Source of the DNA: Gallionella sp.
GTDB taxonomy: Bacteria; Pseudomonadota; Gammaproteobacteria; Burkholderiales; Gallionellaceae
Reading direction: 5' to 3'
DNA: 64,000 nucleotides
Assembly: GCA_049294375.1 (NCBI GenBank)
Contig: JBAQCT010000155.1
Coordinates: forward strand, 5,974-69,973
Shown here: positions 1 through 64,000 of the stretch, in pieces
How the letters are laid out: every line of letters starts with the position of its first letter
Position numbering within the stretch: the stretch's first letter is position 1
Made by a program: the position numbers and the translations under genes
Notes under the pieces: model-generated
Database searches by the model: none
What the model was told of the DNA's origin: nothing
The model's input: the letters and a program-made list of their open reading frames with translations, nothing else

Positions 1-2
1 TT

Positions 3-1203
<1,201 letters not shown>

Positions 1204-1237
1204 ATCAACACCCCTAAAATCGATTCACCAACCTTAA

Positions 1238-1498
<261 letters not shown>

Positions 1499-1542
1499 TT
1501 TCCACATAAGCGACAACGCATAATTCAGGAAAGGTAGCTTGC

Positions 1543-2013
1543 ATGAATATCAATGCAACTCTTCTCGCCCAAACGATCATGTTTGCGCTGTTCGTGTGGT
1601 TCTGCATGAAGTTTGTCTGGCCGCCCATCGTGGCTGCGCTGGAGGAACGCAAAAAGCAGATCGCAGATGGCTTGGCGGATGCTGAACGGGCGAAGCACGA
1701 CCTGGAACTGGCCGCCAAGCGCTCCGCCGAAATTCTGCGCGAGGCCAAGGAAAAGGCCGGTGAAATTGTCAGTCATGGCGAAAAACGCGCCAGTGAAATT
1801 ATCGAAGAAGCCAAGACGCAGGCCAAACTGGAAGGCGATCGTCTCATCACGGGCGCCAAGGCTGAAATCGAGCAGGAAGTCTTTCGCGCCAGGGAGCAGT
1901 TGCGCACGCAGGTATCGGCAATCGCGCTGGCGGGCGCCGGCAAGATTCTCGGTCGCGAGATCGATGCGAAGGCGCACAACGATTTGCTCGATAAACTGGT
2001 TGCGGAAATCTGA
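1543..2013 (+). CDS. atpF: F0F1 ATP synthase subunit b
   Basis: 156 aa. One N-terminal TM helix is followed by a long charged Ala/Glu/Lys/Arg-rich helix. Operon position matches. Confidence 0.94.
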
Positions 2014-2018
2014 ACGCC

Positions 2019-2552
2019 ATGTCCGAATCCATTACCATTGCACGGCCTTACGCGCAGGCGGCATTTGAAGAAGCGCAAAAACTGTCAGACCTGAAGGGCT
2101 GGTCGGATGCGCTGCTGTCTCTTGCGGAGACGGTCTGCCACCCCGAAGTGCGCGCGGTCGTTACCAGCCCGCGGGTCGCCAAGCGGCAACTCGAAAACCT
2201 GATGGAGGGCTTTCTGGGTACCCAGGCAAGACCCCAGTTGCGCAACTTCATCCGCGTATTGGTCGACAACCAGCGCCTGCTGGTGTTGCCGGAGATCGCG
2301 GCAACTTTCGAGATACTGCGCGCAGAGGCCGAGAAAACAGTCAATGTGGTGGTGGACTCGGCATTCGAGATGTCTGCCGCGCAACAGGAGAAAATCGTCA
2401 GGTCGCTGAAAGCGCGCCTGGGCCGCGAAATCAAGCTGTCTTGTAAAGTGAACAAGGAATTGCTTGGCGGTGTGGTGATCCGTGCCGGAGACAAGGTGAT
2501 CGATGGCTCTGCCCGCACACGCCTCGGTGAAATGGCAAACGCACTGGCATGA
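2019..2552 (+). CDS. atpH: F0F1 ATP synthase subunit delta (OSCP)
   Basis: 177 aa with an N-terminal RPYAQAAFE-type OSCP signature. Lies between atpF and atpA. Confidence 0.94.
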   Translation: MSESITIARPYAQAAFEEAQKLSDLKGWSDALLSLAETVCHPEVRAVVTSPRVAKRQLENLMEGFLGTQARPQLRNFIRVLVDNQRLLVLPEIAATFEILRAEAEKTVNVVVDSAFEMSAAQQEKIVRSLKARLGREIKLSCKVNKELLGGVVIRAGDKVIDGSARTRLGEMANALA

Positions 2553-2558
2553 TATGAA

Positions 2559-2702
2559 AGGGAACCTCTAAAAATTCAGAGTTCGCCCAAATGCAAGGCG
2601 CGGGAAAAATTTCGCTGCGCCGCATATGATTAATTATGTAAGCAAGAAATTTTTCCCGCAACGCAGCAGTTGGGATGAAATATGGATTTTTAGAGGTTCC
2701 CT
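2559..2702. repeat. Nested palindromic intergenic element (REP/MITE-like) in the atpH-atpA spacer
   Basis: Perfect 17-bp terminal inverted repeat: AGGGAACCTCTAAAAAT (2559-2575) pairs with ATTTTTAGAGGTTCCCT (2686-2702). Perfect inner 14-bp inverted repeat: GCGGGAAAAATTTC (2600-2613) pairs with GAAATTTTTCCCGC (2646-2659). The segments between the arms are also partly complementary. Confidence 0.75.
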
Positions 2703-2730
2703 AAAGATTTATCAAGATAAGGAAATGTAG

Positions 2731-4272
2731 ATGAAGCTCAACCCTTCTGAAATAAGCAATTTGATTCGCAGCCGCATCGAAAATTTCGAGGCGCTAACGC
2801 AGGCGCGCACCGAAGGTACGGTGGTCAGCGTGACCGACGGTATTGTCCGCGTACACGGGCTTTCCGACGTGATGCAAGGTGAAATGCTGGAATTTCCCGG
2901 CAATACGTTTGGCTTGGCGCTGAATCTTGAGCGCGATTCTGTCGGTGCGGTGGTGCTCGGCGAATACGAGCACATTACCGAAGGCGACACGGTCAAGTGT
3001 ACCGGGCGTATCCTGGAAGTGCCCGTCGGCCCGGAATTGTGCGGGCGCGTGGTGAACTCGCTCGGCCAGCCGATCGACGGCAAGGGGCCGATTGGTGCCA
3101 AGATGACCGACAAGATCGAAAAGGTGGCGCCGGGCGTGATCGCGCGTAAATCGGTCGAACAGCCCGTGCAAACCGGCCTGAAGTCGATCGACTCCATGGT
3201 GCCAATCGGACGCGGCCAGCGCGAATTGATTATCGGCGACCGCCAGACCGGCAAGACTGCCGTGGCGGTGGATGCCATCATCAACCAGAAGGGTCAGAAC
3301 ATGACCTGCGTCTACGTCGCGATCGGTCAAAAAGCTTCGACCATCGCCAACGTGGTGCGCAAACTGGAAGAGCACGGTGCCTTGGGTTACACCATTGTGG
3401 TTGCGGCAACCGCTTCGGATTCCGCAGCAATGCAATTCCTCGCGCCTTATGCAGGTTGCACCATGGGCGAGTATTTCCGCGACCGCGGCCAGGATGCGCT
3501 GATCGTTTACGATGATCTGACCAAGCAAGCCTGGGCATATCGTCAAATTTCCCTGTTGCTGCGTCGCCCGCCCGGTCGTGAAGCCTATCCCGGCGACGTG
3601 TTTTACCTGCACTCCCGTTTGCTGGAGCGTGCGGCACGTGTGAATGCCGACTATGTGGAAAAGTTCACCAACGGCGAAGTCAAGGGCAAGACCGGTTCGC
3701 TGACCGCGCTGCCGATCATTGAAACGCAGGCGGGCGACGTGTCCGCCTTCGTGCCGACCAACGTAATTTCCATTACCGATGGCCAGATATTCCTGGAAAC
3801 CGATTTGTTCAACGCAGGTATCCGCCCCGCGATCAACGCCGGTGTTTCGGTGTCACGCGTAGGGGGTGCCGCGCAAACCAAGGTGATCAAGAAGCTCGGT
3901 GGTGGCGTGCGCCTGGCATTGGCGCAGTATCGTGAGTTGGCGGCGTTCGCGCAGTTCGCTTCGGATCTGGACGAAGCCACCCGCAAGCAACTGGAGCGCG
4001 GCCGTCTGGTTACAGAACTGATGAAGCAGTTGCAATATGCGCCCTTGTCGGTTGCCGATATGGCCGTCACGCTGTTCTCGGTCAACAAGGGCTACTTCGA
4101 CGATGTGTCGGTGCCCAAGGCGTTGGCGTTCGAGTCGGCGCTGCACACTTACCTGAAATCCAGCAACAAGAGCCTGCTGGACGCGATCGAGTCCACCAAG
4201 GATCTGAACGCGGACAACGAAAAATTGTTAGCGGCGGCAATCGAGAAATTCAAGGCAACGGCTGTTTATTGA
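2731..4272 (+). CDS. atpA: F0F1 ATP synthase subunit alpha
   Basis: 513 aa with Walker [10 protein letters not shown] and a typical alpha-subunit sequence throughout. Confidence 0.98.
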
Positions 4273-4285
4273 GTTGGGGTGAGGA

Positions 4286-5152
4286 ATGGCTGGTAGCAAA
4301 GAGATACGCGCGAAAATCAAGAGCGTAGAAAATACGCGCAAGATCACGCGCGCCATGGAAATGGTCGCTGCGGCGAAAATGCGCAAGGCGCAAGAGCGCA
4401 TGCGCGCGGCGCGGCCCTATGCGGAAAAAATCCGTAATGTTGCGGCGCACCTGTCGCGCGCTAACCCGGAATACAAGCACCCGTTTCTGGTTCATCGCGA
4501 GGGCGTCAAAAATGTAGGCCTGATAGCGGTAACTTCCGATAAGGGGCTGTGCGGCGGTTTGAATACCAACATTTTGCGTCTCGCGGTAGGACGCATGAAG
4601 GCTTGGGAAGGCGAAGGAAAGGGTATTCTGGTTTGCCCGATCGGCAGCAAGGGGTTGGGTTTCATGACGCGCATCGGTGCCAAGGTCAAGTCCAATATGA
4701 CCGGGTTGGGGGATACGCCGCGCATCGAAAAGTTGATCGGCACGGTGAAGGTGATGCTGGACGCTTATGTGAACGGCGAGATCGACGCCATCTACCTGAG
4801 CTACAACCGGTTCTTCAACACCATGAAGCAAGAGCCCTGCATGGAGCAATTGCTGCCGCTGAGCGGTGAGAAGATGGGAACCTCGGAGGGTAGCTGGGAT
4901 TATATTTACGAGCCAGAAGCCAAGCTGGTGATCGACGAGTTGCTGGTGCGCTATATCGAATCGCTGGTCTACCAGGCGGTCGTCGAGAACATGGCCTCCG
5001 AGCAAAGCGCGCGGATGGTGGCGATGAAAGCCGCGTCGGATAACGCCAAGAGCGTGATCGGCGATCTCAAGCTGATTTACAACAAGGCGCGCCAAGCGGC
5101 GATTACCCGCGAAATCTCGGAAATTGTCAGCGGTGCGGCGGCGGTTGGCTGA
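4286..5152 (+). CDS. atpG: F0F1 ATP synthase subunit gamma
   Basis: 288 aa with N-terminal [27 protein letters not shown] and C-terminal [19 protein letters not shown] gamma signatures. Confidence 0.97.
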
Positions 5153-6619
<1,467 letters not shown>

Positions 6620-6639
6620 TAGTGTAAAAGGGGAACAGC

Positions 6640-7068
6640 ATGGCAATGACCGTACATGTCGACGTGGTTAGCGCGGAAGAAGCCATTTTCTCCGGGCTGG
6701 CGGAAATGATCGTTGTGCCCGGTGAAATGGGCGAACTGGGTATTTATCCGCGCCATACCGCGTTGATGACGCGCATCAAGCCTGGCTCGGTCAGGATCAA
6801 GCGACCTGATCAGCAGCAGGATGAGCTTATCTACGTTTCAGGCGGCATGCTCGAAGTGCAGCCCGGCGTAGTGACCATCTTGGCCGACACGGCAATACGC
6901 GGCGCCGACCTCGACGAAGCGCGCGCGCTCGAAGCGAAGCAGGCTGCGGAAGATGCGATGAGGAACCGCGCCTCCGATATCGATTACGCACAGGCGCAAG
7001 GCGAGTTGGCAGAAGCTATTGCCCAGTTGCGCGCGATCCAGCAACTGCGCAAGCAGACAGCGCACTAA
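6640..7068 (+). CDS. atpC: F0F1 ATP synthase subunit epsilon
   Basis: 142 aa. An N-terminal beta-sandwich region ([13 protein letters not shown]) is followed by a C-terminal helical hairpin. Last gene of the operon. Confidence 0.95.
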
Positions 7069-7075
7069 TCGGTAC

Positions 7076-7093
7076 GCTCAGCTTTGGCTGAGC
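7076..7093. terminator. Short hairpin at the convergent atpC / glycosyltransferase junction (possible bidirectional terminator)
   Basis: GCTCAGC (7076-7082), loop TTTG, GCTGAGC (7087-7093): a perfect 7-bp stem. It overlaps the minus-strand stop codon at 7078-7080. There is no U-tract on either side, so intrinsic-terminator strength is doubtful. Confidence 0.35.
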
Positions 7094-8211
7094 AGTTCGC
7101 CGTAAAGCGCCAGTACGCCCTGAGTGATCTTGTCGCTGGGAAATAATTCCAGCGCACGCACCCTTGCCGCTTTGCCCATTTGCCGACGCAAATCCCTGTT
7201 TTCTATGAGTTCAAGCAAAGCATGCTTGAGTGCAGCGGTATCGCCCGCCGGAAACAGCAATCCTGTCTTGCCTTCTTCAATCGCATCGGTAATGCCGTAT
7301 ATTCGTGAAGCGACAGAAGGGACTCCACTTGCGCCGGCCTCAATAATGACTTGACCGAAACCCTCACGATGGCTTGGCAGGCAAAAAATGTCAGCGGTAG
7401 CCATGTAACGCTCAGGAGTAGGAGTGAAGCTAACTCTGCGCAACCTGTCGCTGTGCTTTCCGCAGATTGCTTGTAGGTTGACGAAAGGAAAATCTTCTTC
7501 GGCGCCCACCAGCACCAGCATGACATCGGCGTGATGCGACGCTATATCGGCAAATGCGGCGGCAAGCTCAGGCATTCCCTTGTCGCGGTTCAGCCTTCCC
7601 AAAAACAGGATTACAGTTTGCTCCAGGCCGATATTCAGCTCTGCGCGTACCGCTTTATTTGTTGGCATATTGGGGTGAAACCGATGTGCATCGATTCCGC
7701 AGATGGAGCCGTGCTCAATAACCATGCCCTTTCCTTGCGGCAAAACGCCTTCGGAAACCAGAAAGTCACGCTGCGAGGGGCTGTCCACCAGAATGTGCGT
7801 CGCAAACAAGACGATCAATTTGTCGAACTGTTTGAGTATCCGGCGCCTCCACCCGCGCTTGCTCGCCCAAACTTGCCCAGTAAAGGTATGGATCCGGTTC
7901 GGGACACCGGCCAGCCAGGCAGCCAGCATCGACAGAAATCCTGTTTTCGGCATGATGGAATGAACCAGATCGAAGCGTTCACGGCGGAACAACATCACGA
8001 GTTGAACCAAAGTTAGCAAATCGCGCCAAGGCGATACCTTGCGTTCGATAGACAGCGGGATGAAGGATGCAGGTATATCGCGCAACAGCTCGGCATCTAT
8101 GGGTGCGCTGACTATGCTGACCGTCCACTTTTGGGCACAGCTGCTGATATGCTCTTTCAAAAAGGAATGCAATACAGCCGGGACGGTTGCGACGAAGCAA
8201 AGCTTTTTCAT
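7078..8211 (-). CDS. Glycosyltransferase, GT-B fold (family 1/4-like)
   Basis: The C-terminal region CLPSHREGFGQVIIEAGASGVPSVASRIYGITDAIEEGKTGLLF is the classic GT4/GT1 E-x7-E donor-binding block. The track ORF runs to 8349. The likely start is the ATG at 8211 (MKKLCFVATV...), which sits directly after the upstream stop at 8213-8215. Confidence 0.85.
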   Translation of the reverse strand: MKKLCFVATVPAVLHSFLKEHISSCAQKWTVSIVSAPIDAELLRDIPASFIPLSIERKVSPWRDLLTLVQLVMLFRRERFDLVHSIMPKTGFLSMLAAWLAGVPNRIHTFTGQVWASKRGWRRRILKQFDKLIVLFATHILVDSPSQRDFLVSEGVLPQGKGMVIEHGSICGIDAHRFHPNMPTNKAVRAELNIGLEQTVILFLGRLNRDKGMPELAAAFADIASHHADVMLVLVGAEEDFPFVNLQAICGKHSDRLRRVSFTPTPERYMATADIFCLPSHREGFGQVIIEAGASGVPSVASRIYGITDAIEEGKTGLLFPAGDTAALKHALLELIENRDLRRQMGKAARVRALELFPSDKITQGVLALYGELLSQS

Positions 8212-8212
8212 T

Positions 8213-9172
8213 TTAATTCGCATGCTGTAATTTTTGCTTATATGCAGCCACCAGTTCGCGTAGCCCGTCTTCCATTGAAATAGCATGGCGATAATCCAGC
8301 TCTTGCTGAATGCGCAATATCGGATAAACCGAGCGATTATCCAGTGCATTGACTCTTGACGGGGTAAGGGGGAATCCGGGCATTTTGCCTAAAGTGATGG
8401 CGGCCAAATGTGAGATCGGCTTTGGAAGCCTTAGCCGTGGCGGTGGGCGGTCAAGCGCCCCGGCTATGGTTTCAACGAAATGCTCCATGGTGCAGTGATC
8501 GGAAAGGTTGTATACCCTACCTTTGGCTTGCTGCATGGTTCCGCAACGTATCAACCCATCGACCACATTATCGACATGAATGTAATTTGCGGATGAGCCG
8601 TGTTTCCCGATATAGAAAAACAGGCCACGGTCAATCATGGCGATCATGTTGAACAACGACTGGTTTGTCATTTTAGCGCCGAACACATTGGAGGGGCGCA
8701 AAATCGAATAGCTGAAGCCGCCTTTGCTTGCAGCTTCCATCACGATTCTGTCCGATTCGGCCTTGGTGATCTCATACTGCCCGACCGGGTTTAGCGGCGA
8801 ATCTTCCGTGACGATCCCTTGCATGACCGGGCCATACACACCGACACTGCTCAGTTGTACCCAATGGGGTACACGACGAGAGGCCGCTTCGGCCAGTTTA
8901 TGCGTCGCATCGACATGCAATGCGCGCATGGCATGCTGGTTCTTTAGTTGTCCCGCACAATGGTAAAGAACGTCTACGCCATTTAGCATGGCCGAGAGTT
9001 CGCTGGCTCCTGTTGTTATCAGGTCACATTCACGCACTTCAACGGCGGAGCGCTTTTCCGATAACATCGGACTGTGCCGCGTTAAGAGCCGAACTGTGTC
9101 ACCTTGTTCGACAAGGCGGGCGACAAGTTTTTTTCCAATAAAACCTGTTCCACCAGTGATTGCGATAATCAT
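8213..9172 (-). CDS. NAD-dependent nucleotide-sugar epimerase/dehydratase (extended SDR)
   Basis: N-terminal Rossmann ITGGTGFIGKKLV and catalytic YEITK (YxxxK). Confidence 0.85.
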   Translation of the reverse strand: MIIAITGGTGFIGKKLVARLVEQGDTVRLLTRHSPMLSEKRSAVEVRECDLITTGASELSAMLNGVDVLYHCAGQLKNQHAMRALHVDATHKLAEAASRRVPHWVQLSSVGVYGPVMQGIVTEDSPLNPVGQYEITKAESDRIVMEAASKGGFSYSILRPSNVFGAKMTNQSLFNMIAMIDRGLFFYIGKHGSSANYIHVDNVVDGLIRCGTMQQAKGRVYNLSDHCTMEHFVETIAGALDRPPPRLRLPKPISHLAAITLGKMPGFPLTPSRVNALDNRSVYPILRIQQELDYRHAISMEDGLRELVAAYKQKLQHAN

Positions 9173-9213
9173 CTCTGCCTATCCATCGAGTCCAGAGCAG
9201 CAGAAGCGCCCAC

Positions 9214-10113
9214 TTAGAATTTTGCGCCAAAAAATCGGCGTGTTGGGCCATTCCCCCAAAGAGCGGATGGGTCTGTGACAAAACCATGCAGGATCATCTT
9301 CAAACCTGCCCAGAAAGAGTCGGCGCTTAGGGTGGCGATCCCAAGCTTAATTTCTGCAATTGCCATTGTGCGACGATTGAGTCGGCGTGCCTTGGCGCTC
9401 AACTGCAGCGTATCAGCAGCTTGCTTGAATAGTAATAATAGTTCGTTAGCAATCAGGGTTTGATATTTTCTGGAGCGTGTCATGCTGGCAGTCAGCACTC
9501 TTAACTGACACAGGTAGTCAGCTATCATCGCAATTTTGGCGCGTTGAGCCAGCGCCAGCGTCAGTCCGAAGTCTTGCGCCCAGACTATATTTTCAGGATA
9601 TCCGCCCGCTTCATGCGCCAATTGGCACCGATACATGGCTGATGAATGGATAATCGGATTGGTCCACCCCAGACAATCCTGCAGCTCTTGCCGGTCGGAG
9701 GGCGGCTTGAATTCGTCAAATATTTTTCCTTTTTCATCAATATATTGCGCCCAAGAACCTACAAGTGCTACATCAGGGTGTTGCTTCAAAAATGCCACTT
9801 GTCTCGCCAGGCGATCAGGATGCGAAATATCGTCGGCATCGAGTACGGCTACAAACTCGCCGCGAATTTGCTGAAAGGCCTGTATCCTGGCTGGGCCGAG
9901 TTCAGTATGTTCACTGGCGTAAAAATACCGTATACGGCGATCAGCGTAGCTTTTGCAGATTGCTGCGCTATCGTCTGTCGACTGGTTATCCCAAAATACC
10001 AGCTCCCAATTCTGGTAGGTCTGAGCCAATACGCTGTCCAACGCTGCGCGAAGATACTTTTCTCCGTTGTAACAGTTCATCAGGACGCTGACGAGGGGTT
10101 GATCAAGCTGCAC
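9214..10113 (-). CDS. Glycosyltransferase family 2
   Basis: VSVLMNCYNGEKYLRAALDSVLAQTYQNWELVFWDNQSTDDS plus DxD (VLDADDIS). The track ORF extends to 10287 inside the upstream gene. The likely start is GTG 10113 or ATG 10080. Confidence 0.85.
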   Translation of the reverse strand: MQLDQPLVSVLMNCYNGEKYLRAALDSVLAQTYQNWELVFWDNQSTDDSAAICKSYADRRIRYFYASEHTELGPARIQAFQQIRGEFVAVLDADDISHPDRLARQVAFLKQHPDVALVGSWAQYIDEKGKIFDEFKPPSDRQELQDCLGWTNPIIHSSAMYRCQLAHEAGGYPENIVWAQDFGLTLALAQRAKIAMIADYLCQLRVLTASMTRSRKYQTLIANELLLLFKQAADTLQLSAKARRLNRRTMAIAEIKLGIATLSADSFWAGLKMILHGFVTDPSALWGNGPTRRFFGAKF

Positions 10114-11026
10114 CGTCTTGGTTCCTGTAATATTCGATAGCCCTCGCAAGACCCTCCTCAAGCGGCACCTGTGGTGACCAGCCGAGCAACTCATGCGCGA
10201 GATGGGTATCAGCCCACAGCGCCATATTTTCCCCCTGGCGGTATGGAATCTTTCCAAAATCCGGCTGCCCCTGCCCGACCAGTGCACAAACCTGTTCGAT
10301 CATGGAACGGATGCTCACCGGTATACCGGAAGCCAGGTTAATCACCTGACCACAGGCTTCCGGGGCGTGCAGCGCACGCAGAATACCCTCCACGATATCG
10401 TCTATATAGCAAAAATCCCGTAATTGCCTGCCTTCCGAGACTGGGAAACAACGATTCTGGAGGCAGCCGCGAATAACCTGAGGCAGGAAGCGCTTTGCAT
10501 CCTGCCCTGGGCCGTAGGCCAGAAAGATGCGCAGCGTCACGGACGGAAAGCGTTCGGTGCGCCAGAGCATTTGCAGAAAATGGGCAGCAGCTACCTTGGC
10601 CAGTGAGTAGGGCGAGATGGGCGCCTCGCGGATTGTCTCCGATTGCGGAGCTGCCGCTGCGCCGTATTCATCACCGCTGCCGATTTGCACAAAGCGTTTC
10701 AGGCAACTTAGATCAACAGTATCCAGGAGGTTTTGGACGCCTTCAAAATGTGCTGCGATAAGATCCCTGCCGCCTGAGAAGTAGGAGCGGTGGTCAACAT
10801 AACCGCCGCAATTCACCAGATATTCGAATGGTTTTTCTGCAAGCAGGCCTTTAAGTGGCTCGCGATCGGCAAGATTGGCAGACAGGTAGTTGACCCCATC
10901 AAGGCCTTCCGCAGGCGCGTGCATGGAAAGAGAGGTGACTGTATGTCCCCTCGCTTGCGCTATCCTGCAAAGATTGTGCCCGATGAATCCGGTTCCGCCG
11001 ACCACTAGCATCCGGTTTGCCGTCAT
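10103..11026 (-). CDS. NAD(P)-dependent sugar epimerase/reductase (extended SDR); candidate CDP-4-keto-6-deoxyhexose 4-reductase
   Basis: VVGGTGFIGHNL Rossmann and YSLAK catalytic motif. The reductase role is inferred only from position downstream of rfbF-rfbG-epimerase. Confidence 0.75.
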   Translation of the reverse strand: MTANRMLVVGGTGFIGHNLCRIAQARGHTVTSLSMHAPAEGLDGVNYLSANLADREPLKGLLAEKPFEYLVNCGGYVDHRSYFSGGRDLIAAHFEGVQNLLDTVDLSCLKRFVQIGSGDEYGAAAAPQSETIREAPISPYSLAKVAAAHFLQMLWRTERFPSVTLRIFLAYGPGQDAKRFLPQVIRGCLQNRCFPVSEGRQLRDFCYIDDIVEGILRALHAPEACGQVINLASGIPVSIRSMIEQVCALVGQGQPDFGKIPYRQGENMALWADTHLAHELLGWSPQVPLEEGLARAIEYYRNQDGAA

Positions 11027-11123
11027 GGCGCCTCACCGGATAGCAGGATGTTGGCCACCGCATTCATGGCGCCCACGAATCCGACCGCAATTTTTCCGAA
11101 TCTAGCTGCACGGGCACATCGGC

Positions 11124-11573
11124 TCATCGGTGTTTAATTGCCCAATCATAGGGAATCGAAGGATCAAAAGGATCGCGGCGGTCTATTTCATCCGGCGAAT
11201 GCGGGATAGTGGCGCAGTTTGCGACGACAGCCATTTCCTTGCCGATACCCTTGAATCCATTCCACACCATAGTTGGCACGGTTACCAAGCAGTAATTGTC
11301 CGGCCCCATGAAAATTTCCTGTATCTCGCCATGAGTCGGGCTGTTTGGCCGCTCATCATAGAGCACAAACTTGATATTGCCATGGGGCACGGCATAATTC
11401 AGCGTCATTTCCTTGTGGATATGCCAGCCTTTGATGGCTCCGGGATGGACGCAGGAAAAATAGATTTCGCCGAACTGCTGGAAGGCAGGGTCGCCAACCT
11501 TGAGCATATGCATCACCTTGCCGCGTTCATCAAGAATTTGGCGCAAGGGTGTAATTCTGACTCCCTCAATCAT
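11124..11573 (-). CDS. RmlC-like cupin sugar 3,5- (or 5-/3-) epimerase
   Basis: The pattern DERGKVMHML...IKGWHIHKEM...KFVLYDERPNSPTHGE...VPTMVWNGF matches the dTDP-4-dehydrorhamnose 3,5-epimerase family layout by eye. The likely start is ATG 11573 (MIEGVRITPL), which overlaps the rfbG stop by 8 nt. The track ORF runs to 11657. Confidence 0.75.
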   Translation of the reverse strand: MIEGVRITPLRQILDERGKVMHMLKVGDPAFQQFGEIYFSCVHPGAIKGWHIHKEMTLNYAVPHGNIKFVLYDERPNSPTHGEIQEIFMGPDNYCLVTVPTMVWNGFKGIGKEMAVVANCATIPHSPDEIDRRDPFDPSIPYDWAIKHR

Positions 11574-12645
11574 CAACTTTCTCCATATAACATTCAATTT
11601 GTTCATTGCTGACCTTAACCGCCGGTTCGCCCGCAAGCACAGCTCGATACCAGTCAACGGTCTTGCTCACCGTCGCATCGAAATCCCAGCGCGGCCGCCA
11701 GCCCAGTACATGGCGCGCCTTGTCGCAATTCAAATGCAGCAGCCCTGCTTCATGCGGATCGCTGGCCGCACCCCGTATTTCAATCTTTCCCGAGCCCCAG
11801 CGCTCAATAATTTTCTGCGCCAATGCGTGCACGGTTTGCGTCGCCTCTCCATCCGGCCCAAAATTCCATGCTCCCGAAAATCGTGCAGGATCCCGCGCCA
11901 GCGCCGCAGCCAAAGCCATGTAGCCGCCCAGTGGTTCCAGCACATGCTGCCATGGCCGGGTAGACTGCGGCTTGCGCAGCACAATCGGTTCGCTGTTACG
12001 CAGGGCACGCAAACAATCCGGCACGATCCGGTCATCCGACCAGTCGCCGCCCCCAATCACATTGCCGGCGCGCACACTGGCATAGCCGAATCCTGGGCGC
12101 GATTGAAAAAATGAATTACCGTAGGCAGAAAGCACCAGCTCCGCCGCCGCCTTGGAAGCGCTATAAGGGTCATGGCCGCCCAATTCATCGTTCTCGCGGT
12201 AGCCCCATATCCATTCTCTGTTGCGATAGCACTTGTCCGACGTAATGTAGACGAGTGATTTCACCGAAGGTGTCTCGCGCACGCATTCAAGCAAATTCAC
12301 AGAACCGCCTATATTGGTATCGAACGTCTCCTTTGGGTCGCGGTAAGACCGCCGCACCAGCGCCTGCGCGGCAAGATGGAACACGAATTCGGGCTGTGCC
12401 GATTGGAAAAAAGCGCCCAGTCCGGCGCGGTCGCGGACATCACCATCATGGTGTGTAATGCGATCGCGCAAACCCAGTAAATTGAAGTGATCATCCTCGC
12501 GTTCAGCAGGCAATGCGTAACCGTAGACCTCGGCACCTGCCCCGGTTAGCCACAAGGCCAGCCATGAGCCCTTGAAACCAGTATCCCCGGTCAGCAAGAC
12601 ACGCTTGCCTCGAAATAAGGCAACGGCGGCTACCAGATCATCCAT
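11566..12645 (-). CDS. rfbG: CDP-glucose 4,6-dehydratase
   Basis: Hallmark blocks GKRVLLTGDTGFKGSWLALWL, ITSDKCYRNREWIWGYRE, YSASKAAAE, VRAGNVIGGGDW and RPWQHVLEPL. These match enterobacterial RfbG/DdhB closely from memory. Confidence 0.93.
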   Translation of the reverse strand: MDDLVAAVALFRGKRVLLTGDTGFKGSWLALWLTGAGAEVYGYALPAEREDDHFNLLGLRDRITHHDGDVRDRAGLGAFFQSAQPEFVFHLAAQALVRRSYRDPKETFDTNIGGSVNLLECVRETPSVKSLVYITSDKCYRNREWIWGYRENDELGGHDPYSASKAAAELVLSAYGNSFFQSRPGFGYASVRAGNVIGGGDWSDDRIVPDCLRALRNSEPIVLRKPQSTRPWQHVLEPLGGYMALAAALARDPARFSGAWNFGPDGEATQTVHALAQKIIERWGSGKIEIRGAASDPHEAGLLHLNCDKARHVLGWRPRWDFDATVSKTVDWYRAVLAGEPAVKVSNEQIECYMEKVDD

Positions 12646-13424
12646 GGTGCCTGCTTTTTTTCCAAGAGGTTATTCAGCAACTGCCAATCGCGATAGGTAT
12701 CCATGCACTGCCAGAATCCGTCATGCTCATATACGGCAAGCTGCCGATCACGTACCAGCGCCCTCATCGGCTCCTGCTCAAAGACGAGATCATCGCGTTC
12801 ATCCAGATAATCGAACAATTCACGTCGGCAGACGAAGAAGCCGCCCGAAATCCATCCGCCAGTCGCTTGAGGCTTTTCATTGAACTCGGTCACCAAACCT
12901 TGACTGTCTGCCATCAGTTCACCAAAACGTCCCGGCGGCCTGACGCCGGTTACCGTAAGAATACGGCCATGGCTTTTATGAAATGCCAGCAGGGCATCCA
13001 AATCAATATTGCTTACCCCATCGCCATAAGTCAGAAAAAAATGTCCATCTTCTTCAAGATACTGGCGAATCTTGCGGATGCGCCCGCCGGTCAGGGTCTC
13101 CGGCCCAGTATCCGCCAGCGTTACTCGCCAGTCTGTTTCTTCATGGTTGGTGTGGAATTCGACGGATTTGTTCGCCCCCAGTGTCACCGTGCAGTCGCGG
13201 GTATAAGCCTCGTAATTGAGGAAAAAATCCTTGATGGTCTGCCCCATGTAACCTAGGCACAGGATAAAGTCCTTATGGCGATAGCTGGCGTAATATTTCA
13301 TCAGATGCCAGAGGATTGGGAGTTGTCCAATAGGAATCATCGGCTTGGGAATATTGTCTGCGACATCGCGTATGCGAGTGCCGCGCCCGCCGCAAAGAAT
13401 GACCGTTTTTAAGGTGCCACGCAT
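12630..13424 (-). CDS. rfbF: Glucose-1-phosphate cytidylyltransferase
   Basis: VILCGGRGTRIRD...PKPMIPIGQLPILWHLMKYY...LTGGRIRK...TYGDGVSNIDL...GFWQCMDTYRD: typical RfbF/DdhA. Confidence 0.93.
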   Translation of the reverse strand: MRGTLKTVILCGGRGTRIRDVADNIPKPMIPIGQLPILWHLMKYYASYRHKDFILCLGYMGQTIKDFFLNYEAYTRDCTVTLGANKSVEFHTNHEETDWRVTLADTGPETLTGGRIRKIRQYLEEDGHFFLTYGDGVSNIDLDALLAFHKSHGRILTVTGVRPPGRFGELMADSQGLVTEFNEKPQATGGWISGGFFVCRRELFDYLDERDDLVFEQEPMRALVRDRQLAVYEHDGFWQCMDTYRDWQLLNNLLEKKQAPWMIW

Positions 13425-13475
13425 GTTATTTATTTCCCTGATTTAATTGTAAAATATGGTGCATAATTATCGCGA

Positions 13476-15017
13476 TCAAGCCAAATCGAAAGCACGCACA
13501 ATATTCTCCTCGGTAGGCTCGACAAAGCACGAGGATTTATACCACTCTGCCGCTTGCCTTATTCCTTCGATATTTGTTGCGCGCTGCTCCAGCAGATTAT
13601 TATAAGTGTTATTTAATTCGTCCGAATTGAACACTAAATCCCATATCACGCCCCGCCCGCAATCGAACATGGGGTTGCAGGTAAAAGAGGACTGGCTGGC
13701 AACGACAATAACAGAAACGCCCAGTGCTGCTGCTTCCACTGCGATTCCTGATTCTGAAGTAATAATAATTGCAGTATCGCTAAAAGCGCTACTCTTAGCG
13801 GAAGTATCGTAAATCCAGCAGTCCGGTAATGCAAGCTGGCGGCTGCGCGTATCGGCCGGATGTGTCCTCACTTTGACAGCCTGGCTCGTCAAAACGGAAG
13901 CCAGGCATAATTTGAGAAGCTCTTTGTTTCGTTCATAAAAATAACTGAACAGCAGCAGGCACTGCGTTTCATTGCCGCTCAGCACAACTGCGGGGCTGAA
14001 CAAATATTTGTAGCGAAAAGAAGCACCAAGGCGATATTCCAGATTATCAGAATGCTTCATGTATGCGGTGCCATTTACCAGAATCTTGTCGGGAACTACT
14101 CTGGAAGGCATCTCCAGTTCGGCGACGAAACTATTTAAATATGCGGGATAATCAATGTAGGTTCGGCACGCATAGATGGATGAATGTTGCGTACTCTCCT
14201 TCAATCCGCGGTAGAAATGTTTCTGTTGAACCTGGTTCTCAAACCATGAGATTACGGTGATTTTACCGTTGAACCAGTCAGCTAACCGCTTCCCAGATAG
14301 ATAGCGGATGTAACTATGCACCGTCATTCGATCCAGTGTTTTCATTAGTTCAGACGACAGCAATTGCCCCAGATAGTCTGAGCGATCCATTTGCCGCGAC
14401 AGTCGGATTACGGCAAATGGGTAAAAGCAGATAAATCTTGCCAGGGCAAAATAATCCACAGCCTTGAGCAAATCATATTCCGTAATGATGTTGACCGGTG
14501 CGCTCCTGATGATGCTGAATAGTCCGATACCTTTATTCCATAGCGCGACCCTGCCGTATAAACAGGGGAATATATAAACGTCTTTTCCTCGACGCGACAA
14601 TACTTCATGCAACCCCGGAAAATATTTTTCTTCATAAGAGTGGCTTGCTAGCGTGGGTTCCACCAGCAAGAAGTTATCGATGATTACCGGGTCGGTGGCA
14701 CGCCGAAAATCGGGCCGAAAAAAAATCTGCACGACTATCCAAGTAATAGCATGGTTAATCAAATACAGTATGCTTTTCAGGTAATATTGAAGCAGCTTAC
14801 AAAAAACGCCGAAGGCATTGATGTCCCGCTCCGGAATGCGGAAAAGGAAATTATGCAGCAGGCTGCTGACAAACGGATTTCTGCTGAGTACCGGGTTGGA
14901 AATCAGATACACATTGCGGTATGCATCCGCTGTAATTTGCTGAATATAATTGTCGACTTGCCGCAAGTCATCACGCAGACGCCCATAGCAGCCCTTTAAG
15001 TCCAGCTTATCGCTCAT
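13476..15017 (-). CDS. Uncharacterised 513-aa protein; possible non-canonical GT-B-like polysaccharide biosynthesis enzyme
   Basis: Long clean ORF in a low-GC block. I recognise no family motif. The C-terminal stretch DTAIIITSESGIAVEAAALGVSVIVVA resembles the donor-binding end of GT-B / TagF-like / capsule enzymes. Confidence 0.5.
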   Translation of the reverse strand: MSDKLDLKGCYGRLRDDLRQVDNYIQQITADAYRNVYLISNPVLSRNPFVSSLLHNFLFRIPERDINAFGVFCKLLQYYLKSILYLINHAITWIVVQIFFRPDFRRATDPVIIDNFLLVEPTLASHSYEEKYFPGLHEVLSRRGKDVYIFPCLYGRVALWNKGIGLFSIIRSAPVNIITEYDLLKAVDYFALARFICFYPFAVIRLSRQMDRSDYLGQLLSSELMKTLDRMTVHSYIRYLSGKRLADWFNGKITVISWFENQVQQKHFYRGLKESTQHSSIYACRTYIDYPAYLNSFVAELEMPSRVVPDKILVNGTAYMKHSDNLEYRLGASFRYKYLFSPAVVLSGNETQCLLLFSYFYERNKELLKLCLASVLTSQAVKVRTHPADTRSRQLALPDCWIYDTSAKSSAFSDTAIIITSESGIAVEAAALGVSVIVVASQSSFTCNPMFDCGRGVIWDLVFNSDELNNTYNNLLEQRATNIEGIRQAAEWYKSSCFVEPTEENIVRAFDLA

Positions 15018-15020
15018 GGA

Positions 15021-15686
15021 TTACGATGTCGGCGTCAATCGCCCGCTGTTACGGATAAATCCCTGCAGGCCGGTCATGTCAGGCAACACCGGCACGTCCG
15101 GCGGAAAAATATTACCCGGTAAAGCCGCTCTCCCCAAAAAACATATCCCTGCTTCATTGGCGCCCTCCATATCCAGCAGGGAGTCTCCGACCATCAACAT
15201 TTTCTCCGGACGGTAACCGCCGCTCTCCAAAATGTCGCGCAATATCTCCCCTTTCTTGGCCGGCGAACCGAATGCCGCGCGGAAATAGTGCGATATATGC
15301 CGTTTTTGCAGGACGCGTTTAAGCTCTTCTTCCGGCGTGCCGGAAACCACAAATAAGGGAATATCGGCGTGGTATTTGACAAGAAATTCTTCCGCTCCCT
15401 CGACCCATGGCGCGTCGATCACTGCCGCTTCGACACGTGCATTAAACTCGGTTGCCAGCCTGTTTTCTTCCTCCAGCGAAAGAGGAAGCCCAAGCAGCTT
15501 ATTATGGAAATAGCGAAATTTTTCGAAGCGTGGCAAACCGCCGTTTGCCAGATGAAATGAGACGACACGCTCTACGATTTCTGGCCCATAGCCGACATAC
15601 AGTGCGGCAAATGCCTGGGTTTTAACATCAACCGATTCAACCAGGACACCATCAAAATCAAAAGCGATGGCATCATATTCACTCAT
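15021..15686 (-). CDS. HAD-superfamily phosphatase (phosphoglycolate-phosphatase-like)
   Basis: Motif I FDFDGVLVES, motif III/IV region MVGDSLLDMEGA. ATGA overlap with the upstream gene. Confidence 0.85.
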   Translation of the reverse strand: MSEYDAIAFDFDGVLVESVDVKTQAFAALYVGYGPEIVERVVSFHLANGGLPRFEKFRYFHNKLLGLPLSLEEENRLATEFNARVEAAVIDAPWVEGAEEFLVKYHADIPLFVVSGTPEEELKRVLQKRHISHYFRAAFGSPAKKGEILRDILESGGYRPEKMLMVGDSLLDMEGANEAGICFLGRAALPGNIFPPDVPVLPDMTGLQGFIRNSGRLTPTS

Positions 15687-16612
15687 CCTTTCGCCTCGCC
15701 ATTGGCCACCAGCCAGTCTCCATCGGCATGCTGGCGGTTATGTAACTGCTCATGTATTTCCGCCATGCAATCCAGCAAACCTTGCCCGAAATCCACATAG
15801 TCATTCGATACCAGCTTGTGCCCGATCTTGGGGTGAAACCCATAAGGGGTCATGACGTAGTGTCCGTCATCGACCTTGCCCTGGAAATCCAGTTTCACTC
15901 CGCCCGGAATCATTTCGCTGATCATTTTCATGAAATTCTCTACCGTCATGCGTTCCTGCCCCGATAGCACAAAATGTTTATTGGCGAATTTCGCCTCAAG
16001 AATTTGCGCACTCAGTTTCGCCGCATCGGTGACATGAATATATTCGCGCATCGCATCCTTGCTGCCCATATAAGTGACGGCTTTGCTTTCCAGCGCCTCC
16101 CTGAGTAATCTGTAAATACCATTGCGTTCATCGGCCCTGCGGCCATATAGCGACCCATAGCGTAGGATGGTATATGGCAAACCGTACCTTTCATGGTAGC
16201 TTTCCACAAAGCGCTCCGCAGCCTGCTTGCTGGCACGGTAAAAAGAGCCGGATTCCGAATAGACGTACAGGCTGCTGGCAAAAACAAACCGCTCAGCTTG
16301 GCTAATGCGGGCGCCTTCCAGCACGTGCACATTACCCAGCACGTTGATTCTGGCCGTATCCACTGGCCGATTTTTGGCGTCATTGATGTCTGCGATACCG
16401 GCGAAGTTGTAAACATACTTGCACCCTTTGGAGGCGCTGATGACTTCGTCCAAGTTCATGATGTCGCCGACAACCATTTCTTGGTCTGTCCGTACGTAAG
16501 GGGAAGATTCGCGGTCGAAAATTCTTACCCGATAACCCGCGTCGGACAATGCATCCGCCACGTGGCTTCCCAAAAAACCGCTACCCCCAAACACAATGGC
16601 TGTAGTTGTCAT
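15683..16612 (-). CDS. NAD-dependent nucleotide-sugar epimerase/dehydratase (extended SDR)
   Basis: FGGSGFLGSHV Rossmann and YRASK catalytic motif. Confidence 0.85.
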   Translation of the reverse strand: MTTTAIVFGGSGFLGSHVADALSDAGYRVRIFDRESSPYVRTDQEMVVGDIMNLDEVISASKGCKYVYNFAGIADINDAKNRPVDTARINVLGNVHVLEGARISQAERFVFASSLYVYSESGSFYRASKQAAERFVESYHERYGLPYTILRYGSLYGRRADERNGIYRLLREALESKAVTYMGSKDAMREYIHVTDAAKLSAQILEAKFANKHFVLSGQERMTVENFMKMISEMIPGGVKLDFQGKVDDGHYVMTPYGFHPKIGHKLVSNDYVDFGQGLLDCMAEIHEQLHNRQHADGDWLVANGEAKG

Positions 16613-16615
16613 GAT

Positions 16616-18154
16616 CTATTTCGCAAATTCAACTTTTTCAACATCATCTTCTTTCGCGTAATCGCCATAATGCATATATTTCTCCAGGCATTCATCTTTG
16701 AGCTTGCGAAAAATACGCTCGCCTTCCGGCGTGAGAATTTCGGCTTCTCGAATTTCCGGCCAGCGCTCTTTTGGCATTTTCACATAAAGCACAAAACAGC
16801 GCCGAACCCCCTCAATTTCCTCCTTGGTAAATTGCGGCATGGAAATCATCGTGGGTTGTGAAATGCACCGTGCCAGATCCCCCTTATTTACATATCCCAT
16901 ATCTTCTGACAATTGACGAAGCGGGGTTCCGTGAAAGGGGGTATAGCTGTATGCATTCACACCATCCGATTTGAAATGGCGATTTAGCTCGATGGTGTCA
17001 AACGCCAATTCGCGCGTCTCTGTCGGAAAGCCGATGATGTTGTTGACACTGATGGGTATTCCTAGGGAATTGACCAGATTGAGCTGTCTGATAATCACAT
17101 CATTTTTAACTTTGCGCCCAAGCAATCGTTGGCGAAACGCTTCATTGCCATGCTCAACGCCGAACGCCACGCGAAGCAAGCCGATGTCTGCCAGTTTCTT
17201 AAACTTATCTTCCGTTACGGTTTCAGGGCGGGTCTGCATCCAGAATGGCAACTTGTAGTCGGCATACATTTCGCAGAATTCGTCAAATTCCCTGTTGTTC
17301 CATGCAAGGAAGGTGTCTGCCCAGAAATAAATGGAATCTGCCTTATAATTTTTTACTGCGTGGTCGATTTCGCGGCGTACCAGTTCGATTCTCTGAGGCC
17401 GAAAAAAACGGTTGTTTTCTGCTTTATATATCTGGATCTGTGATGGGGAGTTGCAATACGCGCAGGTGTACGGGCAACCGCGGATAGTCTGCACGGGTAT
17501 CATGCGCCGCAACTTACCTTGCATCGGACGATAATAACGGCTCTCCTCAAACAAGCTGAAATCCGGCAATGGCAGGCTGCCTAAATTGACCGGGCGCGGC
17601 AGAGGATTCTTGATTTTTTTTCCGGCGATGATAGCGCATAGCCCGCTGACTGAAGAAACATCAGCCCCATTTTCCAACCGTTCACACAGTTCAGGTAAAG
17701 TTTCCTCACCCTCGCCGCGCAAAATATAATCAATGGCCCCACCGGAAAGTTGCAGCGCCAGATCGGGAGCGAACGTTGGAAAAACGCCACCAGCTACAAC
17801 TGGTGGTCTATTCGGCCCCAGCACTTTCAGGAGGTTTACACCCAATGGATACATGTCCTCGGTACAGGACATGGCTATGAGATGCGGCGAAAAATGCCTG
17901 ATTACATTTATAAAATCTTCTGCAGCATTGGTGGTTCTCGCGTGCTTCTTGAGTAGCGTATCGTCGAACGGGCGCGCATTGAGGTTTTCCGATTTTTGTT
18001 TATCGGCATCAACAGCAGCCAAGTTCTCATAGATCGTTGTGTCAAAAAGCGCCACATCATGGCCGCGCTGTTTCAGGATGGCAGTGAACAAACCAATTGC
18101 AGGCGGCAAGGTGTTCATGCCGTAAAGATTGGGGTAGAAGAGAAGTACTCGCAT
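16616..18154 (-). CDS. Cobalamin-binding (class B) radical SAM enzyme
   Basis: N-terminal B12-binding-type Rossmann (MRVLLFYPN...HLIAMSCTEDMY...PPVVAGGVFPT) and the radical SAM cluster motif CPYTCAYC (CxxxCxxC). Confidence 0.88.
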   Translation of the reverse strand: MRVLLFYPNLYGMNTLPPAIGLFTAILKQRGHDVALFDTTIYENLAAVDADKQKSENLNARPFDDTLLKKHARTTNAAEDFINVIRHFSPHLIAMSCTEDMYPLGVNLLKVLGPNRPPVVAGGVFPTFAPDLALQLSGGAIDYILRGEGEETLPELCERLENGADVSSVSGLCAIIAGKKIKNPLPRPVNLGSLPLPDFSLFEESRYYRPMQGKLRRMIPVQTIRGCPYTCAYCNSPSQIQIYKAENNRFFRPQRIELVRREIDHAVKNYKADSIYFWADTFLAWNNREFDEFCEMYADYKLPFWMQTRPETVTEDKFKKLADIGLLRVAFGVEHGNEAFRQRLLGRKVKNDVIIRQLNLVNSLGIPISVNNIIGFPTETRELAFDTIELNRHFKSDGVNAYSYTPFHGTPLRQLSEDMGYVNKGDLARCISQPTMISMPQFTKEEIEGVRRCFVLYVKMPKERWPEIREAEILTPEGERIFRKLKDECLEKYMHYGDYAKEDDVEKVEFAK

Positions 18155-18987
18155 TAATTGGGTGGCCTGACAAAAATATAGTTATAAATATTCTTGTATT
18201 TTGTGGCATCAAACATGGGTGCGTGATATTTCCCTTTTAATGCAAATCCTCTTTCTGTCAAGATAGCAGCGACTGCATCGTCTTTTGGAAGGTCATCGTT
18301 AAGTTCGATCAACACGCTTCTTATGTTCGTATGACTTAGCGTTTTTTTTGCACCCAAAATAATATCCGACTCCAATCCGTCGACGTCAATTTTTATATGG
18401 TTCGGGATCGGAAGGTGATATTTCTCTATCAAATCATCTAGCGAAATAGACAGAACCCCCTGTTTAAATGCAGACTCCATTGGTTGATGGTTATAATCTT
18501 CGGAGCTTCCTAGGTTGTTTACGGCGCCACCAACCGTGAACGCTGACAGGAATAAATGGTCGATTGCGCTGGATTTGCCTACAGCTATGCCAAGTCCTGT
18601 CACATGATGTTGAAATTGATTAAGAAAAATATTTCTATTGAGTTGCGCGTAATTTTGCGACTCCGGTTCAAATGCAATAACCTTTATTCCTTTCGAAGCT
18701 GCATAAATTGAATACATTCCTACGTTTGCGCCGATGTCATATAGCAGTTCACCCCTGCTAAATGAATCTATCCACTCAATGGTGTCTGGCTCTTTGGTGA
18801 GGAGTGTTCTGGCTCGCCAAAGAGTTAACAAGCTTACGCATTCATACTTAATAGTGTCATTTCCAGATTTGACAGTGTAAATGGGATGCAACTTCTCAAC
18901 CAGCCTTACCGAAGGACGGATGGCCTTGTTAAGCAACAGCACGACCGGGAGCGAAACAAGGTCAAAAATTTTTTGTTTTATGTTCAT
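18154..18987 (-). CDS. FkbM-family SAM-dependent methyltransferase
   Basis: LYDIGANVGMYSIYAA...VIAFEPESQNYAQL FkbM signature. Its stop shares one nt with the downstream start (TAATG). Confidence 0.85.
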   Translation of the reverse strand: MNIKQKIFDLVSLPVVLLLNKAIRPSVRLVEKLHPIYTVKSGNDTIKYECVSLLTLWRARTLLTKEPDTIEWIDSFSRGELLYDIGANVGMYSIYAASKGIKVIAFEPESQNYAQLNRNIFLNQFQHHVTGLGIAVGKSSAIDHLFLSAFTVGGAVNNLGSSEDYNHQPMESAFKQGVLSISLDDLIEKYHLPIPNHIKIDVDGLESDIILGAKKTLSHTNIRSVLIELNDDLPKDDAVAAILTERGFALKGKYHAPMFDATKYKNIYNYIFVRPPN

Positions 18988-19023
18988 TTACTCAATCCAC
19001 GTATAACGGTTTAGTTTACCGAT

Positions 19024-19764
19024 TCAGTCCCCGCCTGCTACCGTAATAATTTCACCGTGAATAAAACTGGCCTTTTCTGTCAATAAAAAAGCTATTGCAG
19101 AAGCAATTTCCTCGGGCTGCCCCGCCCGACCAAGCGGAATTTTGGCAATCCGCCCTACCAGTTCATCGGCGCTTCTTCCTTCACGCTGTAAAGGCGTGTC
19201 CACAAAACCGGCGCGAACGCCATTAATACGGATGCCACTCTTGCAAAGTTGCCGTGACAATCCGTGCATGGCGGTTTCCAGCGCCGCTTTTGCAGCAGCG
19301 TAATGCAATGTTTTTGCCGAACCGCCATATTTCGGAGAAATGGAGCTAAGGTAGGCAATCCGGCCCTCGTGTGCTGCAAGCATTGACGGCACGAATTTCT
19401 GGACGATAGTAAGCGGAGCAATACAATGCTGAAAAAAAGCTTGCTGCCATTTTGATTCATCAAGCTGTTGCCAGGGCGTCCAATCGATCTTTCCACCGCA
19501 AAGTGCAAGCGTATGCAATACATCAAGCTCTTTGATGGCAGCTTCCACGAAATCAGTGCAAGCCTGCGCCGAATCGAGGAAAGATTGCAGCAATACGCCT
19601 TCGCAGCCAATAGTTGAAATCTCTTCTTTCAGCATATTTGCTTTTTCGTGATTATGGCAATAATGTAGCCCAATACGGACATCTGCATGAGCCAACTGCC
19701 GTACAAGAGCTGAGCCGATTGCACCAGATGCGCCAACAACAAGAATATTATGCTTCAGACCCAT
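19024..19764 (-). CDS. Classical short-chain dehydrogenase/reductase (FabG/PtmA-like)
   Basis: VVGASGAIGSAL cofactor motif and YAAAK catalytic motif. The likely start is ATG 19764 (track ORF runs to 19794). Confidence 0.82.
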   Translation of the reverse strand: MGLKHNILVVGASGAIGSALVRQLAHADVRIGLHYCHNHEKANMLKEEISTIGCEGVLLQSFLDSAQACTDFVEAAIKELDVLHTLALCGGKIDWTPWQQLDESKWQQAFFQHCIAPLTIVQKFVPSMLAAHEGRIAYLSSISPKYGGSAKTLHYAAAKAALETAMHGLSRQLCKSGIRINGVRAGFVDTPLQREGRSADELVGRIAKIPLGRAGQPEEIASAIAFLLTEKASFIHGEIITVAGGD

Positions 19765-19769
19765 ATGTA

Positions 19770-20930
19770 TTAAACCACGCTGCATCGCCGACAAGGCTCT
19801 TTTTGTTGGCGCGCATTGGTTTTATGAATTTCACGTAAAGCATTATATTCCGTTGAACGCCAGATATTGCCAAGATTACCATCGGTAAATTTTCCCACTG
19901 AAAGTGTCGATTTATAGTCCACATCACAAGGGTTTACCTGGCCGTCCCACCAAACAAACATGCGCCGCCAAAGATCTGAACAACGCTGTGATATCCCGTT
20001 AATCGGGCTATGGTAAGTATCTTCCCAGGGGTTATAGTTGACAAAAGCCACCTGATCAGCCAATTCACCCCAGAAGCTTTGCATCTCATCCAGGTTTTGT
20101 TGATCGGACATCTTAACCCCCGATACTCGAGTAATAATGTTGGCATCAGGATACTGGGTAGCGCGAATTTTCTGGAAACGTTCGATATTGGCAAGTACCT
20201 TATCCAGTTTCCCGCCTACACGGAGCCGACTGTAAAGCGGCTCTGACGCCGCATCAGCTGAAAAAACCAGCGTTTTTACGCCGCCCTGCAGAATGGCATG
20301 GCATTTACTCTCATCCAGCAAAGAGGCATTGGTGTTCATCTTGAGGTTGAGAAACTTCCCGCGTGTATAGGCCAGCATCTTTTCGATATCGGGGCATAGC
20401 AGGGGCTCGCCGCGTGACGCAAGCGAAAGAAATTCTACTTTCCCCTGGATTTCGTCGATTATGCGCTGAAAAAGATCCAGCGGCATATACCCCATAAAAC
20501 CGCTGGAGCGCCGTGTGAAGGCCTTGTCGCTCTCAAAACAGAACACACAGCGATAATTGCAGATAGAGCTTGGTTCTATCTGGAGGTAGGGCGGGTAGTC
20601 ATCCAGTTCTGCAAGCTGCGGGTAGATTTCGTAACGATATCGATGCACGATATATCTGGGCAAATCATCGTCTGAAAGAGTATTGATTTCCTCAATAACA
20701 CTGGGTGTTAGCTGCAGGCATGGTGCATTTTTTTCTTCGTCAGCCAAAATATCCCGCACAGCACGGTCAAGGATGCCCTGCCATGCATCCGACAGCCCAT
20801 CACCTCGCTGCGGTTTGTTTTGTAATAACTTGATGCGTGAGATTACTGTTTCCTGGAGCGCGCCTTGCCGCGAGCGCAAATCGACAAAACTGTTATGTTT
20901 GCGATATGTGGGGTTGTCCCCAATGGTCAT
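19770..20930 (-). CDS. Radical SAM enzyme with C-terminal SPASM/twitch-like Cys-rich domain
   Basis: CNYRCVFC (CxxxCxxC). C-terminal CSDLWRRMFVWWDGQVNPCDVDY...CRRC. Confidence 0.85.
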   Translation of the reverse strand: MTIGDNPTYRKHNSFVDLRSRQGALQETVISRIKLLQNKPQRGDGLSDAWQGILDRAVRDILADEEKNAPCLQLTPSVIEEINTLSDDDLPRYIVHRYRYEIYPQLAELDDYPPYLQIEPSSICNYRCVFCFESDKAFTRRSSGFMGYMPLDLFQRIIDEIQGKVEFLSLASRGEPLLCPDIEKMLAYTRGKFLNLKMNTNASLLDESKCHAILQGGVKTLVFSADAASEPLYSRLRVGGKLDKVLANIERFQKIRATQYPDANIITRVSGVKMSDQQNLDEMQSFWGELADQVAFVNYNPWEDTYHSPINGISQRCSDLWRRMFVWWDGQVNPCDVDYKSTLSVGKFTDGNLGNIWRSTEYNALREIHKTNARQQKEPCRRCSVV

Positions 20931-21694
20931 AATGAAAGCTCACCCGGTTTTGCCTCTTCAAACCCATGCTTGCGCAGCCAGTATTCGACCTGAGGTAATT
21001 GCCATTCATAGTCGATATCACAACCGCCCCACGATTTGATGGGATGGATTCGTTGCCCCATCCATTTTTGTGGAAGTAAGCCGTCCTTCAGATTATCTAG
21101 GCAATGGGGACGCACGATGGAAAGTCCCATGTCGGCGAAACACACATCCCCTTGAGAGTCTCTATCGCAGTTAAGGGTTGCCGGGTCACCAAAGGTTTCA
21201 AACGGTACAAAAGGATGAAGGCATCCATCTTCTCCGATGCGTCTGGCGCGCAACGGGCTCCACATGTTGTATACAGAAACAGTGACTGCAGAATCCAATG
21301 TGTAGTTGTTTCTGAGTTTTTCAATGCCTTCGTCGATCAATGCTCCGGTGACAGTTGCTCCATTGGCGAAAAGCAGCACCATCAATTCCACGGTTTCACC
21401 CTTTGCTGCAAGCATCTTGACGATTTCCCGGTAGCCTTGGGCAAAAACATCTTCGCCCAAGGCCGCCTTGGTGGCTAACTCGGGAGGGCGGTCAATCAGT
21501 TCAGCGCCAAATCTTTGACCAATTTCCATGATTTCGGGCGAATCAGTCGAGACGAAAAGCCTGTCCACATAACGGGAAGCGCGCGCCGCCATCAGTGGAT
21601 ATGATGCCAGCGGGCGCCCCAAAACAGGATAAATGTTTTTACCGGGGAATCCGACGCTGCCGGCACGGCCAATCATCAGTGCGCAAATAGTCAA
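20927..21694 (-). CDS. Acylneuraminate (NeuA/PtmB-family) cytidylyltransferase
   Basis: ALMIGRAGSVGFPGKNIYPVLGRPLASYPL...VSTDSPEI...IDRPPELA family pattern. Confidence 0.82.
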   Translation of the reverse strand: MTICALMIGRAGSVGFPGKNIYPVLGRPLASYPLMAARASRYVDRLFVSTDSPEIMEIGQRFGAELIDRPPELATKAALGEDVFAQGYREIVKMLAAKGETVELMVLLFANGATVTGALIDEGIEKLRNNYTLDSAVTVSVYNMWSPLRARRIGEDGCLHPFVPFETFGDPATLNCDRDSQGDVCFADMGLSIVRPHCLDNLKDGLLPQKWMGQRIHPIKSWGGCDIDYEWQLPQVEYWLRKHGFEEAKPGELSL

Positions 21695-21732
21695 AATTTT
21701 CTCCTCAATTAATTTGGCACGGCTATAAGCAT

Positions 21733-22716
21733 TTACAGCCCCTGCCTTTGAACCTCATATTCATCGGGCGGCACCGAGCCTTTAAGAGGGTTTCCGGTGA
21801 GAAAACGCACAGCTTCTTCAGTGGCCTCAATTTCCATCCGTGTTCGGCAATCTATGGACATCGAACCCATGTGTGAGGTTAGCAGGCAGCGTTCAATGGC
21901 CGCCAGCGGGCCTGTGTATGGCTCATGCACGAATACATCAATGGCCGCTCCACCCAAATGCCCTGAATTAAGAGCATCGGCCAAGTCCTGCTCGTTAATG
22001 ATCCCTCCGCGTGAGGCGTTGATCAACAGTGCATCCGGCTTCATGAGCCTGAGATGGTCTGCGCGAATCATGTTTTTGGTGTGCGCGGTAAGGGGTACGT
22101 GCAGGCTGATTATATCGGCTTGGCGGTAAATCTCTTCCTTGCCTACCCATTCCAGCTTGAGTTCAGGTACCAGTTTTGTATCCGGGCGTATATCGTTGAC
22201 CAGAATGCGCGGTGTGCCAAAACTGCTCAAACGTGTCAGCACGCGGCGACCGATACGCCCTACGCCGATGATGCCAATGGTGACTTCGGGAATACGCCGT
22301 CCAAAGTGGCGTTGCCATTCGCCGCGATGTAGTTGGGCGTTGGCTACATGCACGAAACGCAGCAAGGACAGCATGAATCCGATAGTTAATTCTGCCACGG
22401 CCGGTGCCGGTGCATCAGGGGTGTAGCTCACATGGATGTCACGGCGCTCGGCGGCCAAAAGGTCGACGCTGTCCAGCCCAATCCCGACACGCGAGATCAG
22501 CTTCAGCCGGCTGGCGCGGCTCATGACCTTGTCGGTGATGGGCTCGGTTCCCGCGATCAGAACATCGAAATCGGCAACCATGTTTGCCAGCTCATCTTCT
22601 TTCAGTTTGCGGCCAAGGGGGTTGATCGAATATTCAATACCGGCAGCCTCAAGCAATTCGAGCGGCAGTCGGTTTTTGTCGCCGAAGGGGACGGTAGTTA
22701 TGAGGGCTTTGGGCAT
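21733..22716 (-). CDS. D-isomer-specific 2-hydroxyacid dehydrogenase (phosphoglycerate/glycerate dehydrogenase-like)
   Basis: IGIIGVGRIGRRV NAD motif, NASRGGIINEQDL, AAIDVF, and catalytic-His region LTSHMGS. The likely start is ATG 22716 (MPKALITT); the track ORF runs to 22863. Confidence 0.85.
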   Translation of the reverse strand: MPKALITTVPFGDKNRLPLELLEAAGIEYSINPLGRKLKEDELANMVADFDVLIAGTEPITDKVMSRASRLKLISRVGIGLDSVDLLAAERRDIHVSYTPDAPAPAVAELTIGFMLSLLRFVHVANAQLHRGEWQRHFGRRIPEVTIGIIGVGRIGRRVLTRLSSFGTPRILVNDIRPDTKLVPELKLEWVGKEEIYRQADIISLHVPLTAHTKNMIRADHLRLMKPDALLINASRGGIINEQDLADALNSGHLGGAAIDVFVHEPYTGPLAAIERCLLTSHMGSMSIDCRTRMEIEATEEAVRFLTGNPLKGSVPPDEYEVQRQGL

Positions 22717-22942
22717 GTCGGGCAGCTTCGTTAAAGAAGGTTTTTTAAATTTTCTATGTAATTCAATTACATGGCTAGAGTAATGTTTGATTGGAGTGGC
22801 TATCTGGAGGCACGGAAGATAGCCGCTGACCATTACGTTAATTGTACTGCTGGTTTTGCACAATCGTTAACAAATCGTTATATGCGAAAGCGGGGCATGC
22901 ATGGTTTTTCATCATGCAGGAGTTTAGCTGTCAGTTTGGTTG

Positions 22943-24781
22943 TTATGCGTGAATTGGCTGAAGCTTTCTGCCCTTGGAGAATTCAGACAATACTTTCGCT
23001 GCGCGTTCGGCGGACTTGCCGTCGGGCATGTAAAGGCTATATGCCATCAAATAGCTGTCATCTAGCCGAAGCGGAAATTGAGCAGTGCTCACAGCAATAT
23101 TACGAACTGCGGATGCCAGAGATTCCAAGTTTTCGAACAGATATGCTCGTTTTTCTAAGCGCTCTTTTTGCTTTGGGGTGAAGCCTGTTACGCCTTCTTC
23201 TGCCAAAACAAAAACATAGGCCGTGGTTGCAATGCAGCTCAATAATACTGTAGAGGGGAAATCCAGAATAAATAAATCAACGCCATGCATGGCTTTTTCA
23301 AATCTGCGGGTTTCGAGATGGATACGTCTAAACTCGGCAGACTGAAGCACGGCTGGTGTGAAAGCGTCATGAGGGTTGGGTTTTGCGATAACTTTTGTGC
23401 TCGCTGGCATTGAGGCCAGAAGCTGAAAAATACTGGCTTGGCTCGAGTGGTATAACGTGCTGACCAGGCCATTATTCGGGCAATGCATAATGTTGTCATC
23501 AGCGACAGTCCCGGCATACATGACCGTGCGGATTTGATCTGGCGGCGGCATGGGGCGCAAGCATATGCGAATTGCATCCTGATGCGCAGAACCAACAGGT
23601 ATAAGAGGTTTTGTGCTGGCCCCAGAATCCTTATAGTATTCGACGTTTCCTGCGCCGTAGCACAGCATGGCATCGCCATCCACGACCTCAGTAAAATCGT
23701 AGATGGGCGAAACGATGGATCCATAACCTGCGCCTTCCTGGTATGTAATCAAGGGAGCGCCATTTTTTTGCGCAGCGAGCATGCGGCATCGATTCACCAA
23801 ACCGAGGTTGACTGTGCCGGTTAATGAGAATTTGATGTCAAGCTTCGGCAATATCTTGCATAGGTGGTCATGTTCGGCTATGGCGCGAGGCAATACAGAA
23901 TTGGCATATTTCTCCAGCGAATCTTTGACTAGCGAAAAATAACTAATCTCATCATGAGAGAAAAATTCTTTAAACTCCTCGCTTGTCAATAGCATCTGCC
24001 AAAGAAAATGGCACTCCTTGATAATGTCCGGATTGGCGCTTGTCGAAGTGGTTGGCGGGTAAATAAGCTGAAGTTGCTGATTCAGCAGATGCGGAACAAT
24101 ATACGAAATGTCATGGCCGAAGTTGAAGCAAAGATATTTACCGTAAGTGCGGTTTTTTCGGAATGCCTGCGAGGCGCGTACAACACCGCGTAATGCCCTC
24201 AATTTTTCACGTGCCAGCGCGCGCCATGAACTCAAAATAGATGGCGCTTCGGTACTCGGATTGGGCAATGGTGATAATTTTGCTTTGTCATTAAAAAAAG
24301 TTTCCAACAGCACAGCAAACATATTGACATTACTATCAGGCCGCAAAAAATCCCCGGATATGATTTTGTGGCCAAGCTCTGGTAAATAGAATATCTCCTG
24401 CCCTGATGCATAATGAATAAAATTTTTCAGCATCAGCAATTTTGTCGAGATGGAATCAATGAGAATTTTCAGGTCAAAATAACCGAAGCGGAACGGCTTG
24501 ATGCTGCGGTCTTTTAAGCACGGAGTGCAGTCTTGTGCGGCGGAATCCCAGTGTTCGCAGAAGAGGGTAAGCGAAGCATAATTATGCCAGCCAAGGTTAA
24601 TGATTTCTGACCTGGTGCTATAGCGGTCAAGAGTTGTATACGGCAGCTTTGCTCGAATGCAAGCAGCTATTCCATAAGAGGTTGAGGCTACCAGAATAAT
24701 GTCATCTGGCCAATTGCTGGCGAATAATTGAGAAAATGAATCAAGCGCTTGATTGGAATTGACGAGCAGATAACGAGGCAT
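22943..24781 (-). CDS. Uncharacterised 612-aa protein; possible non-canonical GT-B/TagF-like transferase
   Basis: Long clean ORF in a low-GC block. I recognise no family motif. The C-terminal segment GVDLFILDFPSTVLLSCIATTAYVFVL is reminiscent of TagF/capsule-polymerase-type C-terminal domains. Confidence 0.45.
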   Translation of the reverse strand: MPRYLLVNSNQALDSFSQLFASNWPDDIILVASTSYGIAACIRAKLPYTTLDRYSTRSEIINLGWHNYASLTLFCEHWDSAAQDCTPCLKDRSIKPFRFGYFDLKILIDSISTKLLMLKNFIHYASGQEIFYLPELGHKIISGDFLRPDSNVNMFAVLLETFFNDKAKLSPLPNPSTEAPSILSSWRALAREKLRALRGVVRASQAFRKNRTYGKYLCFNFGHDISYIVPHLLNQQLQLIYPPTTSTSANPDIIKECHFLWQMLLTSEEFKEFFSHDEISYFSLVKDSLEKYANSVLPRAIAEHDHLCKILPKLDIKFSLTGTVNLGLVNRCRMLAAQKNGAPLITYQEGAGYGSIVSPIYDFTEVVDGDAMLCYGAGNVEYYKDSGASTKPLIPVGSAHQDAIRICLRPMPPPDQIRTVMYAGTVADDNIMHCPNNGLVSTLYHSSQASIFQLLASMPASTKVIAKPNPHDAFTPAVLQSAEFRRIHLETRRFEKAMHGVDLFILDFPSTVLLSCIATTAYVFVLAEEGVTGFTPKQKERLEKRAYLFENLESLASAVRNIAVSTAQFPLRLDDSYLMAYSLYMPDGKSAERAAKVLSEFSKGRKLQPIHA

Positions 24782-24802
24782 CTTGAGCAGCAGTTTTTTG
24801 TC

Positions 24803-25693
24803 TTATGCTTTACGCGCGACCACGTAAAGTGTGTCAGTGTAGCCGCTGGATTCAAGTGATTTAATGTATTCAGAATCTGCGCGGCCTGCAAATAGCGACG
24901 CAAAAAGTACATTACCGCCCGGAATGCCGTCCTTCAGCCATTGCAAATGGTTCGACAAACCATAGCGTTGTTTATAGATAACCTGTTCAATCACCATCCC
25001 GCTGTATGCGATCAGCATCCTGATTGCTTTTTCACTGTAGACATATGGATGCATGGCCTGAAAGTAAAATGATTTGAATGCTGGGTTATTGTATAAGCTT
25101 ATCAACGGATCATTGGCTGATGGAATTTCGAGGATTATTAATCCCGTTGGAGACAGACAGTTTTTTAGTTGTGACAAGAATAGTTGGGGATTGTGGATAT
25201 GCTCCAACAGGCTGAAGAGGCAAATGCGATCATAAGTTTCGCCCGCGGGCAGATCGTGGGTGTATGCATATGCCCTGTAGCCTTTCTTTTGAAGAGCATC
25301 CCTGTATTCCGGGCAAGAATCGACTGCTACTGTAGCGCTGGCCGCATGGGCAATACGGTCAAGGAAGCCGCCTTTTTCGGCACCAACTTCCAGTACCGAG
25401 GGATGATTCTCAAAGAATTGCTTTAGATCTTGGAAGCGAATCTCAATACTTTCATCCACCAAAATATCAAAAGTTTGGGGAATATATTTTGACACTAGTT
25501 CAGATCGTGTTTGAATATAACGATCATATTTCGCATCGAATTTGCGCTGTTCATCCTCAGTTTCTAGCGGATCGAGAAAAAAGGAATCGCAGGATGTGCA
25601 GCGCATGACTTGCTTGCCGGGTGCGTTCCAAACCGTTGCCCAATACAAGGTTGGAGAGGGGTCGTGGCAAAGTGGGCATTGATTGGCTGGCAT
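24803..25693 (-). CDS. Class I SAM-dependent methyltransferase with N-terminal zinc ribbon
   Basis: CPLC...CTSC zinc-ribbon pairs, then motif I VLEVGAEKGGFL. The start is ambiguous: ATG 25693 is preferred, and the track ORF runs to 25759. Confidence 0.8.
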   Translation of the reverse strand: MPANQCPLCHDPSPTLYWATVWNAPGKQVMRCTSCDSFFLDPLETEDEQRKFDAKYDRYIQTRSELVSKYIPQTFDILVDESIEIRFQDLKQFFENHPSVLEVGAEKGGFLDRIAHAASATVAVDSCPEYRDALQKKGYRAYAYTHDLPAGETYDRICLFSLLEHIHNPQLFLSQLKNCLSPTGLIILEIPSANDPLISLYNNPAFKSFYFQAMHPYVYSEKAIRMLIAYSGMVIEQVIYKQRYGLSNHLQWLKDGIPGGNVLFASLFAGRADSEYIKSLESSGYTDTLYVVARKA

Positions 25694-26039
25694 ATTTGAA
25701 TACTTGGAATCGTTAAGAAAGCGTCGAACAAGTACCCGCATAAAGCAGCTTTTGCGCATGTGTGTCCGAGTTGTTAAGAAGTTGATCCATTTTATCTATT
25801 TTCCCGTCCCAATAGGGTTTATACCGAAAATGTTTCTTTCAATTTGCTCATGCTGGGTGCACTTGCCCTGTCAGAGGACATCCCCATTTGTCAATATTGA
25901 TCAACGCCAGAACACAAAGGCACGATTGGCATTATTGGTCGAACTCGGGACGGCGGTGGTGGGAGGGTTATCGGCAAAAATTGCCGCCTGCTGAAATAGG
26001 CTCTAAATGCAGCTAAGAGTGATCACCACACGAGGCGTT

Positions 26040-27893
26040 TTATCGTCCACGCCGCAGTGGTGCCATTTCCGGCGCATCCGAGTGTAACGGAGGCAGTTGC
26101 TTATCGACGATCTTTCTCAGCGAGTCGTGCTCAATCAGTAATTCCTTTCGCTTAGAACCCAAGGTGTAGTTGTACACATCTTTGCATGTGGCTATGAGGC
26201 CTTCCGTCTTAATTACTTGCGCCAAATGATAAAGAATGGCGATAAACTGAAAGCGGTCAATCACCACTGGGTGGAGTAATGCGAACAATGCCAGCTTGCG
26301 TTGGCGCAGCAGCGTCCAATTGCTTGGTAGATGCACCTCATTGCGTCCTAGTTCAGGGTTTCTTGTGATATCTTGCCCACGATCAATGATGAGATTGTCG
26401 GTGACCTTCTTGATTCCGCGAAGAAATGGCTCAAAATTGGAATTTTGTTTCAATTTGCTGCGGTAATGTTCTATACCAAATTTACGGACATAATTGGCAG
26501 CAACACGGAACATCACGCGCGTGCGCCACGAATGGCGGATAAAATTAGGTACGTTGGTCATATTGAGGGAAACAGTAATATTGGAGGCGTTTCGATCTGA
26601 GACATCAAGCAGATAACGTTCTTCTGAATCAATGCCCTGGCCAATTAGACCTTTTCTACGCGCAAACTCATACAATGGTGTGCCTGGTAAAGCTTGGGCA
26701 TAGTTGATGCTGATATGCAAAGGGTCTCGATCAGGCCCTATGTTTTTGGCATAAGTCAACAGCTCGGCGGTTTCAAAAACCGTCTCGGTTGATTCACCAG
26801 GCATCCCCATAATAATTTCAGGAGTGAGTTCTATGCCAATTTCGTGCAGCCAGCGTATCGCGTTATAATTGTCTTCGATTTTAAGCTTCTTTTCCATAAC
26901 CTTGAGCATTCTTTCGCTACCGGTCTCAATGCCCATGCAAATACTGGAGGCTCCGGCATCGTGCATCATTTTTAGCCGTTCCGGGTCGACGCAATTGACA
27001 CGCATGCCTGCGACTTGCCAAAGTACATCAAATGGCTTGATGCGTTTGCAAAATTCAGTTAGCCAGCGAAGATCGGTGCCAAAATTTTCATCGGCGATTG
27101 AGACGAAGCCCACGTTATATTTCTCAATCAGGTATTCGAGCCGCTTTGCGATGAGTTCCGGCGGAATATAACGAATGCCCTTGTCCCAGCGGTGGCAAAA
27201 TGTGCAGCGTGCCACGCACCCCTTTGCACCAGGCAGGCTTGTAATCGTTTTATTACGGCGGTGGGGTTGGTAGGCTCTTTTATCCTTGGCAAACCAAGGG
27301 AATGCTTTACCATTTTCGTTAAAAGCGGGGAAAACGAACGTATTAATGTTGGAAGATTTTTCCAGATCGCACCAATCGATATCGTAAATTTCTTCGCGCG
27401 ATAGTGGTTCTTCATACCCTGTGTTAACTAAATTTTTGGACTGATCGAGCAACATAAGGCCAGGAATGTCCGCAAAAGCCATTGGGCTGCGCGTTGTCTG
27501 TGCGCGTTTTACAACGTTGAGCATCACCTTTTCGCCTTCGCCGAGGACACACAAATCAACGCCAGCTCGACGCAAAAGAATCTCAGCGCTTGCGGCGAGC
27601 CCCCCTCCAACGATGATCAATGTCTCAGGGAGCATGCGCTTGATGTCGAGAGCTAGCCGTTTGGTATACGTATAGGCTGTAGAAACAACCGCGCTGATAC
27701 CTAAAACTTCAGGGCGTTGTTCACGGATATGCGTGAGCACATCCTCATAGCTTGGTCGATTGCCGTCAATATTGTAGAACTCGACATCGCTGATACCGTT
27801 TTTGCGCAGATAGCTTAAGATACTTAAGCTGCCGAATGGTGGAAATGATGTGGGGTACGTACGAATCGGAGTTGTAACAATCATCGTTTTCAT
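26040..27893 (-). CDS. Cobalamin-binding (class B) radical SAM enzyme
   Basis: N-terminal B12-binding-type domain (EVLGISAVVSTAY...LIIVGGGLAASAE) and the CVARCTFC radical SAM motif. 617 aa with a long C-terminal extension. Confidence 0.88.
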   Translation of the reverse strand: MKTMIVTTPIRTYPTSFPPFGSLSILSYLRKNGISDVEFYNIDGNRPSYEDVLTHIREQRPEVLGISAVVSTAYTYTKRLALDIKRMLPETLIIVGGGLAASAEILLRRAGVDLCVLGEGEKVMLNVVKRAQTTRSPMAFADIPGLMLLDQSKNLVNTGYEEPLSREEIYDIDWCDLEKSSNINTFVFPAFNENGKAFPWFAKDKRAYQPHRRNKTITSLPGAKGCVARCTFCHRWDKGIRYIPPELIAKRLEYLIEKYNVGFVSIADENFGTDLRWLTEFCKRIKPFDVLWQVAGMRVNCVDPERLKMMHDAGASSICMGIETGSERMLKVMEKKLKIEDNYNAIRWLHEIGIELTPEIIMGMPGESTETVFETAELLTYAKNIGPDRDPLHISINYAQALPGTPLYEFARRKGLIGQGIDSEERYLLDVSDRNASNITVSLNMTNVPNFIRHSWRTRVMFRVAANYVRKFGIEHYRSKLKQNSNFEPFLRGIKKVTDNLIIDRGQDITRNPELGRNEVHLPSNWTLLRQRKLALFALLHPVVIDRFQFIAILYHLAQVIKTEGLIATCKDVYNYTLGSKRKELLIEHDSLRKIVDKQLPPLHSDAPEMAPLRRGR

Positions 27894-27937
27894 ATTTAAC
27901 CTTGGATTAATTGATCCTATTTTGTGGTTGTAACAAG

Positions 27938-28597
27938 CTATGTCGCTCGTTCGCCAACAAGAACATACTGGGATCTAACAATGCCTTTTGTAACATATTC
28001 ATGCGAAAGATATTTCGGCATGGAGTCTGTATATTGATCCCTGATAATAGATGTAGCAAAACCCAACTCATCAAAAATACCCATAATTTCCGAGAACGAA
28101 AACTCCCATATTAAGTAATCGTGTGACGCTCCATTTTCACGCACAACGGAGCAGTGGGTTCGATCACCAAAAAAAGTCCGTAGAATAACAAGGTGGCTGG
28201 TATGAGTAAGGATGTTTCTCAATGCTGACCGGTAATCGAGGATATGCTCCAGTGTTGCAGACATGACTGAAATATTGCTTACGCGGTGCGGTGGGGTGAC
28301 AGAAATATCCATGAGAGAGTATTTTCCGGCCATGCAGGGAAATACACGCAAACCGATCTCAATGTACTTTTCTTCTATATCATAACCATGATAATCAAAA
28401 TTCAATGAACGTGATTTCAGACCTTTGTAAAATTGAAACGATTGACAGCCGAAGTCGTTAATGCTGACCGGAGCCACATCGCTCTTATTGGTAATAATAT
28501 CAAGGAATTGCTCTACCCATGTAAGCCGGACATTCAGTAGCCGTTGCTCAACTGATTCAATATAGGCCTTGCTTTTGGTATGTTGCCAACCAGTCAT
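27938..28597 (-). CDS. Probable SAM-dependent methyltransferase-like protein (divergent)
   Basis: Weak class I pattern (SINDFGCQSF...YHGYDIEEKYIE...MSATLEHI). The likely start is ATG 28597; the track ORF runs to 28669. Confidence 0.5.
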   Translation of the reverse strand: MTGWQHTKSKAYIESVEQRLLNVRLTWVEQFLDIITNKSDVAPVSINDFGCQSFQFYKGLKSRSLNFDYHGYDIEEKYIEIGLRVFPCMAGKYSLMDISVTPPHRVSNISVMSATLEHILDYRSALRNILTHTSHLVILRTFFGDRTHCSVVRENGASHDYLIWEFSFSEIMGIFDELGFATSIIRDQYTDSMPKYLSHEYVTKGIVRSQYVLVGERAT

Positions 28598-28616
28598 AGT
28601 GTGTACTCTCTGAAAG

Positions 28617-29918
28617 TTATTGGGGCAGTCTTTGGAATACACCTGATATTTTTTCGAACGCTTTGACAATATCCCGAAAATCCTCCAGGGTATTGGGCAG
28701 CCGGATGTGTTCGCTTATCAAAACTTCATCTCGTAGAGCTTCGGCCATCGGGCAGGCACCGGGTTCATAGTTTGCAATACTTCCCCGATTTTCCGGTGCG
28801 CTGAACGGGTATCCATGCTTGAAAAGCAGGCGCCTCTGGTAAATAGGCTGTTGGTAAAGCGGTTTGTAGCCACGAGCAAAATACATCCCCTCGGCATTCA
28901 GCGCCGTTCGGAATTCTTCAACATGAACACACGCTACATCGGGGCGAAAAAGGATGGGATAGGTATAGTAGGTGCTCACGCAATCCTTGCGGCCATCCAT
29001 AATTTCCAGGAAGTCGAACTGACGGAGATGCTCGTTAAGCCAATCTACAAAGCCCATGCGAGCGCGATTAATGGCATCAAGCTTTTTAAATTGCTCAATT
29101 GCAACCGCAGCCTGAATTTCGGTCAGGCGGTAATTGAACCCGATGATATTGAGTATGTTTTCATAGCCTGCAGGCCCAACCACATTCTCACCATGGTTAC
29201 GGACTAGCTCCAGTCGATATTTCAGGTCGTCGTCATTCGTCGTGCAAACACCGCCTTCACCGCACTGGATGGATTTATTTACATTCAGGCTGAAAATGCC
29301 GATGTCGCCAAATGTGCCTACGTATTGGCTTTTATATTTTGCCGCGTGCGCTTGGGCACAATCCTCTATCACTTTGATGTCATGGCGACGTGCAATGGCC
29401 ATGATCCGATCCATATCGGCCGGAATCCCGAACTGATGCACGACAATGATGCATCGGGTTCTATCGGTTATCAGCCGCTCGATGGAGTCCGGATCAAGCG
29501 CGCCGGTCATGCGCTCGATATCGGCAAAAACAGGCATCGCCCCGTAGAGTAAGGGGCCAACGGAGCTTGCGGTCATGGTTGAGGGTGAAACAATCACCTC
29601 GTCGCCATAGCCGATCTCAAGTGCCGCGATCGCCGCATACAAACCGGAAGTTGCGCTATTAACCGATACGCTGTGTCTTACACCGTAGTAATCGCACCAC
29701 ATCCGCTCAAGCTCCTGCACGAGCGGCCCGCCGTGAAAGCTGAAAGGCGGATCGGGGGTATATGACCCCTCGAACATCGACAGATAGCCCGATTCGATTG
29801 CGGCTACGGCAGCCCGTTTTTCTTCCTCGCCAAAGGTGAAGTTATCGCACCATTTTTTGGTGCGTACAGGCTTCCCTCCATTAATCGCCAGCGCCGGGTG
29901 CTTAAGATTGAGTGGCAT
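28617..29918 (-). CDS. DegT/DnrJ/EryC1/StrS-family PLP-dependent sugar aminotransferase
   Basis: Family layout with GTFGDIGIFSLNVNKSIQCGEGG. The Schiff-base Lys is retained. Confidence 0.88.
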   Translation of the reverse strand: MPLNLKHPALAINGGKPVRTKKWCDNFTFGEEEKRAAVAAIESGYLSMFEGSYTPDPPFSFHGGPLVQELERMWCDYYGVRHSVSVNSATSGLYAAIAALEIGYGDEVIVSPSTMTASSVGPLLYGAMPVFADIERMTGALDPDSIERLITDRTRCIIVVHQFGIPADMDRIMAIARRHDIKVIEDCAQAHAAKYKSQYVGTFGDIGIFSLNVNKSIQCGEGGVCTTNDDDLKYRLELVRNHGENVVGPAGYENILNIIGFNYRLTEIQAAVAIEQFKKLDAINRARMGFVDWLNEHLRQFDFLEIMDGRKDCVSTYYTYPILFRPDVACVHVEEFRTALNAEGMYFARGYKPLYQQPIYQRRLLFKHGYPFSAPENRGSIANYEPGACPMAEALRDEVLISEHIRLPNTLEDFRDIVKAFEKISGVFQRLPQ

Positions 29919-30879
29919 ATTTCTCCGTTCCCTTCCAGATAGTATTCATGGTATTTTGAGCTTCGCTGAGGCCATAAGGCTCGATGACGGATCGGTCTCC
30001 GCTATCAAGGTAGTTGCAGATTAACCTGATGGCGTTGCTGATGCAGTCTCGCATGCCAACTTCGCATATGGCCGGATCACGGACAAGCACGTTTTCCCGC
30101 TCGGAGTTCACGGCTTTGCGGAACACATCAATGCTGTTGCCGAAATCAGTCACTTTAATCTGGCCGCGCTGGCACATGATATTCATGTCGAGGATCTGGT
30201 AGTAATCTTCCAGAAAACCAGCAAGGCTCAGGCGGGCATTGCCTATGCGCCCCGTTACATCCAGCGTGGGGTCGTCAGCGTATTTTGACTCGCAATGGTA
30301 CTCAACCCGATCAATCTCTACCAGAGCATCCAGCATGTACTGCAGGATATCGATAATGTGAACGCCAAGATGACGCCAGCCACCGTAGTAATCGACATGG
30401 ATTTTCACCAGCGGCCCCAAATCACCGGAGTTCAGTAGAACCTTCAGCCGCTGGTGCGCCGCATCAAACCTGCGGCTGTGATTGACGATGATCCGAGTGT
30501 CAGAGGCGCGCTCAAGCTCAATCAACCGGCCAAGTTCTTGCCGGTCATTGCATACTGGCTTTTCCACAAAAATAATTTTAGGGGGGGATGCGCCCTGCAA
30601 CAGCGACACAGTTGTCGAATAATGAAAATTATCCGGCGTGCAGACAGATGCAATATCCGGTCGAAAATCAACCATGATTTCGGATATGGTGGCAAAAGCC
30701 TTGCCTCCTGCTTTGGCAGCCAGTTCTTTTGCGCGATTGCCGTCCAAATCAAAAAACGCCAGCTCTCCTATGGTGCTGTTTCTCCGGTATGCCTTGGCAT
30801 GAGAATAGGTTTTTGGGGCAGAGAAATCCTCAAATCGCCCCGCAATCATGCCGCACCCGATTATCGCCGCTTTATACAT
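29902..30879 (-). CDS. Gfo/Idh/MocA-family NAD(P) oxidoreductase
   Basis: N-terminal AAIIGCGMIAGR Rossmann and EKP motif (FVEKPV). The likely start is ATG 30879 (MYKAAIIG). Confidence 0.85.
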   Translation of the reverse strand: MYKAAIIGCGMIAGRFEDFSAPKTYSHAKAYRRNSTIGELAFFDLDGNRAKELAAKAGGKAFATISEIMVDFRPDIASVCTPDNFHYSTTVSLLQGASPPKIIFVEKPVCNDRQELGRLIELERASDTRIIVNHSRRFDAAHQRLKVLLNSGDLGPLVKIHVDYYGGWRHLGVHIIDILQYMLDALVEIDRVEYHCESKYADDPTLDVTGRIGNARLSLAGFLEDYYQILDMNIMCQRGQIKVTDFGNSIDVFRKAVNSERENVLVRDPAICEVGMRDCISNAIRLICNYLDSGDRSVIEPYGLSEAQNTMNTIWKGTEKYATQS

Positions 30880-31639
30880 CAGAAGGCCTGTTCTTGAACT
30901 GCCACCACCGCCTCTCCTCATTCTGGTTCAAGCTCACAAGATCCGGACGTGCCTCCAAAAAATCGAGTATCTGCGATAGGGAAAAGTGCTCCTTGCCGTG
31001 CTCGACAAAATGTGAAATCACCTGCGACAGCATCTCGAAGTCACGTGCCGTATCCACTTCCAGAAATATATCGGGGCGATGGAAATAGAGCGGTGCTTTC
31101 AAGCAGCAAGAGCGATAACGGACATTTTTGCTGAGATGGATATCGACATGCTCCCTTAACGGGTCATCGGGCGCAACCAGCCCTTCCGCCTCGATCAAGG
31201 CTGCGGCAGGATAAACGTTGACCTCCATGCCGGATGGATAGGTGAGTTCCATACCGTTGGAAACGTAATCATAGCGGCCCCTGTGTTTCAGGTAAAAACC
31301 TATGATTTCGTCGGCAATCTGCGGGTCAGTCAGCGGGCTGTCGCCAACAAACTCGGCATGCACATCGACTTGATGAATGCGCAGCAAGTCCGCAATGCGT
31401 TTTAATACATCTTCCTCAGGGCCGCGGTAGACGGTGACCCCGAGCTTTTTTCCAAGCTCGACAATGGGCTCATCATGTGCGGATGTCGTAGTGGCAATAA
31501 TAATGTCGTCCACCAGGCGCGAGCGGCGGATACGCTCGATCTGGTACTGAAGCAAGGGTTTGCCGCATACCTCCTTCAACACCTTGCCGGGCAGGCGGGT
31601 GGAACCCAGCCGCGCCTGTATGGTTGCCACAATGTTCAT
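30872..31639 (-). CDS. SpsF/FlmC-like cytidylyltransferase-family protein
   Basis: MNIVATIQARLGSTRLPGKVLKEVCGKPLL...IIIATTTSAHDEPI: the SpsF-type subfamily of the NeuA/KdsB fold. Confidence 0.8.
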   Translation of the reverse strand: MNIVATIQARLGSTRLPGKVLKEVCGKPLLQYQIERIRRSRLVDDIIIATTTSAHDEPIVELGKKLGVTVYRGPEEDVLKRIADLLRIHQVDVHAEFVGDSPLTDPQIADEIIGFYLKHRGRYDYVSNGMELTYPSGMEVNVYPAAALIEAEGLVAPDDPLREHVDIHLSKNVRYRSCCLKAPLYFHRPDIFLEVDTARDFEMLSQVISHFVEHGKEHFSLSQILDFLEARPDLVSLNQNEERRWWQFKNRPSDV

Positions 31640-32736
31640 GCCATCATCCTTTCTACAGCTCCGATCATGCGCTCAGAAGAACCCAAAAAACGGCTCCCAA
31701 ACGGCGTAATGGATGGTTCGCGCACATCTTGCCGACCACTCAATAATAGCTTCAATTCATCCCTTGTTGTCGCCGGGAGTGTCGCGCCCAATCTGTTGCC
31801 TATAAACATCGACGAATTCCCTCCGGGCATAAAGCTGATGACATCGTTGCGCACCAAAGCGGCTTCAAGCAACAACATCGAATACATCCCAACGATCCGT
31901 CCTGCTGACATAATCAGCTTTGCGTTATCAGCATCTTTTAAAATTTCCAGCCTGTTGCCGAGCTCATGGCCAACGAAATTAGTGTATTTATCTACAGGTT
32001 CCTGCGGGTGCAGCTTGACCAATATCCTTGATTTCGAGAGATCAGCAGAACTTAGCAGCGCTTCAAGCACCTCAAATTCATCGAATCCTCGATAAAGGGG
32101 GGAGCCTTTTGGAAAATCCTCGCGCACTCGTTCCGATATGTATACGACGGTATCATCGTGCTTGCAAATACCCTGTGCTTGCAACACGCCAATTTGATGT
32201 TCCAGATGAGGCTGCCCTACCACATCGATCCGATTGCCGGGCAGACCGGCAGCAATAGCTTCGGCGCTGGCCATCTCGTCATTGACCCAGATTCGATCCG
32301 GCAAAAATTTATCAAGGTCGGTGATTTTCCCATCGGCGACCCTTGCAAAGCGCTCCCGATAGAGATCCCAATGCTCGACTACGGCTGCACACGGGGTTTC
32401 GTGTTCGCGTGCGGCGAGCGTCAGTGCTTTATCGATTGTCGGGCCCCATGATGTTCCGGTTAATACAGCCTCGGGTTGCTGTTCAGCGATAATGCGCTTG
32501 CCCAGATCATGTAGCTCATCCCAGGAAAGTTGCTGGACTGATGTGTAAGGAATACTCCAGCGATCAAATACTCGTGCCGCATGAGTCTGTGCAAAAACAA
32601 CGTAAGGGCGAGAGAGGCGTACAAGCATCGGCGCCATTGCGTTGGCTGAGCCGGTATCACATGCTGTAACAAGCAGACACCCAGAGCCACGTTGGGCCTG
32701 CGACCGCTTATATCCACTGCTAACCGCTGCCAGCAT
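31636..32736 (-). CDS. Uncharacterised 366-aa protein, possibly GT-B fold (PseG/SpsG-like?)
   Basis: Clean ORF, translationally coupled on both sides. The pattern VVGQPHLE...ILVKLHPQEP...IVGMYSMLLLEAAL suggests a two-Rossmann GT-B layout. The PseG/SpsG idea rests on adjacency to the SpsF-like gene only. Confidence 0.4.
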   Translation of the reverse strand: MLAAVSSGYKRSQAQRGSGCLLVTACDTGSANAMAPMLVRLSRPYVVFAQTHAARVFDRWSIPYTSVQQLSWDELHDLGKRIIAEQQPEAVLTGTSWGPTIDKALTLAAREHETPCAAVVEHWDLYRERFARVADGKITDLDKFLPDRIWVNDEMASAEAIAAGLPGNRIDVVGQPHLEHQIGVLQAQGICKHDDTVVYISERVREDFPKGSPLYRGFDEFEVLEALLSSADLSKSRILVKLHPQEPVDKYTNFVGHELGNRLEILKDADNAKLIMSAGRIVGMYSMLLLEAALVRNDVISFMPGGNSSMFIGNRLGATLPATTRDELKLLLSGRQDVREPSITPFGSRFLGSSERMIGAVERMMA

Positions 32737-33706
32737 TTTTGGAGCACTTCAGGCAAACAGCATTCTCGCGGAACCGGCCTTCTGCGTGAAGCTTGCGCAG
32801 GCTCTTGGCTTCCGGAGAGTTCCAGAGCTCCACCAGGCTGTGTTCATGCATGTTGCCAAGCTTGAGATAACTGCTAAACATTGCGCAGCATGGGGTGACA
32901 TCACCGTTCCCGCGAATATACAAGCGTTGCCAGGGTTGCTGGCAACGAAATTCTGGAACGGGCGTGCGATCGGCAACATCGAGATAGCCGTAGTCGCCCT
33001 GAATATCCGGTGTCATGAAATCCTGGATGACGATATAGTCAACTTTGTCGTTCCAGTAATGCTCGAAAGCTTCTGCCTCATGGGCATTAAGCGCCATTTT
33101 CACAAAATTCACTCCAACTTTCGGCAAGGCAGACTTGAGGCGGCTGCGAACGTTGAGAAAAGTCTCGACGTTTTGCATTACTTTGGCAAAGTTGCCGCCT
33201 ATGCGGATCTTGCTGTACGTTTCGCTGGTAATGGCATCCAGGCTGAACCTAAGCCTCGTAAGGCCGGATTCCACAATGCGCACTGCCAGATTCTCATTCA
33301 TCACCGACCCGTTGGTATTCACCATGATGTCTTGAAAACCCGCATCCTTGGCCATTCTGAACCAATCCGGCATTTGCTTGACCAGAAACGGCTCATTGTC
33401 GCCCTGGAATGAAATGGATGGGCATTTGTATTGCTTGGCCTGCTCCAGAATTTTCGCAATGTCATGTGTTTCCAGGCGCTCACTGTAGCCAAATTTCTTC
33501 TTCAGCTCAGTAACGCCTTGGGTGCACATAGGGCAGCGAAAATTGCACTTATAATTCGATTCGATATGGAGAAACAGGGGAAACTCCGTTTCCAGTTCGA
33601 ACTGGTTCGCCAGATCCCACTTCTCACGATAAGCGTTAAACTCCTGCCCACGCAGCCGTTTTAACTCTTCTACAGCATCTGCCTCGGTTCGGTATTTGAT
33701 AGTCAT
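32720..33706 (-). CDS. Radical SAM enzyme with C-terminal SPASM/twitch-like domain
   Basis: CNFRCPMC motif. C-terminal CQQPWQRLYIRGNGDVTPCC...CLKCS. The likely start is ATG 33706 (track ORF runs to 33751). Confidence 0.85.
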   Translation of the reverse strand: MTIKYRTEADAVEELKRLRGQEFNAYREKWDLANQFELETEFPLFLHIESNYKCNFRCPMCTQGVTELKKKFGYSERLETHDIAKILEQAKQYKCPSISFQGDNEPFLVKQMPDWFRMAKDAGFQDIMVNTNGSVMNENLAVRIVESGLTRLRFSLDAITSETYSKIRIGGNFAKVMQNVETFLNVRSRLKSALPKVGVNFVKMALNAHEAEAFEHYWNDKVDYIVIQDFMTPDIQGDYGYLDVADRTPVPEFRCQQPWQRLYIRGNGDVTPCCAMFSSYLKLGNMHEHSLVELWNSPEAKSLRKLHAEGRFRENAVCLKCSKNAGSG

Positions 33707-33716
33707 GCGCAGTCTG

Positions 33717-34787
33717 TTACATGGACCTGTACAGATCCAGAATATGTTCACGCGTAAGCAACGTACGCCAATTTTCCCCCAGTGCGTTTGTCAGGGGGCG
33801 CTCCATGCGCAACGTCATTTCCACCATCCGCGCCATGGCTGCATCATCAAGATTGCTGCAAGCGTTACGCGGCAAGTTGATCTTGTGAATATCGAGCATT
33901 GAGCGAAATTTATTTACCGAGGAGCCGTAATACTCATCCAGCACATTGAAAGCGACACAATTGGCAAAGCCATGGCGGTACCCCAGTTCCATGCTGAGCC
34001 CATAGGAAAGCGCATGGCATATACCGACCTCGGAATTGACAATGGAGACACCGCCCAAATATGAAGCCGTCATCAGCATGTCATTGTTGCCCTTTTCCAG
34101 AAATGCTTTTTCGCAAAGCTCCAAAGCCTTGCTTGCATAACCTCTCGAGAGTTCATTGATCATGGTTCCTTGGAGGCTCTCCACGCAGTGGATATAGCAA
34201 TCCATACCCGAATGGAAACGCTGCTCGGTTGGCACGCTTGCGACCAATGCACTGTCAAGGATGATGGCGTCGAACATGCTGTAATCGCTGTTGATACCAA
34301 ACTTACGATCCTTTCCCATCAATACCGCAGTGCGGCTGGCTTCGGCGCCTGAACCTGCGACAGTGGGGACGCCGATTTTGTAGACGCCCGGGTTGGGAAC
34401 CAGATCCCAGCCCTGATACTGGGCAGACGAGCCTTTATTACAAAGCATAACCGACAAAGCCTTGGCCACATCCATAGTGCTTCCGCCGCCAATCCCAATT
34501 ATTGCTTTGGGAAGGCGACCGCCACGCATTTCGACGACTTTGTCACGCAAAGTGTCGACCTGTATCGTTGATGGCTCCTTGGCGCTCGCTGGAAACCATT
34601 CAAGCAGATCATGGCTGTCCGAATTCAATTGATCTTTCAATGAACCGGTGCGGTGCACATCATCAATAACGAAGACATAGTAATCATCCGAGGTCTCTTT
34701 AACCGGTAGCAATTCGCTTGCTCGCCCAAGAGCCCCCTCGCCAAAAAGCAGTCGTGATACTTGTTTGAAAATTCGAAAAGAAGTCAT
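33717..34787 (-). CDS. Iron-containing (group III) alcohol dehydrogenase family oxidoreductase
   Basis: IGIGGGSTMDVAKA (GGGSxxD) and His-rich metal-site region (HSGMDCYIHCVE...CHALSY). The ATG at 34787 forms an ATGA overlap with the upstream stop. Confidence 0.85.
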   Translation of the reverse strand: MTSFRIFKQVSRLLFGEGALGRASELLPVKETSDDYYVFVIDDVHRTGSLKDQLNSDSHDLLEWFPASAKEPSTIQVDTLRDKVVEMRGGRLPKAIIGIGGGSTMDVAKALSVMLCNKGSSAQYQGWDLVPNPGVYKIGVPTVAGSGAEASRTAVLMGKDRKFGINSDYSMFDAIILDSALVASVPTEQRFHSGMDCYIHCVESLQGTMINELSRGYASKALELCEKAFLEKGNNDMLMTASYLGGVSIVNSEVGICHALSYGLSMELGYRHGFANCVAFNVLDEYYGSSVNKFRSMLDIHKINLPRNACSNLDDAAMARMVEMTLRMERPLTNALGENWRTLLTREHILDLYRSM

Positions 34788-35446
34788 GGTTGGGTGCGGC
34801 ATGTAGTTAAGAAGGGCGCACCAGCAGAAGCATATCTCTGCATAAGTGCTTCAAGAATCACAAAATCAATCTCATCATCAATTTCATAGTTTTGATGGCG
34901 TGCAATGACATGGCGGCAGATATTGTTTCCATACCACATACCCTGCTCGATCAAGTGGCGCGGCAAGACGTACACGTTGCCGTCATCATAAAAAAATCCC
35001 TTGTAATCCTGTCGGCGCATATTGTTATGTTTGCCAAACTCTTGAATCTTGCACCAATAGCCGGTCGCCAAGTTGCTGTATTGGCCCTGTTCGTAAAGTT
35101 TGATGCATTCATCGATCAAGCCTCTATCCCGTAGCGGCGAGGTCGGTTGCAAAACGATAAAACTCGCGGCCTCTGGCACTTCTTGAGCGACATGCCCCAA
35201 AACAGAAATGGTGGTCGCTTCGTCCGTGGCTAAGACCGCAGGGCGCTTTAAAACTTCACAACCCCATTCTCTGGCTACTGCTGCGATGCTGTCGCTATCT
35301 GTGCTTACGATAATACGATCAACTTTGGATGCTTGTTGCGCGGCTTCGATTGACCATGCGATGAGCGGTTTGCCATGAAGTAATCGGATATTTTTCCCCG
35401 GAAGCCCCTTGCTGCCTCCGCGTGCAGGAATAACAGCTAAACGCAT
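34784..35446 (-). CDS. Acylneuraminate (NeuA-family) cytidylyltransferase
   Basis: MRLAVIPARGGSKGLPGKNIRLLHGKPLIAWSI...IVSTDSDSI...VLKRPAVLATDE: canonical CMP-ulosonic acid synthetase N-terminal pattern. Confidence 0.88.
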   Translation of the reverse strand: MRLAVIPARGGSKGLPGKNIRLLHGKPLIAWSIEAAQQASKVDRIIVSTDSDSIAAVAREWGCEVLKRPAVLATDEATTISVLGHVAQEVPEAASFIVLQPTSPLRDRGLIDECIKLYEQGQYSNLATGYWCKIQEFGKHNNMRRQDYKGFFYDDGNVYVLPRHLIEQGMWYGNNICRHVIARHQNYEIDDEIDFVILEALMQRYASAGAPFLTTCRTQP

Positions 35447-35449
35447 AGA

Positions 35450-36631
35450 TTAACCACGTAATTTGCGCAGAGCATTGCGCACTGCTCCAACCAGATAAGC
35501 GAAGTCTTCATCATTGATTTCCACCGAGAAAGGGAAAGAGATCATATTGTCAAAGAAGCGGTCAGTTTCTGGAACATCTGCATGACCAAGCCCGGCTTTG
35601 CGAAACAAATCATAGCGATAAAGCGGGTAATATTGCACGATAGCTTTGACGCCGTACTCGGTCGACAGCAGTCGGATAAGATCATCACGGTTCCACCCTT
35701 CAGCGGTGCAGCGTGCCGGCAAGAGATGGTGGCTATGCGCCTCAGGTGTGTGAATAGCCTGGAAGCGCAGTTCGGGAAAGTCCTTTACGCCCTCACGAAA
35801 AGCTTTGGAGCGCTCCCGGCGTTGTTCTGTCAACGAGTCCAGCCGTTTTAGCAGCAGGCATCCCACCGCTCCTTGCGCCTCGCTCATGGTCGACTTCATC
35901 GGCCAAACCCCATGGATATCTTCGTCGACATTGGTCATGGCAGGCAACCAGTATTCCGGTTTGACCGAAAAGGGCGCATGCCCGTTAAGTCGCAAACCCG
36001 GCACCTTGGCGGCTAATTCGGGGTTTGCCACCACCATCATTCCGCCTTCGCCTAGCGTGCTCAAATTCTTTTGGGCGTGAAAACTGTAGCAGCCGATATC
36101 GCCAAACGTACCGCAGTGCCTGTCAGACAGCCTGGCGCCGAGCGCCTGTGCGCAGTCCTCAATCAACATAATGCCCCGTTCCTTTGCAACGGCTGCAATC
36201 TCCTCGATATGCGGGCTAAGCAGCCCATAGAGGTGAACGACGACGATCGCCTTTGTCTTTGGTGTGCAAAGTTTGCGCAGGCTATCGGGCGCAACCGTTA
36301 ATGCTTCCGGGTCGATGTCTGCCCAGCGTATGGTTGCGCCTCGGCGAGCGAATGCCAAGGCTGATGCGCAGTAGGTGTGGGCTGGGATAATGATTTCGTC
36401 GCCCGGTGCGAACTCAAGCAGCGCAGCAGCGATGTCCAGCGCGTGGGCGCAACTCATCAAGGCAAAAGCGCGCTTTGCGCCAACATATTGCGCGAAAACC
36501 TGCTCGAACCGCTGGACATGCGGCCCTTGCGTCAAGGGTTGCCCCGTCGCGCGCATCACTTGCGCCACTGCCGCTATTTCGTCTTCCGTATAGCCATGCC
36601 CTCGCGGTGGCCAATCAATCCTGATATTCAT
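35450..36631 (-). CDS. DegT/DnrJ/EryC1/StrS-family PLP-dependent aminotransferase
   Basis: GTFGDIGCYSFHAQKNLSTLGEGG with catalytic Lys. Family layout throughout. Confidence 0.88.
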   Translation of the reverse strand: MNIRIDWPPRGHGYTEDEIAAVAQVMRATGQPLTQGPHVQRFEQVFAQYVGAKRAFALMSCAHALDIAAALLEFAPGDEIIIPAHTYCASALAFARRGATIRWADIDPEALTVAPDSLRKLCTPKTKAIVVVHLYGLLSPHIEEIAAVAKERGIMLIEDCAQALGARLSDRHCGTFGDIGCYSFHAQKNLSTLGEGGMMVVANPELAAKVPGLRLNGHAPFSVKPEYWLPAMTNVDEDIHGVWPMKSTMSEAQGAVGCLLLKRLDSLTEQRRERSKAFREGVKDFPELRFQAIHTPEAHSHHLLPARCTAEGWNRDDLIRLLSTEYGVKAIVQYYPLYRYDLFRKAGLGHADVPETDRFFDNMISFPFSVEINDEDFAYLVGAVRNALRKLRG

Positions 36632-36716
36632 ATCGGGTATCCTGATGTTTGACTAAGATATTCGTTTGACCGGGTGTTGCATCGATTGCACGAAGCCAGC
36701 ACCATGGCAAAATTGT

Positions 36717-38963
36717 TCAAAGATGCGGCTCCAGACGGTCAAGCGCCCTCCAGAAGCCCTCGCCCCTGTTTTTGTGGCCCTGCCATATCTCTGGAATAAA
36801 CGATACATTTGGCGCCGAAGCCGCCAAACTGCGACCCATTGCAAATAGATCGATATCGCCCTCACCAATTTGCAGGCCTTCGCCGTCGATGCCCGAGGCA
36901 TCGGCGATATGCAGATGCGCAGAATGCGGCCCTACTTTTTCTATGAACTCGCCGAATGACCACTTGTAGTGATTGCACGCCAGCTTGGAGTGTGAAACAT
37001 CGAAGCAAACGCGGAAGCCGTTGATGGCGCAAAAATCCCCGATTTCATCGGGATCCATGAAAAGGTTGTGGAAGCGTTGCCCGCCAAAATGCCACGGAAA
37101 AGGCGGCATGGTTTGTGGAATGATTTCAACCCCTTCAAGATCGATTTTGCCCAGAGATTCCAGAATCATGTCATAGCGCAATTTGCGCTCTGCATGCTCA
37201 AGCGGTTTGTCCATGGAGAATCCGCCCGCATTGATTATGATTCTGGGGCGCTTTGACCGGGTAAATTTTGCCTGTAGCCGTTTTGTGACTTCGACCACCT
37301 TGCGCAGATTGTCGATGGATGTGGCCCGGTAACCGGCATCGAGTGAGCAAAGATCCATGATATGGTCGCCATCAAACAGTTCGGGTGCATGCACCACCAG
37401 ATCCATGTCCAACGGCTTGGGAATATAGCGATCGATATCTTCTTCCATGTCACGGTAGCTGAGGTGAAATTCCAGAAGATCGAGGTTGGACATCGAGCCC
37501 AAAGTATTCAAATCGTGATAGCGGATGGGAATCCCGAATGGGCGTTTGAATGAATAGCGACGAGGCTCGGAGGCGCCTTCGCCCAGGTCGGACGGAAAGA
37601 GGATGTCTCCTGGCTTGAGCGCGCGTCGCGCCGGTTTGCCCACCAGAGCCGATTTGCGGTTAGGCTGGAGCCCGCGACCGGGGCTTCGCACCTCGATCAT
37701 ATGTTCCTCGATAATTTCTCCCGGTTCGAGCGCCACCTTGATCCACAGGCTTTTGCCAAGAGATTCGCGATTCATTATTTCGCCCTGGCTGAGCCGGCGG
37801 ATCGCTTCTCCACCCAATGCAGCTTCGACTTGGCGGATGCCTTCGACCATGGCTGAAAATTCCTGAGGGAGAAGGCTCACGCGGTGATCGTTACCTTCCA
37901 TTTTCTGATCGAGGGTAAAGTGCTTTTCAATGATGCTCGCCCCCAAGGTCACTGCCGCGACAGCGATATTAATTCCACGGTCATGGCTGGAATAGCCGAC
38001 TGAACACTCGCCAAGCTGGCGCAAATTCTCCATGTAGCGAAGGTTGAGGTCTTTAAACGGCGCAGGGTAAGTGGAATTGCAGTGCAGCAGCGCATACTGT
38101 GCGCCGGATGAGCGAAGCAGTGCTACTGACTCCCGGATATCACCGTCGGTGGTCATTCCGGTTGAGCAGATCAGCGGTTTGCCGGTGGCAATTAACCGAT
38201 GAAGAAAATCGTGGTTGGTGAAATCTGCCGAAGCCACCTTATAGGCGCTCATGCCATATGATTCGAGCGCATCAAGGCTCGGTATATCCCAGGGCGTGCA
38301 TAAAGGCATGATGCCTTTGCTTTTGCAGTAGTCGAATACGACGAACAAATCGTCCCTGGATAGCTGGAAACGATTCAGCAAATCCAGTGTGTACTGAGAT
38401 CCAAGATCCTCGCTCGCATCATTTGCATTTCCTTTATTGGCGTATAAGGAATTCAGGTCACGAAGCTGGAATTTTGCGCAATCAGCCCCCGTTTCAACTG
38501 CCTCATCGACCAAGCGAAAAGCGAGCTCAATATTGCCATTATGGTTGTTTCCGATTTCAGCGATGACGAAGCATGGATGGCCTGGGCCAATCTTGCGGTC
38601 TTCCAGTTGAAATTGTGAGCTTCGGCGGCGCGCTAGTGCAACAAGCCGCCCTTGTGGATCGGTAAGCGGCAAGAAAACTACCGAATCGCTGAACTTGGTT
38701 GCCATCCGTTCAATGCTGTCACCCATCATGGCAGAGACAAAATTACGGTTAATGACGCTGCTGACTGGTTGATTCAAATCAGGCATGCTGGTGTGCATTG
38801 CCCAACGGCGAAAATCGCCGTCAGTCAGTACGCCAACCAGTAGCCCGTTTTCATCCGTACAGACGATCAGCCCCTCTTCATTGGCGTTAATTTTTTCCAG
38901 CGCGTGACGAATCGGATCTTCGCCAATTACCGCATAAGGCAGGATGTTTCGGTCAATGATCAT
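36717..38963 (-). CDS. Multidomain CBS-pair / NeuB-type (non)ulosonic acid synthase / SAF / xylose-isomerase-like TIM-barrel fusion protein
   Basis: - aa 1-~120: CBS-like (LLVGVLTDGDFRR...GRLVALARR)
- aa ~125-400: NeuB blocks PCFVIAEIGNNHNGN, AKFQ, GYSSHDRG, IEKHFTLD
- aa ~405-465: SAF (IKVALEPGEII...LKPGDILFPSDL)
- aa ~472-748: sugar-phosphate isomerase/epimerase-type TIM barrel (VVHAPE...IINAGG...CFDVSH...LHIADA). Confidence 0.8.
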   Translation of the reverse strand: MIIDRNILPYAVIGEDPIRHALEKINANEEGLIVCTDENGLLVGVLTDGDFRRWAMHTSMPDLNQPVSSVINRNFVSAMMGDSIERMATKFSDSVVFLPLTDPQGRLVALARRRSSQFQLEDRKIGPGHPCFVIAEIGNNHNGNIELAFRLVDEAVETGADCAKFQLRDLNSLYANKGNANDASEDLGSQYTLDLLNRFQLSRDDLFVVFDYCKSKGIMPLCTPWDIPSLDALESYGMSAYKVASADFTNHDFLHRLIATGKPLICSTGMTTDGDIRESVALLRSSGAQYALLHCNSTYPAPFKDLNLRYMENLRQLGECSVGYSSHDRGINIAVAAVTLGASIIEKHFTLDQKMEGNDHRVSLLPQEFSAMVEGIRQVEAALGGEAIRRLSQGEIMNRESLGKSLWIKVALEPGEIIEEHMIEVRSPGRGLQPNRKSALVGKPARRALKPGDILFPSDLGEGASEPRRYSFKRPFGIPIRYHDLNTLGSMSNLDLLEFHLSYRDMEEDIDRYIPKPLDMDLVVHAPELFDGDHIMDLCSLDAGYRATSIDNLRKVVEVTKRLQAKFTRSKRPRIIINAGGFSMDKPLEHAERKLRYDMILESLGKIDLEGVEIIPQTMPPFPWHFGGQRFHNLFMDPDEIGDFCAINGFRVCFDVSHSKLACNHYKWSFGEFIEKVGPHSAHLHIADASGIDGEGLQIGEGDIDLFAMGRSLAASAPNVSFIPEIWQGHKNRGEGFWRALDRLEPHL

Positions 38964-38987
38964 AATGAGGCCCTAGCAAAAGAAAAT

Positions 38988-40388
38988 TCAATCTCTTCCA
39001 TACTTATCTTCCAACCTTACAATATCATCTTCTCCCAGGTAATTGCCGGTTTGAATCTCTATCATCTCCAGCGATGTTTCTCCCGGGTTCTCGAGGCGGT
39101 GTGCGACGCCAACGGGGATATAAGTTGATTCATTTTTGGTTAAGCGAAGAATTTCTTCTCCGCGAGTGACAATTGCTGATCCCGCTACTACGACCCAATG
39201 TTCGGCGCGATGGTGGTGTATCTGCAAGCTGAGCTTGGCACCTGGTTTGACCGTGATGCGTTTGACCTGAAAATGCTCACCGGCATCCACGCAATCATAT
39301 GTACCCCACGGCCTGGCCGTGAGCCGGTGTTGCGCAGCCTGCGGGGTGTTGGATGCGTCCAGTTCAGCGACGACAGTCTTGACTAATTCAGCATGGCTGC
39401 GGGCTGCTACCAGAAGCGCATCCGGGCTGTCGATGATGAGAAGGTCATGTGTGCCCAAGGCAACCACTGGCCGATGCGGCGCATGAATGTAGGTATTTTG
39501 TGCTTCCAGCATTCTTCCCTGTCCATGGATGCGATTGGCTTTGTCATCGGCGGGTGTAAGTTCAGCCACTGCATTCCAGCTACCCACGTCACTCCATTGG
39601 CCAATGAGCGGAATCATGGCTATCTTGTCATGATGTTCGAGTACGGCATAGTCGATGGATTCGCCGGGGCAAGGGGCAAATGCTTCTTTGCACAGTCTTG
39701 TAAAGCAGCCGTCTCTGGTTTGTTGTGCAGTAGCCAAGCGGCAGGCTGCAAGGATGTCGGGCGCATGTTTTTCAAGCGCCGAGAGAAGCGTGCCCGCCAG
39801 CGCCAGGAAAATGCCAGCGTTCCAGTAATATTCTCCAGCCAAAAGCAGTTGAGCGGCTTGGTCTGCATCAGGCTTCTCGATGAAGCGTGCCACGCTATAG
39901 CTAAACGTGTCCAGTTTTTTGCCGCGCTGAATATAACCATACGCGGTAGACGGAAAGGTTGGTGATACACCGAAAGTGACAATGTAGCCTGCTTGCGCAA
40001 CAGGTATGCCTTGCTGAACGGAGTCAGCGAAGGCCAGCGCATCGGGAATATGGTGATCGGCTGGAGCAAATAACAACAGTTGATCGGGTTTGGCATTTAG
40101 GGCGGCAACTGCCATGGCTGCTGCCGTATTTCGACCGAAGGGCTCCAAAATATGCTGCGCGCTAATCCCAACGGCTTCGGCGGCTTCCTGTACGAAAAAA
40201 CGGTGTTCTTCACTGGCTACAGTTTGCACCTGCGGCGCAATATGTTTCATACGCTCGAGCGTTAATTGCAGCAAGCTTTTACCATTAATCAGCGGCACGA
40301 ACTGTTTGGGGAAAGTTTTGCGCGATAACGGCCACAGGCGTGTACCGGAGCCACCGCAGAGGATAACAGGTAAAATTTGTTGGTTCAT
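38988..40388 (-). CDS. manC: Mannose-1-phosphate guanylyltransferase / mannose-6-phosphate isomerase (type II PMI-GMP)
   Basis: ILPVILCGGSGTRLWPLSRKTFPKQF N-terminus and a C-terminal cupin (RPWGTYDCVD...LSLQIHHHRAEHWVVV). The start is ambiguous: ATG 40388, ATG 40421 or TTG 40451. Confidence 0.9.
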   Translation of the reverse strand: MNQQILPVILCGGSGTRLWPLSRKTFPKQFVPLINGKSLLQLTLERMKHIAPQVQTVASEEHRFFVQEAAEAVGISAQHILEPFGRNTAAAMAVAALNAKPDQLLLFAPADHHIPDALAFADSVQQGIPVAQAGYIVTFGVSPTFPSTAYGYIQRGKKLDTFSYSVARFIEKPDADQAAQLLLAGEYYWNAGIFLALAGTLLSALEKHAPDILAACRLATAQQTRDGCFTRLCKEAFAPCPGESIDYAVLEHHDKIAMIPLIGQWSDVGSWNAVAELTPADDKANRIHGQGRMLEAQNTYIHAPHRPVVALGTHDLLIIDSPDALLVAARSHAELVKTVVAELDASNTPQAAQHRLTARPWGTYDCVDAGEHFQVKRITVKPGAKLSLQIHHHRAEHWVVVAGSAIVTRGEEILRLTKNESTYIPVGVAHRLENPGETSLEMIEIQTGNYLGEDDIVRLEDKYGRD

Positions 40389-40474
40389 GCGGGGGGAGTG
40401 TTCATGCAATAAGGCGGTCATTATGACTTGAGTTGTTTCTGTTTTTGACAAGCTAAGAGCATGTTCAATTCTCG

Positions 40475-42157
40475 TTATCTTCGATCAGCATCTAAAGCAA
40501 TGTTCCTGACGCGTTTAATGATAGCTGTAACAAACGGGATTTTCTCTGCGTAAAAACGCAGGCGCGGGTTCCTCAGATATAACCCCTTAAGCCCATAAGC
40601 CGCATGGAGTTTAATTTTCTGCCAAGCACTATAGTTATCCGGGAAGGCTTTAAGTGTGCTGACTCGATATCGACGAAGGCAGCGTTTGCAATTGACAGGG
40701 AAATGCGGTGAGATATTGGTTTGGTGAAAGTTGTTGTAAATATCTATCGCTTGGCATTCTGGGCATTGTAAAGTGATGGAATAATAATTGGTGCCCTCTT
40801 TGTCGCAACCAGTTTTGTGTGAAGCTATCACTTTTCCACGGGTTTTAAAACGGCTATCCGCCATGTATATATTGGTTTTCGATAGGATCGCACTAAATTT
40901 TAAGTCCGGCATTTCCGTTAGGTTGATGATTGGAAATTTATTTTTCATGTATTCGAACTCATCCTTAATCAGCCCCTTTTTTAAGGCTAACTGGTAAAGC
41001 CTGGAATTCGGTATTGTGAGTATCGGATAAAGAGCGAGGTCATACTCAGGATGTTTTTTCCACCACTCTAGGGAAATTTCGAATGTTTCTTCAGTTTCAG
41101 CTGGGTCGCCGATTAGAATGTTGCCTGTAACGCCGATTTTTGCTTCACGAGTAGTTCGAAGCGCATCTTCGATTTGCTTTGAAGTGATTTTCTTCTTCAT
41201 GCTTATCAGAATATCGTCGTTGACGCTCTCAATACCATAACTTATCAACATAAGCCCTGATGCCTTCAGGGTCCGCAGCAGAGCCAAGTTTACATCACCG
41301 ACCCTGAGTTGAGCCGTCCATAAGAGATGGTATGGTGTAATTCGAGCGGCAAATTCCAACATGCGATCTTCTTTAATTGAAAAAAGATCGTCCATTAATC
41401 CAATGGCATTAATACCGTAATTTTCTCTTAAAAAATCTATTTCTTTAAATACATTTTCTATCGAACGTTGCCGATATACACGCCCCAAAGGCTGATAGCA
41501 GAATGTGCATGAAAAAGGGCAGGAGCGTGATGAAATAATATTAGCCAGCCGCACATCATCCAGCATTTGAAAAGGGCTGGCGTTTGGTTTCATTAGCGCT
41601 ACATGCCGCTCAAATTCCCATCCTTCATAATCTGGCATAGGGAGAGCATCCAACTCCATAATCGCTTTTCTTTCCCCTGTAGAAACAAATTTTCCTTGCT
41701 TATCTTTAAAGACAATGCCGGTCACAGCAGACACATCACCGCCGTTGCAAAGAGTTTCTGCAAGTTCAGCCATGGTGTACTCGCCCTCTTTAGTTACACC
41801 ATAATCAATTTGCATATTTTCGATTGAAAGCTGCGGGTGTGCTGTGATAATCGCTCCACCTACCACTGTGATTATCTTTGGATTGATTCGCTTGGTGATT
41901 TCTAGAACTTCATTAATGCCATCAAATTGAACGGACATGCCACCCAAGCAAACCACGTTAATTTCATCTGAGATGATTTTCTTTCTTAATCGAGTTTCGA
42001 CGGATTCATTACTTGCAAAATTTAAATCTAAATAATGAGGGTGAAATCCCCGCTCCTTCATGACGGCTGTCACATATGCTAAACCATAAGGGAAGCCGTG
42101 TTGCTCCTTGTCACGTGTTTCTTTTTGCATCACAAAAAGAAAATTTAGATTGCCCAT
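40475..42157 (-). CDS. Cobalamin-binding (class B) radical SAM enzyme with C-terminal Cys4 zinc-ribbon-like tail
   Basis: B12-type domain (VVCLGGMSVQF...IITVVGGAIITAHP), CPFSCTFC motif, and C-terminal CPECQ...CKRC. Confidence 0.88.
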   Translation of the reverse strand: MGNLNFLFVMQKETRDKEQHGFPYGLAYVTAVMKERGFHPHYLDLNFASNESVETRLRKKIISDEINVVCLGGMSVQFDGINEVLEITKRINPKIITVVGGAIITAHPQLSIENMQIDYGVTKEGEYTMAELAETLCNGGDVSAVTGIVFKDKQGKFVSTGERKAIMELDALPMPDYEGWEFERHVALMKPNASPFQMLDDVRLANIISSRSCPFSCTFCYQPLGRVYRQRSIENVFKEIDFLRENYGINAIGLMDDLFSIKEDRMLEFAARITPYHLLWTAQLRVGDVNLALLRTLKASGLMLISYGIESVNDDILISMKKKITSKQIEDALRTTREAKIGVTGNILIGDPAETEETFEISLEWWKKHPEYDLALYPILTIPNSRLYQLALKKGLIKDEFEYMKNKFPIINLTEMPDLKFSAILSKTNIYMADSRFKTRGKVIASHKTGCDKEGTNYYSITLQCPECQAIDIYNNFHQTNISPHFPVNCKRCLRRYRVSTLKAFPDNYSAWQKIKLHAAYGLKGLYLRNPRLRFYAEKIPFVTAIIKRVRNIALDADRR

Positions 42158-42270
42158 AAAAAACTTTTTATTTTTACGCTGAGGGAAAGATTGGAAATCA
42201 CCTGGAATTTTGACTATTAATGGAGGCTGTGGTGAACTGCCGCCAATTCATTGCCTACAAAACGCTATCA

Positions 42271-43521
42271 TCAATTCAATAAGTGTGGGTGGGATTCAAT
42301 AAAGTTAGGCCACATGATAGCCAGCTTATCAATCGCCAAAGCTTGCGAGCTTCCTCTTTGCCACTCTGCCCATTCAGCGTCTGAAATAGACCGTTCAATG
42401 AATCTGCGGTACATCGCCTTGGTGATTTCCAAGATATCGTCTTCTGAATTATCCTCAAATGTTAGACCCAGATTTTCCATTGTGTACATTAAGTCAAACA
42501 TCGAGTTTGGTTTGTGGAATAGAGCAAAATAGTCTCTAATACTTATATAATTTCCTGACTCTTTGTATTTGATTAATTTTGGGATGGTTAAACGATCTCT
42601 CCTGCCGATGTCCATAAAACCCCACAAATAGTAATTCACCATGGCCATTGGAACATCAGTAATTCTCGATAGATCAATTGTTCCCGATGCATTGCCGACA
42701 GAAAAATTACAGTGACAAGCCAAGTAGAAATCCGCAAAGTCAGATTTGAAAGGGCTAAAAGGATAATCAATAAAGCGTGGGTGCGAATAGGCAACCCTGT
42801 TTTTTACGACGCTCCCCATCCTTATAACATAGCCCCCCTTGGAGATAATATAATCAATGGCTTTGCAATATGTATTTATATCCGAATCTCGGCACTGATG
42901 ATGGAGTTTATACGCGTCAAGCTGACGTGTTAAGTTTTCGTTGTACGCAGAATCTCTGGCGGAAAAGCAAACATACCAAGATTGGCCAAAGGTAATCCCC
43001 ATTCTTCGTAGTAGGTCGCGTCCCTCAGCATGGTGCTCGTGAGAGAACCATTGTATCAATGTCGGTTTCTGGAAAGAGTCATCATTTAGTTTTAGGACTT
43101 CTGCGGAGCCGATTAATCGAAATTTACTTGTTATCCTCGCCAATGGTGCTAGCAATATCCTGATTGGCAAATTGGTAACAACTTGCACCTTTGACTTCAT
43201 TAAATCAAAAAAGAATTTATTTGAAATTTTCTTGGGGTTGATTAAAAATATATCTTTGGTGGTTTGATGGCATTCTGACTGTCTTCTTCTAAGGTAAGAA
43301 TCCAACGTGGCAACCCATCCGCCGATATGTCTTGTATCGATCTCAAACACGCGAATCCTTCTATTCGTGATGACTAGGTAGATAGTTGCAATTAAATAAA
43401 CTAATGGAAATACCGCCCAATTGCAGAAATATTCCAAATTTCTAGTTATGAGGTGAAACACGCTAACGCTAATTTGGCGATCTTTGAGCCTCGCTTTTAT
43501 CAGCTTGAGGTTTATGACCAT
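42271..43521 (-). CDS. Uncharacterised 416-aa protein (putative non-canonical glycosyltransferase)
   Basis: Clean ORF overlapping the upstream rSAM gene by 10 nt. It has N-terminal TM-like helices. The C-terminal half (CRDSDINTY...GGYVIRMGS...FYLACHCNFSVGNASG) loosely resembles orphan surface-carbohydrate transferase families. No secure motif. Confidence 0.4.
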   Translation of the reverse strand: MVINLKLIKARLKDRQISVSVFHLITRNLEYFCNWAVFPLVYLIATIYLVITNRRIRVFEIDTRHIGGWVATLDSYLRRRQSECHQTTKDIFLINPKKISNKFFFDLMKSKVQVVTNLPIRILLAPLARITSKFRLIGSAEVLKLNDDSFQKPTLIQWFSHEHHAEGRDLLRRMGITFGQSWYVCFSARDSAYNENLTRQLDAYKLHHQCRDSDINTYCKAIDYIISKGGYVIRMGSVVKNRVAYSHPRFIDYPFSPFKSDFADFYLACHCNFSVGNASGTIDLSRITDVPMAMVNYYLWGFMDIGRRDRLTIPKLIKYKESGNYISIRDYFALFHKPNSMFDLMYTMENLGLTFEDNSEDDILEITKAMYRRFIERSISDAEWAEWQRGSSQALAIDKLAIMWPNFIESHPHLLN

Positions 43522-44501
43522 TCGGCGTTGTCCAATGCGGATAATTTATTGTAATACGTGTAAAGGGGGGAGCGACGAATCAGATGACCGTCCTGAATCT
43601 CTTCTGTGTAGGATTCCTGACTCCACCCATTACAAGAAGAGCAAATAGCTATTTCATCCCACCGCCCCGCCTCGTGGAGCTTTCTGGCAGCATTAAACTT
43701 TTCACCGTTCCATATGTCGCTCAAATTTTCATTGAAAGCATTGCCCACATTTGTAGTTCTGAAACCATCCAGGCAGCAAATACTCACAGTGCCATCGCTG
43801 TGAATGGGCATGGTTTTATATAAAGCTGGGCAAGGTGTCCTATCCTTCGGAGAGGCCAAATTATAAAAATGACCATTCTCGAATTGGTGGCTAATCCGGA
43901 TAACATCAACCTCCCCAAGCCAGCGGGCCACAAACGCATCCAATTCACCTTCGTTTGCTTTTTGAACAGTAAAGGAAACGCCAATACGCGGGTAGATTTT
44001 GCTGCCACGAGCAGTAAGCATTTTTGTAACAGCTCTTTCCAGCACAGAAATCTTATTGATTCCTCGAACTTTCATTAGGGTCGAAGGAGTAACCGCATCA
44101 ATACTGAACATAATTGCATCAAGCTGCACTTCAACAAAAAATTTTGCTAGTTCATCAGTTAGTGCGATCCCATTAGTGTTCATCGCCACTTTGAGGCCTT
44201 TGCTCTTTATCAGTGAAACATACTTGGTAAAATTCGGCACTATTAAAGGCTCTGCCCAAAGAGAGGGATGCACCATAGGGCGAGACTCATATAATTGCTC
44301 AAGTATAGTTAGCGCATATTGCTCTGGCATAATGCCTTTTACTTTTTCTGATTTAATGCCATTGTTCTCGTTCCAAATAAGGCATTGTGGGCACCTCAAA
44401 TTACAATCTGTAGCAAAATCAATCAGGACTCTTAAGGGGAAATCTGGAAGATTTGGAATTGATTCTGGATTGCCAACGGCAAGGTTTTTCATTTTATTCA
44501 T
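43512..44501 (-). CDS. Radical SAM enzyme with C-terminal SPASM/twitch-like domain
   Basis: CNLRCPQC motif. C-terminal CPALYKTMPIHSDGTVSICC...CSSCNGW. Confidence 0.85.
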   Translation of the reverse strand: MNKMKNLAVGNPESIPNLPDFPLRVLIDFATDCNLRCPQCLIWNENNGIKSEKVKGIMPEQYALTILEQLYESRPMVHPSLWAEPLIVPNFTKYVSLIKSKGLKVAMNTNGIALTDELAKFFVEVQLDAIMFSIDAVTPSTLMKVRGINKISVLERAVTKMLTARGSKIYPRIGVSFTVQKANEGELDAFVARWLGEVDVIRISHQFENGHFYNLASPKDRTPCPALYKTMPIHSDGTVSICCLDGFRTTNVGNAFNENLSDIWNGEKFNAARKLHEAGRWDEIAICSSCNGWSQESYTEEIQDGHLIRRSPLYTYYNKLSALDNAEWS

Positions 44502-44504
44502 AGA

Positions 44505-45659
44505 TTACTTCCTGGGTATTGCATAAATGACTGTTTCGACTGCACCACCGTCTTGCTGGCGCAGATGCAGTTGATAATCGGATTGCATCGCATGAATCAA
44601 CTCAGGTACTCGCCAAAGATGGTCGGGGGCGTGATAGGCTGAAATTGCGAGTATTGGGTGGTGACGCAGGATGCTGGTGCGCGCACCTTCTAAGGCTTCT
44701 ATTTCAGCGCCCTCGATATTAAGTTTGATGTAGCTAACTGGTGCACTATTCAGCACCTCGTCAATGCTTATCACAGGCACCTCAACTTCGCCCACATTGG
44801 ATAGTAAAGCTGCGCGTGATGCGTCATTGACGAACCGCAGTATCCCTTTGCGGCGGTGCAGGCCGACCTTCATTGGCTCTACACGTGGCTCACTGGCAAA
44901 GTTTGATTTTAGGCGCGAGTAGGTAATAGGGTCTGGCTCAAAAGCAATGATGCGACTAAATTGCCCATCAGAAGCCGCAATGTATCTACGAATCGTATCG
45001 CCATCAAAAGCGCCACCATCAATATATGTTGCGTCAGCGCTAAAGCTAACCAAATCGCGTGACAAAAAGGCGTCCAAATCAAGCAATGGTTCCAGCAATA
45101 AGACATTCATTGTTAAGCGAAAACCAATGATGGCATCAAGCGTGCGCAAGGACAGAGCGTCACCGGCTAGAATATTTTTCAGCGCCTCGTAGTGAGTACG
45201 GTTGTTCCACAAATCCTCAAGCCAATCAGCGTAAAACATATGTGGTGAAAATATATTGGGGTACAGCACCTGCAACAAAGCAAAAGGTGCATATACATGC
45301 GCACCAAGAGCACGCAGTTCGTTTACGGCTGCTAACGGCTTATGTGAGGCAATAATAATTGGGATATCATCACCCGGGAGAGACATGACATCAGCGATCG
45401 GTCGAACCGCATGCCCGCAAAAGTCATTTCCGTGTTTAGTATGATCTCCATCGCACACTGCCAAAACTTCAATGCCGTGAGTCTGGCACAGAGCGATCAA
45501 TCGTTCCCCTTCTGGTGCTGCTCCAACAATGACCAACTTCAATAATTTATCCAAAGCATAGGCAGGGTAACGAATAGCAAGCCCCGCACGCATGGCGTTG
45601 ACATCGGCAAAGTCGCTCAAGGAGTCAAGATACGGCATCGGAGGAAATAGAGTGCTCAT
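44505..45659 (-). CDS. FkbM-family methyltransferase with N-terminal Rossmann-like extension
   Basis: YIDGGAFDGDTIRRY...IIAFEPDPITYSRL FkbM core. The N-terminal domain has KLVIVGAAPEGERL. Confidence 0.8.
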   Translation of the reverse strand: MSTLFPPMPYLDSLSDFADVNAMRAGLAIRYPAYALDKLLKLVIVGAAPEGERLIALCQTHGIEVLAVCDGDHTKHGNDFCGHAVRPIADVMSLPGDDIPIIIASHKPLAAVNELRALGAHVYAPFALLQVLYPNIFSPHMFYADWLEDLWNNRTHYEALKNILAGDALSLRTLDAIIGFRLTMNVLLLEPLLDLDAFLSRDLVSFSADATYIDGGAFDGDTIRRYIAASDGQFSRIIAFEPDPITYSRLKSNFASEPRVEPMKVGLHRRKGILRFVNDASRAALLSNVGEVEVPVISIDEVLNSAPVSYIKLNIEGAEIEALEGARTSILRHHPILAISAYHAPDHLWRVPELIHAMQSDYQLHLRQQDGGAVETVIYAIPRK

Positions 45660-46441
45660 GCGTTTTCCTTTATCAAGGGGATATCTTGTATGGTTGCCAT
45701 TGGTTCTTCCTTCAATAAGTCAGTAACTATATCCAGTAATCCCTGCGCATCCAAAGAGATCCAACTGACGCCTAGTATCTCGCCCTTCATTATCTTTCCT
45801 GAGGCTTGCAGGAACGGTTCAAATTTTGAGAAATCTCGTGGTAGCTTGCGGTGACGGCGAACGTACACGTCATGCCATTCATTCTTCCAGCCGCGACAAT
45901 AATATAGCTCTGCCGACTCAATTGGCTCAAGATAAATATCTGGTGCAACAGCCTCTTCGGCACAATGGATCGTAGTGCAGCACTCGAGACCAACTCCAAG
46001 CAGAAGAATCTTGCCGCTACATCGCGCAATTTGCCCAAATCCACTGCTCATAGGGCAAGGAGTTGCCAGCGCGTGGTGGCCTTCCAGAATATCCCGAACA
46101 CGCGATCCCCACCCGGCGACGGAGTGCGTAGGGTGTACGCTTCTTGACTGAGCGTATTGCTTGCGAAATATCTCTGGTAACAAACCGACATTACCCGCTG
46201 TTATCCGAACATCGAACAGTGGGTTAAGTTGAGTTACAATTCGCCATGACATTGTCGGCATCAACAACATCCCGCCGCCGCCAAGGGCAGCTATCGCTTC
46301 CTCAATAAACCACTCTGCTCGCAATCCCTGCTGCCCAAGTGCGCGAAAGGCACTATGCACCAGCAAAGCATCTCCCGTCTTAATGCATGCTGCTCCCAAA
46401 AGGTCGCGAATCGCTTGACGGCCTTTTGCTTGGCTTAACAT
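45656..46441 (-). CDS. AAC(3)-family (aminoglycoside N3-acetyltransferase fold) acetyltransferase, here probably an amino-sugar N-acetyltransferase
   Basis: Family blocks LLVHSAFRALG, LLMPTMSW, SVHPTHSVAGWG and CTTIHCAEE. Confidence 0.8.
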   Translation of the reverse strand: MLSQAKGRQAIRDLLGAACIKTGDALLVHSAFRALGQQGLRAEWFIEEAIAALGGGGMLLMPTMSWRIVTQLNPLFDVRITAGNVGLLPEIFRKQYAQSRSVHPTHSVAGWGSRVRDILEGHHALATPCPMSSGFGQIARCSGKILLLGVGLECCTTIHCAEEAVAPDIYLEPIESAELYYCRGWKNEWHDVYVRRHRKLPRDFSKFEPFLQASGKIMKGEILGVSWISLDAQGLLDIVTDLLKEEPMATIQDIPLIKENA

Positions 46442-47682
46442 CGATAATGGCCCTCCACCTTTAGCAAAGCGCTCACTACATCCCTAATTTCGCGTTCCCC
46501 GTATTTTTCGTTCAAATAAAGGCAGAAAGTGGAATCACGCATATATCTGGCATTAACAGTCTCAAAATCGTCGGCTAGGTAAGGGTGTAACCATGGCCAA
46601 TCGCGAACCAAGTACTTGTAATGTGGATTTAGAGTAATCCCCTCTGCCAGAACCGCCGAAGTAAAAGTAGCCATATCGCAATGCAGCCTCGATTGGTCGA
46701 CCAATACAGGGTAGATAAAAGGCGAGTCACCGTCGGTTGCCGGATAGGATCGAATGGCACTTGAAGAAACCAAACCTTCCTCGAGGCCTCGAACAAATGC
46801 CATACGTGCTGCAATACTGTCTGGCAGCCTTGCGAGAGAAGCAATTCCAATCGCGCAAGAAATTTCGTCCGTGTGCAGATTCAGTGCGGGAAACAAGTAG
46901 CCGGACGGATCACGGTCATTAAAATCCGCGCGCCAGCGCGGCTTGCCACGATCGGCGTGTGCTAACGCCATGTGAAACAAATCTTCGTCTCTCGCATAGA
47001 CGACACCGCCACTGGCTCCAGTCATGTGCGCCTTTCGGTACATGGTGGAGAATGCCGCAATGTCGCCAAAGGTGCCAACCTTTTGCCCCTTCCAAGTGGC
47101 GCCATGAGCCTGTGAACAGTCCTCGACCACTTTTATACCGTGACAATGGGCCACCTCTACGATGGCGCCAATGGGGGAAGCCTGCCCGGCGGAATGCACG
47201 ACCACCGCAGCTCTCACCTGAGGATCAATCCGTTCAGCCAGTTGCTCTGGCCCGACGTTGTAGCTGCCCGGCATGCTGTCCATCAGCTTGGGCACAAGCC
47301 CATTAAGCACGATGGCGCTGAGTGTGCCAGGGTCGGTGATGGGCGAAACCAGCACTTTCGAACTCTTGGGTAGCGAGAGGGCGGCGATGGCGACATACAG
47401 TGCCGCAGTGCCGGTCGCCACGGCATCCGCATGCCCGCCTCCCAGATAGGCTTCGAAATCACGGCAGTAGCGCTCCTCAAAGTACCCCTGATAGCCTGGG
47501 TCCGCTTGTCGGCTACGGTAATAGTCCAAGCACTCGGCGATCATCGCCTCCTCGGCTGGTCCTAGAGCGAAACGGGGAGGCATCGGCTGGTCTCGCACCG
47601 GCGCACCGCCATTAATGGCTAGGCGTGAATCAGGCATGTAGTCGAAAATCATTAGAATGGAACCATAAGGCGAGGGCGTCAT
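46435..47682 (-). CDS. DegT/DnrJ/EryC1/StrS-family PLP-dependent aminotransferase
   Basis: LAINGGAPVR N-terminus and GTFGDIAAFSTMYRKAHMTGASGG with a Lys. An alternative start is ATG 47637. Confidence 0.85.
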   Translation of the reverse strand: MTPSPYGSILMIFDYMPDSRLAINGGAPVRDQPMPPRFALGPAEEAMIAECLDYYRSRQADPGYQGYFEERYCRDFEAYLGGGHADAVATGTAALYVAIAALSLPKSSKVLVSPITDPGTLSAIVLNGLVPKLMDSMPGSYNVGPEQLAERIDPQVRAAVVVHSAGQASPIGAIVEVAHCHGIKVVEDCSQAHGATWKGQKVGTFGDIAAFSTMYRKAHMTGASGGVVYARDEDLFHMALAHADRGKPRWRADFNDRDPSGYLFPALNLHTDEISCAIGIASLARLPDSIAARMAFVRGLEEGLVSSSAIRSYPATDGDSPFIYPVLVDQSRLHCDMATFTSAVLAEGITLNPHYKYLVRDWPWLHPYLADDFETVNARYMRDSTFCLYLNEKYGEREIRDVVSALLKVEGHYRC

Positions 47683-47729
47683 AGGGGGCGAGTCGCGGCA
47701 AGGCCAGAACTTGATCCCGGGTGAAGGCT

Positions 47730-48086
47730 TTAAAAGCTTTCCCCCTCACCAAGGCGCAGCAATGGCATGATCGCCACTGGCAGGCGGATCTCGAAAAACT
47801 CGCGGTAGACTCGCGCCAAGCCTATCGGCACCAAATCAAACTCGATGCGTGTCAGCGGTCGCAATTCGGTGTTGGTAACTGTCAGGCCTAATTCCTCCTT
47901 GAGTTCCCGACACAGCGCCTCTGTCGGCTGCTCGTCTTTTTCAACACCCCCGCCGAACAGGCACCAATGACCGGGGAAGAAAATACCCTTTTTGTTATCG
48001 CGCAGTTGCAAAAGATAGCGATCATCGTCGAACACGATGATCGCTGCTGCTGCGTTCCCCGGTTGCAATCTCGTTCGGTCGGCCAC
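47730..48086 (-). CDS. Nudix hydrolase
   Basis: Perfect Nudix box GGGVEKDEQPTEALCRELKEELGL (Gx5Ex7REUxEExGU). Confidence 0.88.
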   Translation of the reverse strand: MADRTRLQPGNAAAAIIVFDDDRYLLQLRDNKKGIFFPGHWCLFGGGVEKDEQPTEALCRELKEELGLTVTNTELRPLTRIEFDLVPIGLARVYREFFEIRLPVAIMPLLRLGEGESF

Positions 48087-48103
48087 GTGATGGTCAATGT
48101 ACG

Positions 48104-49018
48104 TCAGAGGAGCACCTCTAGCACATTTTCAACACTCAAGCCGTGGGCGTGCAAGAGTTCTTCATGAGTGCCGTAGCAATGAATGAAATCATCCTTCAAC
48201 GAAAAGCAATTTAATGTGCACCGGGCAGCCATATCCCACGCAATTTCCTTGACTCGCGAACCTAAACCTCCATGGGGAACGTGTTCTTCAATCACCACCA
48301 CTCGGCTGTGGCTTTCGAGTACCTGGCGGATACCGTCCTTGTCCAACGGCTTGATGGTGTGGCATGAGAGCACAGAGACTGAGAGGCCTTTAGCCTCTAG
48401 CTTCTTCGAGGTATCGAATGCCATGGCAACGGTAATGCCGTAAGAGAGAATGGCAACGTCGCTCCCTTTCTTAAGATATCGAACTTTGCCTAGCACAAAG
48501 GGATCAGCAGCCTTTGCAGTCAAGTTCGGCTCACCAGCCTTGCCCAGTCGCATGTAGACTGGGCCTTTGCTCTGGGTAGCGCACCAACGGGTGGCTAAGC
48601 CCATCTCATCTGGGTCACACGGAGCCAGTACCGTCATATTTGGAATTGCACTGGCGACTGCAATGTCCTCCATGGTATGGTGAGTGCTCCCTAGGTTAGA
48701 GTAAATTACTCCGGCACCCATGCCTATTACCGTAACGGGTAGATTTTGGTAACAGAGGTCGACCCGCACCATTTCAAACGGGCGATACAGTGAAAATGTG
48801 GCAATAGTGTAGCAAAAAGGGCGCAGTCCACGCATGGCTAGCCCTGCTGCTATACCGATCATCGACGCCTCGGCCACACCGCAATTGATAAATCGCTCAG
48901 GGAATTCCTTCTGAAACCGTACCATCGATCCGGCTGGAGAGATATCGGCAACGAGCGCACAAATACGATGATCTTCAGCGCCCACTTGATAGACTGTGTC
49001 CGCGAATCTATTTCTCAT
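48104..49018 (-). CDS. Transketolase, C-terminal (pyrimidine-binding) subunit of a split enzyme
   Basis: FINCGVAEASMIGIAAGLA block. 304 aa. Overlaps the N-terminal subunit gene by 11 nt. Confidence 0.88.
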   Translation of the reverse strand: MRNRFADTVYQVGAEDHRICALVADISPAGSMVRFQKEFPERFINCGVAEASMIGIAAGLAMRGLRPFCYTIATFSLYRPFEMVRVDLCYQNLPVTVIGMGAGVIYSNLGSTHHTMEDIAVASAIPNMTVLAPCDPDEMGLATRWCATQSKGPVYMRLGKAGEPNLTAKAADPFVLGKVRYLKKGSDVAILSYGITVAMAFDTSKKLEAKGLSVSVLSCHTIKPLDKDGIRQVLESHSRVVVIEEHVPHGGLGSRVKEIAWDMAARCTLNCFSLKDDFIHCYGTHEELLHAHGLSVENVLEVLL

Positions 49019-49859
49019 AATGGTTCTTCTGTAGTTCCTCTAAAGCTTGCAAGTATTCCGTGGCGTTGGGGGAGCGAAAATGCCAAATTGGTTCATTTTC
49101 CATGTATGACACACCGCGCCCTTTGACCGTGTTGCATATGAGCAGAAAAGGGTGATCACCTTTCCGGTTTTGTACTGCTTGATAAATCGCGTTAGCATCA
49201 TGACCATCGACTTCGATGCACTCCCAGCCGAAAGCTTCTACTTTTTCGCGAATCGGATAAAATTTTGGATGATTATCTCGGGTTCTCCCGAAGGACTGAA
49301 ATCCGTTGTGATCAAGAAAACCAATCAGATTCTTCACTCCAAGATTGGCGCCCATCATCATCGATTCCCACACGGACCCCTCTTGGAACTCACCATCGCT
49401 CATGAGCAGATATATTTTTCGTTCCGCCTTGAGCAGCCTATCTGCATGTGCCATGCCAACAGACATTCCCATACCATGCCCCAGCGAGCCAGTCGATGCC
49501 TCAATACCGGGGACACCGTAGTCTGGATGGCACCCCAAGCGCCCACCAACTTTGCAGTAAAGGTCCAAATCCGCGCGACGCAAGACACCCATTTGCTCCA
49601 GTACGACGTACTGCGCAATACCAGCGTGCCCCTTAGAAAGGATGAAGGTGTCGGGAGATGACCCGTCTGCAGCCCGGCGCATGAGTCCGTGATAGATACA
49701 ATCCATCATCTCCAATGCAGAAAATGCACCGGCAATGTGCAACGCGGTGACGTGCTGGGATATTTCCAAGATTCGCTGCCGATAATGCAAACAGCGCTGT
49801 GCCGATGCCGTATTGTCAAAGGGCGCTGAAGAGTCTAAAACCTCGGTGGTGGTACTCAT
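49008..49859 (-). CDS. Transketolase, N-terminal (ThDP-binding) subunit of a split enzyme
   Basis: GSLGHGMGMSVGMA and LMSDGEFQEGSVWE ThDP/metal-binding blocks. 283 aa. Confidence 0.88.
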   Translation of the reverse strand: MSTTTEVLDSSAPFDNTASAQRCLHYRQRILEISQHVTALHIAGAFSALEMMDCIYHGLMRRAADGSSPDTFILSKGHAGIAQYVVLEQMGVLRRADLDLYCKVGGRLGCHPDYGVPGIEASTGSLGHGMGMSVGMAHADRLLKAERKIYLLMSDGEFQEGSVWESMMMGANLGVKNLIGFLDHNGFQSFGRTRDNHPKFYPIREKVEAFGWECIEVDGHDANAIYQAVQNRKGDHPFLLICNTVKGRGVSYMENEPIWHFRSPNATEYLQALEELQKNHYEK

Positions 49860-49872
49860 AAGCTAGCCTTGT

Positions 49873-50523
49873 TTAATCTATGATGGTCCAGAACCAGTCA
49901 CCAGAATAGCCTGCCTCGCGAAAGAGATGCTGCCATCCATCTGGGTAGTCGTGATGCATGGCGGTCAGCACCCAACTTTCAAATAAAACTTTCTGCTCTG
50001 GTGTGCGATATGAATCGACCTGGATGAATCCTTTGCCAGGAGCTAGCCGTTCCATCTCCTGCACAGCGCGAACACACCGTTCACGGGGCAAGTTGTGCAC
50101 AGTATTGATCGATGTGACGGCTGCAAAGCTATTGTCAGGGAAAGGTAGGGATTCGGCACTTCCAAGATGCAAGCGCCCGACGACCTCCGGCTCGCAGTGC
50201 ATTAAGGCGTACTCAGAGACGTCGATCCCATAGGCATCAATGCCAAGCTCAAGCAGATCCTTGACGAGAAAGCCCTTGGCGCAGCCTACGTCCAAAAGAC
50301 GATCACCCGGCTTGAGATCAAAATGTTCGACAATATCTTTGGCAACGGATCGCCAACGGCCATCGTAACGAAAGCCACCATAGCCGTATTCGCGCGGACC
50401 GTCGAAATACATCTCGCCGTATTCCCGAGAAATGCGAATATGCTCGTCGGTTTTCGCACTCGCTCGAGCGGCGACGTTTCGCTTTCCCTGTGGAAGCGAG
50501 CGAAGCAAATTAATCTCTGCCAT
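49873..50523 (-). CDS. Class I SAM-dependent methyltransferase
   Basis: Motif I RLLDVGCAKGFLV followed by GIDVSEYAL. Confidence 0.85.
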   Translation of the reverse strand: MAEINLLRSLPQGKRNVAARASAKTDEHIRISREYGEMYFDGPREYGYGGFRYDGRWRSVAKDIVEHFDLKPGDRLLDVGCAKGFLVKDLLELGIDAYGIDVSEYALMHCEPEVVGRLHLGSAESLPFPDNSFAAVTSINTVHNLPRERCVRAVQEMERLAPGKGFIQVDSYRTPEQKVLFESWVLTAMHHDYPDGWQHLFREAGYSGDWFWTIID

Positions 50524-50589
50524 GATTGATAACCCTAATTATGTAAAACAAAATGTCGACACTGGCCTCATTCAAACATTACCACGTAC

Positions 50590-51693
50590 CTATTGATTGT
50601 AGAATTCAGAAATCGTCTTCAGCATAAAATCTGTATGTTCAACCTCAATAAACTGATGCGCTGGGAGGGTAATCAAGCCGTCGGCTTGCGACTCAGCCAC
50701 CGGAAAATCACCGCGCTTATAGCCCAGACTCTTCGCTGCCTCTTGCAGATGCAGCGGAATTGGATAGTGAATCTTCGCTTCTATTTCTCGATCAATAAGA
50801 TGCCGCAACAGCCGATCACGTTGTTCGAAAAGACCCATATACAGAGCAAACGTTTCGATGTGATCCGTTGGGCGCGATGGCAAAGTCACATATGGCGTAA
50901 GTGCTTTTAACCCTTGATCAAGCCGAGCAGCAATGCGACACCTCTTTTCGATCACTGCGGGTAAATCGTCGAGACCATGGCTCGCTACAATGGCTTGCAA
51001 CGGTTGCAAGCGCATATTCACCCCCCAGAATTCGATATGATCACGATCAATCATGCCGTGGTTGCGATACTTGCGCATCCACGCTGCGAGATGGTCATCA
51101 TTTGTGACGACCATGCCACCGTCACCCATCACGTTGAGTGACTTCAGTGGATGCATGCTGTAAGCATTGACTTTGCCGAACGTACCTGGGCTGCGCCCCT
51201 TGATGGATGCACCAATCCCCATGCAGGCATCTTCGACAACTGCGAGGCCATGTCTGGATGCCACAGTGCACACTGCGTCCATATCGGGTGAGGCGCCTCC
51301 CCAATGCACCGGAACAATCACCTTGGTGCGATCGGTGATCGCTGCTTCGATCTTCGAGGCGTCGATCTGGAAGCGATCATTACAATCGACAAATACTGGC
51401 TTTGCCCCACAGGCTACGATGGCACCCACGGTCGCGTAGAAGGTATTACACACCGTTATCGCTTCGTCGCCTGCTTGAAGCCCCAATGACTTGAAAGCCA
51501 ATACTAGCGCATCAGTCCCATTGTTCGTTGCGATGCAGTGCTTCATTTTCACGAAGTTCGCAAATTTTCGCTCGAAGGCCTCCATGACTGGTCCTAGTGT
51601 GAACTCAGATGACGCAATCAATTTTTCCCAGTCCTTGAAGACTGGGCCGGGGTTTGCAAACTGCATGGGCAGGTAGTTATACGAAACACGCAT
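50590..51693 (-). CDS. DegT/DnrJ/EryC1/StrS-family PLP-dependent aminotransferase
   Basis: GTFGKVNAYSMHPLKSLNVMGDGG with catalytic Lys. Tandem paralogue of the next gene. Confidence 0.88.
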   Translation of the reverse strand: MRVSYNYLPMQFANPGPVFKDWEKLIASSEFTLGPVMEAFERKFANFVKMKHCIATNNGTDALVLAFKSLGLQAGDEAITVCNTFYATVGAIVACGAKPVFVDCNDRFQIDASKIEAAITDRTKVIVPVHWGGASPDMDAVCTVASRHGLAVVEDACMGIGASIKGRSPGTFGKVNAYSMHPLKSLNVMGDGGMVVTNDDHLAAWMRKYRNHGMIDRDHIEFWGVNMRLQPLQAIVASHGLDDLPAVIEKRCRIAARLDQGLKALTPYVTLPSRPTDHIETFALYMGLFEQRDRLLRHLIDREIEAKIHYPIPLHLQEAAKSLGYKRGDFPVAESQADGLITLPAHQFIEVEHTDFMLKTISEFYNQ

Positions 51694-51715
51694 TGCGGGA
51701 TAGCCTCTTCATTAA

Positions 51716-52810
51716 TTAGCTGTAAAACTTTTCAAACATTTCCGCCACGTAGTCTTGCTGTTCATGCGTAAGCCCTGGGTACAGAGGGAGGCTCAAAATA
51801 CGTTGGCTGAGCCGCATCGTTTCTGGAAAATCCTCTGGCTTGTATCCAAGCGCTACCGCCGCAGGCTGTATGTGAATGGGTGTCGGGTAGTGCACAAGCG
51901 CCTCTATACCATGTGCCCGCAAGAAAGATTGCAATTCCTGTCGCCGATCTGCCTGAACGACGTAGGTCTGATACACGTGGTATTCGCCGTGTGCCTCTTC
52001 TGGCACCTCAACAAAACGCTTCAAAAGCCGATTGTACCGAAATGCAAGGTCACGACGCTCTTCTGTCCACCTCTCGAGTTCTGGAAGTTGAACACGCAGC
52101 AATGCTGCCTGCATCTCATCCAATCGACAATTAAAGCTCCAGAACTCACAGCGGTCTCGGCTGGTCAGGCCGTGATTCTTGCTTATATTCAGACGCTCAA
52201 TCAGTTTCGGGTCTTGAGCGGTTATGATTCCAGCATCTCCAAACGCATGAAGATTTTTCAGAGGATGAAGGCTGAAACTCGCAGCATCACCCCAATTCCC
52301 CACACGCTTGCCGAGCAGTTTCGCGCCCACAGATTGCGCTGCATCTTCGAGCACAAAAAGGCCATGACGCTTCGCGATGTCGTTGATCTCCCGCATCTTG
52401 GCCGGACGTCCAGTCAAATGAACTGGAATAATTGCCTTGGTGCGCGTGGTAATTGCACGCTCGATCTGTTCTGGATCAATATTCAAATCTTTCATCACAT
52501 CGGCAAAGACGGGTTTCGCGCCAGTCAACGCAATGGTTGAGGCCGAAGCGATGAATGAGTTCGGCGCGGTGATGACTTCGTCACCAGTGCCGACCCCGAT
52601 TGCTCTGAGCGTCAGATGCAACGAGCTTGTGCCATTTGAAATGCCGGTGGCATATGGGGCGCCGCAGAACTCAGCAAACTCTTTTTCAAAGCTCGCGCAC
52701 TCTGGCCCCTGAATGTACCGACCGCTGTCAAGTACCTGCTCAAAAGCGTGGATTAGTTGTGCGCGGATGGGTGCGTTTTTATTTTGGAATGCGGTGTATG
52801 GTATTCGCAT
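51716..52810 (-). CDS. DegT/DnrJ/EryC1/StrS-family PLP-dependent aminotransferase (WbpE-like position)
   Basis: GNWGDAASFSLHPLKNLHAFGDAG with catalytic Lys. Confidence 0.88.
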   Translation of the reverse strand: MRIPYTAFQNKNAPIRAQLIHAFEQVLDSGRYIQGPECASFEKEFAEFCGAPYATGISNGTSSLHLTLRAIGVGTGDEVITAPNSFIASASTIALTGAKPVFADVMKDLNIDPEQIERAITTRTKAIIPVHLTGRPAKMREINDIAKRHGLFVLEDAAQSVGAKLLGKRVGNWGDAASFSLHPLKNLHAFGDAGIITAQDPKLIERLNISKNHGLTSRDRCEFWSFNCRLDEMQAALLRVQLPELERWTEERRDLAFRYNRLLKRFVEVPEEAHGEYHVYQTYVVQADRRQELQSFLRAHGIEALVHYPTPIHIQPAAVALGYKPEDFPETMRLSQRILSLPLYPGLTHEQQDYVAEMFEKFYS

Positions 52811-52849
52811 GATTGCGGTAATTGTGTTTTAGCTCTGGGGAAACGCATA

Positions 52850-52878
52850 ATTATAATGCGACTTTGTCGCTGTGACAG
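52850..52878 (-). promoter_or_regulatory. Candidate internal sigma70-type promoter overlapping a 13-bp palindrome
   Basis: The minus strand reads CTGTCA (52878-52873), a 17-nt spacer, then a perfect TATAAT (52855-52850). The palindrome CGCTGT-G-ACAGCG (52868-52880) overlaps the -35 hexamer. It lies in the 101-nt gap upstream of the DegT gene that starts at 52810. Confidence 0.3.
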
Positions 52879-52911
52879 CGGCGCATCCTAATATTTATTA
52901 ATCTGCCTTGT

Positions 52912-53811
52912 CTACGGAGTGGCGCGCATTTCGTGTCTCAAAAGTACTGCTACTTTCCTGAGCCCCTCGTCCAATGGCATGCATCGAAAATCGGGGAATG
53001 CCGCATGTAAATTAGCGACATCGAACGCACGCAACCCGTTGTGCGGTATCGGTCCCATCCGAGAGCTAACGTTAATTCTTGTGGCACTTGGTAGCAAATG
53101 GGTCACCTGCTTCGCGATTTCCTCGAATGAGGCCACCTCACCAACGGCGATGTTCAAAACGCCATTGCTACGATGCAATAGCACACGACTTACGACCTCT
53201 GCCACATCTTCGACACACACATGGTCTCGGCGCTCCTCGCCTTCACCGAAGAGAACGATGTTGTCGCCTGCGGCCGCCAGCCTCATGAAGCGGTTCGGGC
53301 CATAGCCGTTATGCGGATCGCCGATACCGTAAATCAAGGTTGGCCTCAGAAAGCACAAGGGGCCGCTGAATGCGTTGGCCAACATGACTTCTCGCGTTAG
53401 ATGCATCACACCGTGTAGGGATCCTGGCTGAGCGCACGAGCGCTCAGTTAGAGGCGATTCACTGTCGGCATATACCGCGTCGGAACTGATGTATACCACG
53501 TGGCTGACTGGCGACTTTTTTAACCCTTCGCACACTGCAGCGCCCATGCGGATATTCTCGATCAACATCGCTTCAGTCTTGACCGGTGCCTTTGCCGAAA
53601 CGAAAAGGAGCGAGTCATCGGGGCGCAGAATGTCTGCAAGTCGAGTGCTGGCGTCCGCACTGGTTAGGTCGAGCTCTGTGCGCGGCAGTGCAAGAACTGG
53701 TGCGCCCAAGGCTTCGAGGCGTCTTATTGTGGCTGTGGCCACAAACCCCGCTGATCCAAGGATAACTATTCGGGCGGGGTTAGTCGGATGGTCGTGTAGA
53801 TGGGTTAACAT
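52912..53811 (-). CDS. Extended-SDR-fold protein (epimerase/dehydratase family), apparently lacking the YxxxK catalytic pair
   Basis: Rossmann ILGSAGFVATATI and ISSDAVY. Where other SDRs in this locus have P-x-S-x-Y-x-x-S-K, this one reads PGSLHGVMHLTRE (H...H). Alignment is by eye. Confidence 0.7.
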   Translation of the reverse strand: MLTHLHDHPTNPARIVILGSAGFVATATIRRLEALGAPVLALPRTELDLTSADASTRLADILRPDDSLLFVSAKAPVKTEAMLIENIRMGAAVCEGLKKSPVSHVVYISSDAVYADSESPLTERSCAQPGSLHGVMHLTREVMLANAFSGPLCFLRPTLIYGIGDPHNGYGPNRFMRLAAAGDNIVLFGEGEERRDHVCVEDVAEVVSRVLLHRSNGVLNIAVGEVASFEEIAKQVTHLLPSATRINVSSRMGPIPHNGLRAFDVANLHAAFPDFRCMPLDEGLRKVAVLLRHEMRATP

Positions 53812-53814
53812 GAG

Positions 53815-55101
53815 CTAGGTTAATCCGGGTCGCTGCACTCGCGCACCAAGCGTCGAGTAAGTAAAGCCTTGGGCGTTCAACGCATTGCCGTCGATTACCT
53901 GATATGGGTCGATAACGGTTCGGCAACGCATGCGCTGCGCCAGATCGTCTGCGGTGATTGCGCGAAACTCAGGCCATGGCGTCATGATTACGAGTGCATC
54001 TGCGTTGTCTGCCGCTTCCAGTGCAGTACTTGCACGCCTCACATTTGGGCCTGCGGCATTAGTGGCCGCTACCGGATCGAAAGCAATGACATCCTTATCG
54101 ATAAGCTTTTCGATCAATGCGATTGCCGGGGAGTTCTTCAGCGAATTAGTATTCTCCTTGTATGTGAGACCTAGCACAGCTATGCGAGCCGCAGGATTGC
54201 TGCGCAACACCAACGCGTTTAACGTATCCCATGCCCAGTCTCTACGATGGCGTGAATTTTCAACAAACGCCGATACAACCCTGCCGTCTGTCACGTACTG
54301 GCCTGCGAGGCGCAGCACGGTCGCGAGATCGCGCTCCAGATTACCTCCAGCAATACCCAAGCCCGCATTCAGATAGGCATGCTGGCCGATACGCTTATCC
54401 AAACGAAGTGCAGGCACAATCTCCGGCCAATCTGCGCCTATGCGCTCACAGATTTCTGCCAGAGTATTCGTGACGCTCACTGAAGCCACAAGGTACATGT
54501 TGATGGAAATCTTGGTGAGTTCTGCACTCTCGTAACGCATTGACAAGATCGGGCAGCCAAAACTACCAAGGAAGTGTGCCAATATTGGTGGCAGCGGCTG
54601 CGTAGACTCGGCGCAGCCGACGATAAAGCGCTCTGGAAAACGCGCACGCTCCATCGCACGCCCGAAAATAAGCGTCTCCACCTGATAATGCAGCATGCGT
54701 CCGGGGCGCAGTCGCGCACGCGTGAAGCCGGGCGGAACCTGGCTTAGGATAACCATTACGGCATCAGGGCGCAGCACTGCGTCGACCTGTCTGATCAAGG
54801 TGTCAATACCCCCAAGGTCGCTCTGCCCGTTATCATCGGTCGGCACATCCGGTGCAACGTAAATCAGATCACAGGAAATCAACTCTTTGGGGTCGGCTGT
54901 GAATCTGATTCGGCACGCATTCTTTTCCAGTAGCTCGGGCAAATCTGGCTCGATGACTGGCAATTCGCCGCGTTCGAGAGTGGCGACAAGCAGCGGATCA
55001 GGGTCATAGCACAGGATGTTAAACCCTCTGTCGGCCGCCGCCGCTGCGGAATTGAGTCCGAGGTGAGTCATGCCGGCATAGCCGATGATGTGGCCGGTCA
55101 T
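53815..55101 (-). CDS. UDP-glucose/GDP-mannose dehydrogenase-family nucleotide-sugar 6-dehydrogenase (WbpA-like position)
   Basis: N-terminal IGYAGMTHLGLN Rossmann and C-terminal IAVLGLTYKENTNSLKNSPA block. 428 aa. Confidence 0.88.
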   Translation of the reverse strand: MTGHIIGYAGMTHLGLNSAAAAADRGFNILCYDPDPLLVATLERGELPVIEPDLPELLEKNACRIRFTADPKELISCDLIYVAPDVPTDDNGQSDLGGIDTLIRQVDAVLRPDAVMVILSQVPPGFTRARLRPGRMLHYQVETLIFGRAMERARFPERFIVGCAESTQPLPPILAHFLGSFGCPILSMRYESAELTKISINMYLVASVSVTNTLAEICERIGADWPEIVPALRLDKRIGQHAYLNAGLGIAGGNLERDLATVLRLAGQYVTDGRVVSAFVENSRHRRDWAWDTLNALVLRSNPAARIAVLGLTYKENTNSLKNSPAIALIEKLIDKDVIAFDPVAATNAAGPNVRRASTALEAADNADALVIMTPWPEFRAITADDLAQRMRCRTVIDPYQVIDGNALNAQGFTYSTLGARVQRPGLT

Positions 55102-56027
55102 TTGATCGCCTCCAATGAGCGTCGGGAAAGGTCGTTCAGCACGGCATTGATCCAGATGTCATTCTCGATATTGCTTTCGCCGTTTGTGCACAACTGCTTG
55201 AAATGCTGGTATTCAAGCTCCCATGTCGGGTCGGGCTGAACCAAGGTTACTGCCTCCTCGTCCGGTTTTCCGCTGGGCAGTTTACGGTCGCGAAGGGTGA
55301 AGGTGCTGGGACCCCATTTGCAAAGCGATTGAATGTGCGCGCTACCCTTTTCTGCAAACACATCGGCGTAAAAATGATTGCGCCAGTTGAGCAGAGTCAT
55401 TTCGAATTGCAGCGCTGGCGCGCCATTGGTACCAAATGCAAAGTGATCGAAAGATTTGTTCTCGAAACGGTTGCACGAATAAATTTCAAACGGCGTAGTC
55501 GGCTTGCCGAACCAGAACAACGCAGTATCGAGCAGGTGCGACCCCAGGTCAGGCAGCACGCCTGCCCCCTGATCGCGCCAGGCAGAATCGCGCACCAAAC
55601 GCGCCGTACCATTGCCGTAAAACATGCGCACACAATAGATCTTGCCGAGCCGCCCCGACTCGATCACTTGCTTCATGCGCACGAAGTGCGGTTCGAAACG
55701 GTGATTATATGCGGTATAGCAGACGACGCCCTTTGAGCGTGCGATTTTTGCAAGTGCATTGAGCGTGCTGTTGTCGGGTGCGAACAGCGGTTTTTCGACC
55801 AGCAGATGTTTGCCGTTGCTCAGCAGATGGGTGAGCAACTCGATCTTGGTATCGTCTGGAGTGCATACCAATGCAGCGTCGTACGCGCCAAGCGGCACGT
55901 CGGCCAGGGATCGGAAAGTGGCCTCTGGATGCACGGGATCCACGGTCGCGACCACTTCTTTTTCTGCGACAGCGCGTCGCTTGTTTCCCTGCACACCGAG
56001 GCCGACGACAATAACGCGCATGACCAT
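55098..56027 (-). CDS. Gfo/Idh/MocA-family NAD(P) oxidoreductase (WbpB-like position)
   Basis: MRVIVVGLGVQG Rossmann and VEKPL motif. The start is ambiguous among ATG 56021, 56027 and 56039. Confidence 0.85.
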   Translation of the reverse strand: MVMRVIVVGLGVQGNKRRAVAEKEVVATVDPVHPEATFRSLADVPLGAYDAALVCTPDDTKIELLTHLLSNGKHLLVEKPLFAPDNSTLNALAKIARSKGVVCYTAYNHRFEPHFVRMKQVIESGRLGKIYCVRMFYGNGTARLVRDSAWRDQGAGVLPDLGSHLLDTALFWFGKPTTPFEIYSCNRFENKSFDHFAFGTNGAPALQFEMTLLNWRNHFYADVFAEKGSAHIQSLCKWGPSTFTLRDRKLPSGKPDEEAVTLVQPDPTWELEYQHFKQLCTNGESNIENDIWINAVLNDLSRRSLEAIK

Positions 56028-56028
56028 G

Positions 56029-57597
56029 TTATTGCCCATCGTAACGGTATAGGGTGTGCGTTTCCACACGATGAATTTTCTTTCTGACGGCCTCGGGCGT
56101 CACCGGCCAATTGCCATCGTGCTCGCATTCCACACCAGACGCCATGCAGCCCAGTATGGACGCAATAGCCTCATTCTTGGTGGCGATCATGGCAAGTGTC
56201 GCATATGCCAGCATCGCATCGCCGGCGCCGACAGCATCCACAACTTGCTCGACAAAGCTGTCGATGGCGAAAAAGGCTTGGTAGTCCTCCTGCGGCCTCG
56301 AACGATAGGTAATTATGCCGCGCTCGCCCATTTTGAGGATCAGCGTCTTGCATTTCGAGCGGTGGTATAACTCGCGCGCAAGCGGGCGTACCACCGAATC
56401 TTGATCCCCCAGCGCAAACCGGGCTTCGCGCTCATTCGGGGTAATCAGGTCGAACCCTTCGAACTCGAGAATATTGCCCCAGCGGCTCGCCACCTGACTG
56501 TCAGCGACACGGTAAGCATCGGGCGGAATTGCCGAAACTAGATCGGGAATCGTGTTCCGGTTGAATATGCCGTGGCGGAAATCGCTGAATGCGACCGCAT
56601 CCGCCTTGTTCTGGGATATTTGTTTTTTTAACTGCTCCACGTTCTTGCCGGAAATAGAACGGTTGTCCAGAGTATCGACCTTGAGTAACCGGTAGCCTTC
56701 CGCAACAATGGCGTTTTTGTTGGTGGTCGGACGTGTCTCGTCGATGATGGCATGAACCTCAACGCCGGCTTTTTCGAGATCATCAAGCACGAAGTCCTTC
56801 AGCGCATCATTGCCGAGTACCGTGGAAAATGTTACCTCCGCCCCCGCTGCCTTGAGGTGCTTCGCAACGATTGCAGCACCTCCGACATAATCGACTTTCT
56901 TTTGAAACAGCACGCTTATGGTCGGCGTCTTGGTCATGCCGCCGATCATGTTGCAATAGGTATAGCTGTCGACAATGGTGTCACCGACGACGTGGACTTT
57001 AATGCCCTTGTATTTGTTAAGGGCTCCATAGAGGTCGCTGAAACCGATGCCCTCTGCTGCCATGAGAGACATCAGTTTTTCAGTGGCAATCTTGGGCGGG
57101 GCGAGCTCGATCAGCGCCGAGGAAGAGTAAACGATGTCGCCTGGGGTGAAGAGAACTTCGCCGCCATAGGTTTCCAGAACTTGCATTTCTTCTTGGGTTC
57201 TGGGATCTATTCCGCTGCTGGAATATTCGTATCCCTTGGCGAAATAATCGGGCTGGATGATGCCCAGATTTTCGAGCGGTGTTGGCTGGTGGTCGATGAT
57301 GACAAAATCGACTACTTCCAGCGCAGCCAGGTTGATTGCCCGCAAATCCTCTGGAACGTAGGGGCGAAAATTTGCTTTCTTGATGTGCTCGTCCGAGGTG
57401 AGGCTTGCGATCAGAATGTCACCCTTTGTCTTTGCGTACAGCAGATGCCGTACATGCCCCGGATGAACCACATCGAATGCCCCGTGACACATGATCACTT
57501 TTTTCCCCCGCGGCCGCGGCCGCGGCCCGATGATTGCGCAAAGCTGTTCTACCGTCTTGATCTTGCGCTCAACCAGATTTTTGCTTGTCTGATCCAT
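56029..57597 (-). CDS. Bifunctional nucleotidyltransferase / PfkB sugar kinase (HldE-like, but with domain order reversed)
   Basis: The N-terminal cytidylyltransferase-fold block is VIMCHGAFDVVHPGHVRHL (GxFDxxHxGH). The C-terminal ~330 aa is ribokinase/PfkB-like, ending in DAVGAGDAML. Confidence 0.85.
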   Translation of the reverse strand: MDQTSKNLVERKIKTVEQLCAIIGPRPRPRGKKVIMCHGAFDVVHPGHVRHLLYAKTKGDILIASLTSDEHIKKANFRPYVPEDLRAINLAALEVVDFVIIDHQPTPLENLGIIQPDYFAKGYEYSSSGIDPRTQEEMQVLETYGGEVLFTPGDIVYSSSALIELAPPKIATEKLMSLMAAEGIGFSDLYGALNKYKGIKVHVVGDTIVDSYTYCNMIGGMTKTPTISVLFQKKVDYVGGAAIVAKHLKAAGAEVTFSTVLGNDALKDFVLDDLEKAGVEVHAIIDETRPTTNKNAIVAEGYRLLKVDTLDNRSISGKNVEQLKKQISQNKADAVAFSDFRHGIFNRNTIPDLVSAIPPDAYRVADSQVASRWGNILEFEGFDLITPNEREARFALGDQDSVVRPLARELYHRSKCKTLILKMGERGIITYRSRPQEDYQAFFAIDSFVEQVVDAVGAGDAMLAYATLAMIATKNEAIASILGCMASGVECEHDGNWPVTPEAVRKKIHRVETHTLYRYDGQ

Positions 57598-57600
57598 TGA

Positions 57601-58602
57601 TTAACGATCCTCCGAAGATAATGTAGCAAACCAAGTCGTCGTCGCCTTGGCGATGGTTTCTGGATCCCACAAAGGCGCGTTGCGCCAATATTCGATATTA
57701 TCGCGAATGCGCCTCACGCCTTCTTCAAAGCTTATCTCCTGCTTCCAGCCCAGTTGGGTCTGGATTTTAGTGATGTCTGCCCAGGTGCAATCGGGTTCAC
57801 CAGGCCGTTTTGGAATATGTATTACCGATCCGCCGAGCAATTCGACCAAGCGATTTATACTCTGTGGATTTCCTGCGCCGAGATTGTAGATCTCTCCGGC
57901 ACGCTTGGTTTCGGCAGCACTGTAAAAGGCGCGCGCAACGTCGGTTGCATACAGGAAATCGCGCGACTGCGCGCCATCGCCCACGACGGTAAAGGGCTTT
58001 CCTTCCAGTTTCTGCCTTAGAAAAACGCCGAATACCGCACCATAGGCGCCTGATGTTCGCGAACGCGTGCCGTAGGCGTTAAATATTCGGATCGAATTGA
58101 CCGGCAATCGATATACCTGATGCCAGTGGAAGCAGGCCTGCTCGCCTTGATACTTGCTCAGTGCATACGGATACTGCGGTGCAATCGGATGGTCTTCGCG
58201 CGTCGGCACCTTCGCGAGGCCGTAGCATGAAGACGATGCGGCGTAGACAAATTTTTGTACCCCGGCATGTCGTGCACACTCGAGCATGTGTACCGTACCC
58301 TGAACATTTGTAGACATGTACTCGATCGGCTGTTCGATAGAAGGCACTATATCGCCGACCCCGGCGAAATGAAATACATACTTCGCATCCTTGAAGAATT
58401 TGTCCCCGGCCGCAAAGCTGCGAATATCGCGCCGCTCAAGCGCTAGTGGACAATTCTGGTGGTGGGAAAGATTTTCTTCGCGACCGCCCACAAGATTATC
58501 GATTACTCGAACCTCGAACCCCTTCTCGACAAGCAAATCAACCATGTGACTGCCGATGAAACCGGCACCGCCCGTAACGATGGCGATAGGGCGAGCCGTC
58601 AT
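57601..58602 (-). CDS. NAD-dependent nucleotide-sugar epimerase/dehydratase (extended SDR)
   Basis: VTGGAGFIGSHMV Rossmann, YALSK catalytic motif. 333 aa. Confidence 0.88.
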   Translation of the reverse strand: MTARPIAIVTGGAGFIGSHMVDLLVEKGFEVRVIDNLVGGREENLSHHQNCPLALERRDIRSFAAGDKFFKDAKYVFHFAGVGDIVPSIEQPIEYMSTNVQGTVHMLECARHAGVQKFVYAASSSCYGLAKVPTREDHPIAPQYPYALSKYQGEQACFHWHQVYRLPVNSIRIFNAYGTRSRTSGAYGAVFGVFLRQKLEGKPFTVVGDGAQSRDFLYATDVARAFYSAAETKRAGEIYNLGAGNPQSINRLVELLGGSVIHIPKRPGEPDCTWADITKIQTQLGWKQEISFEEGVRRIRDNIEYWRNAPLWDPETIAKATTTWFATLSSEDR

Positions 58603-58754
58603 TTTGCGCCTACCACTTTCATCGTGCGCGCGTTGCGATAGCGGGTGCCGAAGATAATGTCAAAAACGGCAACATCCAAACCCTCTTCGAGCAACTGCGG
58701 CATCAATATCCTTCCGTAGTAGCCTGCCCGGCCAACTGCCAATGCCTTTTTCAT
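58599..58754 (-). CDS. Small ORF (51 aa) encoding only a Rossmann beta-alpha-beta unit; possible remnant of a displaced SDR gene or a coupled leader ORF
   Basis: Hand translation: MKKALAVGRAGYYGRILMPQLLEEGLDVAVFDIIFGTRYRNARTMKVVGAK. An AAGGGGA Shine-Dalgarno sits 4-5 nt upstream of ATG 58754. Its TGA overlaps the ATG of the next gene (ATGA at 58599-58602). It is below the 60-aa cutoff of the ORF track. Confidence 0.3.
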   Translation of the reverse strand: MKKALAVGRAGYYGRILMPQLLEEGLDVAVFDIIFGTRYRNARTMKVVGAK

Positions 58755-58834
58755 ACCGTCCCCTTAATATTTGCAGATTGCGAGTTTGCGATAATTCAAA
58801 CGACCTAGTTGTTCCTGGTGCGAGAGAATCGAGA

Positions 58835-59563
58835 TCAAGATGTAAGCGCAATTTTGTATCCGGCAGCTTGAGCGTCCGTGTGGAACATCTGGACGGTTTC
58901 GAGCGAATATTGTTCCAGATCCTTGTCGACCAGGGAAAGCTTCTTCAGGATGTCGTTTGTAGCGGTGATGATATGGCACCCGACTGAGTCGGCCTGAAAA
59001 ATATTGAACAGCTCGCGCGGGCTGGCCCAGATCAGTTCGGACCTTGGTTTTGCGCGCATGATTTTTACGGCTTCCGCCATTAACGGAACCGGGTCGCGCC
59101 CCGTGTCGGCAATGCGCCCCGCAAACACGGAAATGATTGCCGGTGTGTCCGGTGCGAGTCGCTCTGTAACGCTCTTCACTTGATCGAGCGAGGTCAGGGC
59201 AGTGACGTTAAGTGAGACCCCTGCATTCGATAAGCTTTCGATCAGAGAGCCGGCAAACTCTTTTCTGGTATTGGTTACCGGAATCTTGACACTCACATTT
59301 TTGCCCCACGATGCGATCTCCAGCGCTTGGCGCTCCATTTCATCGAACTCGTCGGCGAATACCTCAAACGAGATTGGCATATCCGGTACTGCTTCGAGCA
59401 CCTGGTGCGCAAATGCCTTGTAGTCCTGCACACCTGCCTTGCGCATTAGCGTCGGATTGGTGGTGAAACCCTTGATCAACGGGTTGGCGTACATTTCCCT
59501 TATTCCGGCAAGATCAGCCCCGTCGGCAAAAAGTTTTATTTTAAGACTTGCAATCGTGCTCAT
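58835..59563 (-). CDS. Transaldolase / fructose-6-phosphate aldolase-family (short type) enzyme
   Basis: KLFADGADL...GFTTNPTLM...VSVKIPVT (Schiff-base Lys region)...VTALTS family blocks. Confidence 0.88.
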   Translation of the reverse strand: MSTIASLKIKLFADGADLAGIREMYANPLIKGFTTNPTLMRKAGVQDYKAFAHQVLEAVPDMPISFEVFADEFDEMERQALEIASWGKNVSVKIPVTNTRKEFAGSLIESLSNAGVSLNVTALTSLDQVKSVTERLAPDTPAIISVFAGRIADTGRDPVPLMAEAVKIMRAKPRSELIWASPRELFNIFQADSVGCHIITATNDILKKLSLVDKDLEQYSLETVQMFHTDAQAAGYKIALTS

Positions 59564-59587
59564 ACTGCTTGTTCCTTTCGTAGATAA

Positions 59588-60112
59588 TCATTTTTGAAAA
59601 ATCAGTCTGCTCGCGTCTTCAAGCGATACGACCACCGCGTCCGGATTATCGGCGCGGCGCTCCCGGTATTCATAATCGATAAAAAAAGTGTAGCAGCCTG
59701 CCGCTTTTCCAGCAGCCACGTCACGCCATCGATCCCCTACAATAAAACTGCGCGCGAGGTCTATATGCCATTCGCGAGCTGCTTCAATCAGCATTCCAGG
59801 TTTTGGCTTGCGGCAATCGCAGCCGCTTGCATCCACGTGATAACACACCTTGATGTCATCGCATAATCCTGCTGCGCGCAGCTTATCGTGCATCGCCTCC
59901 ACCACTTCCCGGCGCTGGACTCCCGTGGCGACATCGGGCTGGTTCGTGACAACAACGATCAAGAAGCCGGCTTTGCGCAGAGCACGCATCGCGCGTTCGG
60001 CTCCCGGGAGAAGCTCGAAATCATCGATAGTAGCCGGAGGATATGGTATTCCGTCGCGCACCACAGCGCGATTGATGACACCATCACGATCGAGGAACAC
60101 CGCTCTTTTCAC
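59588..60112 (-). CDS. gmhB: D-glycero-D-manno-heptose 1,7-bisphosphate phosphatase (HAD)
   Basis: VFLDRDGVIN (DxD), VVTNQPDVA, Zn-loop CYHVDASGCDCRKPKPGM, and GDRWRDVAAG. Confidence 0.9.
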   Translation of the reverse strand: MKRAVFLDRDGVINRAVVRDGIPYPPATIDDFELLPGAERAMRALRKAGFLIVVVTNQPDVATGVQRREVVEAMHDKLRAAGLCDDIKVCYHVDASGCDCRKPKPGMLIEAAREWHIDLARSFIVGDRWRDVAAGKAAGCYTFFIDYEYRERRADNPDAVVVSLEDASRLIFQK

Positions 60113-60154
60113 GTCAGTTCACGTTAGTTGTGTAGCGGGTCCAGTGTGTGACCC

Positions 60155-60736
60155 TTACCATTTCGTTGCGATTTGCTGCAGGCCGGGATGCGACACGAGG
60201 CAATGCCAGACTACCGCCTGAAATGCTTCGGTGTGTGGAGTAATTCTGGTGTCGTCTATAGTGGGGATAACGATCACGGCATCGCCAACCTGTTTGGTAT
60301 AGCCGCCATCACGCCCAACCACCCCCATTATTGTTAGCTCACGGGTTTTGGCTTCTTTAAGAGCTTGTACGATGTTGGTGCTTACATTCTTTTCCACGTT
60401 ACCGCCGCCGACCGAAAATACGAACACCGCATCGTTTGAATTGGCTTTACTGGTGCGCAACCACGCGGCGAAAACAGTCTCCCACCCTTCATCGTTGGTG
60501 CGAGCGGTCAATTCCGATACATTATCAACAGGCGTATAAGCCTCAATACCGCAAAGTTTGCGAAAGTCGTTTACCGCATGACTACAGTTCGCCGCGCTGC
60601 CACCAACCCCTAACAAGAATAATCGTCCTCCGCGTTTGCGAAGAGCTGACAGTTCGGAAACCATCCTTTCTATTGCCGTTACATCAATCGATTTTGCTAT
60701 TTCACTTACTTCTTCAAAATATTTTTTCGTGTGCAT
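60155..60736 (-). CDS. gmhA: SIS-domain sedoheptulose-7-phosphate isomerase
   Basis: 193 aa. GGRLFLLGVGGSAANCSHAVNDF SIS block, and context next to gmhB and the HldE-like gene. Confidence 0.85.
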   Translation of the reverse strand: MHTKKYFEEVSEIAKSIDVTAIERMVSELSALRKRGGRLFLLGVGGSAANCSHAVNDFRKLCGIEAYTPVDNVSELTARTNDEGWETVFAAWLRTSKANSNDAVFVFSVGGGNVEKNVSTNIVQALKEAKTRELTIMGVVGRDGGYTKQVGDAVIVIPTIDDTRITPHTEAFQAVVWHCLVSHPGLQQIATKW

Positions 60737-60802
60737 ACGATGTATTCTCTCACTGGTTCTAGGGGGATTCGGAAAGCAGGCGCTGATGGAGCGAGTGCCC
60801 CT

Positions 60803-61897
60803 TTAAATAAAATTTACATGCTGAACGGGATTTTCGCATAACTGGAAGAGATAGCGATTAACTTCGTCCATGCGGCAATTCTTTCGGCAGTCTTTGATGT
60901 TCAATTCATTGCGAACAAAGAAGAAACTCTGGCGCCGTCGCTCGCCTTCCCATATTTCTTTGAAACTTTGCTCATTCACGTTGCCATATTCGAATCGCTT
61001 GTCTTCGAGATACGCGCTGCAACCATAGACTCTCCCATCGGTCATGATATGCGCCCAGACGAACGGTGTGGACAGGCACTTGGTATAGCGCTCCGAGTCC
61101 TGGACGTATTTTTTCATAGTGTTGGCGCGACAGATCAGCGAAAAGAAATCAGTTGACAAGGGTTCCAGCTTCTCGGCTATGGCTGTGTATGCGGAGTAAT
61201 CGACATCATGCTGGTTTTGGCTAAAAAGGTGCTGGGAGTACGGCTTGACCACCAAGTAATCAAGACCTATTTCGTCACGGCACAGCTTGGCTAGAGCCTC
61301 TATTTCGTGGGCGTTTTCCGGTATGAGCAAAATTTGGGCGCCAATCGTGCAATCGAGATGATTGGAATTTCGATAATTAATCGCCTTTTTCAAATTTTCT
61401 ATGACTCTTGAGAAATCGCGTTCGCGTGTACGATGAATCCTGGCGTAGGTGTCTGCCGTTCCCGCATTGACGGATGCCTTTATCCATGACACATGTCGAA
61501 TGGACTTCTGAATAAATTCATCATTTAACAATGTGGCGTTGGTCTGAAAGGCCATGTCAATGCCAGCATTCTTTGTCATCTCGACAATTTCGTTGATCTT
61601 CTTGTGCAGCAAAGGCTCTCCTTCGCCGGCATACATTATGCTCTTGACGCCTAAAGCACCCATTTCTGGTAGAAGGCGCTCCAGCATTTTAATGTCATAC
61701 ATGATCGACTTGTAGCCGATGTAATCATAAGCACAAAAAGTGCAGCGATGATTGCAGGCACCGACTGGAGACATTTCCACATAAATGGGATAGACGGCCT
61801 TCGCTTTTTCCCAGTCGCCACCCGCATCCATCAGTTGAGCGACCCGCTTGGGGTGGTACATGAGTTTGTGGCTATCGATACGAAAAATGTCGGACAT
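60803..61897 (-). CDS. Radical SAM enzyme with C-terminal SPASM/twitch-like domain
   Basis: CNHRCTFC motif. C-terminal [20 protein letters not shown]...CRKNC. Confidence 0.85.
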
Positions 61898-61927
61898 CGT
61901 TATGCTTTTCTGAGGTTTGAAATAAAG

Positions 61928-63724
61928 TCAGGCATTGAGCATCTGCTTGAATGTTTCATTGGATCCCACCAATTCCTGAAAGGTGCCATGCTGCACTATT
62001 TTGCCATGATCGAGGAGGTAGATCACATCGCAATCTTTTACCGTAGTCAAGCGGTGTGCAATCATGACGATGGTGATTTTGTGAGACAGCGCTTGAATAG
62101 TATCGATAATAATGCGCTCTGTGATCCCGTCCAGAGCGCTGGTAGCTTCATCCAACACCAACACTTTGGGGTTGTGGTAAAGCGCACGGGCGATGCCGAT
62201 GCGCTGACGTTGTCCGCCACTCAGTCGCACGCCCCGCTCTCCTACGATGGTTTGATAATTATTAGGGAGTTCCAGAGTTACGAAGTCATGTAAATTGGCA
62301 ATGCGCGCGACCTCTTCCACTCGTACCATGTCAATGGAATTTGCCGGGCAGCCCAACGCAATATTGCTCGCAATCGTATCATCCACCAAGTAGATTTGCT
62401 GGGGAACATACCCCACATTTTTTTGCCAGCTTTTTACGTTTGATGGAGTAATTCTTTTGCCGTCCACGCGCATTTCCCCTGCTTGCGGCTCGAGTAAACC
62501 AAGGATGATGTCGATAAGCGTTGATTTCCCCGAGCCGGTTGTGCCAACCAATCCGATGGAGGTGTTATTTTTGATACAGAGCGAGAGATTATTGATAACC
62601 GGTGAGTCGCATTCCGGGTAAGTGAAGAAAACGCTGTCAAGCTTAATATCTCTAGAGTAAGGCATTGCCTCTTGTGGGCATACGTAAGTAGAAAATGTAA
62701 CGGGTAAACTGCTCAAATCCCTTTTTAGATTCTGAAGGGCTGGAAAGGTATAACGGATATTAGAAAGGCTTTGAAAAATTTGCTGGATCGCCGGTAGCAT
62801 CCGGTAGCCTGCGAAGGCATACAAAGCGATCAATGGAAAAGCGATAGAAATATCCTTTCTTAACCCGAGCAAATAAACCAGAATCAGCAGCATTCCGCCA
62901 AACGCCATGGACTCTATGGCATATTTTGGCAGCAAAGAAAGTGTGTAGCCGATTACCTTGTAGCCGGCCTGAAGTTTTGATGAAATGGAAAACCGCTCGA
63001 CAAAGGCCTGTTCTTTTCCGAGTAGCTTGATTTCTTTGGCACCGCCCAATGCTTCATTGGTGAATTTGTAGTTTTGCGTATTTGCTTCGGAGGAAAGTTG
63101 TCCATTATCCAGCAACTTGCGTCGAATCAAAATGTATGTGACCGAATATGCCGTACCAATGATCAAGGCAACCGTTATGGCCAGTAGCGGGTCAATAAAC
63201 ATCAGCATGATCAGCATCAGCAAAACTACCATAGCTTTAGTGATGAGCTGCATTACCGGAATGATTGCTCCGGTAACTACGGTTTCGGTTTCTGTAAGGA
63301 TATTTTTGGATAATATGGCGCTATTTGTACGCAAGAAAAAAGGAAAAGGTTGAGCCAAGTAAGAAGTTAACAAGCGCTCTGCCAATTTTTGCTCAAAAGC
63401 AAAGGCAAAACGGTATAGCATCCATGCAGACAGTGCGGAAATAGCATTGCCAGCCATCATGATAAAGAAAAATATAAGTCCGGCTAAAAACAAAAAGCGG
63501 TTAATGCTGGAAAATCCCATATAGGTATACATGGAATGAATATACTGGTTGGTTTGTATGATTTCCGGCTTGGCGACGATAGCCATAAAGGGCATTATGG
63601 AGACAACGCCCATAACCTCAATGATTGAGGTTAGAAAAATCACAAATAGCAATACTAATGCTTGCTTACGATCACTATGGCTAAATAGCGATAAAATGTC
63701 GCGTAAGGGGGGTAATAAAAGCAT
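61928..63724 (-). CDS. Half-size ABC exporter (fused TMD-NBD, MsbA/PglK-like)
   Basis: About six N-terminal TM helices. Walker A GTTGSGKST, signature LSGGQRQR, Walker B VLVLDEATSALD. First gene of the cluster. Confidence 0.9.
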   Translation of the reverse strand: MLLLPPLRDILSLFSHSDRKQALVLLFVIFLTSIIEVMGVVSIMPFMAIVAKPEIIQTNQYIHSMYTYMGFSSINRFLFLAGLIFFFIMMAGNAISALSAWMLYRFAFAFEQKLAERLLTSYLAQPFPFFLRTNSAILSKNILTETETVVTGAIIPVMQLITKAMVVLLMLIMLMFIDPLLAITVALIIGTAYSVTYILIRRKLLDNGQLSSEANTQNYKFTNEALGGAKEIKLLGKEQAFVERFSISSKLQAGYKVIGYTLSLLPKYAIESMAFGGMLLILVYLLGLRKDISIAFPLIALYAFAGYRMLPAIQQIFQSLSNIRYTFPALQNLKRDLSSLPVTFSTYVCPQEAMPYSRDIKLDSVFFTYPECDSPVINNLSLCIKNNTSIGLVGTTGSGKSTLIDIILGLLEPQAGEMRVDGKRITPSNVKSWQKNVGYVPQQIYLVDDTIASNIALGCPANSIDMVRVEEVARIANLHDFVTLELPNNYQTIVGERGVRLSGGQRQRIGIARALYHNPKVLVLDEATSALDGITERIIIDTIQALSHKITIVMIAHRLTTVKDCDVIYLLDHGKIVQHGTFQELVGSNETFKQMLNA

Positions 63725-63919
63725 GGATGGGCAGAATTGCTAAAAAATTTTGGTTCGTGATAGTTGCACTTAAATACGGCAGGATGTTTATCGAAATCTT
63801 GGTTACCGAAAAGGCGATTTGAAGCGAAAGCTGCTAAACAGAACCCTGGCCTAATGTTGCGGCATAGTTTAATCGGCAACTGTCAGATTAAGCCTGAACT
63901 ACTGTGCATGCTTTTCAGG

Positions 63920-63931
63920 CACGCTACCGCC
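63920..63931 (-). promoter_or_regulatory. ops / JUMPStart core element (putative RfaH-type antiterminator loading site)
   Basis: The minus strand reads GGCGGTAGCGTG, an exact match to the enterobacterial ops consensus GGCGGTAGnnTG. It lies ~195 nt upstream of the first start codon of the cluster, on the non-template strand. Confidence 0.55.
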
Positions 63932-64000
63932 CTGCAAAATACTGGCGTATTTCGCATAACATGTTAATTATTAATATAATTACTACGCGGCCTGAACAAC

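Follow-up and report, generated by a model that had tools for sequence, protein, structure and literature searches.

The run of genes analysed here is, as far as its sequence can tell, a real but mosaic glycan-biosynthesis locus in which many amination, methylation and radical-SAM steps are predicted. We lean, by a modest degree, towards the fuller explanation that it is a horizontally assembled, hypervariable O-antigen-like surface-glycan locus, a judgement which takes in its transcription, sugars, assembly and export together.

Layout of the locus

In the window, that is the whole 64-kb stretch of DNA analysed, 52 minus-strand ORFs tile positions 7078-63724 (56.6 kb) and coding sequence makes up 97.2% of that span. 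With the longest ORFs used, 21 of the 51 junctions overlap and 41 measure at most 50 nt, leaving ten longer gaps, headed by those of 280 nt (25760-26039) and 232 nt (58603-58834). A first-pass annotation had described this co-directional run, and we read its ATGA overlaps (15683-15686, 20927-20930, 31636-31639, 34784-34787, 45656-45659 and 55098-55101) and its TAATG overlap (18152-18156) on the minus strand as claimed. Its 7-17-nt overlaps were also recovered and correspond to in-frame start codons, several of them accompanied by SD-like motifs (g3 at 10113, g5 at 11573, g22 at 30879, g26 at 34787). On the plus strand, the ten largest ORFs of the region had no Pfam match and were for that reason rejected as shadow ORFs; we regard none on that strand as credible. 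No tRNA gene was found in the region, nor any Rfam match reaching its gathering score. The junction sequence puts 9 nt between the stop of g1 and that of the convergent atpC, at 7068. GC3 is 0.41-0.65 in the locus vs 0.69-0.74 in the adjacent atp genes; the composition of the locus is foreign and its GC3 unusually low. The source is the public, undescribed MAG of an uncultured, iron-oxidising Gallionella sp., in which NCBI protein names are generic or 'hypothetical'.

The leader and its ops element

63725..64000, minus: AT-rich non-coding leader 5' of the first gene, without ORF (sequence read)
63920..63931, minus: ops element GGCGGTAGCGTG, RfaH recruitment/pause signal, 3' half of a JUMPstart-like sequence (exact match)

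Lying 196 nt upstream of g52, the ops element matches on the coding strand at 12 of 12 positions and is identical to ops12 of E. coli (PMC5995543). It is the only exact copy in the 64-kb window, and the calculated chance expectation of an exact 12-nt ops in the 276-nt leader is about 2e-5. The leaders of all RfaH operons contain ops (PMC5995543), and long, horizontally acquired operons are the targets of RfaH activation (PMC2871177, PMC7593976). In all three assemblies from which the leader was recovered, L126 (97% nt identity) and L124 (87.5%) among them, ops is invariant and lies where the leader is best conserved, the leaders of L124 and L126 being otherwise diverged; the leader block CGCCAGTATTTTGCAGGGCGGTAGCGTGCCTG is conserved across the three. 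The Rfam JUMPstart model (RF01707) gave a partial match to the leader that lacks the hairpin, at 25 bits (E 0.002) against a gathering score of 35. Although the first-pass annotation does not mention ops, the region it delimited ends at 63931, exactly on the final base of the element.

The conserved exact ops is, on sequence grounds, the best available evidence that the locus would form one long antiterminated operon. It lends support to the super-operon proposed at first pass, the single transcript of which we still infer, as we do the glycan product. Counted against an ops-led operon is that relatives L120, L121 and L125 have no ops within 10 kb and that their ABC gene is not first. Promoters inside the locus are also possible, since ten gaps are longer than 50 nt and one of them, between g43 and g42, holds a 10/12 sigma-70-like match at 52878-52850. 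No terminator or promoter excess was seen across the locus.

Gene content

Genes g52 to g40
61928..63724, minus: g52, fused TMD+NBD ABC exporter, PglK/MsbA type, putative lipid-linked glycan flippase (Pfam ABC_membrane, ABC_tran; top NCBIfam model PglK, lipid-linked-oligosaccharide flippase, 329 bits, far under cut-off 1000)
60803..61897, minus: g51, radical SAM/SPASM enzyme (Pfam)
60155..60736, minus: g50, SIS-domain sugar-phosphate isomerase, GmhA-like (Pfam SIS_2; NCBIfam gmhA 54 bits, below cut-off)
59588..60112, minus: g49, HAD-IIIA phosphatase, GmhB-like (heptose 1,7-bisphosphate phosphatase model 126.5 bits, cut-off 178)
58835..59563, minus: g48, transaldolase (TIGR02134 355.8 bits, above cut-off 282)
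58599..58754, minus: 51-aa ORF resembling a Rossmann-fold SDR N-terminus (MKKALAVGRAGYYG...; sequence read)
57601..58602, minus: g47, SDR NDP-sugar epimerase/4,6-dehydratase family (Pfam Epimerase 197 bits; GalE, LegB, RmlB models all below cut-off)
56029..57597, minus: g46, bifunctional nucleotidyltransferase + PfkB kinase (Pfam CTP_transf_like, residues 37-129; PfkB, 200-484)
55098..56069, minus: g45, GFO/IDH/MocA oxidoreductase (Pfam)
53815..55101, minus: g44, nucleotide-sugar 6-dehydrogenase (TIGR03026 209.9 bits, above cut-off 189.8)
52912..53811, minus: g43, SDR epimerase/reductase (Pfam)
51716..52810, minus: g42, DegT-family sugar aminotransferase (Pfam 373 bits)
50590..51693, minus: g41, DegT-family sugar aminotransferase (Pfam 321 bits)
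49873..50523, minus: g40, class-I SAM methyltransferase (Methyltransf_11)

Genes g39 to g19
49008..49859, minus: g39, transketolase N-terminal (ThDP-binding) half (Pfam, NCBIfam)
48104..49018, minus: g38, transketolase pyrimidine-binding + C-terminal half (Pfam, NCBIfam)
47633..48086, minus: g37, NUDIX hydrolase, frameshifted (Pfam NUDIX; tblastn with intact 151-aa L082 orthologue; frame -3 spans 48086-47733, frame -1 47752-47633)
46435..47682, minus: g36, DegT-family aminotransferase (Pfam)
45656..46441, minus: g35, AAC(3)-fold N-acetyltransferase (Pfam Antibiotic_NAT 139 bits; resistance-gene models below cut-off)
44505..45659, minus: g34, FkbM-family methyltransferase (Pfam, NCBIfam)
43512..44501, minus: g33, radical SAM/SPASM enzyme (Pfam)
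42271..43521, minus: g32, TIGR04372-family glycosyltransferase (158.6 bits, above cut-off 45; NCBI name identical)
40475..42157, minus: g31, B12-binding radical SAM enzyme, putative C-methyltransferase (Pfam, NCBIfam)
38988..40451, minus: g30, ManC, mannose-1-P guanylyltransferase/mannose-6-P isomerase (TIGR01479 578 bits, above cut-off 373)
36717..38963, minus: g29, 748-aa CBS-NeuB-SAF-xylose-isomerase-like TIM barrel fusion, ulosonic acid synthase (Pfam; NeuB 306 bits, PseI 231 bits, both under equivalog cut-offs)
35450..36631, minus: g28, DegT-family aminotransferase (Pfam)
34784..35446, minus: g27, CMP-ulosonic acid synthetase-type cytidylyltransferase (CTP_transf_3; PseF 118 bits, below cut-off 206)
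33717..34802, minus: g26, iron-containing alcohol dehydrogenase (Pfam)
32720..33751, minus: g25, radical SAM/SPASM enzyme (Pfam)
31636..32736, minus: g24, soluble protein, candidate GT-B transferase, KLHP motif (hhalign vs g8 family; no match in Pfam, NCBIfam or PDB)
30872..31639, minus: g23, CTP_transf_3 cytidylyltransferase (Pfam, NCBIfam)
29902..30921, minus: g22, GFO/IDH/MocA oxidoreductase (Pfam)
28617..29918, minus: g21, DegT-family aminotransferase (Pfam)
27938..28669, minus: g20, small protein, NCBI start 28597, 219 aa (90% conserved in L123; no family match in Pfam or NCBIfam)
26040..27893, minus: g19, B12-binding radical SAM enzyme (Pfam, NCBIfam)

Genes g18 to g1
24803..25759, minus: g18, class-I SAM methyltransferase (Methyltransf_23)
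22943..24781, minus: g17, GT-B-fold protein, divergent LIC12162-family relative, candidate ulosonic-acid transferase (homologues, AF2, Foldseek)
21733..22863, minus: g16, D-2-hydroxyacid dehydrogenase, PGDH-like (Pfam, NCBIfam)
20927..21694, minus: g15, CTP_transf_3 cytidylyltransferase (Pfam, NCBIfam)
19770..20930, minus: g14, radical SAM/SPASM enzyme (Pfam)
19024..19794, minus: g13, short-chain dehydrogenase/reductase (Pfam)
18154..18987, minus: g12, FkbM-family methyltransferase (Pfam, NCBIfam)
16616..18154, minus: g11, B12-binding radical SAM enzyme (Pfam, NCBIfam)
15683..16612, minus: g10, SDR epimerase/dehydratase family (Pfam)
15021..15686, minus: g9, HAD phosphatase (Pfam)
13476..15017, minus: g8, unassigned 513-aa protein, invariant H386-P387, candidate GT-B transferase (profile matches; family of ~930 representatives)
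12630..13424, minus: g7, glucose-1-phosphate cytidylyltransferase (TIGR02623 311.8 bits, above cut-off 300.25)
11566..12645, minus: g6, CDP-glucose 4,6-dehydratase (TIGR02622 473 bits, above cut-off 278)
11124..11657, minus: g5, RmlC-like cupin, 3,5-epimerase type, probable start 11573 (Pfam dTDP_sugar_isom 36 bits; L127 counterpart called as 149-aa gene)
10103..11026, minus: g4, SDR epimerase/reductase (Pfam)
9214..10287, minus: g3, GT2 glycosyltransferase, probable start 10113 (Pfam Glycos_transf_2 117 bits)
8213..9172, minus: g2, SDR epimerase/reductase (Pfam)
7078..8349, minus: g1, GT4 glycosyltransferase, last gene of the run (Pfam Glycos_transf_1 118 bits)

The enzyme counts made at first pass agree with Pfam: five DegT aminotransferases (g21, g28, g36, g41, g42) and, among seven radical SAM enzymes, three that carry a B12-binding domain (g11, g19, g31) and four of the SPASM type (g14, g25, g33, g51). 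For the 'up to eight' methyl-transfer enzymes we find seven candidates (two FkbM, two class-I methyltransferases and the three B12-radical SAM enzymes), with g20 as a possible eighth. The NeuB gene is g29, and the four cytidylyltransferase-fold genes are three CTP_transf_3 members and the CTP_transf_like domain of g46; g50, g49 and g46 make a GmhA/GmhB/HldE-like set. Pfam and NCBIfam assignments support the four activation chemistries suggested earlier (CDP, GDP, CMP and NDP-heptose type). Curated NCBIfam cut-offs are exceeded by g6, g7, g30, g32, g44 and g48; sugar identities are putative, because the NeuB, PseF, GmhA, GmhB and HldE models all score under their equivalog cut-offs. The 51-aa SDR-like ORF in the 232-nt gap is likely a gene remnant; it ends in an ATGA overlap with the start of g47, and L126 has an ORF call of equal size.

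The earlier count of only two glycosyltransferases was too low, since GT4 g1 and GT2 g3 are joined by g32 (TIGR04372) and g17 (GT-B). We are confident of the GT-B fold predicted for g17, whose AF2 model (pLDDT 88, pTM 0.88) has MurG, BshA, UDP-GlcNAc 2-epimerases and TagF as top Foldseek matches; no more than 24 homologues of it were recovered, several of them tagged PF27859 LIC12162. Weaker transferase candidates, suggested by weak profile matches, are g8 and g24, distant mutual relatives which have a K-x-HP motif in common (g24 vs the g8 family by hhalign: probability 54%, E 1.3e-4); the single-sequence AF2 model of g8 has pLDDT 32. The only multi-TM protein of the locus is g52, with six hydrophobic segments, and the 64-kb window holds no initiating phosphoglycosyltransferase, ligase or oligosaccharyltransferase.

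Relatives and genomic position

The same gene order, at 95-97% nt identity, is seen in independent assemblies of other samples. Logan contigs L126 (51929-64000, 97.3% nt identity), L127 (9523-25010, 95.4%) and L128 (11180-16454, 95.7%) each match as a single piece, on which ground an assembly artefact was rejected. The collinear blocks g52-g42, g40-g26 and g29-g17 were found again in environmental contigs and g18-g3 in a near-identical strain, so that 'unprecedented', the earlier description, was an overstatement. Module arrangement differs among relatives. The gene g51 stays together with g52 and g47 in relatives (63-64% aa identity). ManC is absent at the g30 position of collinear relative L082, and the g29 fusion is widespread in its full length. 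Downstream of atpC, none of 80 relatives carries cluster homologues; in relative L003 atpC is followed immediately by glmU-glmS, and the ORFs at that place in L002 agree with these in size. The locus appears to occupy the site where the two closest inspected relatives have glmU-glmS.

Proposed expression and biosynthesis

A promoter upstream of 63931 would drive most or all of the locus, either as a single very long transcription unit or as a small number of units. The ops in the leader would pause RNA polymerase, an RfaH-type specialised NusG paralogue would load there, and the polymerase so modified would cross the 52 packed low-GC3 genes resistant to both pausing and Rho termination. Going by enzyme families, sedoheptulose-7-P may be converted in the cytoplasm to NDP-heptose via g48, g50, g46 and g49 and then oxidised, aminated and methylated by g47-g40. 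The genes g14-g29 would yield CMP-ulosonic acids, built by the NeuB fusion together with three cytidylyltransferases and decorated with amino, N-acyl and radical-SAM/B12 methyl groups, while g30 would supply GDP-mannose and g7-g4 a CDP-6-deoxyhexose. The sugars would be assembled on a lipid carrier by the GT4, GT2 and TIGR04372 transferases, GT-B-fold g17, g24 and g8, the initiating transferase presumably being encoded elsewhere; g52 (PglK/MsbA-type) would flip the finished glycan, and a ligase encoded outside the window would transfer it to lipid A-core.

Comparison with known systems

The first pass could not map the locus onto any characterised one; nor did we find a near-identical locus that has been characterised, and no solved glycan matches. 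In g46 both domains of HldE are present in reversed order, the rfaE domain I and II models being below cut-off, and in the Herbaspirillum LPS island neuABC is adjoined by LIC12162-family transferases (PMC6679464). E. coli relies on the same ops signal to sustain transcription by RNA polymerase along very long operons. The Leptospira rfb (O-antigen) locus, whose length can be above 100 kb (PMC13111663), is the source of several signature families of the Gallionella locus.

An ops-led co-directional run of 52 genes

The features on which the analysis turns are as follows.

7078-63724, minus strand: the locus, 52 genes from g52 (first, 61928-63724) to g1 (last, 7078-8349)
63725-64000: leader, 276 nt between g52 and the window end, AT-rich and non-coding
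63920-63931, minus strand: ops, the 12-nt RfaH recruitment and pause signal
58599-58754, minus strand: 51-aa ORF resembling an SDR N-terminus (Rossmann-fold)
52850-52878, minus strand: best internal-promoter candidate
47633-48086, minus strand: g37, NUDIX gene, frameshifted near 47735-47750
38988-40451, minus strand: g30, ManC
36717-38963, minus strand: g29, 748-aa NeuB fusion

The leader carries the 12-nt ops element GGCGGTAGnnTG on its non-template strand. The exact GGCGGTAGCGTG lies on the coding strand 196 nt upstream of the g52 ATG, is letter-for-letter the E. coli ops12 (PMC5995543) and has no second exact copy in the window. In validated RfaH operons ops is always found in the leader, where it pauses the polymerase and recruits RfaH, and in long operons of horizontal origin RfaH then keeps the polymerase from pausing and from being terminated by Rho (PMC5995543, PMC2871177, PMC7593976). 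We recovered the orthologous leader from two other assemblies, L126 (a Logan contig, 97% identical overall) and L124 (87.5%), and in the three-way alignment ops with its flanks, CGCCAGTATTTTGCAGGGCGGTAGCGTGCCTG, is invariant while the remaining leader has diverged. The Rfam JUMPstart model RF01707 scored 25 bits at the leader (E 0.002), short of its gathering score of 35; the ops half is matched perfectly, while 3 nt take the place of the hairpin half. L124 and L126, which come from different samples, both end within 2 nt of each other, about 21-23 nt past window position 64000 and just upstream of the leader. Assemblies may therefore break at the edge of the island, on a repeat or on a junction that varies between strains.

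Elsewhere, ops was absent among the 83 loci scanned and from L120-L122, three environmental contigs described below; a JGI metagenome scan with g52 returned only relatives of at most 47% identity, none with ops upstream, and Pfam detected no NusG/KOW domain among the 52 proteins. The supplementary text of the RfaH-distribution paper does not mention Gallionellaceae. Ops-like sites were also noticed inside g50 and g42 on the minus strand, namely GGCGGTAACGTG with one mismatch (60395-60406) and two GGCGGTAG cores (60211-60218 and 51853-51860); three such sites against 1.2 expected is a chance outcome.

The first-pass annotation had proposed a strictly co-directional super-operon, and the gene layout that it described was confirmed. 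The 52 minus-strand ORFs occupy 7078-63724 at a coding density of 97%, and the ten largest plus-strand ORFs in the span are without a Pfam match; 41 of the 51 junctions measure at most 50 nt, the ATGA and TAATG overlaps fall exactly where they had been read before, and the overlaps of 7-17 nt agree with in-frame alternative starts. The two largest gaps are of 280 nt (25760-26039) and 232 nt (58603-58834), others including 113 and 101 nt. GC3 ranges from 0.41 to 0.65 in the locus, against 0.69-0.74 in the adjacent atp genes. Terminator-like sites were no commoner than chance and only one of them, a weak one at 52870-52858, is intergenic, while the best internal-promoter candidate, a sigma-70-like CTGTCA-17-TATAAT (10/12), lies in the 101-nt gap between g43 and g42. 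Since the promoter and terminator scans stayed at chance level, transcription units are not definable from them; low GC3, tight gene packing and the chance frequency of terminator-like sites nonetheless fit the profile of an RfaH operon. The super-operon proposal, with its putative single transcription unit, gained from the conserved ops leader, the composition and the packing, the conserved ops being the strongest evidence available here. If this ops works as in E. coli, RfaH-type antitermination would operate with an unchanged 12-nt signal far beyond the enterics and over an unusually long operon, and the locus would offer a natural test bed for polymerase processivity over more than 50 kb.

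Source, naming and assembly

The products of g52 and g17 match MFZ2302841.1 and MFZ2302805.1 (WAW10_13165), respectively, at 100% identity. These come from a 72,420-bp contig of a Gallionella sp. MAG (proteins MFZ2302796.1-MFZ2302841.1, locus tags from WAW10_13120 on), and the ATP synthase beta subunit (5222-6619) shares 92% identity with its counterparts in Gallionella/Gallionellaceae MAGs. NCBI names across the run are mostly generic or 'hypothetical', and our literature search returned no publication on Gallionella surface-glycan loci and none on the present locus. The locus is a member of a known system type, in a MAG which is public yet undescribed.

Misassembly of the MAG was ruled out, as independent contigs show the same order at 95-97% identity: Logan contigs from other sequencing runs matched 51929-64000 (97.3%), 9523-25010 (95.4%) and 11180-16454 (95.7%), each in a single piece. 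The frameshift splits g37, whose orthologue in the groundwater contig L082 is intact (151 aa); the gene may be a true pseudogene, or the MAG may contain an error of sequencing or assembly here. In the 232-nt gap, the stop of the 51-aa SDR-like ORF overlaps the g47 start (ATGA), and L126 has an equally long ORF call there; this ORF may be a small gene or a scar left by recombination. Neither an ARAGORN tRNA scan nor Rfam at its gathering score returned anything.

Island position and mosaic structure

The stop codon of g1 (minus strand) lies 9 nt from that of the convergent atpC (plus strand; window 7066-7080), too close for a terminator to fit in between the run and the ATP synthase operon. The close relative L003 has glmU and glmS after atpC, in the same direction, and in a second relative, L002, the ORF sizes at this place agree. 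In 80 betaproteobacterial relatives the 10 kb that follow atpC contained no homologues of the cluster. Blocks of the locus do recur in other contigs, as listed here.

Contigs sharing blocks of genes with the locus (contig; shared genes; amino-acid level; remarks)
L082, groundwater contig; g40 to g26, collinear; 79-96%; without ManC (g30), with g46 and g51 orthologues also present
L123, environmental contig; g25 to g17, collinear; 80-96%; no difference noted
L122, 106-kb contig; g28 to g17, collinear; 45-78%; g19 inverted
L120, L121 and L125, environmental contigs; g52 orthologue; 76-84%; ABC gene preceded by a LIC12162-family gene
L120 and L121; g51 and g47 also kept; 56-84% for g52/g51/g47; followed by a diverged heptose/transketolase set
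L120 and L121; ahead of the ABC gene also a 353-aa NeuB, a B12 radical SAM gene and further sugar genes, all co-directional

The ManC gene g30 stands between a B12 radical SAM gene and the NeuB fusion, and the otherwise collinear L082 has a 338-nt gap in its place (9663-10000), indicating insertion or deletion of a single gene. In L122 the g19 orthologue (11896-13749) is inverted amid otherwise co-directional neighbours, so that strict co-directionality of this block is not universal. The recurrence of rearranged blocks indicates a shuffling of modules from strain to strain of the kind seen in antigenic glycan loci. It points to diversification resembling that of serotypes, to which phages or grazers perhaps contribute. 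In origin, then, the locus is modular, like the patchwork which the first-pass annotation had set against its own interpretation, but independent transcription is not established by that. Its word 'unprecedented' was too strong, since the blocks recur elsewhere and related kinds of system are known; its remark that the content could not be mapped onto any characterised locus stands, the chemistry being without a characterised match.

Predicted sugar supply modules

Family searches recovered the NeuB, ManC, CDP-glucose and heptose genes that had been reported, together with five DegT aminotransferases, seven radical SAM enzymes (three B12-binding, four SPASM), seven to eight methyl-transfer candidates and four cytidylyltransferase-fold genes (three CTP_transf_3 and one CTP_transf_like). 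The heptose module g52-g40 probably encodes, judging from its families, a route from sedoheptulose-7-P to NDP-heptose. Its members are a transaldolase (g48, above cut-off), a GmhA-like SIS protein (g50), a GmhB-like phosphatase (g49) and a bifunctional protein (g46) which has both HldE domains in reversed order; all four activities needed for NDP-glycero-manno-heptose are represented in g50, g46 and g49, each below the cut-off of its heptose-pathway model. SDRs, an NDP-sugar dehydrogenase (above cut-off), a GFO oxidoreductase, two aminotransferases and a methyltransferase follow. The transketolase module g39-g31 brings together transketolase halves, the NUDIX gene, a DegT, an AAC(3)-fold N-acetyltransferase, FkbM, SPASM, a TIGR04372 glycosyltransferase and a B12 radical SAM enzyme. 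The transketolase halves g39 and g38 may, together with transaldolase g48, supply sedoheptulose-7-P; by analogy with ThDP-dependent branching (PMC4753412) they may alternatively place a C2 unit onto a keto-sugar.

The ulosonic-acid module g29-g14 has as its predicted synthase g29, a CBS-NeuB-SAF-xylose-isomerase-like TIM barrel fusion having full-length relatives at 60-95% identity (at least 120 matches), those named being from cyanobacteria and Burkholderiales; among the matches listed, none bore a specific functional name. The module further comprises three cytidylyltransferases, two DegT, Fe-ADH, GFO, an SDR, a 2-hydroxyacid dehydrogenase, three radical SAM enzymes (two of SPASM type, one B12-binding) and methyltransferases. 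As a NeuB-type synthase g29 reached 280 bits with Pfam NeuB, 306 with TIGR03569 (cut-off 399.65) and 231 with PseI (cut-off 340), and the PseF equivalog cut-off was likewise not reached in this module. No Epimerase_2, Glyco_tran_28_C, GNAT or hexapeptide match, by which a hydrolysing 2-epimerase, PseG or a PseH/LegH N-acetyltransferase would be expected to show, occurred in the 52 proteins; the relative L120 does carry a PseG-like gene. Taken together, the sub-cut-off NeuB, PseI and PseF scores and the lack of NeuC, PseG and PseH indicate that the ulosonic product is not canonical Neu5Ac, Leg or Pse.

Of the remaining activation genes, g30 is a bona fide ManC, and the CDP-hexose pathway is represented above cut-off by g7 (TIGR02623, 311.8 against 300.25) and g6 (TIGR02622, 473 against 278). 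The RfbH (E1) dehydrase of the CDP-3,6-dideoxyhexose pathway was not found, the best DegT scores being 102-154 bits against a cut-off of 423. By family assignment g7 and g6, an RmlC-like cupin and reductases, without RfbH, point to a CDP-6-deoxyhexose. The locus thus concentrates uncharacterised sugar enzymes (seven radical SAM, the NeuB fusion, the reversed HldE and three unassigned transferase candidates), which could yield new nucleotide-sugar chemistry.

Transferases and export

The first-pass annotation had counted only two canonical glycosyltransferases, and one GT4 (g1) and one GT2 (g3) were indeed found, but as a total this is an undercount, for g32 and the GT-B protein g17 have to be placed beside them. 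The g32 protein passes the TIGR04372 glycosyltransferase model, presumably derived from a Leptospira O-antigen-locus protein, at 158.6 bits against a cut-off of 45. For g17 we obtained no sequence match in Pfam, NCBIfam (local copies) or PDB; a precomputed LIC12162 tag (PF27859) is carried by 8 of its 23 non-self homologues, and BLASTP of g17 against a tagged member gave E 0.04. Its alignment-based AlphaFold model (pLDDT 88, pTM 0.88) was placed by Foldseek in the GT-B superfamily, with MurG, BshA, UDP-GlcNAc 2-epimerases, TagF and CalG. Since nucleotide-sugar hydrolases and epimerases also adopt this fold, the model makes a transferase role for g17 likely but does not prove it. In the Herbaspirillum LPS island a LIC12162-family transferase follows neuABC (PMC6679464).

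The protein g8 is a member of an unnamed family, some 930 representatives strong and marked by an invariant His-Pro, in which Pfam gave weak matches for 2 of 39 members (Epimerase_2 and DUF6716). By hhalign g24 aligned to this family, including the K-x-HP site, with a probability of 54%, and the family aligned weakly to the g17 C-terminal domain (26%). PDB yielded no significant match to the sequences of g8, g17 and g24 or to a profile of the g8 family, the best glycan-related match being the WbbB Kdo transferase at a non-significant E of 1.4, and the single-sequence AF2 model of g8 reached a pLDDT of 32. That three cytidylyltransferases occur beside three such proteins (g8, g17, g24) is weakly suggestive.

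The only integral membrane protein of the locus by hydropathy scan is g52, a fused ABC_membrane and ABC_tran protein whose best model is PglK, the lipid-linked-oligosaccharide flippase (329 bits against a cut-off of 1000), with MsbA and HepA nearly equal. Hydropathy scan and Pfam revealed no Wzx, Wzy or Wzz in the cluster, and the locus has no separate Wzm/KpsM permease with Wzt/KpsT ATPase and no ABC2_membrane-type permease. An initiating phosphoglycosyltransferase, a ligase and an oligosaccharyltransferase are likewise absent from 7078-63724; the initiating transferase and the ligase or oligosaccharyltransferase may be encoded elsewhere. The complete glycan would be assembled on a lipid carrier in the cytoplasm and flipped across the membrane in finished form by g52, the candidate flippase, whereupon a ligase encoded elsewhere would attach it.

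Alternative readings

We favour a horizontally assembled, hypervariable O-antigen-like surface-glycan locus with one or more long ops-led transcripts. Its most far-reaching form, in which a single RfaH-dependent transcript spans all 52 genes and 56.6 kb and sugars of uncharted pathways are moved by new GT-B families (g8/g24 and g17), we regard as unlikely. Such sugars could be C-branched or chain-extended heptoses, from the reversed HldE-like protein, the split transketolase and SPASM, and C-methylated, multiply aminated ulosonic acids, from the NeuB-TIM-barrel fusion, Fe-ADH and B12 radical SAM; this would then be among the longest known ops-controlled operons and the first described in an iron-oxidising betaproteobacterium. 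It is somewhat unlikely that independently acquired modules with their own promoters and separate products (e.g. a heptose glycan, a ulosonic-acid glycan and a CDP-hexose side chain) merely stand head to tail, ops serving the first of them only. The mosaic composition (per-gene GC 0.40 to 0.57), the occurrence of g52-g42, g40-g26 and g29-g17 alone or reordered in other contigs, the variable presence of ManC, the inverted g19 of L122, the four wide gaps with a promoter-like site in that between g43 and g42, and the gene remnant and frameshifted NUDIX gene, if taken as recombination scars, would all agree with such an arrangement. Yet all 52 genes share one strand with predominantly short junctions, terminator-like sites are not in excess and the sole intergenic one is weak, the entire run has a single transporter and a single ops, and modular origin is compatible with co-transcription.

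As for other identities, a flagellin glycosylation island was rejected (no flagellar or Maf genes), as were a group 2 capsule (no KpsMT/KpsDE) and an aminoglycoside-like cluster (no cyclitol synthase). More broadly, it appears quite unlikely that the locus is a protein-glycosylation island (flagellin, pilin or general O-glycosylation) whose ulosonic-acid modules decorate surface proteins instead of LPS O-antigen, even if its NeuB/CMP-transferase/DegT/methyltransferase sets resemble Pse/Leg flagellin glycosylation islands (PMC3958885, PMC9290775), the best model of g52, PglK, belongs to a protein-glycosylation pathway, and Wzx, Wzy and WaaL are missing. The 64 kb contain no flagellar or pilin genes, and the 52 proteins gave no Maf-type (PF01973) or oligosaccharyltransferase match. 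Moreover, ops/JUMPstart leaders classically belong to LPS and capsule operons. The sole published LIC12162-family context that we found is also an LPS island, that of Herbaspirillum (PMC6679464). A secondary-metabolite cluster for an aminoglycoside- or nucleoside-like glycoside exported by an ABC pump is very unlikely indeed: an AAC(3)-fold acetyltransferase, B12-radical SAM, many DegT, an NDP-heptose route, NUDIX and an ABC exporter do occur in antibiotic clusters, but there is no cyclitol synthase, resistance methyltransferase or regulator, three CMP-ulosonate synthetases with NeuB and GT2, GT4, TIGR04372 and LIC12162-type transferases are hallmarks of cell-surface glycans, and shuffling of modules between strains is typical of antigenic loci. 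Combined together, these results partly support the earlier interpretation, its operon idea being now stronger and 'two glycosyltransferases' and 'unprecedented' weaker, and what makes the locus of interest is the conserved ops at the head of 56.6 kb and the dense packing of sugar enzymes that are uncharacterised. An acidic, aminated, methylated envelope glycan could, speculatively, bear in Gallionella on how iron oxidisers avoid mineral encrustation.

Comparison with known systems

ThDP-dependent two-carbon branching of keto-sugars is known from YerE (yersiniose O-antigens) and from the two-component avilamycin and paulomycin enzymes (PMC4753412), and the ThDP pair g39/g38 similarly lies among NDP-sugar-modifying genes; however, g38 and g39 are transketolase halves and are neither acetolactate-synthase-like nor pyruvate-dehydrogenase-E1-like. 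With Neu/Leg/Pse modules, including the neuABC and LIC12162 LPS island of Herbaspirillum seropedicae AU14040 (PMC6679464), the locus shares a NeuB-family synthase, CMP-transferases and DegT, and, as in that island, an adjacent GT-B protein, here a putative LIC12162-type one. It differs in that the synthase is a fusion and that Pfam detects no NeuC/LegG/PseG hydrolase and no PseH/LegH, and the extra Fe-ADH, GFO oxidoreductase, SPASM and B12 radical SAM imply a non-canonical sugar.

With C. jejuni N-glycosylation (PglK/Wzk-type) the locus shares a fused TMD-NBD ABC protein, the sole membrane protein here, and it has no polymerase or chain-length regulator. The O-antigen of H. pylori also follows a PglK/Wzk-type pathway, in which a fused ABC half-transporter flips the lipid-linked glycan as a whole. 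Unlike in these pathways, PglB, PglL and WaaL are absent from the window, g52 scores far below the PglK equivalog cut-off, and the chemistry is unrelated to bacillosamine or Lewis antigens.

The rfb locus of Leptospira, about 4 kb to over 100 kb in size, is likewise very large and highly variable, and presumed to pass from lineage to lineage by horizontal transfer (PMC13111663), and, judged by name, LIC12162 (PF27859) and the Lept_O_ant_chp1 of the relative L081 originate from Leptospira O-antigen loci. Its Wzx/Wzy, rfbABCD rhamnose set and 5' MarR regulator (PMC10958091) are all absent here; instead, the present locus has one ABC exporter of PglK type and a leader with ops.

The enterobacterial RfaH/ops operons (rfb/wb*, waa, cps, kps) differ in host, the present one being a Gallionellaceae iron-oxidiser, and in the JUMPstart hairpin half, which is missing here. 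Like them, the locus has an exact ops on the non-template strand of its 5' leader, its first gene is without a recognisable SD motif (by a crude motif score), and it is long, co-directional, of foreign composition and directed to a surface polysaccharide, at roughly two to five times the length of a typical enterobacterial RfaH operon.

Follow-up and report, generated by a model that had tools for sequence, protein, structure and literature searches.

Four radical SAM genes (S1–S4) lie in a low-GC surface-glycan island of about 50 kb in a Gallionella MAG. Most likely, with a probability of about 0.7, they encode four distinct enzymes with one twitch-type auxiliary [4Fe-4S] site each, set in separate sugar-activation and sugar-tailoring modules, which remove hydrogen from the carbinol carbons of sugars activated with CMP or NDP and so give keto-sugars for neighbouring enzymes. 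We infer substrates, reaction type and cluster binding from gene context and from homology at 15–20% identity. The stretch of DNA analysed (64,000 nt) is called the window. GC content in the island changes from block to block (0.41–0.52), against 0.54–0.57 in the flanking atp operon.

All four ORFs are on the minus strand, at the coordinates and with the motifs proposed for them in an earlier sequence-only reading. That reading missed three more radical SAM genes, of the B12-binding class (class B), which were picked up by a CxxxCxxC scan and Pfam:

60803..61897, minus strand: S1, DesII/BlsE-like radical SAM with one four-Cys auxiliary site (C274, C293, C337, C341); Pfam Radical_SAM and SPASM
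43512..44501, minus strand: S2, BtrN-like twitch radical SAM (C224, C242, C243, C287, C290); Pfam
32720..33706, minus strand: S3, BtrN-like twitch radical SAM (C255, C273, C274, C318, C321 and conserved C95); Pfam
19770..20930, minus strand: S4, BtrN-like twitch radical SAM (C317, C335, C380, C383 and C179); Pfam
40475..42157, minus strand: class-B radical SAM, CPFSCTFC motif; Pfam B12-binding and Radical_SAM
26040..27893, minus strand: class-B radical SAM, CVARCTFC motif; Pfam B12-binding and Radical_SAM
16616-18154, minus strand: class-B (B12-binding) radical SAM; CxxxCxxC scan and Pfam

The longest ORF for S3 runs from a GTG (32720-33751), but homologues of 324–332 aa match the version starting at ATG-33706 from its first residue, and this start, the one called in the sequence-only reading, is therefore preferred.

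Architecture and relatives

S1–S4 each score above the Pfam gathering thresholds for both Radical_SAM (PF04055, E 1e-10 to 1e-21) and SPASM (PF13186, E 1e-10 to 3e-16), so their motifs are not chance occurrences. The SAM-cluster motif is CNHRCTFC in S1 (C48/52/55), CNLRCPQC in S2, CNFRCPMC in S3 and CNYRCVFC in S4. The (Q/N)TN(A/G) block (FQTNAT, MNTNGI, VNTNGS, MNTNAS) and the S-x-(D/N)-A block (SVNAG, SIDAV, SLDAI, SADAA) are also present, as is the C-terminal Cys-rich motif of S2 (CPALYKTMPIHSDGTVSICC...CSSC). Family alignments show just 4–5 conserved C-terminal Cys per family, including one four-Cys set in each (spacing CX17-18C X43-44 CX2-3C, conservation at least 0.95). By the published definition, a twitch region has 3–4 Cys and one cluster, and a SPASM region 7–8 Cys and two clusters (PMC9477430). 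The four-Cys set fits the former, and the auxiliary region of S1–S4 is therefore taken as a twitch with one predicted cluster; of the earlier “SPASM/twitch-type” label, the radical SAM core with an auxiliary region stands, but a full SPASM domain does not.

The genes had also been described as four paralogous copies of one family. Pairwise identities are 22–30%, with S1 the outlier (E 1e-6 to 1e-17 against S2, S3 and S4), and each instead represents an old orthologue family of its own, of one of two kinds, BtrN-like (S2, S3, S4) or DesII/BlsE-like (S1). HMM classification, a check suggested along with that description, confirmed the Pfam families; searched against the PDB, the family profiles of S3 (1.2e-20), S2 (2.2e-19) and S4 (2.4e-14) have BtrN as top match, with the next-best matches at 1e-12 or weaker, while that of S1 matches DesII/BlsE best (1.6e-8). 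In S3, C255, C273, C318 and C321 are each paired with a BtrN Cys. Structure prediction, likewise suggested, gave the same assignments for S3 and S1: the AF2 model of S3 (pLDDT 91.9) has BtrN (4M7T) as its top Foldseek match, and that of S1 (pLDDT 79.5), of moderate confidence and with poorly predicted cluster loops, has DesII (8HZV) at 2.6e-15, with BlsE (7VOB) at TMt 0.69.

Among solved structures, BtrN, the 2-deoxy-scyllo-inosamine dehydrogenase of the butirosin pathway, is thus closest to S2, S3 and S4 by the family profiles, and to S3 also by fold, and it shares their layout, with a twitch region C-terminal to the radical SAM core. Its substrate is a carbohydrate-like carbinol, and the resulting ketone passes to a DegT-type aminotransferase. 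Identity over the structural alignment is however about 17–18%, the window proteins are 60–140 aa longer, with N-terminal extensions, and the C-F of BtrN is replaced by a CC pair in S2 and S3. Contexts differ as well, BtrN belonging to an aminocyclitol antibiotic cluster and S2, S3 and S4 to CMP-ulosonate or NDP-higher-sugar surface-glycan modules. For S1, DesII (TDP-4-amino-4,6-dideoxyglucose deaminase/dehydrogenase) and BlsE (cytosylglucuronate decarboxylase) are the best relatives by both profile and fold, and their nucleotide-linked substrates fit its place beside nucleotidyltransferase-kinase and SDR genes. S1 reaches 48 bits against a DesII equivalog cut-off of 450, has no adjacent DesI-type partner and, with its invariant set of four auxiliary Cys and its Pfam SPASM match, differs from DesII, which is not known to carry a cluster other than the SAM one.

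Maturation of peptides and proteins is the best-known role of SPASM-domain enzymes, and S1–S4 could be such maturases (anSME-, PqqE- or tungsten-enzyme-maturase-like), acting on a protein or cofactor in or outside the island, for example a ribosomal peptide or the Fe-ADH whose gene always adjoins S3 in close orthologue loci. The top NCBIfam partial matches are in fact TIGR04317 (tungsten cofactor oxidoreductase maturase, 88–95 bits against a cut-off of 380) and, also below cut-off, TIGR04311 (putative metalloenzyme maturase), so that core sequence cannot tell sugar enzymes from maturases. This reading nevertheless appears very improbable. Scores for anSME (23–38 bits against 349) and PqqE (32–50 against 381) are, like those for TIGR04317, far under the cut-offs, and the TIGR04317 match of S2, S3 and S4 spans the radical SAM core alone. 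No PqqD/RRE domain was found in S1–S4, even when N-terminal extensions were searched alone at E<=10, and there was no sign of a peptide substrate; genes around S1–S4 overlap or are 3–66 nt apart, leaving no room for a precursor-peptide gene, and S2 and S4 have no conserved candidate protein client. The 4–5 conserved auxiliary Cys compare with seven typical of two-cluster maturases, and among solved structures BtrN and DesII come closest.

The families had been called largely undescribed, and this holds: none of the NCBIfam equivalog models reached its cut-off for S1–S4, full-text searches found no papers in which radical SAM enzymes were connected with nonulosonic-acid or heptose pathways, and no characterisation of these families was found in the published literature.

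Sugar modules around the four genes

The proposal that S1–S4 are embedded in sugar pathways is borne out by their sugar-acting solved relatives, by abutting or overlapping sugar genes and by neighbourhoods conserved across phyla. The flanking genes are as described earlier except for a 416-aa “orphan” next to S2, which is a TIGR04372-family glycosyltransferase; the partners named for S1 and S2 fared less well. The S1 module was annotated with Pfam and NCBIfam:

60155-60736, minus strand: SIS isomerase
59588-60112, minus strand: HAD-IIIA phosphatase
58835-59563, minus strand: transaldolase
57601-58602, minus strand: SDR
56029-57597, minus strand: nucleotidyltransferase and PfkB kinase fusion

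S1 is 100% identical to a protein of a ‘Gallionella sp.’ MAG and has 4978 homologues, with 65–70% identity across phyla. Elsewhere its orthologues are flanked by the SDR, SIS and NTase/kinase set (4/5 loci) and a thiamine enzyme (5/5); the ABC exporter named as its partner is not conserved. The closest cross-genus relative (locus L180) has a different gene context.

The S2 lineage is rare, with 62 representative clusters at E<=1e-30. Its surroundings were annotated with Pfam, and the glycosyltransferase with NCBIfam:

49873-50523, minus strand: methyltransferase
49008-49859 and 48104-49018, minus strand: split transketolase
47730-48086, minus strand: NUDIX
46435-47682, minus strand: DegT aminotransferase
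45656-46441, minus strand: AAC(3)-like N-acetyltransferase
42271..43521, minus strand: TIGR04372-family glycosyltransferase, 416 aa (158.6 bits, cut-off 45)

Among 14 S2-orthologue loci of at least 9 kb, TK_C was found in 11, TK_N, DegT and NAT in 10 each, NUDIX in nine and MT in eight. The glycosyltransferase gene overlaps the S2 stop by 10 nt but is absent from all 14, and it and the FkbM gene, named as the S2 partners, are not conserved; TK, DegT, NAT and NUDIX are.

S3 has 223 homologues, including one in Leptospira interrogans at 62% identity. Its partners (Pfam) lie on both sides, the first four upstream and the others downstream:

36717-38963, minus strand: NeuB fusion (CBS-NeuB-SAF-AP_endonuc_2)
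35450-36631, minus strand: KdnA-like DegT transaminase (KdnA 5K8B, 2e-36)
34784-35446, minus strand: CMP-transferase
33717-34802, minus strand: KdnB-like Fe-ADH oxidase (full-length homologue of KdnB, PDB 5K8C, E 1.2e-116)
31636-32736, minus strand: 366-aa protein, weak polysialyltransferase-like match
30872-31639, minus strand: second CMP-transferase
29902-30921, minus strand: GFO/IDH/MocA oxidoreductase
28617-29918, minus strand: DegT

The S3 gene is 10 nt from the Fe-ADH gene and overlaps the next gene by 17 nt. The string from NeuB fusion through DegT, CMP-transferase and Fe-ADH to S3 is collinear in L. interrogans and four distinct metagenome loci, the downstream order is repeated in four loci (L089, L091, L093, L094), and a CTP_transf_3 gene is present in 30 of 41 S3-like loci. 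KdnB and KdnA of the Shewanella Kdo8N pathway resemble the Fe-ADH and upstream DegT, not S3; we know of no radical SAM partner or NeuB-type synthase in that system, whereas here the KdnA/KdnB-like pair shares its surroundings with S3, the NeuB fusion and two CMP-transferases. As an octulosonate 8-oxidase, KdnB catalyses the C8 oxidation with which Kdo8N biosynthesis begins (PMC5125639). With two canonical oxidation-transamination pairs near S3 (KdnB-like with DegT, GFO with DegT), a simple ketone-for-amination role of S3 is therefore not required.

S4 has 2619 homologues (~61% identity in cyanobacteria) and a conserved N-terminal extension of ~110 aa, for which no Pfam or RRE match was found. 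Its module (Pfam) comprises:

21733-22863, minus strand: 2-hydroxyacid dehydrogenase
20927-21694, minus strand: CMP-transferase
19024-19794, minus strand: FabG-like ketoreductase (SDR)
18154-18987, minus strand: FkbM methyltransferase
16616-18154, minus strand: B12 radical SAM (see above)
15683-16612, minus strand: SDR
15021-15686, minus strand: HAD

The S4 gene shares 4 nt with the CMP-transferase gene and 25 nt with the SDR gene, and cyanobacterial and metagenomic orthologues of S4 are flanked by the same set. All six other loci that were examined have a CMP-transferase gene immediately upstream of the S4 orthologue. An SDR gene is just downstream in four, directly in three of them and after an intervening AP_endonuc_2 gene in Planktothricoides; the other two have an aminotransferase instead. 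Such a swap of ketoreductase and aminotransferase is expected if S4 makes a ketone.

The clustering could also lack any shared functional meaning, chance or mosaic horizontal transfer having brought four unrelated radical SAM genes, some perhaps inactive, together in a hypervariable O-antigen region. The low, blockwise variable GC is as in mosaic glycan loci, S1–S4 are only distantly related, and the modules occur separately in other genomes. It is hard to reconcile this with the catalytic and auxiliary Cys, all intact in S1–S4 and essentially invariant in 20–121 homologues per family, or with the partner set that each gene keeps across phyla, which argues that each is functional within its module. 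Glycan loci with several radical SAM genes also recur (a second twitch gene in 12/41 S3-like loci, a B12 gene in 16/41), and an assembly of this kind is accordingly a most doubtful explanation.

Proposed chemistry

In the preferred reading, as keto-sugar-forming enzymes, S1–S4 would cleave SAM reductively at the CX3CX2C cluster, and the 5'-deoxyadenosyl radical would take H from a hydroxyl- or amino-bearing carbon of the activated sugar. The substrate radical might then pass an electron on to the auxiliary cluster, completing a BtrN-type two-electron dehydrogenation, or undergo beta-elimination (DesII/AprD4-type dehydration or deamination), either way giving a keto-sugar to be reduced, transaminated or extended by a neighbouring enzyme. 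The candidate substrate of S3 is a nonulosonic or octulosonic acid made by the NeuB fusion, whether free or CMP-linked, which the KdnB-like oxidase and KdnA-like transaminase would also handle. S4 would act on a CMP-linked acid sugar, its ketone being reduced by the FabG-like SDR in the window and transaminated in other genomes. For S2 and S1 an NDP-heptose-like higher sugar is suggested, presumably built by the SIS, phosphatase, kinase-nucleotidyltransferase, SDR and transketolase gene products.

[quoted passage not shown] S4 and its overlapping FabG-like SDR follow the same gene-pair logic, a keto-sugar being made and a dedicated reductase finishing, although an aminotransferase replaces the reductase in some S4 loci and the substrate of AprD4 is a pseudodisaccharide, that of S4 probably a CMP-linked acid sugar.

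S1–S4 might alternatively work on the same sugars without net oxidation, as radical epimerases, in which a conserved Cys gives H back to the opposite face after abstraction (as in HygY and NeoN), or as C-C forming or rearranging enzymes, which would join the sugar radical to a second carbon in MoaA-like chain or ring chemistry. In favour are weak matches of S1 to NCBIfam MoaA models and invariant Cys in excess of the eight that two clusters require: C183 and C206 in S1, C243 in S2, C274 and C95 in S3, and C179 in S4. C274 of S3 is aligned to a Phe in BtrN. According to PMC10991966 and a title that it cites, HygY is a twitch-type aminoglycoside epimerase that mutation of one Cys turns into a dehydrogenase, the H donor of NeoN is Cys249, and the choice between epimerisation and dehydrogenation in such enzymes hangs on a single Cys. 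By that description HygY and NeoN resemble S2, S3 and S4 in the chemistry proposed at sugar carbinol carbons, and the extra Cys of these three could play the same role and make them epimerases, which is counted against the dehydrogenase reading; the pathway context differs, and placement of the extra Cys at the active site is conjectural. An epimerase would moreover have no need of a dedicated downstream redox or PLP partner, and the occurrence of a ketoreductase after S4 in some genomes and of an aminotransferase in others suggests that the product is a ketone. Chemistry without net oxidation is thus considered possible but rather unlikely.

S2, S3 and S4 also match the spiro-SPASM model TIGR04321 over its radical SAM/SPASM half (~214–505 of 510; 70–80 bits against a cut-off of 250). 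A CTP_transf_3 N-terminal domain is present in two of ten long S2-like representatives, a fusion not seen in S1–S4, and mirrors the separate CMP-transferase genes beside S3 and S4; to our knowledge this fusion family is uncharacterised. The S1–S4 families themselves are widespread, and each of the four genes is part of a sugar module that recurs across phyla.

Radical SAM genes of the glycan island

The sugar-metabolism genes of the window form one long minus-strand run from about 7 kb to 63.7 kb (7078-63724), with the atp operon as its left boundary. GC content in this island is 0.41-0.52, against 0.54-0.57 in the atp flank, and reaches its minimum of 0.41 around 42-44 kb, in the S2 region. 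Lower GC is usual for surface-glycan loci, and the drop fits a mosaic glycan locus subject to horizontal exchange. A sequence-only reading had proposed four paralogous SPASM/twitch radical SAM enzymes here (S1 to S4), each placed in a sugar pathway beside different partners. All four ORFs are present, their translations carry the motifs described for them, and all exceed the gathering thresholds of the Pfam models Radical_SAM and SPASM. For S3, the proposed ORF at 32720-33706 is a better call than the longest ORF, which begins with GTG at 33751; the ATG start at 33706 is preferred because homologues of 324-332 aa span that version end to end. Scanning all ORFs for CxxxCxxC, and then with Pfam, gave three further radical SAM genes absent from the earlier list. 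All three are of the B12-binding type, so that together with S1-S4 there are seven radical SAM genes in about 45 kb.

Boundary operon and radical SAM genes of the window
1-7068 (operon within), plus strand: atp operon, left boundary of the glycan island; alpha subunit 2731-4272, beta subunit 5222-6619
16616-18154, minus strand: B12-binding and Radical_SAM gene, 512 aa, B12-binding domain N-terminal
19770-20930, minus strand: S4, radical SAM enzyme
26040-27893, minus strand: B12-binding and Radical_SAM gene, 617 aa, B12-binding domain N-terminal
32720-33706, minus strand: S3, radical SAM enzyme
40475-42157, minus strand: B12-binding and Radical_SAM gene, 560 aa, B12-binding domain N-terminal
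43512-44501, minus strand: S2, radical SAM enzyme
60803-61897, minus strand: S1, radical SAM enzyme

The three B12-type (class-B) proteins share just 21-27% mutual identity, and homologues of them accompany S3- and S4-like genes at other loci. S3 is also found, with the same neighbours, on a Logan contig from run SRR28062858. Two other island proteins, of 513 aa (13476-15017, minus strand) and 612 aa (22943-24781, minus strand), have no Pfam or NCBIfam match, lenient thresholds included. The 612-aa protein is kept at 45% identity downstream of the S3 modules in two metagenome loci (L089 and L091), and a newer Pfam family, PF27859 (LIC12162), is found on similar-sized proteins in related S4 loci.

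Families, domain class and closest characterised enzymes

By BLASTP, S2 and S3 are 30% identical, S3 and S4 24%, and S2 and S4 23% (E 1e-22 to 1e-33), while S1 is 22-25% identical to the other three (E 1e-6 to 1e-17). These pairwise identities rule out recent paralogy. What stands of the earlier description as paralogues is a superfamily architecture common to all four; identities are just 22-30%, and each enzyme has its own, far more conserved orthologue family. The S1 family comprises 4978 database proteins at E<=1e-5, with orthologues 65-70% identical in Methylobacter, Methylophilaceae, Verrucomicrobiae, Acidobacteriaceae, and Paludibacterium; S1 itself matches at 100% identity a protein with the annotation "MAG: radical SAM protein [Gallionella sp.]". 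The S4 family (2619 proteins) reaches about 61% identity in cyanobacteria (Planktothricoides, Spirulina, Phormidium), and the S3 family (223 proteins) includes a Leptospira interrogans protein 62% identical to S3 and a large marine clade at 45-47%. The S2 family is rare: searched exhaustively at E<=1e-30, it yields only 62 representative clusters, the best match being 50% identical. Two of the four families run to thousands of members, spread over Proteobacteria, Cyanobacteria, Verrucomicrobia, Spirochaetes, and marine metagenomes.

In Nitrosopumilus/Thaumarchaeota genomes (loci L030, L031, and L041) there are distant S2-like genes at 26-29% identity, so the broader family extends to archaea; on viral contigs there were relatives at <=35% identity only. 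Seven marine-metagenome loci carry S3-like genes 45-48% identical to S3 (L103, L104, L137, L138, L151, L154, and L163), from an abundant clade whose database members are about 359 aa long and fall in clusters of up to 357 member sequences. All seven have one or two extra twitch radical SAM genes nearby, with CMP-transferases in most and a B12 radical SAM gene in some; glycan loci with multiple radical SAM genes are therefore common in the ocean.

The Radical_SAM model PF04055 scores 41.6-77.9 bits in S1-S4 against a cut-off of 29.5, which places all four in the superfamily, and the Pfam SPASM model scores 41.9-60.1 bits against 21.5. Cysteine conservation was counted on alignments of 20-121 family members per gene. 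All four carry the CX3CX2C motif, its three cysteines conserved at >=0.95 in each family, and each family keeps a C-terminal set with the common spacing CX17-18C, X43-44, CX2-3C: C274, C293, C337, and C341 in S1; C224, C242, C287, and C290 in S2; C255, C273, C318, and C321 in S3; C317, C335, C380, and C383 in S4. S2 and S3 have an adjacent extra cysteine (a CC pair), giving five conserved C-terminal cysteines, while S1 and S4 have four. Conserved cysteines of the core are C95 in S3, C179 in S4, and C183 and C206 in S1; C354 of S1 is not conserved in its family alignment. SPASM proteins have seven or eight cysteines binding two auxiliary [4Fe-4S] clusters, and twitch proteins three or four for one cluster (PMC9477430). 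The SPASM/twitch label given previously can thus be narrowed: the Pfam SPASM match and the twitch cysteine set are there, but with 4-5 conserved C-terminal cysteines all four families fall short of the two-cluster count. Since one four-cysteine set is conserved, S1-S4 are of the twitch type and merely match the Pfam SPASM model, each with one predicted auxiliary cluster.

Family profiles of S1-S4 were run against all PDB sequences. BtrN was the top match for S3 (1.2e-20), S2 (2.2e-19), and S4 (2.4e-14), the next ones being 1e-12 or weaker. The alignments cover two stretches, part of the core and the twitch region, and in the S3-family alignment C255, C273, C318, and C321 each fall on a BtrN cysteine. 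An AlphaFold2 model of S3 (pLDDT 91.9, pTM 0.91) has BtrN (4M7T) as its first-ranked Foldseek match (E 1.9e-12, TM 0.73 on the target). S1 differs in that its profile, run against the PDB, did not give BtrN homology of this kind and matched DesII and BlsE best (1.6e-8); its model (pLDDT 79.5) is closest to DesII (8HZV, 2.6e-15), with BlsE at TM 0.69. The likeness of S1 to DesII is at fold and profile level only: it scores 48.3 bits on the DesII equivalog TIGR04426, against a cut-off of 450, and Pfam and NCBIfam matches of its neighbours include no adjacent DesI-like gene. BtrN, DesII, and BlsE are all radical SAM enzymes acting on sugars or nucleotide-sugars. BtrN is the DOIA dehydrogenase of the 2-deoxystreptamine pathway, whereas its homologues S2-S4 are found among NeuB, CMP-transferase, and heptose-like genes, and no aminocyclitol-pathway family is among the Pfam and NCBIfam matches of the 57 window ORFs scanned.

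Classification by HMM did not make S1-S4 ordinary members of a characterised family, an outcome that the sequence-only reading had allowed for. Each protein has 39-54 partial matches to NCBIfam equivalogs, none near cut-off, so no name can be transferred. The maturase of the tungsten-cofactor oxidoreductase (TIGR04317) scores 88.7-94.5 bits against 380, over model positions ~5-190 of 349 for S2, S3, and S4 and, at an equally low score, 6-304 for S1. The spiro-SPASM model TIGR04321 scores 70-80 bits with S2, S3, and S4, which align to its C-terminal half, and 37 with S1, against 250. Spiro-SPASM proteins have a fused N-terminal cytidylyltransferase-like domain; S1-S4 lack it, and S3 and S4 have CTP_transf_3 genes beside them as separate units. 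Of ten long S2-related representatives (442-567 aa), two do have CTP_transf_3 fused N-terminally to the radical SAM/SPASM part, which would be a further link to CMP activation. In the surface-glycan loci of these four families the labels "GTP 3',8-cyclase", "AslB", and generic "radical SAM/SPASM" are mis- or under-annotations.

The same reading had also left room for a peptide substrate. Maturation of peptides or proteins by S1-S4 is very improbable and was rejected as an explanation: neither the whole proteins nor their conserved N-terminal extensions match an RRE or PqqD domain, intergenic gaps of 66 nt or less leave no room for a precursor gene, and a single auxiliary site is conserved. The maturase models are far below cut-off, with 23-38 bits against 349 for anSME (TIGR03942) and 32-50 against 381 for PqqE (TIGR02109).

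Conserved neighbourhoods

Pfam matches around S3 give the order NeuB fusion, DegT, CTP_transf_3, Fe-ADH, S3, a 366-aa protein, CTP_transf_3, GFO/IDH/MocA, and DegT.

Features of the S3 neighbourhood
36717-38963, minus strand: NeuB fusion, 748 aa, CBS-NeuB-SAF-AP_endonuc_2 (xylose-isomerase-like TIM barrel)
35450-36631, minus strand: DegT, KdnA-like, matching 5K8B at 2e-36; a CMP-transferase gene lies between it and the Fe-ADH gene
33717-34802, minus strand: Fe-ADH, KdnB-like, full-length match to PDB 5K8C (E 1.2e-116, 393 bits)
31636-32736, minus strand: 366-aa conserved protein directly after S3, sub-threshold match to the alpha-2,8-polysialyltransferase family PF07388 (E 0.002)

The NeuB fusion is below the NeuB and PseI equivalog cut-offs. 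The next unrelated Fe-ADH matches that of the window at 67 bits. KdnB is the 3-deoxy-D-manno-octulosonate 8-oxidase that begins Kdo8N biosynthesis (PMC5125639); with KdnB- and KdnA-like genes both in place, the region next to the NeuB-type synthase therefore seems to encode a terminal amination like that of Kdo8N. The 366-aa protein may be a transferase for the CMP-sugar.

The first five genes, from the NeuB fusion to S3, are collinear in L. interrogans, where the assembly is fragmented and the NeuB gene has an AP_endonuc_2 gene fragment after it (locus L001, 4757-7018). This pair fits the neuB2 fusion, described in the literature as a synthase-phosphatase. The published NulO cluster of L. interrogans (LA_1605-LA_1615) ends with neuB2, an aminotransferase, and neuA2 (PMC4758666; PMC3438082), and it is with these three genes that the S3 string begins; the Fe-ADH and radical SAM genes are located just past those listed in the two papers. 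Metagenome loci L089, L091, L093/L094, and L096/L097, with S3 60-73% identical, have the string from NeuB to S3 or that from S3 to the second DegT, and both are found together in L091 and L093/L094. Across 41 S3-like loci of at least 8 kb, CTP_transf_3 was present in 30, NeuB in 12, a B12 radical SAM gene in 16, and a second twitch radical SAM gene in 12. These partners thus put S3 within a module for making, CMP-activating, oxidising, and aminating an ulosonic acid. That its substrate is a nonulosonic or octulosonic acid is likely; its reaction may be that of a dehydrogenase, a dehydratase, or an epimerase.

S4 overlaps the CTP_transf_3 gene upstream by 4 nt and a FabG-like SDR gene downstream by 25 nt. 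The set 2-hydroxyacid dehydrogenase, SDR, HAD, CTP_transf_3, and S4 recurs in Planktothricoides, Spirulina, and several metagenome contigs, often accompanied by FkbM and B12 radical SAM genes. A short-chain reductase directly follows S4 in three other loci, and in Planktothricoides an AP_endonuc_2 gene lies between the two; in two other loci a class I/II aminotransferase takes the reductase's place. Such a swap of reductase and transaminase is expected if the product of S4 is a ketone, which, within the picture proposed below, is more likely than not. The swap is also the one indirect pointer to a BtrN-like two-electron oxidation of a secondary alcohol that uses up one SAM.

For S2, one genome per species was scanned with a four-sequence alignment. 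Orthologues 44-51% identical were mostly in Alphaproteobacteria MAGs (Tagaea, Stellaceae, Magnetospirillum, Methyloligellaceae, Rickettsiales), with one in a Marinomonas isolate. All window proteins were then compared by tblastn with 14 S2 loci of at least 9 kb. The immediate neighbours earlier taken as partners of S2 did not hold up, FkbM being found in only three of the 14 and the 416-aa TIGR04372 glycosyltransferase in none. The two parts of a split transketolase were present in 11 and 10, the DegT gene at 46435-47682 and an AAC(3)-like acetyltransferase in 10 each, NUDIX in 9, the methyltransferase at 49873-50523 in 8, the SDR at 57601-58602 in 7, and the SIS isomerase in 6. S2 therefore belongs to a large module of ~43.5-60.7 kb, rather than with its two nearest genes. 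The block at 45656-50523 (minus strand), with the split transketolase, methyltransferase, NUDIX, DegT, and AAC(3)-like N-acetyltransferase genes, accompanies S2 orthologues in loci L010-L026, many of them Alphaproteobacteria MAGs; its content points to an amino-sugar pathway that includes a thiamine-dependent two-carbon step.

Partners of S1 orthologues, compared in Paludibacterium, a Verrucomicrobiae MAG, Methylobacter, and a further metagenome contig, are an SDR, a SIS isomerase, a fusion of CTP_transf_like and PfkB, and an E1/transketolase-type thiamine enzyme. The ABC exporter proposed as a partner is outside this recurrent set; one locus has an ABC gene, ~7 kb away. Three of these loci have a second, S1-like radical SAM gene, and two adjoin a NulO cluster of the legionaminic-acid type. 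The nearest relative from another genus (76% identical) sits in other surroundings, though these are still rich in glycan and transketolase genes. The window's version of the fusion is as follows.

56029-57597, minus strand: HldE-like fusion in swapped order, nucleotidyltransferase N-terminal and PfkB kinase C-terminal, both below the rfaE cut-offs

A bona fide ADP-heptose pathway ("gmhA/gmhB/hldE") was rejected. The SIS gene (60155-60736, minus strand) is a distant relative, with 56 bits against a gmhA cut-off of 209, and the kinase and nucleotidyltransferase are sub-cut-off and swapped; the phosphatase passes HAD-IIIA subfamily models only, and transaldolase is the sole "heptose" gene above its equivalog cut-off. 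The S1 module looks like a non-canonical higher-sugar nucleotide pathway. Its gene logic presumably resembles that of the lincosamide octose pathway (transaldolase, isomerase, kinase, phosphatase, nucleotidyltransferase), and the sugar may therefore be a heptose or octose. Tentatively, S1 could carry out a DesII-like elimination or an oxidation on an NDP-higher sugar.

Proposed chemistry and significance

The observed motifs, conserved cysteines, homology, and neighbourhoods can be drawn together in one general picture, to which we assign a probability of about 70%. After cleavage of SAM, a hydrogen would be removed from an activated sugar at a carbinol (or aminated) carbon. A keto-sugar would then form, either by loss of an electron to the auxiliary cluster, as in BtrN, or by beta-elimination, as in DesII and AprD4, and would be processed by the adjoining reductase, transaminase, or thiamine enzyme. 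AprD4/AprD3 is a precedent for the beta-elimination route (PMC5461906); S4 and its FabG-like SDR match this pair of a radical SAM enzyme and an NAD(P)H ketoreductase in gene pairing. The main alternative, epimerisation or C-C chemistry on the same substrates, is unlikely. It would give a place to the extra invariant cysteines in the S1-S4 families, and NeoN and HygY are precedents; the exchange of reductase and transaminase after S4 is what formation of a ketone predicts.

Radical formation of a keto-sugar would be chemistry of a known kind, that of twitch or DesII-like radical SAM enzymes acting on carbohydrate. What appears to be new are the families, their conserved partner sets, and the proposed substrates, CMP-ulosonates and NDP-higher sugars of primary surface glycans. 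As far as we know, characterised cases of radical SAM chemistry on sugars come almost exclusively from antibiotic pathways (BtrN, DesII, AprD4, NeoN, HygY, BlsE). A search of full-text literature, which leaves subscription journals mostly outside and so is suggestive, gave no link of radical SAM enzymes to nonulosonic-acid, heptose, O-antigen, or flagellin-glycosylation pathways, and in the literature on LPS and cytidylyltransferases they are mentioned only incidentally (a Brachyspira plasmid block, a cyanophage genome). It is possible, with the odds somewhat against it, that S1-S4 represent the first case of radical SAM enzymes in the primary biosynthesis of cell-surface ulosonic acids and higher sugars. 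If they do, S3 and S4 would tailor a nonulosonic or octulosonic acid once NeuB has carried out the condensation, probably when the acid is a CMP-sugar. Together with the KdnB/KdnA-like pair they would provide a late-stage radical route, unlike any known Leg, Pse, or Neu pathway, to nonulosonic acids of amino, deoxy, or epimeric type, and S1 and S2, with the transketolase/E1-type thiamine enzymes, would make heptose-derived sugars with branches or extended chains. Since the S3 string is kept directly after the NulO cluster in pathogenic L. interrogans, it could explain unassigned nonulosonic-acid species there. Four uncharacterised families in conserved surface-glycan sugar modules represent a gap in known chemistry, and O-antigens, capsules, and glycoproteins may hold nonulosonic-acid or heptose derivatives that need radical steps outside current schemes.

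What the first reader, a model, noticed from the sequence alone, without database searches (positions are those of the whole stretch)
36717..38963. Four-domain fusion: CBS pair + NeuB synthase + SAF + xylose-isomerase-like TIM barrel
The 748-aa product has four parts:
- an N-terminal CBS-type regulatory module (aa 1-~120)
- a complete NeuB-type PEP-condensing synthase (IAEIGNNHNGN, KFQ, SSHDRG, IEKHFTLD)
- a SAF domain
- an extra ~275-aa C-terminal sugar-phosphate isomerase/epimerase-type TIM barrel

Standard NeuB, PseI and LegI enzymes are ~340 aa (synthase + SAF). Fusion to a TIM-barrel isomerase suggests the aldose substrate is generated and channelled in cis. The CBS pair suggests nucleotide-dependent regulation. 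The gene immediately follows a ManC-type PMI/GMP enzyme, so the acceptor could be a mannose-configured sugar (Kdn-like logic) or a GDP-derived hexosamine (legionaminic-acid-like logic).
Basis: partly seen in the sequence, partly recalled or inferred. Interest (0 to 1): 0.65.

Follow-up and report, generated by a model that had tools for sequence, protein, structure and literature searches.

The report
Four-domain sialic-acid-type (Kdn) synthase fusion
The 748-residue gene is real and belongs to a widespread family of fused sialic-acid-type sugar synthases that two papers have already noted but nobody has studied biochemically; it most likely makes the deaminated sialic acid Kdn, which neighbouring genes probably then aminate.

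Summary
Window 36717-38963 (minus strand) is one intact 748-aa ORF with a CBS module, NeuB synthase, SAF domain and a xylose-isomerase-like TIM barrel. All four pass Pfam thresholds, and the barrel model has pLDDT 94.

It is not an assembly artefact. Relatives covering residues 1-745 occur in at least 593 species genomes. Four independent metagenome assemblies cross the SAF-TIM junction without indels, and split versions exist.

It is not new as an architecture. The fusion was noted in Leptospira interrogans in 2012, where the extra domain was guessed to be a phosphatase. It was noted again in Serratia marcescens in 2022, where neuA plus a fused neuB are needed for a Kdn capsule.

New here:
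- The only constant partner is a NeuA-type cytidylyltransferase.
- The barrel is closest to MJ1311 and endonuclease IV but keeps only 5 of their 9 metal ligands. Two lost ligands covary perfectly (N/Q versus H/E).
- The Arg that reads the N-acetyl group in NeuB is an invariant Ser.
- The window's module carries a KdnB-type ulosonate terminal oxidase (E 1e-116) and an aminotransferase.

Best reading: a feedback-regulated Kdn-9-P synthase with a built-in accessory step, probably dephosphorylation, feeding a Kdo8N-like amination.

The parts
36717..38963 (-). Whole gene: 748-aa CBS-NeuB-SAF-TIM fusion (stop codon at 36717-36719)
   Evidence: ORF list and translation; Pfam; full-length homologues; no indels in four independent assemblies
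38604..38963 (-). N-terminal CBS (Bateman-like) module, aa 1-120. The ribose-binding-type motif GxLTDGDFRR (G44, T47, D48, G49, D50, R52, R53) is invariant in 52 homologues.
   Evidence: Pfam CBS aa 14-55; PDB 4o9k CBS pair of an arabinose-5-P isomerase over aa 12-108; invariant columns; predicted secondary structure
37794..38573 (-). NeuB-type PEP-condensing synthase barrel, about aa 131-390. Catalytic and metal residues are kept: E136, K164, Q166, K242, S267, H327, E346, H348, D359.
   Evidence: Pfam NeuB E 1.7e-83; alignment to N. meningitidis NeuB 1xuu/4ipi and PseI 8h2c; Foldseek TM 0.79 normalised to the target
37578..37757 (-). SAF / antifreeze-like domain, about aa 403-462. The position of NeuB Arg314 is an invariant Ser427.
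   Evidence: Pfam SAF; 4ipi (R314A) versus 1xuu alignment; invariant columns
36720..37556 (-). C-terminal xylose-isomerase-like TIM barrel, about aa 470-748. Conserved residues sit at the C-terminal end of every beta strand: R481, E498/H500, H525, N578, Q617, D655/H658, H685/D688, E725/H730.
   Evidence: Pfam PF01261; AF2 pLDDT 94.2; Foldseek; PDB profile search; conservation in 234 sequences
38988..40451 (-). Upstream neighbour: ManC-type bifunctional mannose-6-P isomerase / GDP-mannose pyrophosphorylase
   Evidence: Pfam and TIGR01479, 578 bits; near the fusion gene in only 3 of 87 loci
35450..36631 (-). Downstream neighbour: DegT-family aminotransferase (393 aa), part of the conserved extended module
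   Evidence: Pfam; PDB TlmJ 8e-44 and KdnA 5k8b 2e-36; orthologue follows the fusion gene in Leptospira L059/L061/L071, L004 and L038, and lies in the same module in L005
34784..35446 (-). NeuA-type CMP-ulosonate synthetase (220 aa)
   Evidence: Pfam CTP_transf_3; PDB CMP-Neu5Ac synthetases 1e-25 versus KdsB 1e-8; a homologue lies within 10 kb in 71 of 87 loci and abuts the gene in 49 of 84
33717..34802 (-). KdnB-type Fe-dependent ulosonate terminal-alcohol oxidase (361 aa)
   Evidence: PDB 5k8c '3-deoxy-alpha-D-manno-octulosonate 8-oxidase', E 1.2e-116, aligned end to end; next family 1e-17
32720..33751 (-). Radical-SAM/SPASM enzyme of the extended module (role open; possibly a sugar dehydrogenase)
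   Evidence: Pfam; weak BtrN C-terminal match 7e-9; conserved after the Fe-ADH in L005, L038, L059, L061 and L071

Best explanation
The gene encodes a self-contained, feedback-regulated synthase for a non-aminated nonulosonic acid of the Kdn type.

Proposed steps:
1. The NeuB barrel, with the SAF domain of the partner subunit, condenses PEP with a manno-configured sugar phosphate from central metabolism, most likely mannose-6-phosphate. The product is Kdn-9-phosphate.
2. The fused TIM barrel is a remodelled endonuclease-IV/MJ1311-type metal site. It performs the accessory step needed for a free acid, most likely removal of the 9-phosphate.
3. A NeuA-type cytidylyltransferase encoded next to the gene makes the CMP-sugar.
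4. The N-terminal CBS pair senses a nucleotide, plausibly the CMP-sugar end product, and throttles the enzyme.
5. In this window, as in Leptospira, the free acid is further processed before activation. A KdnB-type oxidase converts the terminal CH2OH to an aldehyde and a DegT aminotransferase converts that to an amine (the Kdo8N logic). This predicts a 9-amino-9-deoxy-Kdn-type sugar for the surrounding polysaccharide cluster.

Shown here: the domains, the conserved catalytic residues, the family's size, the gene partnerships and the KdnB homology.
Inferred: the substrate, the phosphatase role, the CBS ligand and the final sugar.
For: NeuB domain:
- All catalytic and metal residues of N. meningitidis NeuB are aligned and kept.
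- The Arg314 position, the site of the 4ipi R314A mutant where PseI also has Arg, is an invariant Ser427. From my own knowledge, Arg314 contacts the N-acetyl group of ManNAc, so this fits a substrate without a 2-acetamido group.
- NCBIfam scores fall below both the NeuB and PseI equivalog cut-offs.

Gene partnership:
- The only constant partner is a CTP_transf_3 cytidylyltransferase. It lies within 10 kb in 71 of 87 loci and abuts the gene in 49 of 84.
- This holds in loci with no other sugar-precursor genes (L088) and in the CBS-less basal form (L091). The pair therefore works from common metabolites.
- These partners match the biochemically proven P. parvum CMP-Kdn synthetase at 1e-38 to 1e-45, and 'PpNeuA' is their best PDB hit.

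Genetics elsewhere:
- In S. marcescens, a neuA plus a neuB with an extra COG1082 domain is required for a capsule containing Kdn, with Neu5Ac at about 1:20 (PMC9000132).

Phosphatase role:
- No HAD Kdn-9-P/KdsC-type phosphatase lies within 10 kb in any of 92 loci or anywhere in the window. In B. thetaiotaomicron, by contrast, a dedicated Kdn-9-P phosphatase exists (PMC6200933).
- The barrel's nearest sequence relatives are MJ1311 (7e-12) and endonuclease IV (2e-7), ahead of the epimerases.
- A phosphatase role was proposed for the Leptospira orthologue (PMC3438082).

Functional coupling of the barrel to NeuB:
- The barrel subfamily is small (834 representatives among 1.84 billion) and mostly fused to NeuB.
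- Split gene pairs exist.

Kdo8N-like extension:
- The Fe-ADH matches KdnB at 1.2e-116 over its full length.
- The five-gene module is orthologous to that of L. interrogans, with neighbour scores of 369-609 bits.
Against: - No enzyme of this family has been assayed.
- I could not confirm by sequence that the Serratia NeuB belongs to this family; only its described architecture and its neuA partner match.
- Only 5 of the 9 endonuclease-IV metal ligands remain. H109 is replaced by N578 and E145 by Q617, and D229/H231 are lost. A classical trinuclear phosphoesterase site is therefore absent in this protein.
- The NeuB domain is equally distant (about 30% identity) from a ManNAc-using NeuB and from a Man-6-P-using Kdn-9-P synthetase.
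- Absence of a HAD phosphatase nearby is weak evidence, because generic phosphatases could do the job.
- KdnB's known substrate is the 8-carbon Kdo, so an 8-carbon product is not excluded.
- In Crocosphaera, Cyanothece and Rippkaea the gene has no cytidylyltransferase nearby.
Confidence: 0.4

Rival explanations
1. First reader's model. The TIM barrel is a sugar(-phosphate) isomerase or epimerase. It makes the aldose acceptor in cis (for example Fru-6-P to Man-6-P, or Ru5P to A5P) and hands it to the NeuB domain. Any phosphate is removed by an unlinked phosphatase.
For: - The Pfam family and the JGI names say 'sugar phosphate isomerase/epimerase'.
- Structural neighbours include UlaE (L-xylulose-5-P 3-epimerase, TM 0.66-0.68) and ketose 3-epimerases.
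- The CBS module resembles that of KpsF/GutQ arabinose-5-P isomerases.
- The degenerate trinuclear site argues against a classical phosphoesterase.
Against: - The first Glu of the epimerase E-D-H-E tetrad, a catalytic base in ketose 3-epimerases (own knowledge), is Gln in 202 of 234 family members, including this one.
- Profile similarity is stronger to MJ1311 and endonuclease IV than to any isomerase.
- PMI is a housekeeping activity, and a ManC sits right next door here. A fused PMI would be redundant, while the pathway-specific phosphatase would still be missing.
- ManC is near the gene in only 3 of 87 loci.
Confidence: 0.25
2. Published Leptospira model. This is an animal-like Neu5Ac pathway: ManNAc-6-P plus PEP gives Neu5Ac-9-P, which the fused C-terminal phosphatase dephosphorylates.
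For: - Ricaldi et al. 2012 proposed this for the L. interrogans orthologue and detected Neu5Ac in strain L1-130 (PMC3438082).
- The window protein is 55% identical to the L. interrogans one over residues 1-745.
- Serratia strains carrying the fusion make a little Neu5Ac alongside Kdn.
Against: - The N-acetyl-reading Arg314 is replaced by an invariant Ser.
- The conserved two-gene unit has no ManNAc-6-P-supplying gene.
- Kdn outweighs Neu5Ac by about 20:1 in Serratia.
- The proposal was an inference from domain homology only.
Confidence: 0.1
3. Eight-carbon model. The enzyme makes a Kdo-like octulosonic acid from a pentose phosphate. The window module would then be an alternative, NeuB-based route to Kdo8N.
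For: - The module's Fe-ADH is strongly similar over its full length to the Kdo 8-oxidase KdnB (E 1.2e-116).
- The CBS module is most like that of arabinose-5-P isomerases.
Against: - The partner cytidylyltransferases are NeuA-like (1e-25) and not KdsB-like (1e-8). They also resemble a CMP-Kdn synthetase.
- The Serratia product is the nine-carbon Kdn.
- The family occurs in Gram-positive Bacillaceae, which have no LPS (own knowledge).
Confidence: 0.1
4. The barrel is not an enzyme of the main pathway. It could be a structural or oligomerisation module, a ligand-binding module, or a catalyst of a later modification of the ulosonic acid (for example dehydration or epimerisation next to the 2-keto group).
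For: - The canonical metal sites are partly dismantled, with a perfectly coupled H/E to N/Q switch.
- TM-scores to all solved structures are only 0.55-0.70.
Against: - Thirteen polar residues at the barrel's catalytic face are at least 95% conserved in 234 sequences across phyla.
- The domain survives as a separate adjacent gene in split versions.
Confidence: 0.1
5. Artefact: a frameshift or misassembly joined separate genes.
For: None found. Split versions exist in a few short metagenome contigs.
Against: - The architecture is conserved in at least 593 species, and the closest database homologues are mostly exactly 748 aa.
- Four independent assemblies cross the junctions without indels.
Confidence: 0.01

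Closest known systems
Leptospira interrogans fused NulO synthase (YP_002104 in Copenhageni, NP_711794 in Lai; Ricaldi et al. 2012, PMC3438082)
   Same: It is 55% identical over residues 1-745 (L059). It has the same four domains and the same downstream module: DegT, NeuA-like CTP-transferase, KdnB-like Fe-ADH, rSAM/SPASM and a methyltransferase.
   Different: The host phylum differs, and in the window the module sits in a much larger cluster. The Leptospira protein was only interpreted (Neu5Ac-9-P synthase plus phosphatase) and never assayed.
Serratia marcescens KL1/KL2 capsule NeuB with an extra COG1082 domain, plus NeuA (Anderson et al. 2022, PMC9000132)
   Same: It has the same described architecture (PF03102 plus a sugar-phosphate isomerase/epimerase domain) and the same pairing with a NeuA-type cytidylyltransferase. 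Genetics ties the pair to Kdn.
   Different: Serratia has only the two-gene unit, while the window adds the oxidase/aminotransferase module.
Neisseria meningitidis NeuB (PDB 1XUU) and C. jejuni PseI (8H2C)
   Same: The NeuB barrel plus SAF domain is shared, and all catalytic and metal residues are kept. Identity is about 30%; E values are 1e-46 and Foldseek TM is 0.77-0.79.
   Different: They have no CBS module and no C-terminal barrel. Arg314 is Ser427 in this family. Scores fall below the NeuB and PseI equivalog cut-offs.
Kdn-9-P synthase plus HAD Kdn-9-P phosphatase of Bacteroides thetaiotaomicron, the P. parvum Kdn pathway, and human NANS/NANP
   Same: The proposed chemistry is the same: Man-6-P plus PEP gives Kdn-9-P, then Kdn, then CMP-Kdn. 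The partner cytidylyltransferases resemble the P. parvum CMP-Kdn synthetase.
   Different: The phosphatase there is a separate HAD enzyme, and no HAD homologue is near the fusion gene. The NeuB domain is only about 30% identical to the P. parvum synthetase.
MJ1311 (PDB 3WQO) and endonuclease IV
   Same: They are the nearest relatives of the C-terminal barrel by profile (7e-12 and 2e-7) and by fold.
   Different: Only 5 of the 9 trinuclear-site ligands are kept. MJ1311 itself is deposited only as an 'uncharacterized protein' / 'D-tagatose 3-epimerase-like protein'. A DNA-repair role is very unlikely for a domain that is nearly always fused to, or encoded next to, NeuB.
Shewanella Kdo8N pathway (KdnB oxidase 5K8C, KdnA transaminase 5K8B)
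   Same: The window's Fe-ADH aligns end to end with KdnB (393 bits). An aminotransferase and a cytidylyltransferase sit beside it.
   Different: The acid is made here by a NeuB-type rather than a KdsA-type synthase, and the cytidylyltransferase is NeuA-like. KdnA is only the fourth-best PDB match of the aminotransferase.
KpsF/GutQ/KdsD arabinose-5-P isomerase CBS pair (PDB 4O9K)
   Same: It is the best match for the N-terminal module. From memory, that entry was solved with CMP-Kdo bound, which would support end-product sensing; I did not check this here.
   Different: There the CBS pair follows a SIS isomerase domain, whereas here it precedes a NeuB synthase. The E-values are weak (1e-3 to 3e-5).

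Membership tests
NeuB / nonulosonic acid synthase family (PF03102 + SAF) | NeuB domain match above the Pfam gathering score | tested here: met
   280.2 bits against a cut-off of 22.1
NeuB / nonulosonic acid synthase family (PF03102 + SAF) | Catalytic and metal residues of N. meningitidis NeuB (E25, K53, Q55, K129, S154, H215, E234, H236, D247) | tested here: met
   They align to E136, K164, Q166, K242, S267, H327, E346, H348 and D359. Most are invariant in 52 homologues.
NeuB / nonulosonic acid synthase family (PF03102 + SAF) | C-terminal SAF / antifreeze-like domain | tested here: met
   PF08666, 34.6 bits against a cut-off of 21
Neu5Ac synthase (NeuB sensu stricto) or pseudaminic acid synthase (PseI) | Score above the NCBIfam equivalog cut-off | tested here: not met
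   TIGR03569 scores 306.1 against 399.65, and TIGR03586 scores 231.1 against 340.25
Neu5Ac synthase (NeuB sensu stricto) or pseudaminic acid synthase (PseI) | Arg314 of the SAF domain, which contacts the N-acetyl group of the substrate | tested here: not met
   It aligns to Ser427, which is invariant in the family. NeuB and PseI both have Arg there.
NeuB / nonulosonic acid synthase family (PF03102 + SAF) | PEP condensation with an aldose | not testable with these tools
   Needs an enzyme assay
Xylose-isomerase-like TIM barrel (PF01261) | Pfam match above the gathering score, and a (beta/alpha)8 fold | tested here: met
   62.8-65.7 bits against a cut-off of 31.1; AF2 pLDDT 94.2; Foldseek hits to MJ1311, UlaE, DTE and Endo IV at probability 1.0
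Ketose 3-epimerase / sugar-phosphate epimerase type (DTE, UlaE) | Glu-Asp-His-Glu metal tetrad with both Glu acting as bases | tested here: not met
   The tetrad positions read Q617-D655-H685-E725. The first is Gln in 202 of 234 members and Glu in 32.
Endonuclease IV / MJ1311 type | Nine ligands of the trinuclear metal centre | tested here: not met
   Five are kept (H525, D655, H658, H685, E725). H109 is replaced by N578 and E145 by Q617, and the D229/H231 loop is absent. The mapping rests on profile alignments, not on superposed coordinates.
CBS pair (Bateman module) | Two tandem CBS motifs | tested here: inconclusive
   One motif passes Pfam (28.6-35.5 bits against 24). The second is seen only through the 4o9k alignment over aa 12-108 and the predicted strands and helices.
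CBS-NeuB-SAF-TIM fusion family (Leptospira YP_002104 type) | Full-length collinear homology | tested here: met
   54-62% identity over residues 1-745 in 80 species, including L. interrogans; 60-95% identity in 120 database proteins
CBS-NeuB-SAF-TIM fusion family (Leptospira YP_002104 type) | Partnership with a NeuA-type cytidylyltransferase | tested here: met
   In the window the cytidylyltransferase lies one gene away, at 34784-35446. A homologue lies within 10 kb in 71 of 87 loci.
Kdn-9-P synthase / phosphatase pathway | Use of mannose-6-P and release of free Kdn | not testable with these tools
   Only indirect support: Serratia genetics, CMP-Kdn-synthetase-like partners and the absence of a HAD phosphatase nearby
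Kdo8N-type terminal amination module (KdnB + KdnA) | KdnB-family Fe-dependent ulosonate oxidase | tested here: met
   5k8c, E 1.2e-116, aligned 8-359 to 4-356
Kdo8N-type terminal amination module (KdnB + KdnA) | KdnA-type aminotransferase | tested here: inconclusive
   5k8b scores 2e-36 but ranks fourth, behind TlmJ and two others

The most novel reading that the evidence does not exclude
The fused barrel is a new kind of sugar-phosphate phosphatase, descended from the endonuclease-IV/MJ1311 scaffold after loss of one metal site (the coupled H/E to N/Q switch). That would make the protein a one-polypeptide, CMP-sugar-feedback-regulated Kdn synthase. Together with the KdnB-like oxidase and the aminotransferase, the window's module would make a so-far undescribed 9-amino-9-deoxy-Kdn sugar. 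The N-acetylated form of that sugar has the same mass as Neu5Ac, so it could be mistaken for Neu5Ac in mass-based surveys of organisms that carry the same module, such as Leptospira.
Probability: 0.2. Interest if true: 0.65.

Novelty: new member of a known kind. Interest (0 to 1): 0.4.

Why it matters
Kdn and related sialic-acid-like sugars decorate capsules, O-antigens and flagella and shape how bacteria meet hosts, phages and immune systems. This fusion family looks like the most widespread bacterial route to such a sugar that needs only two genes, yet no member has been characterised biochemically.

Knowing what the extra barrel and the CBS module do would:
- let genome annotators stop calling these genes 'N-acetylneuraminate synthase';
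- explain Kdn capsules in clinical Serratia;
- settle the origin of 'Neu5Ac' in Leptospira;
- give glyco-engineers a compact CMP-Kdn cassette.

The KdnB-type link also predicts a new terminally aminated nonulosonic acid.

Tried and rejected
1. Assembly or frameshift artefact: rejected.
2. The first literature searches on domain names returned noise or nothing. Later searches found the Leptospira and Serratia papers.
3. A large NulO-synthase phylogeny paper (PMC8208679) does not discuss the fusion.
4. A fold search with the full-length model was dominated by NeuB and IMPDH hits and said nothing about the barrel. I repeated it with a barrel-only model.
5. I compared the NeuB domain with a proven Man-6-P-using enzyme (P. 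parvum) and with ManNAc-using NeuB. Both are about 30% identical, so this is uninformative.
6. I tried to reach a Serratia or enterobacterial homologue. Plasmid tblastn found only one full-length hit, in Ensifer canadensis. A blastn of E. coli genomes found nothing. The genome-collection scan lists only the 80 best of more than 593 matches. The Serratia link therefore stays unverified by sequence.
7. ManC adjacency as a clue to the substrate: it is near the gene in only 3 of 87 loci, so I gave it little weight.
8. The first scan with the diverse barrel alignment failed because it had no conserved stretch.
9. A search for MJ1311 function in the literature returned nothing useful.
10. The interdomain tunnel could not be assessed. 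The full-length model has pTM 0.61, and neither coordinates nor PAE are returned.

Full report
**1. What is there**

The coordinates 36717-38963 hold one uninterrupted ORF of 748 codons. It starts at an ATG and lies on the minus strand.

Pfam places four domains, all above their gathering scores:
- CBS, aa 14-55
- NeuB, aa 151-385, E 1.7e-83
- SAF, aa 405-460
- AP_endonuc_2 (xylose-isomerase-like TIM barrel), aa 499-737, E 5.3e-17

Only one CBS motif is detected by Pfam. The region aa 12-108 aligns to the solved CBS pair of an arabinose-5-phosphate isomerase (4o9k). The predicted secondary structure shows a second, degenerate beta-alpha-beta-beta unit.

A full-length AlphaFold model has pLDDT 85 but pTM 0.61. 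The domains are therefore confident, but their mutual arrangement is not. The barrel alone gives pLDDT 94.2 and pTM 0.92.

**2. It is not an artefact, and it is not rare**

- The best 120 database homologues are 725-764 aa (most exactly 748), 60-95% identical, and carry the same Pfam domains.
- The 80 loci fetched cover residues 1-745 at 54-62% identity. They include many cyanobacteria (Crocosphaera, Nodularia, Dolichospermum, Anabaena), Leptospira interrogans, L. alexanderi and L. borgpetersenii, alpha-, beta-, gamma- and deltaproteobacteria including cable bacteria, Bacillaceae, Actinomycetota, Verrucomicrobiota and Nitrospinota.
- Contigs from four public runs in three studies (soil and groundwater metagenomes) cross the SAF-TIM junction with substitutions only and no indels.
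- Searching the barrel alone against 1.84 billion representatives gave only 834 hits. Among the best 150, about 90 are fused to NeuB, in a roughly 740-770-aa class with CBS and a roughly 600-650-aa class without it. Most of the rest are fragments.
- True split versions exist. One locus has NeuB-SAF (344 aa) followed by a 276-aa barrel gene. Another has CBS-NeuB-SAF followed by a 290-aa barrel gene.

The barrel subfamily is thus essentially dedicated to working with NeuB.

**3. What was already known**

Two papers mention this architecture.

Ricaldi et al. [quoted passage not shown] They inferred, without testing, a Neu5Ac-9-P phosphatase and an animal-like pathway.

Anderson et al. [quoted passage not shown]
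- These strains make Kdn, with Neu5Ac at about 1:20.
- Deleting neuB abolishes sialic acid and capsule, and complementation restores them.

I could not obtain the Serratia sequence. Its membership of this family therefore rests on the matching description and the neuA partnership. I found no biochemical study of any member.

**4. Gene partnerships**

I searched stop-to-stop ORFs of 87 loci with the window's neighbouring proteins. Only one partner is constant, a CTP_transf_3 cytidylyltransferase.
- It is present within 10 kb in 71 of 87 loci.
- It abuts the gene on the same strand in 49 of 84 non-redundant loci.

The pair occurs in loci with no other precursor genes. In a Pleurocapsales Wzm/Wzt polysaccharide cluster, glycosyltransferases are the only other sugar genes (L088). 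The pair also occurs in the CBS-less form (L091). In Rippkaea, Crocosphaera and Cyanothece the gene stands alone.

The partner cytidylyltransferases match the biochemically proven Prymnesium parvum CMP-Kdn synthetase at 1e-38 to 1e-45. I took that sequence from the paper's supplement. Among solved structures they hit 'PpNeuA' best, ahead of the CMP-Neu5Ac synthetases and far ahead of KdsB.

No homologue of the HAD Kdn-9-P phosphatase of B. thetaiotaomicron lies in any of the 92 loci or in the window.

A two-gene unit that works without hexosamine-modifying or NDP-sugar-hydrolysing genes must start from a common metabolite. Mannose-6-phosphate plus PEP, giving Kdn-9-P, then Kdn, then CMP-Kdn, is the simplest such route. 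It also matches the Serratia product.

**5. The NeuB domain**

Aligned with N. meningitidis NeuB and C. jejuni PseI, all catalytic and metal residues are kept. The position of Arg314 is identified directly by comparing 1xuu with the R314A entry 4ipi. That position is Ser427, which is invariant in the family, whereas PseI also has Arg.

From my own knowledge, Arg314 contacts the N-acetyl group of ManNAc. Its loss fits a substrate without a 2-acetamido group.

The domain scores below the NCBIfam cut-offs for both NeuB and PseI. It is about 30% identical both to NeuB and to the P. parvum Kdn-9-P synthetase, so similarity alone does not reveal the substrate.

**6. The barrel**

A profile search of PDB sequences ranks the hits as follows:

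| PDB hit | E-value |
|---|---|
| MJ1311 | 7e-12 |
| Endonuclease IV proteins | 2e-7 to 2e-4 |
| UlaE | 5e-5 (partial match) |
| Ketose 3-epimerases | 5e-3 |

Foldseek gives the same set at TM 0.55-0.70, so there is no close structural relative of known function.

I mapped the nine endonuclease-IV metal ligands using the printed alignments and E. coli numbering from my own knowledge. H69, D179, H182, H216 and E261 correspond to H525, D655, H658, H685 and E725. H109 corresponds to N578 and E145 to Q617. The D229/H231 loop is replaced by G-E-G.

Across 234 family sequences, positions 578 and 617 read N/S/T plus Q in 202 and H plus E in 32. There are no mixed cases, and the H/E form is mostly CBS-less.

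Thirteen other polar residues are at least 95% conserved (all but R481 at 98% or more): R481, E498, H500, D505, H525, D655, H658, H685, D688, E695, G696, E725 and H730. They sit at the C-terminal ends of the eight strands, which is the usual catalytic face.

The site is clearly functional, but it is neither a canonical trinuclear phosphoesterase nor a two-Glu epimerase. That leaves the phosphatase and isomerase readings both open.
- I favour dephosphorylation. It is the pathway-specific step missing from the two-gene unit, the lineage is endonuclease-IV-like, and a fused mannose-6-P isomerase would duplicate a housekeeping activity.
- Against it, the dismantled metal sites are a real objection.

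**7. The window's extended module**

Downstream on the same strand lie:
- a DegT aminotransferase (35450-36631);
- a NeuA-like cytidylyltransferase (34784-35446);
- an Fe-alcohol-dehydrogenase-family protein (33717-34802);
- a radical-SAM/SPASM protein (32720-33751).

The same order, with neighbour scores of 369-609 bits, follows the fusion gene in L. interrogans. Similar modules occur in other Leptospira and in three metagenomic or MAG loci.

The Fe-ADH aligns end to end with Shewanella KdnB, "3-deoxy-alpha-D-manno-octulosonate 8-oxidase" (5k8c, E 1.2e-116). The next family scores only 1e-17. KdnA, its partner transaminase, is among the top hits of the DegT protein (2e-36, fourth).

From my own knowledge of the Kdo8N pathway, KdnB oxidises the terminal CH2OH of free Kdo and KdnA aminates the aldehyde before CMP activation. 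Transferred to a nine-carbon acid, this predicts 9-amino-9-deoxy-Kdn. It also requires a free, dephosphorylated terminal hydroxyl, which again calls for a phosphatase step.

The window's cytidylyltransferase is more distant from the CMP-Kdn synthetase (1e-21) than the partners in two-gene units are. That is consistent with a modified substrate.

The role of the radical-SAM enzyme is open. Its C-terminus weakly matches BtrN.

**8. Setting**

The gene sits in a cluster of at least 57 kb, entirely on the minus strand, that starts next to the ATP synthase operon. The cluster contains seven radical-SAM enzymes, five DegT aminotransferases, three cytidylyltransferases, heptose-pathway genes, glycosyltransferases and an ABC exporter. 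This points to a heavily modified surface polysaccharide from an uncultured soil or groundwater bacterium.

**9. Verdict**

The architecture is a conserved, widespread and already-noticed family, so the window protein is a new member of a known but biochemically uncharacterised kind.

The most likely function is a regulated Kdn(-9-P) synthase with a built-in accessory step. It is paired with CMP activation and, in this window, extended by Kdo8N-like terminal amination. The substrate, the barrel's reaction and the CBS ligand all need enzymology.

Noticed in passing
window 7078-63724 (minus strand); atp operon at 340-6619 (plus strand): This is one very large single-strand glycan cluster (at least 57 kb) next to the F-type ATP synthase operon. 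It contains 3 B12-binding radical-SAM enzymes (16616-18154, 26040-27893, 40475-42157), 4 radical-SAM/SPASM enzymes (19770-20930, 32720-33751, 43512-44501, 60803-61897), 5 DegT aminotransferases, 3 CTP_transf_3 cytidylyltransferases and an ABC exporter (61928-63724). That is an unusual density of radical chemistry for a polysaccharide locus.
   Followed up: partly
window 33717-34802 (-): The Fe-ADH-family gene aligns end to end with the Shewanella Kdo 8-oxidase KdnB (5k8c, E 1.2e-116, 393 bits). It is conserved beside the fusion gene in Leptospira, which implies a Kdo8N-like terminal amination of a NeuB-made acid.
   Followed up: yes
TIM-barrel positions 578 and 617 of the protein (window about 37230-37232 and 37113-37115), across 234 family sequences: Two positions equivalent to endonuclease-IV metal ligands H109 and E145 covary perfectly. 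They read N/S/T plus Q in 202 sequences and H plus E in 32, with no mixed cases. The H/E form is mostly found in CBS-less proteins.
   Followed up: partly
window 31636-32736 (-): This 366-aa ORF has only a sub-threshold hit to alpha-2,8-polysialyltransferase (PF07388, E 0.0021). Homologues lie near the module in L004 and L005. It is a candidate transferase for the CMP-ulosonic acid.
   Followed up: no
window 32720-33751 (-): The C-terminal auxiliary-cluster region of this radical-SAM/SPASM protein matches BtrN, a radical-SAM aminocyclitol dehydrogenase (4m7t, E 7e-9). It may oxidise a second hydroxyl for the second aminotransferase of the module (28617-29918).
   Followed up: no
window 48104-49859 (-): A split transketolase (N-terminal and pyrimidine/C-terminal halves as two genes) sits inside the glycan cluster. 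Homologues also lie near the fusion gene in L012, L062 and L068. This suggests two-carbon branch transfer onto a sugar.
   Followed up: no
window 45656-46441 (-): This gene is an aminoglycoside 3-N-acetyltransferase-family protein (PF02522, E 2.5e-40). It lies between a DegT aminotransferase and an FkbM methyltransferase. In this setting it is probably a sugar N-acetyltransferase rather than a resistance gene.
   Followed up: no
L001, L016, L018, L021, L022, L023, L027 (Rippkaea, Cyanothece, Crocosphaera): In unicellular diazotrophic cyanobacteria the fusion gene is an orphan. No cytidylyltransferase homologue lies within 10 kb, and in Rippkaea (the one locus with gene calls) the neighbours are TrkA, ParA-like and glutaminase genes with no sugar gene. 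What the free acid is used for there is unexplained.
   Followed up: partly
L090 8001-18247: In one metagenomic locus the fusion gene and its cytidylyltransferase are followed by an MptE-like (Maf-type) protein and then by a complete second NulO pathway with its own ordinary 356-aa NeuB. The fusion enzyme therefore makes a sugar distinct from the Leg/Pse type in the same cluster.
   Followed up: no
window 56029-60736 (-): This heptose-nucleotide gene set comprises a SIS isomerase, a HAD phosphatase and a PfkB kinase fused to a cytidylyltransferase-like domain. A transaldolase/Fru-6-P-aldolase-family gene lies beside them at 58835-59563, possibly supplying sedoheptulose-7-P.
   Followed up: no
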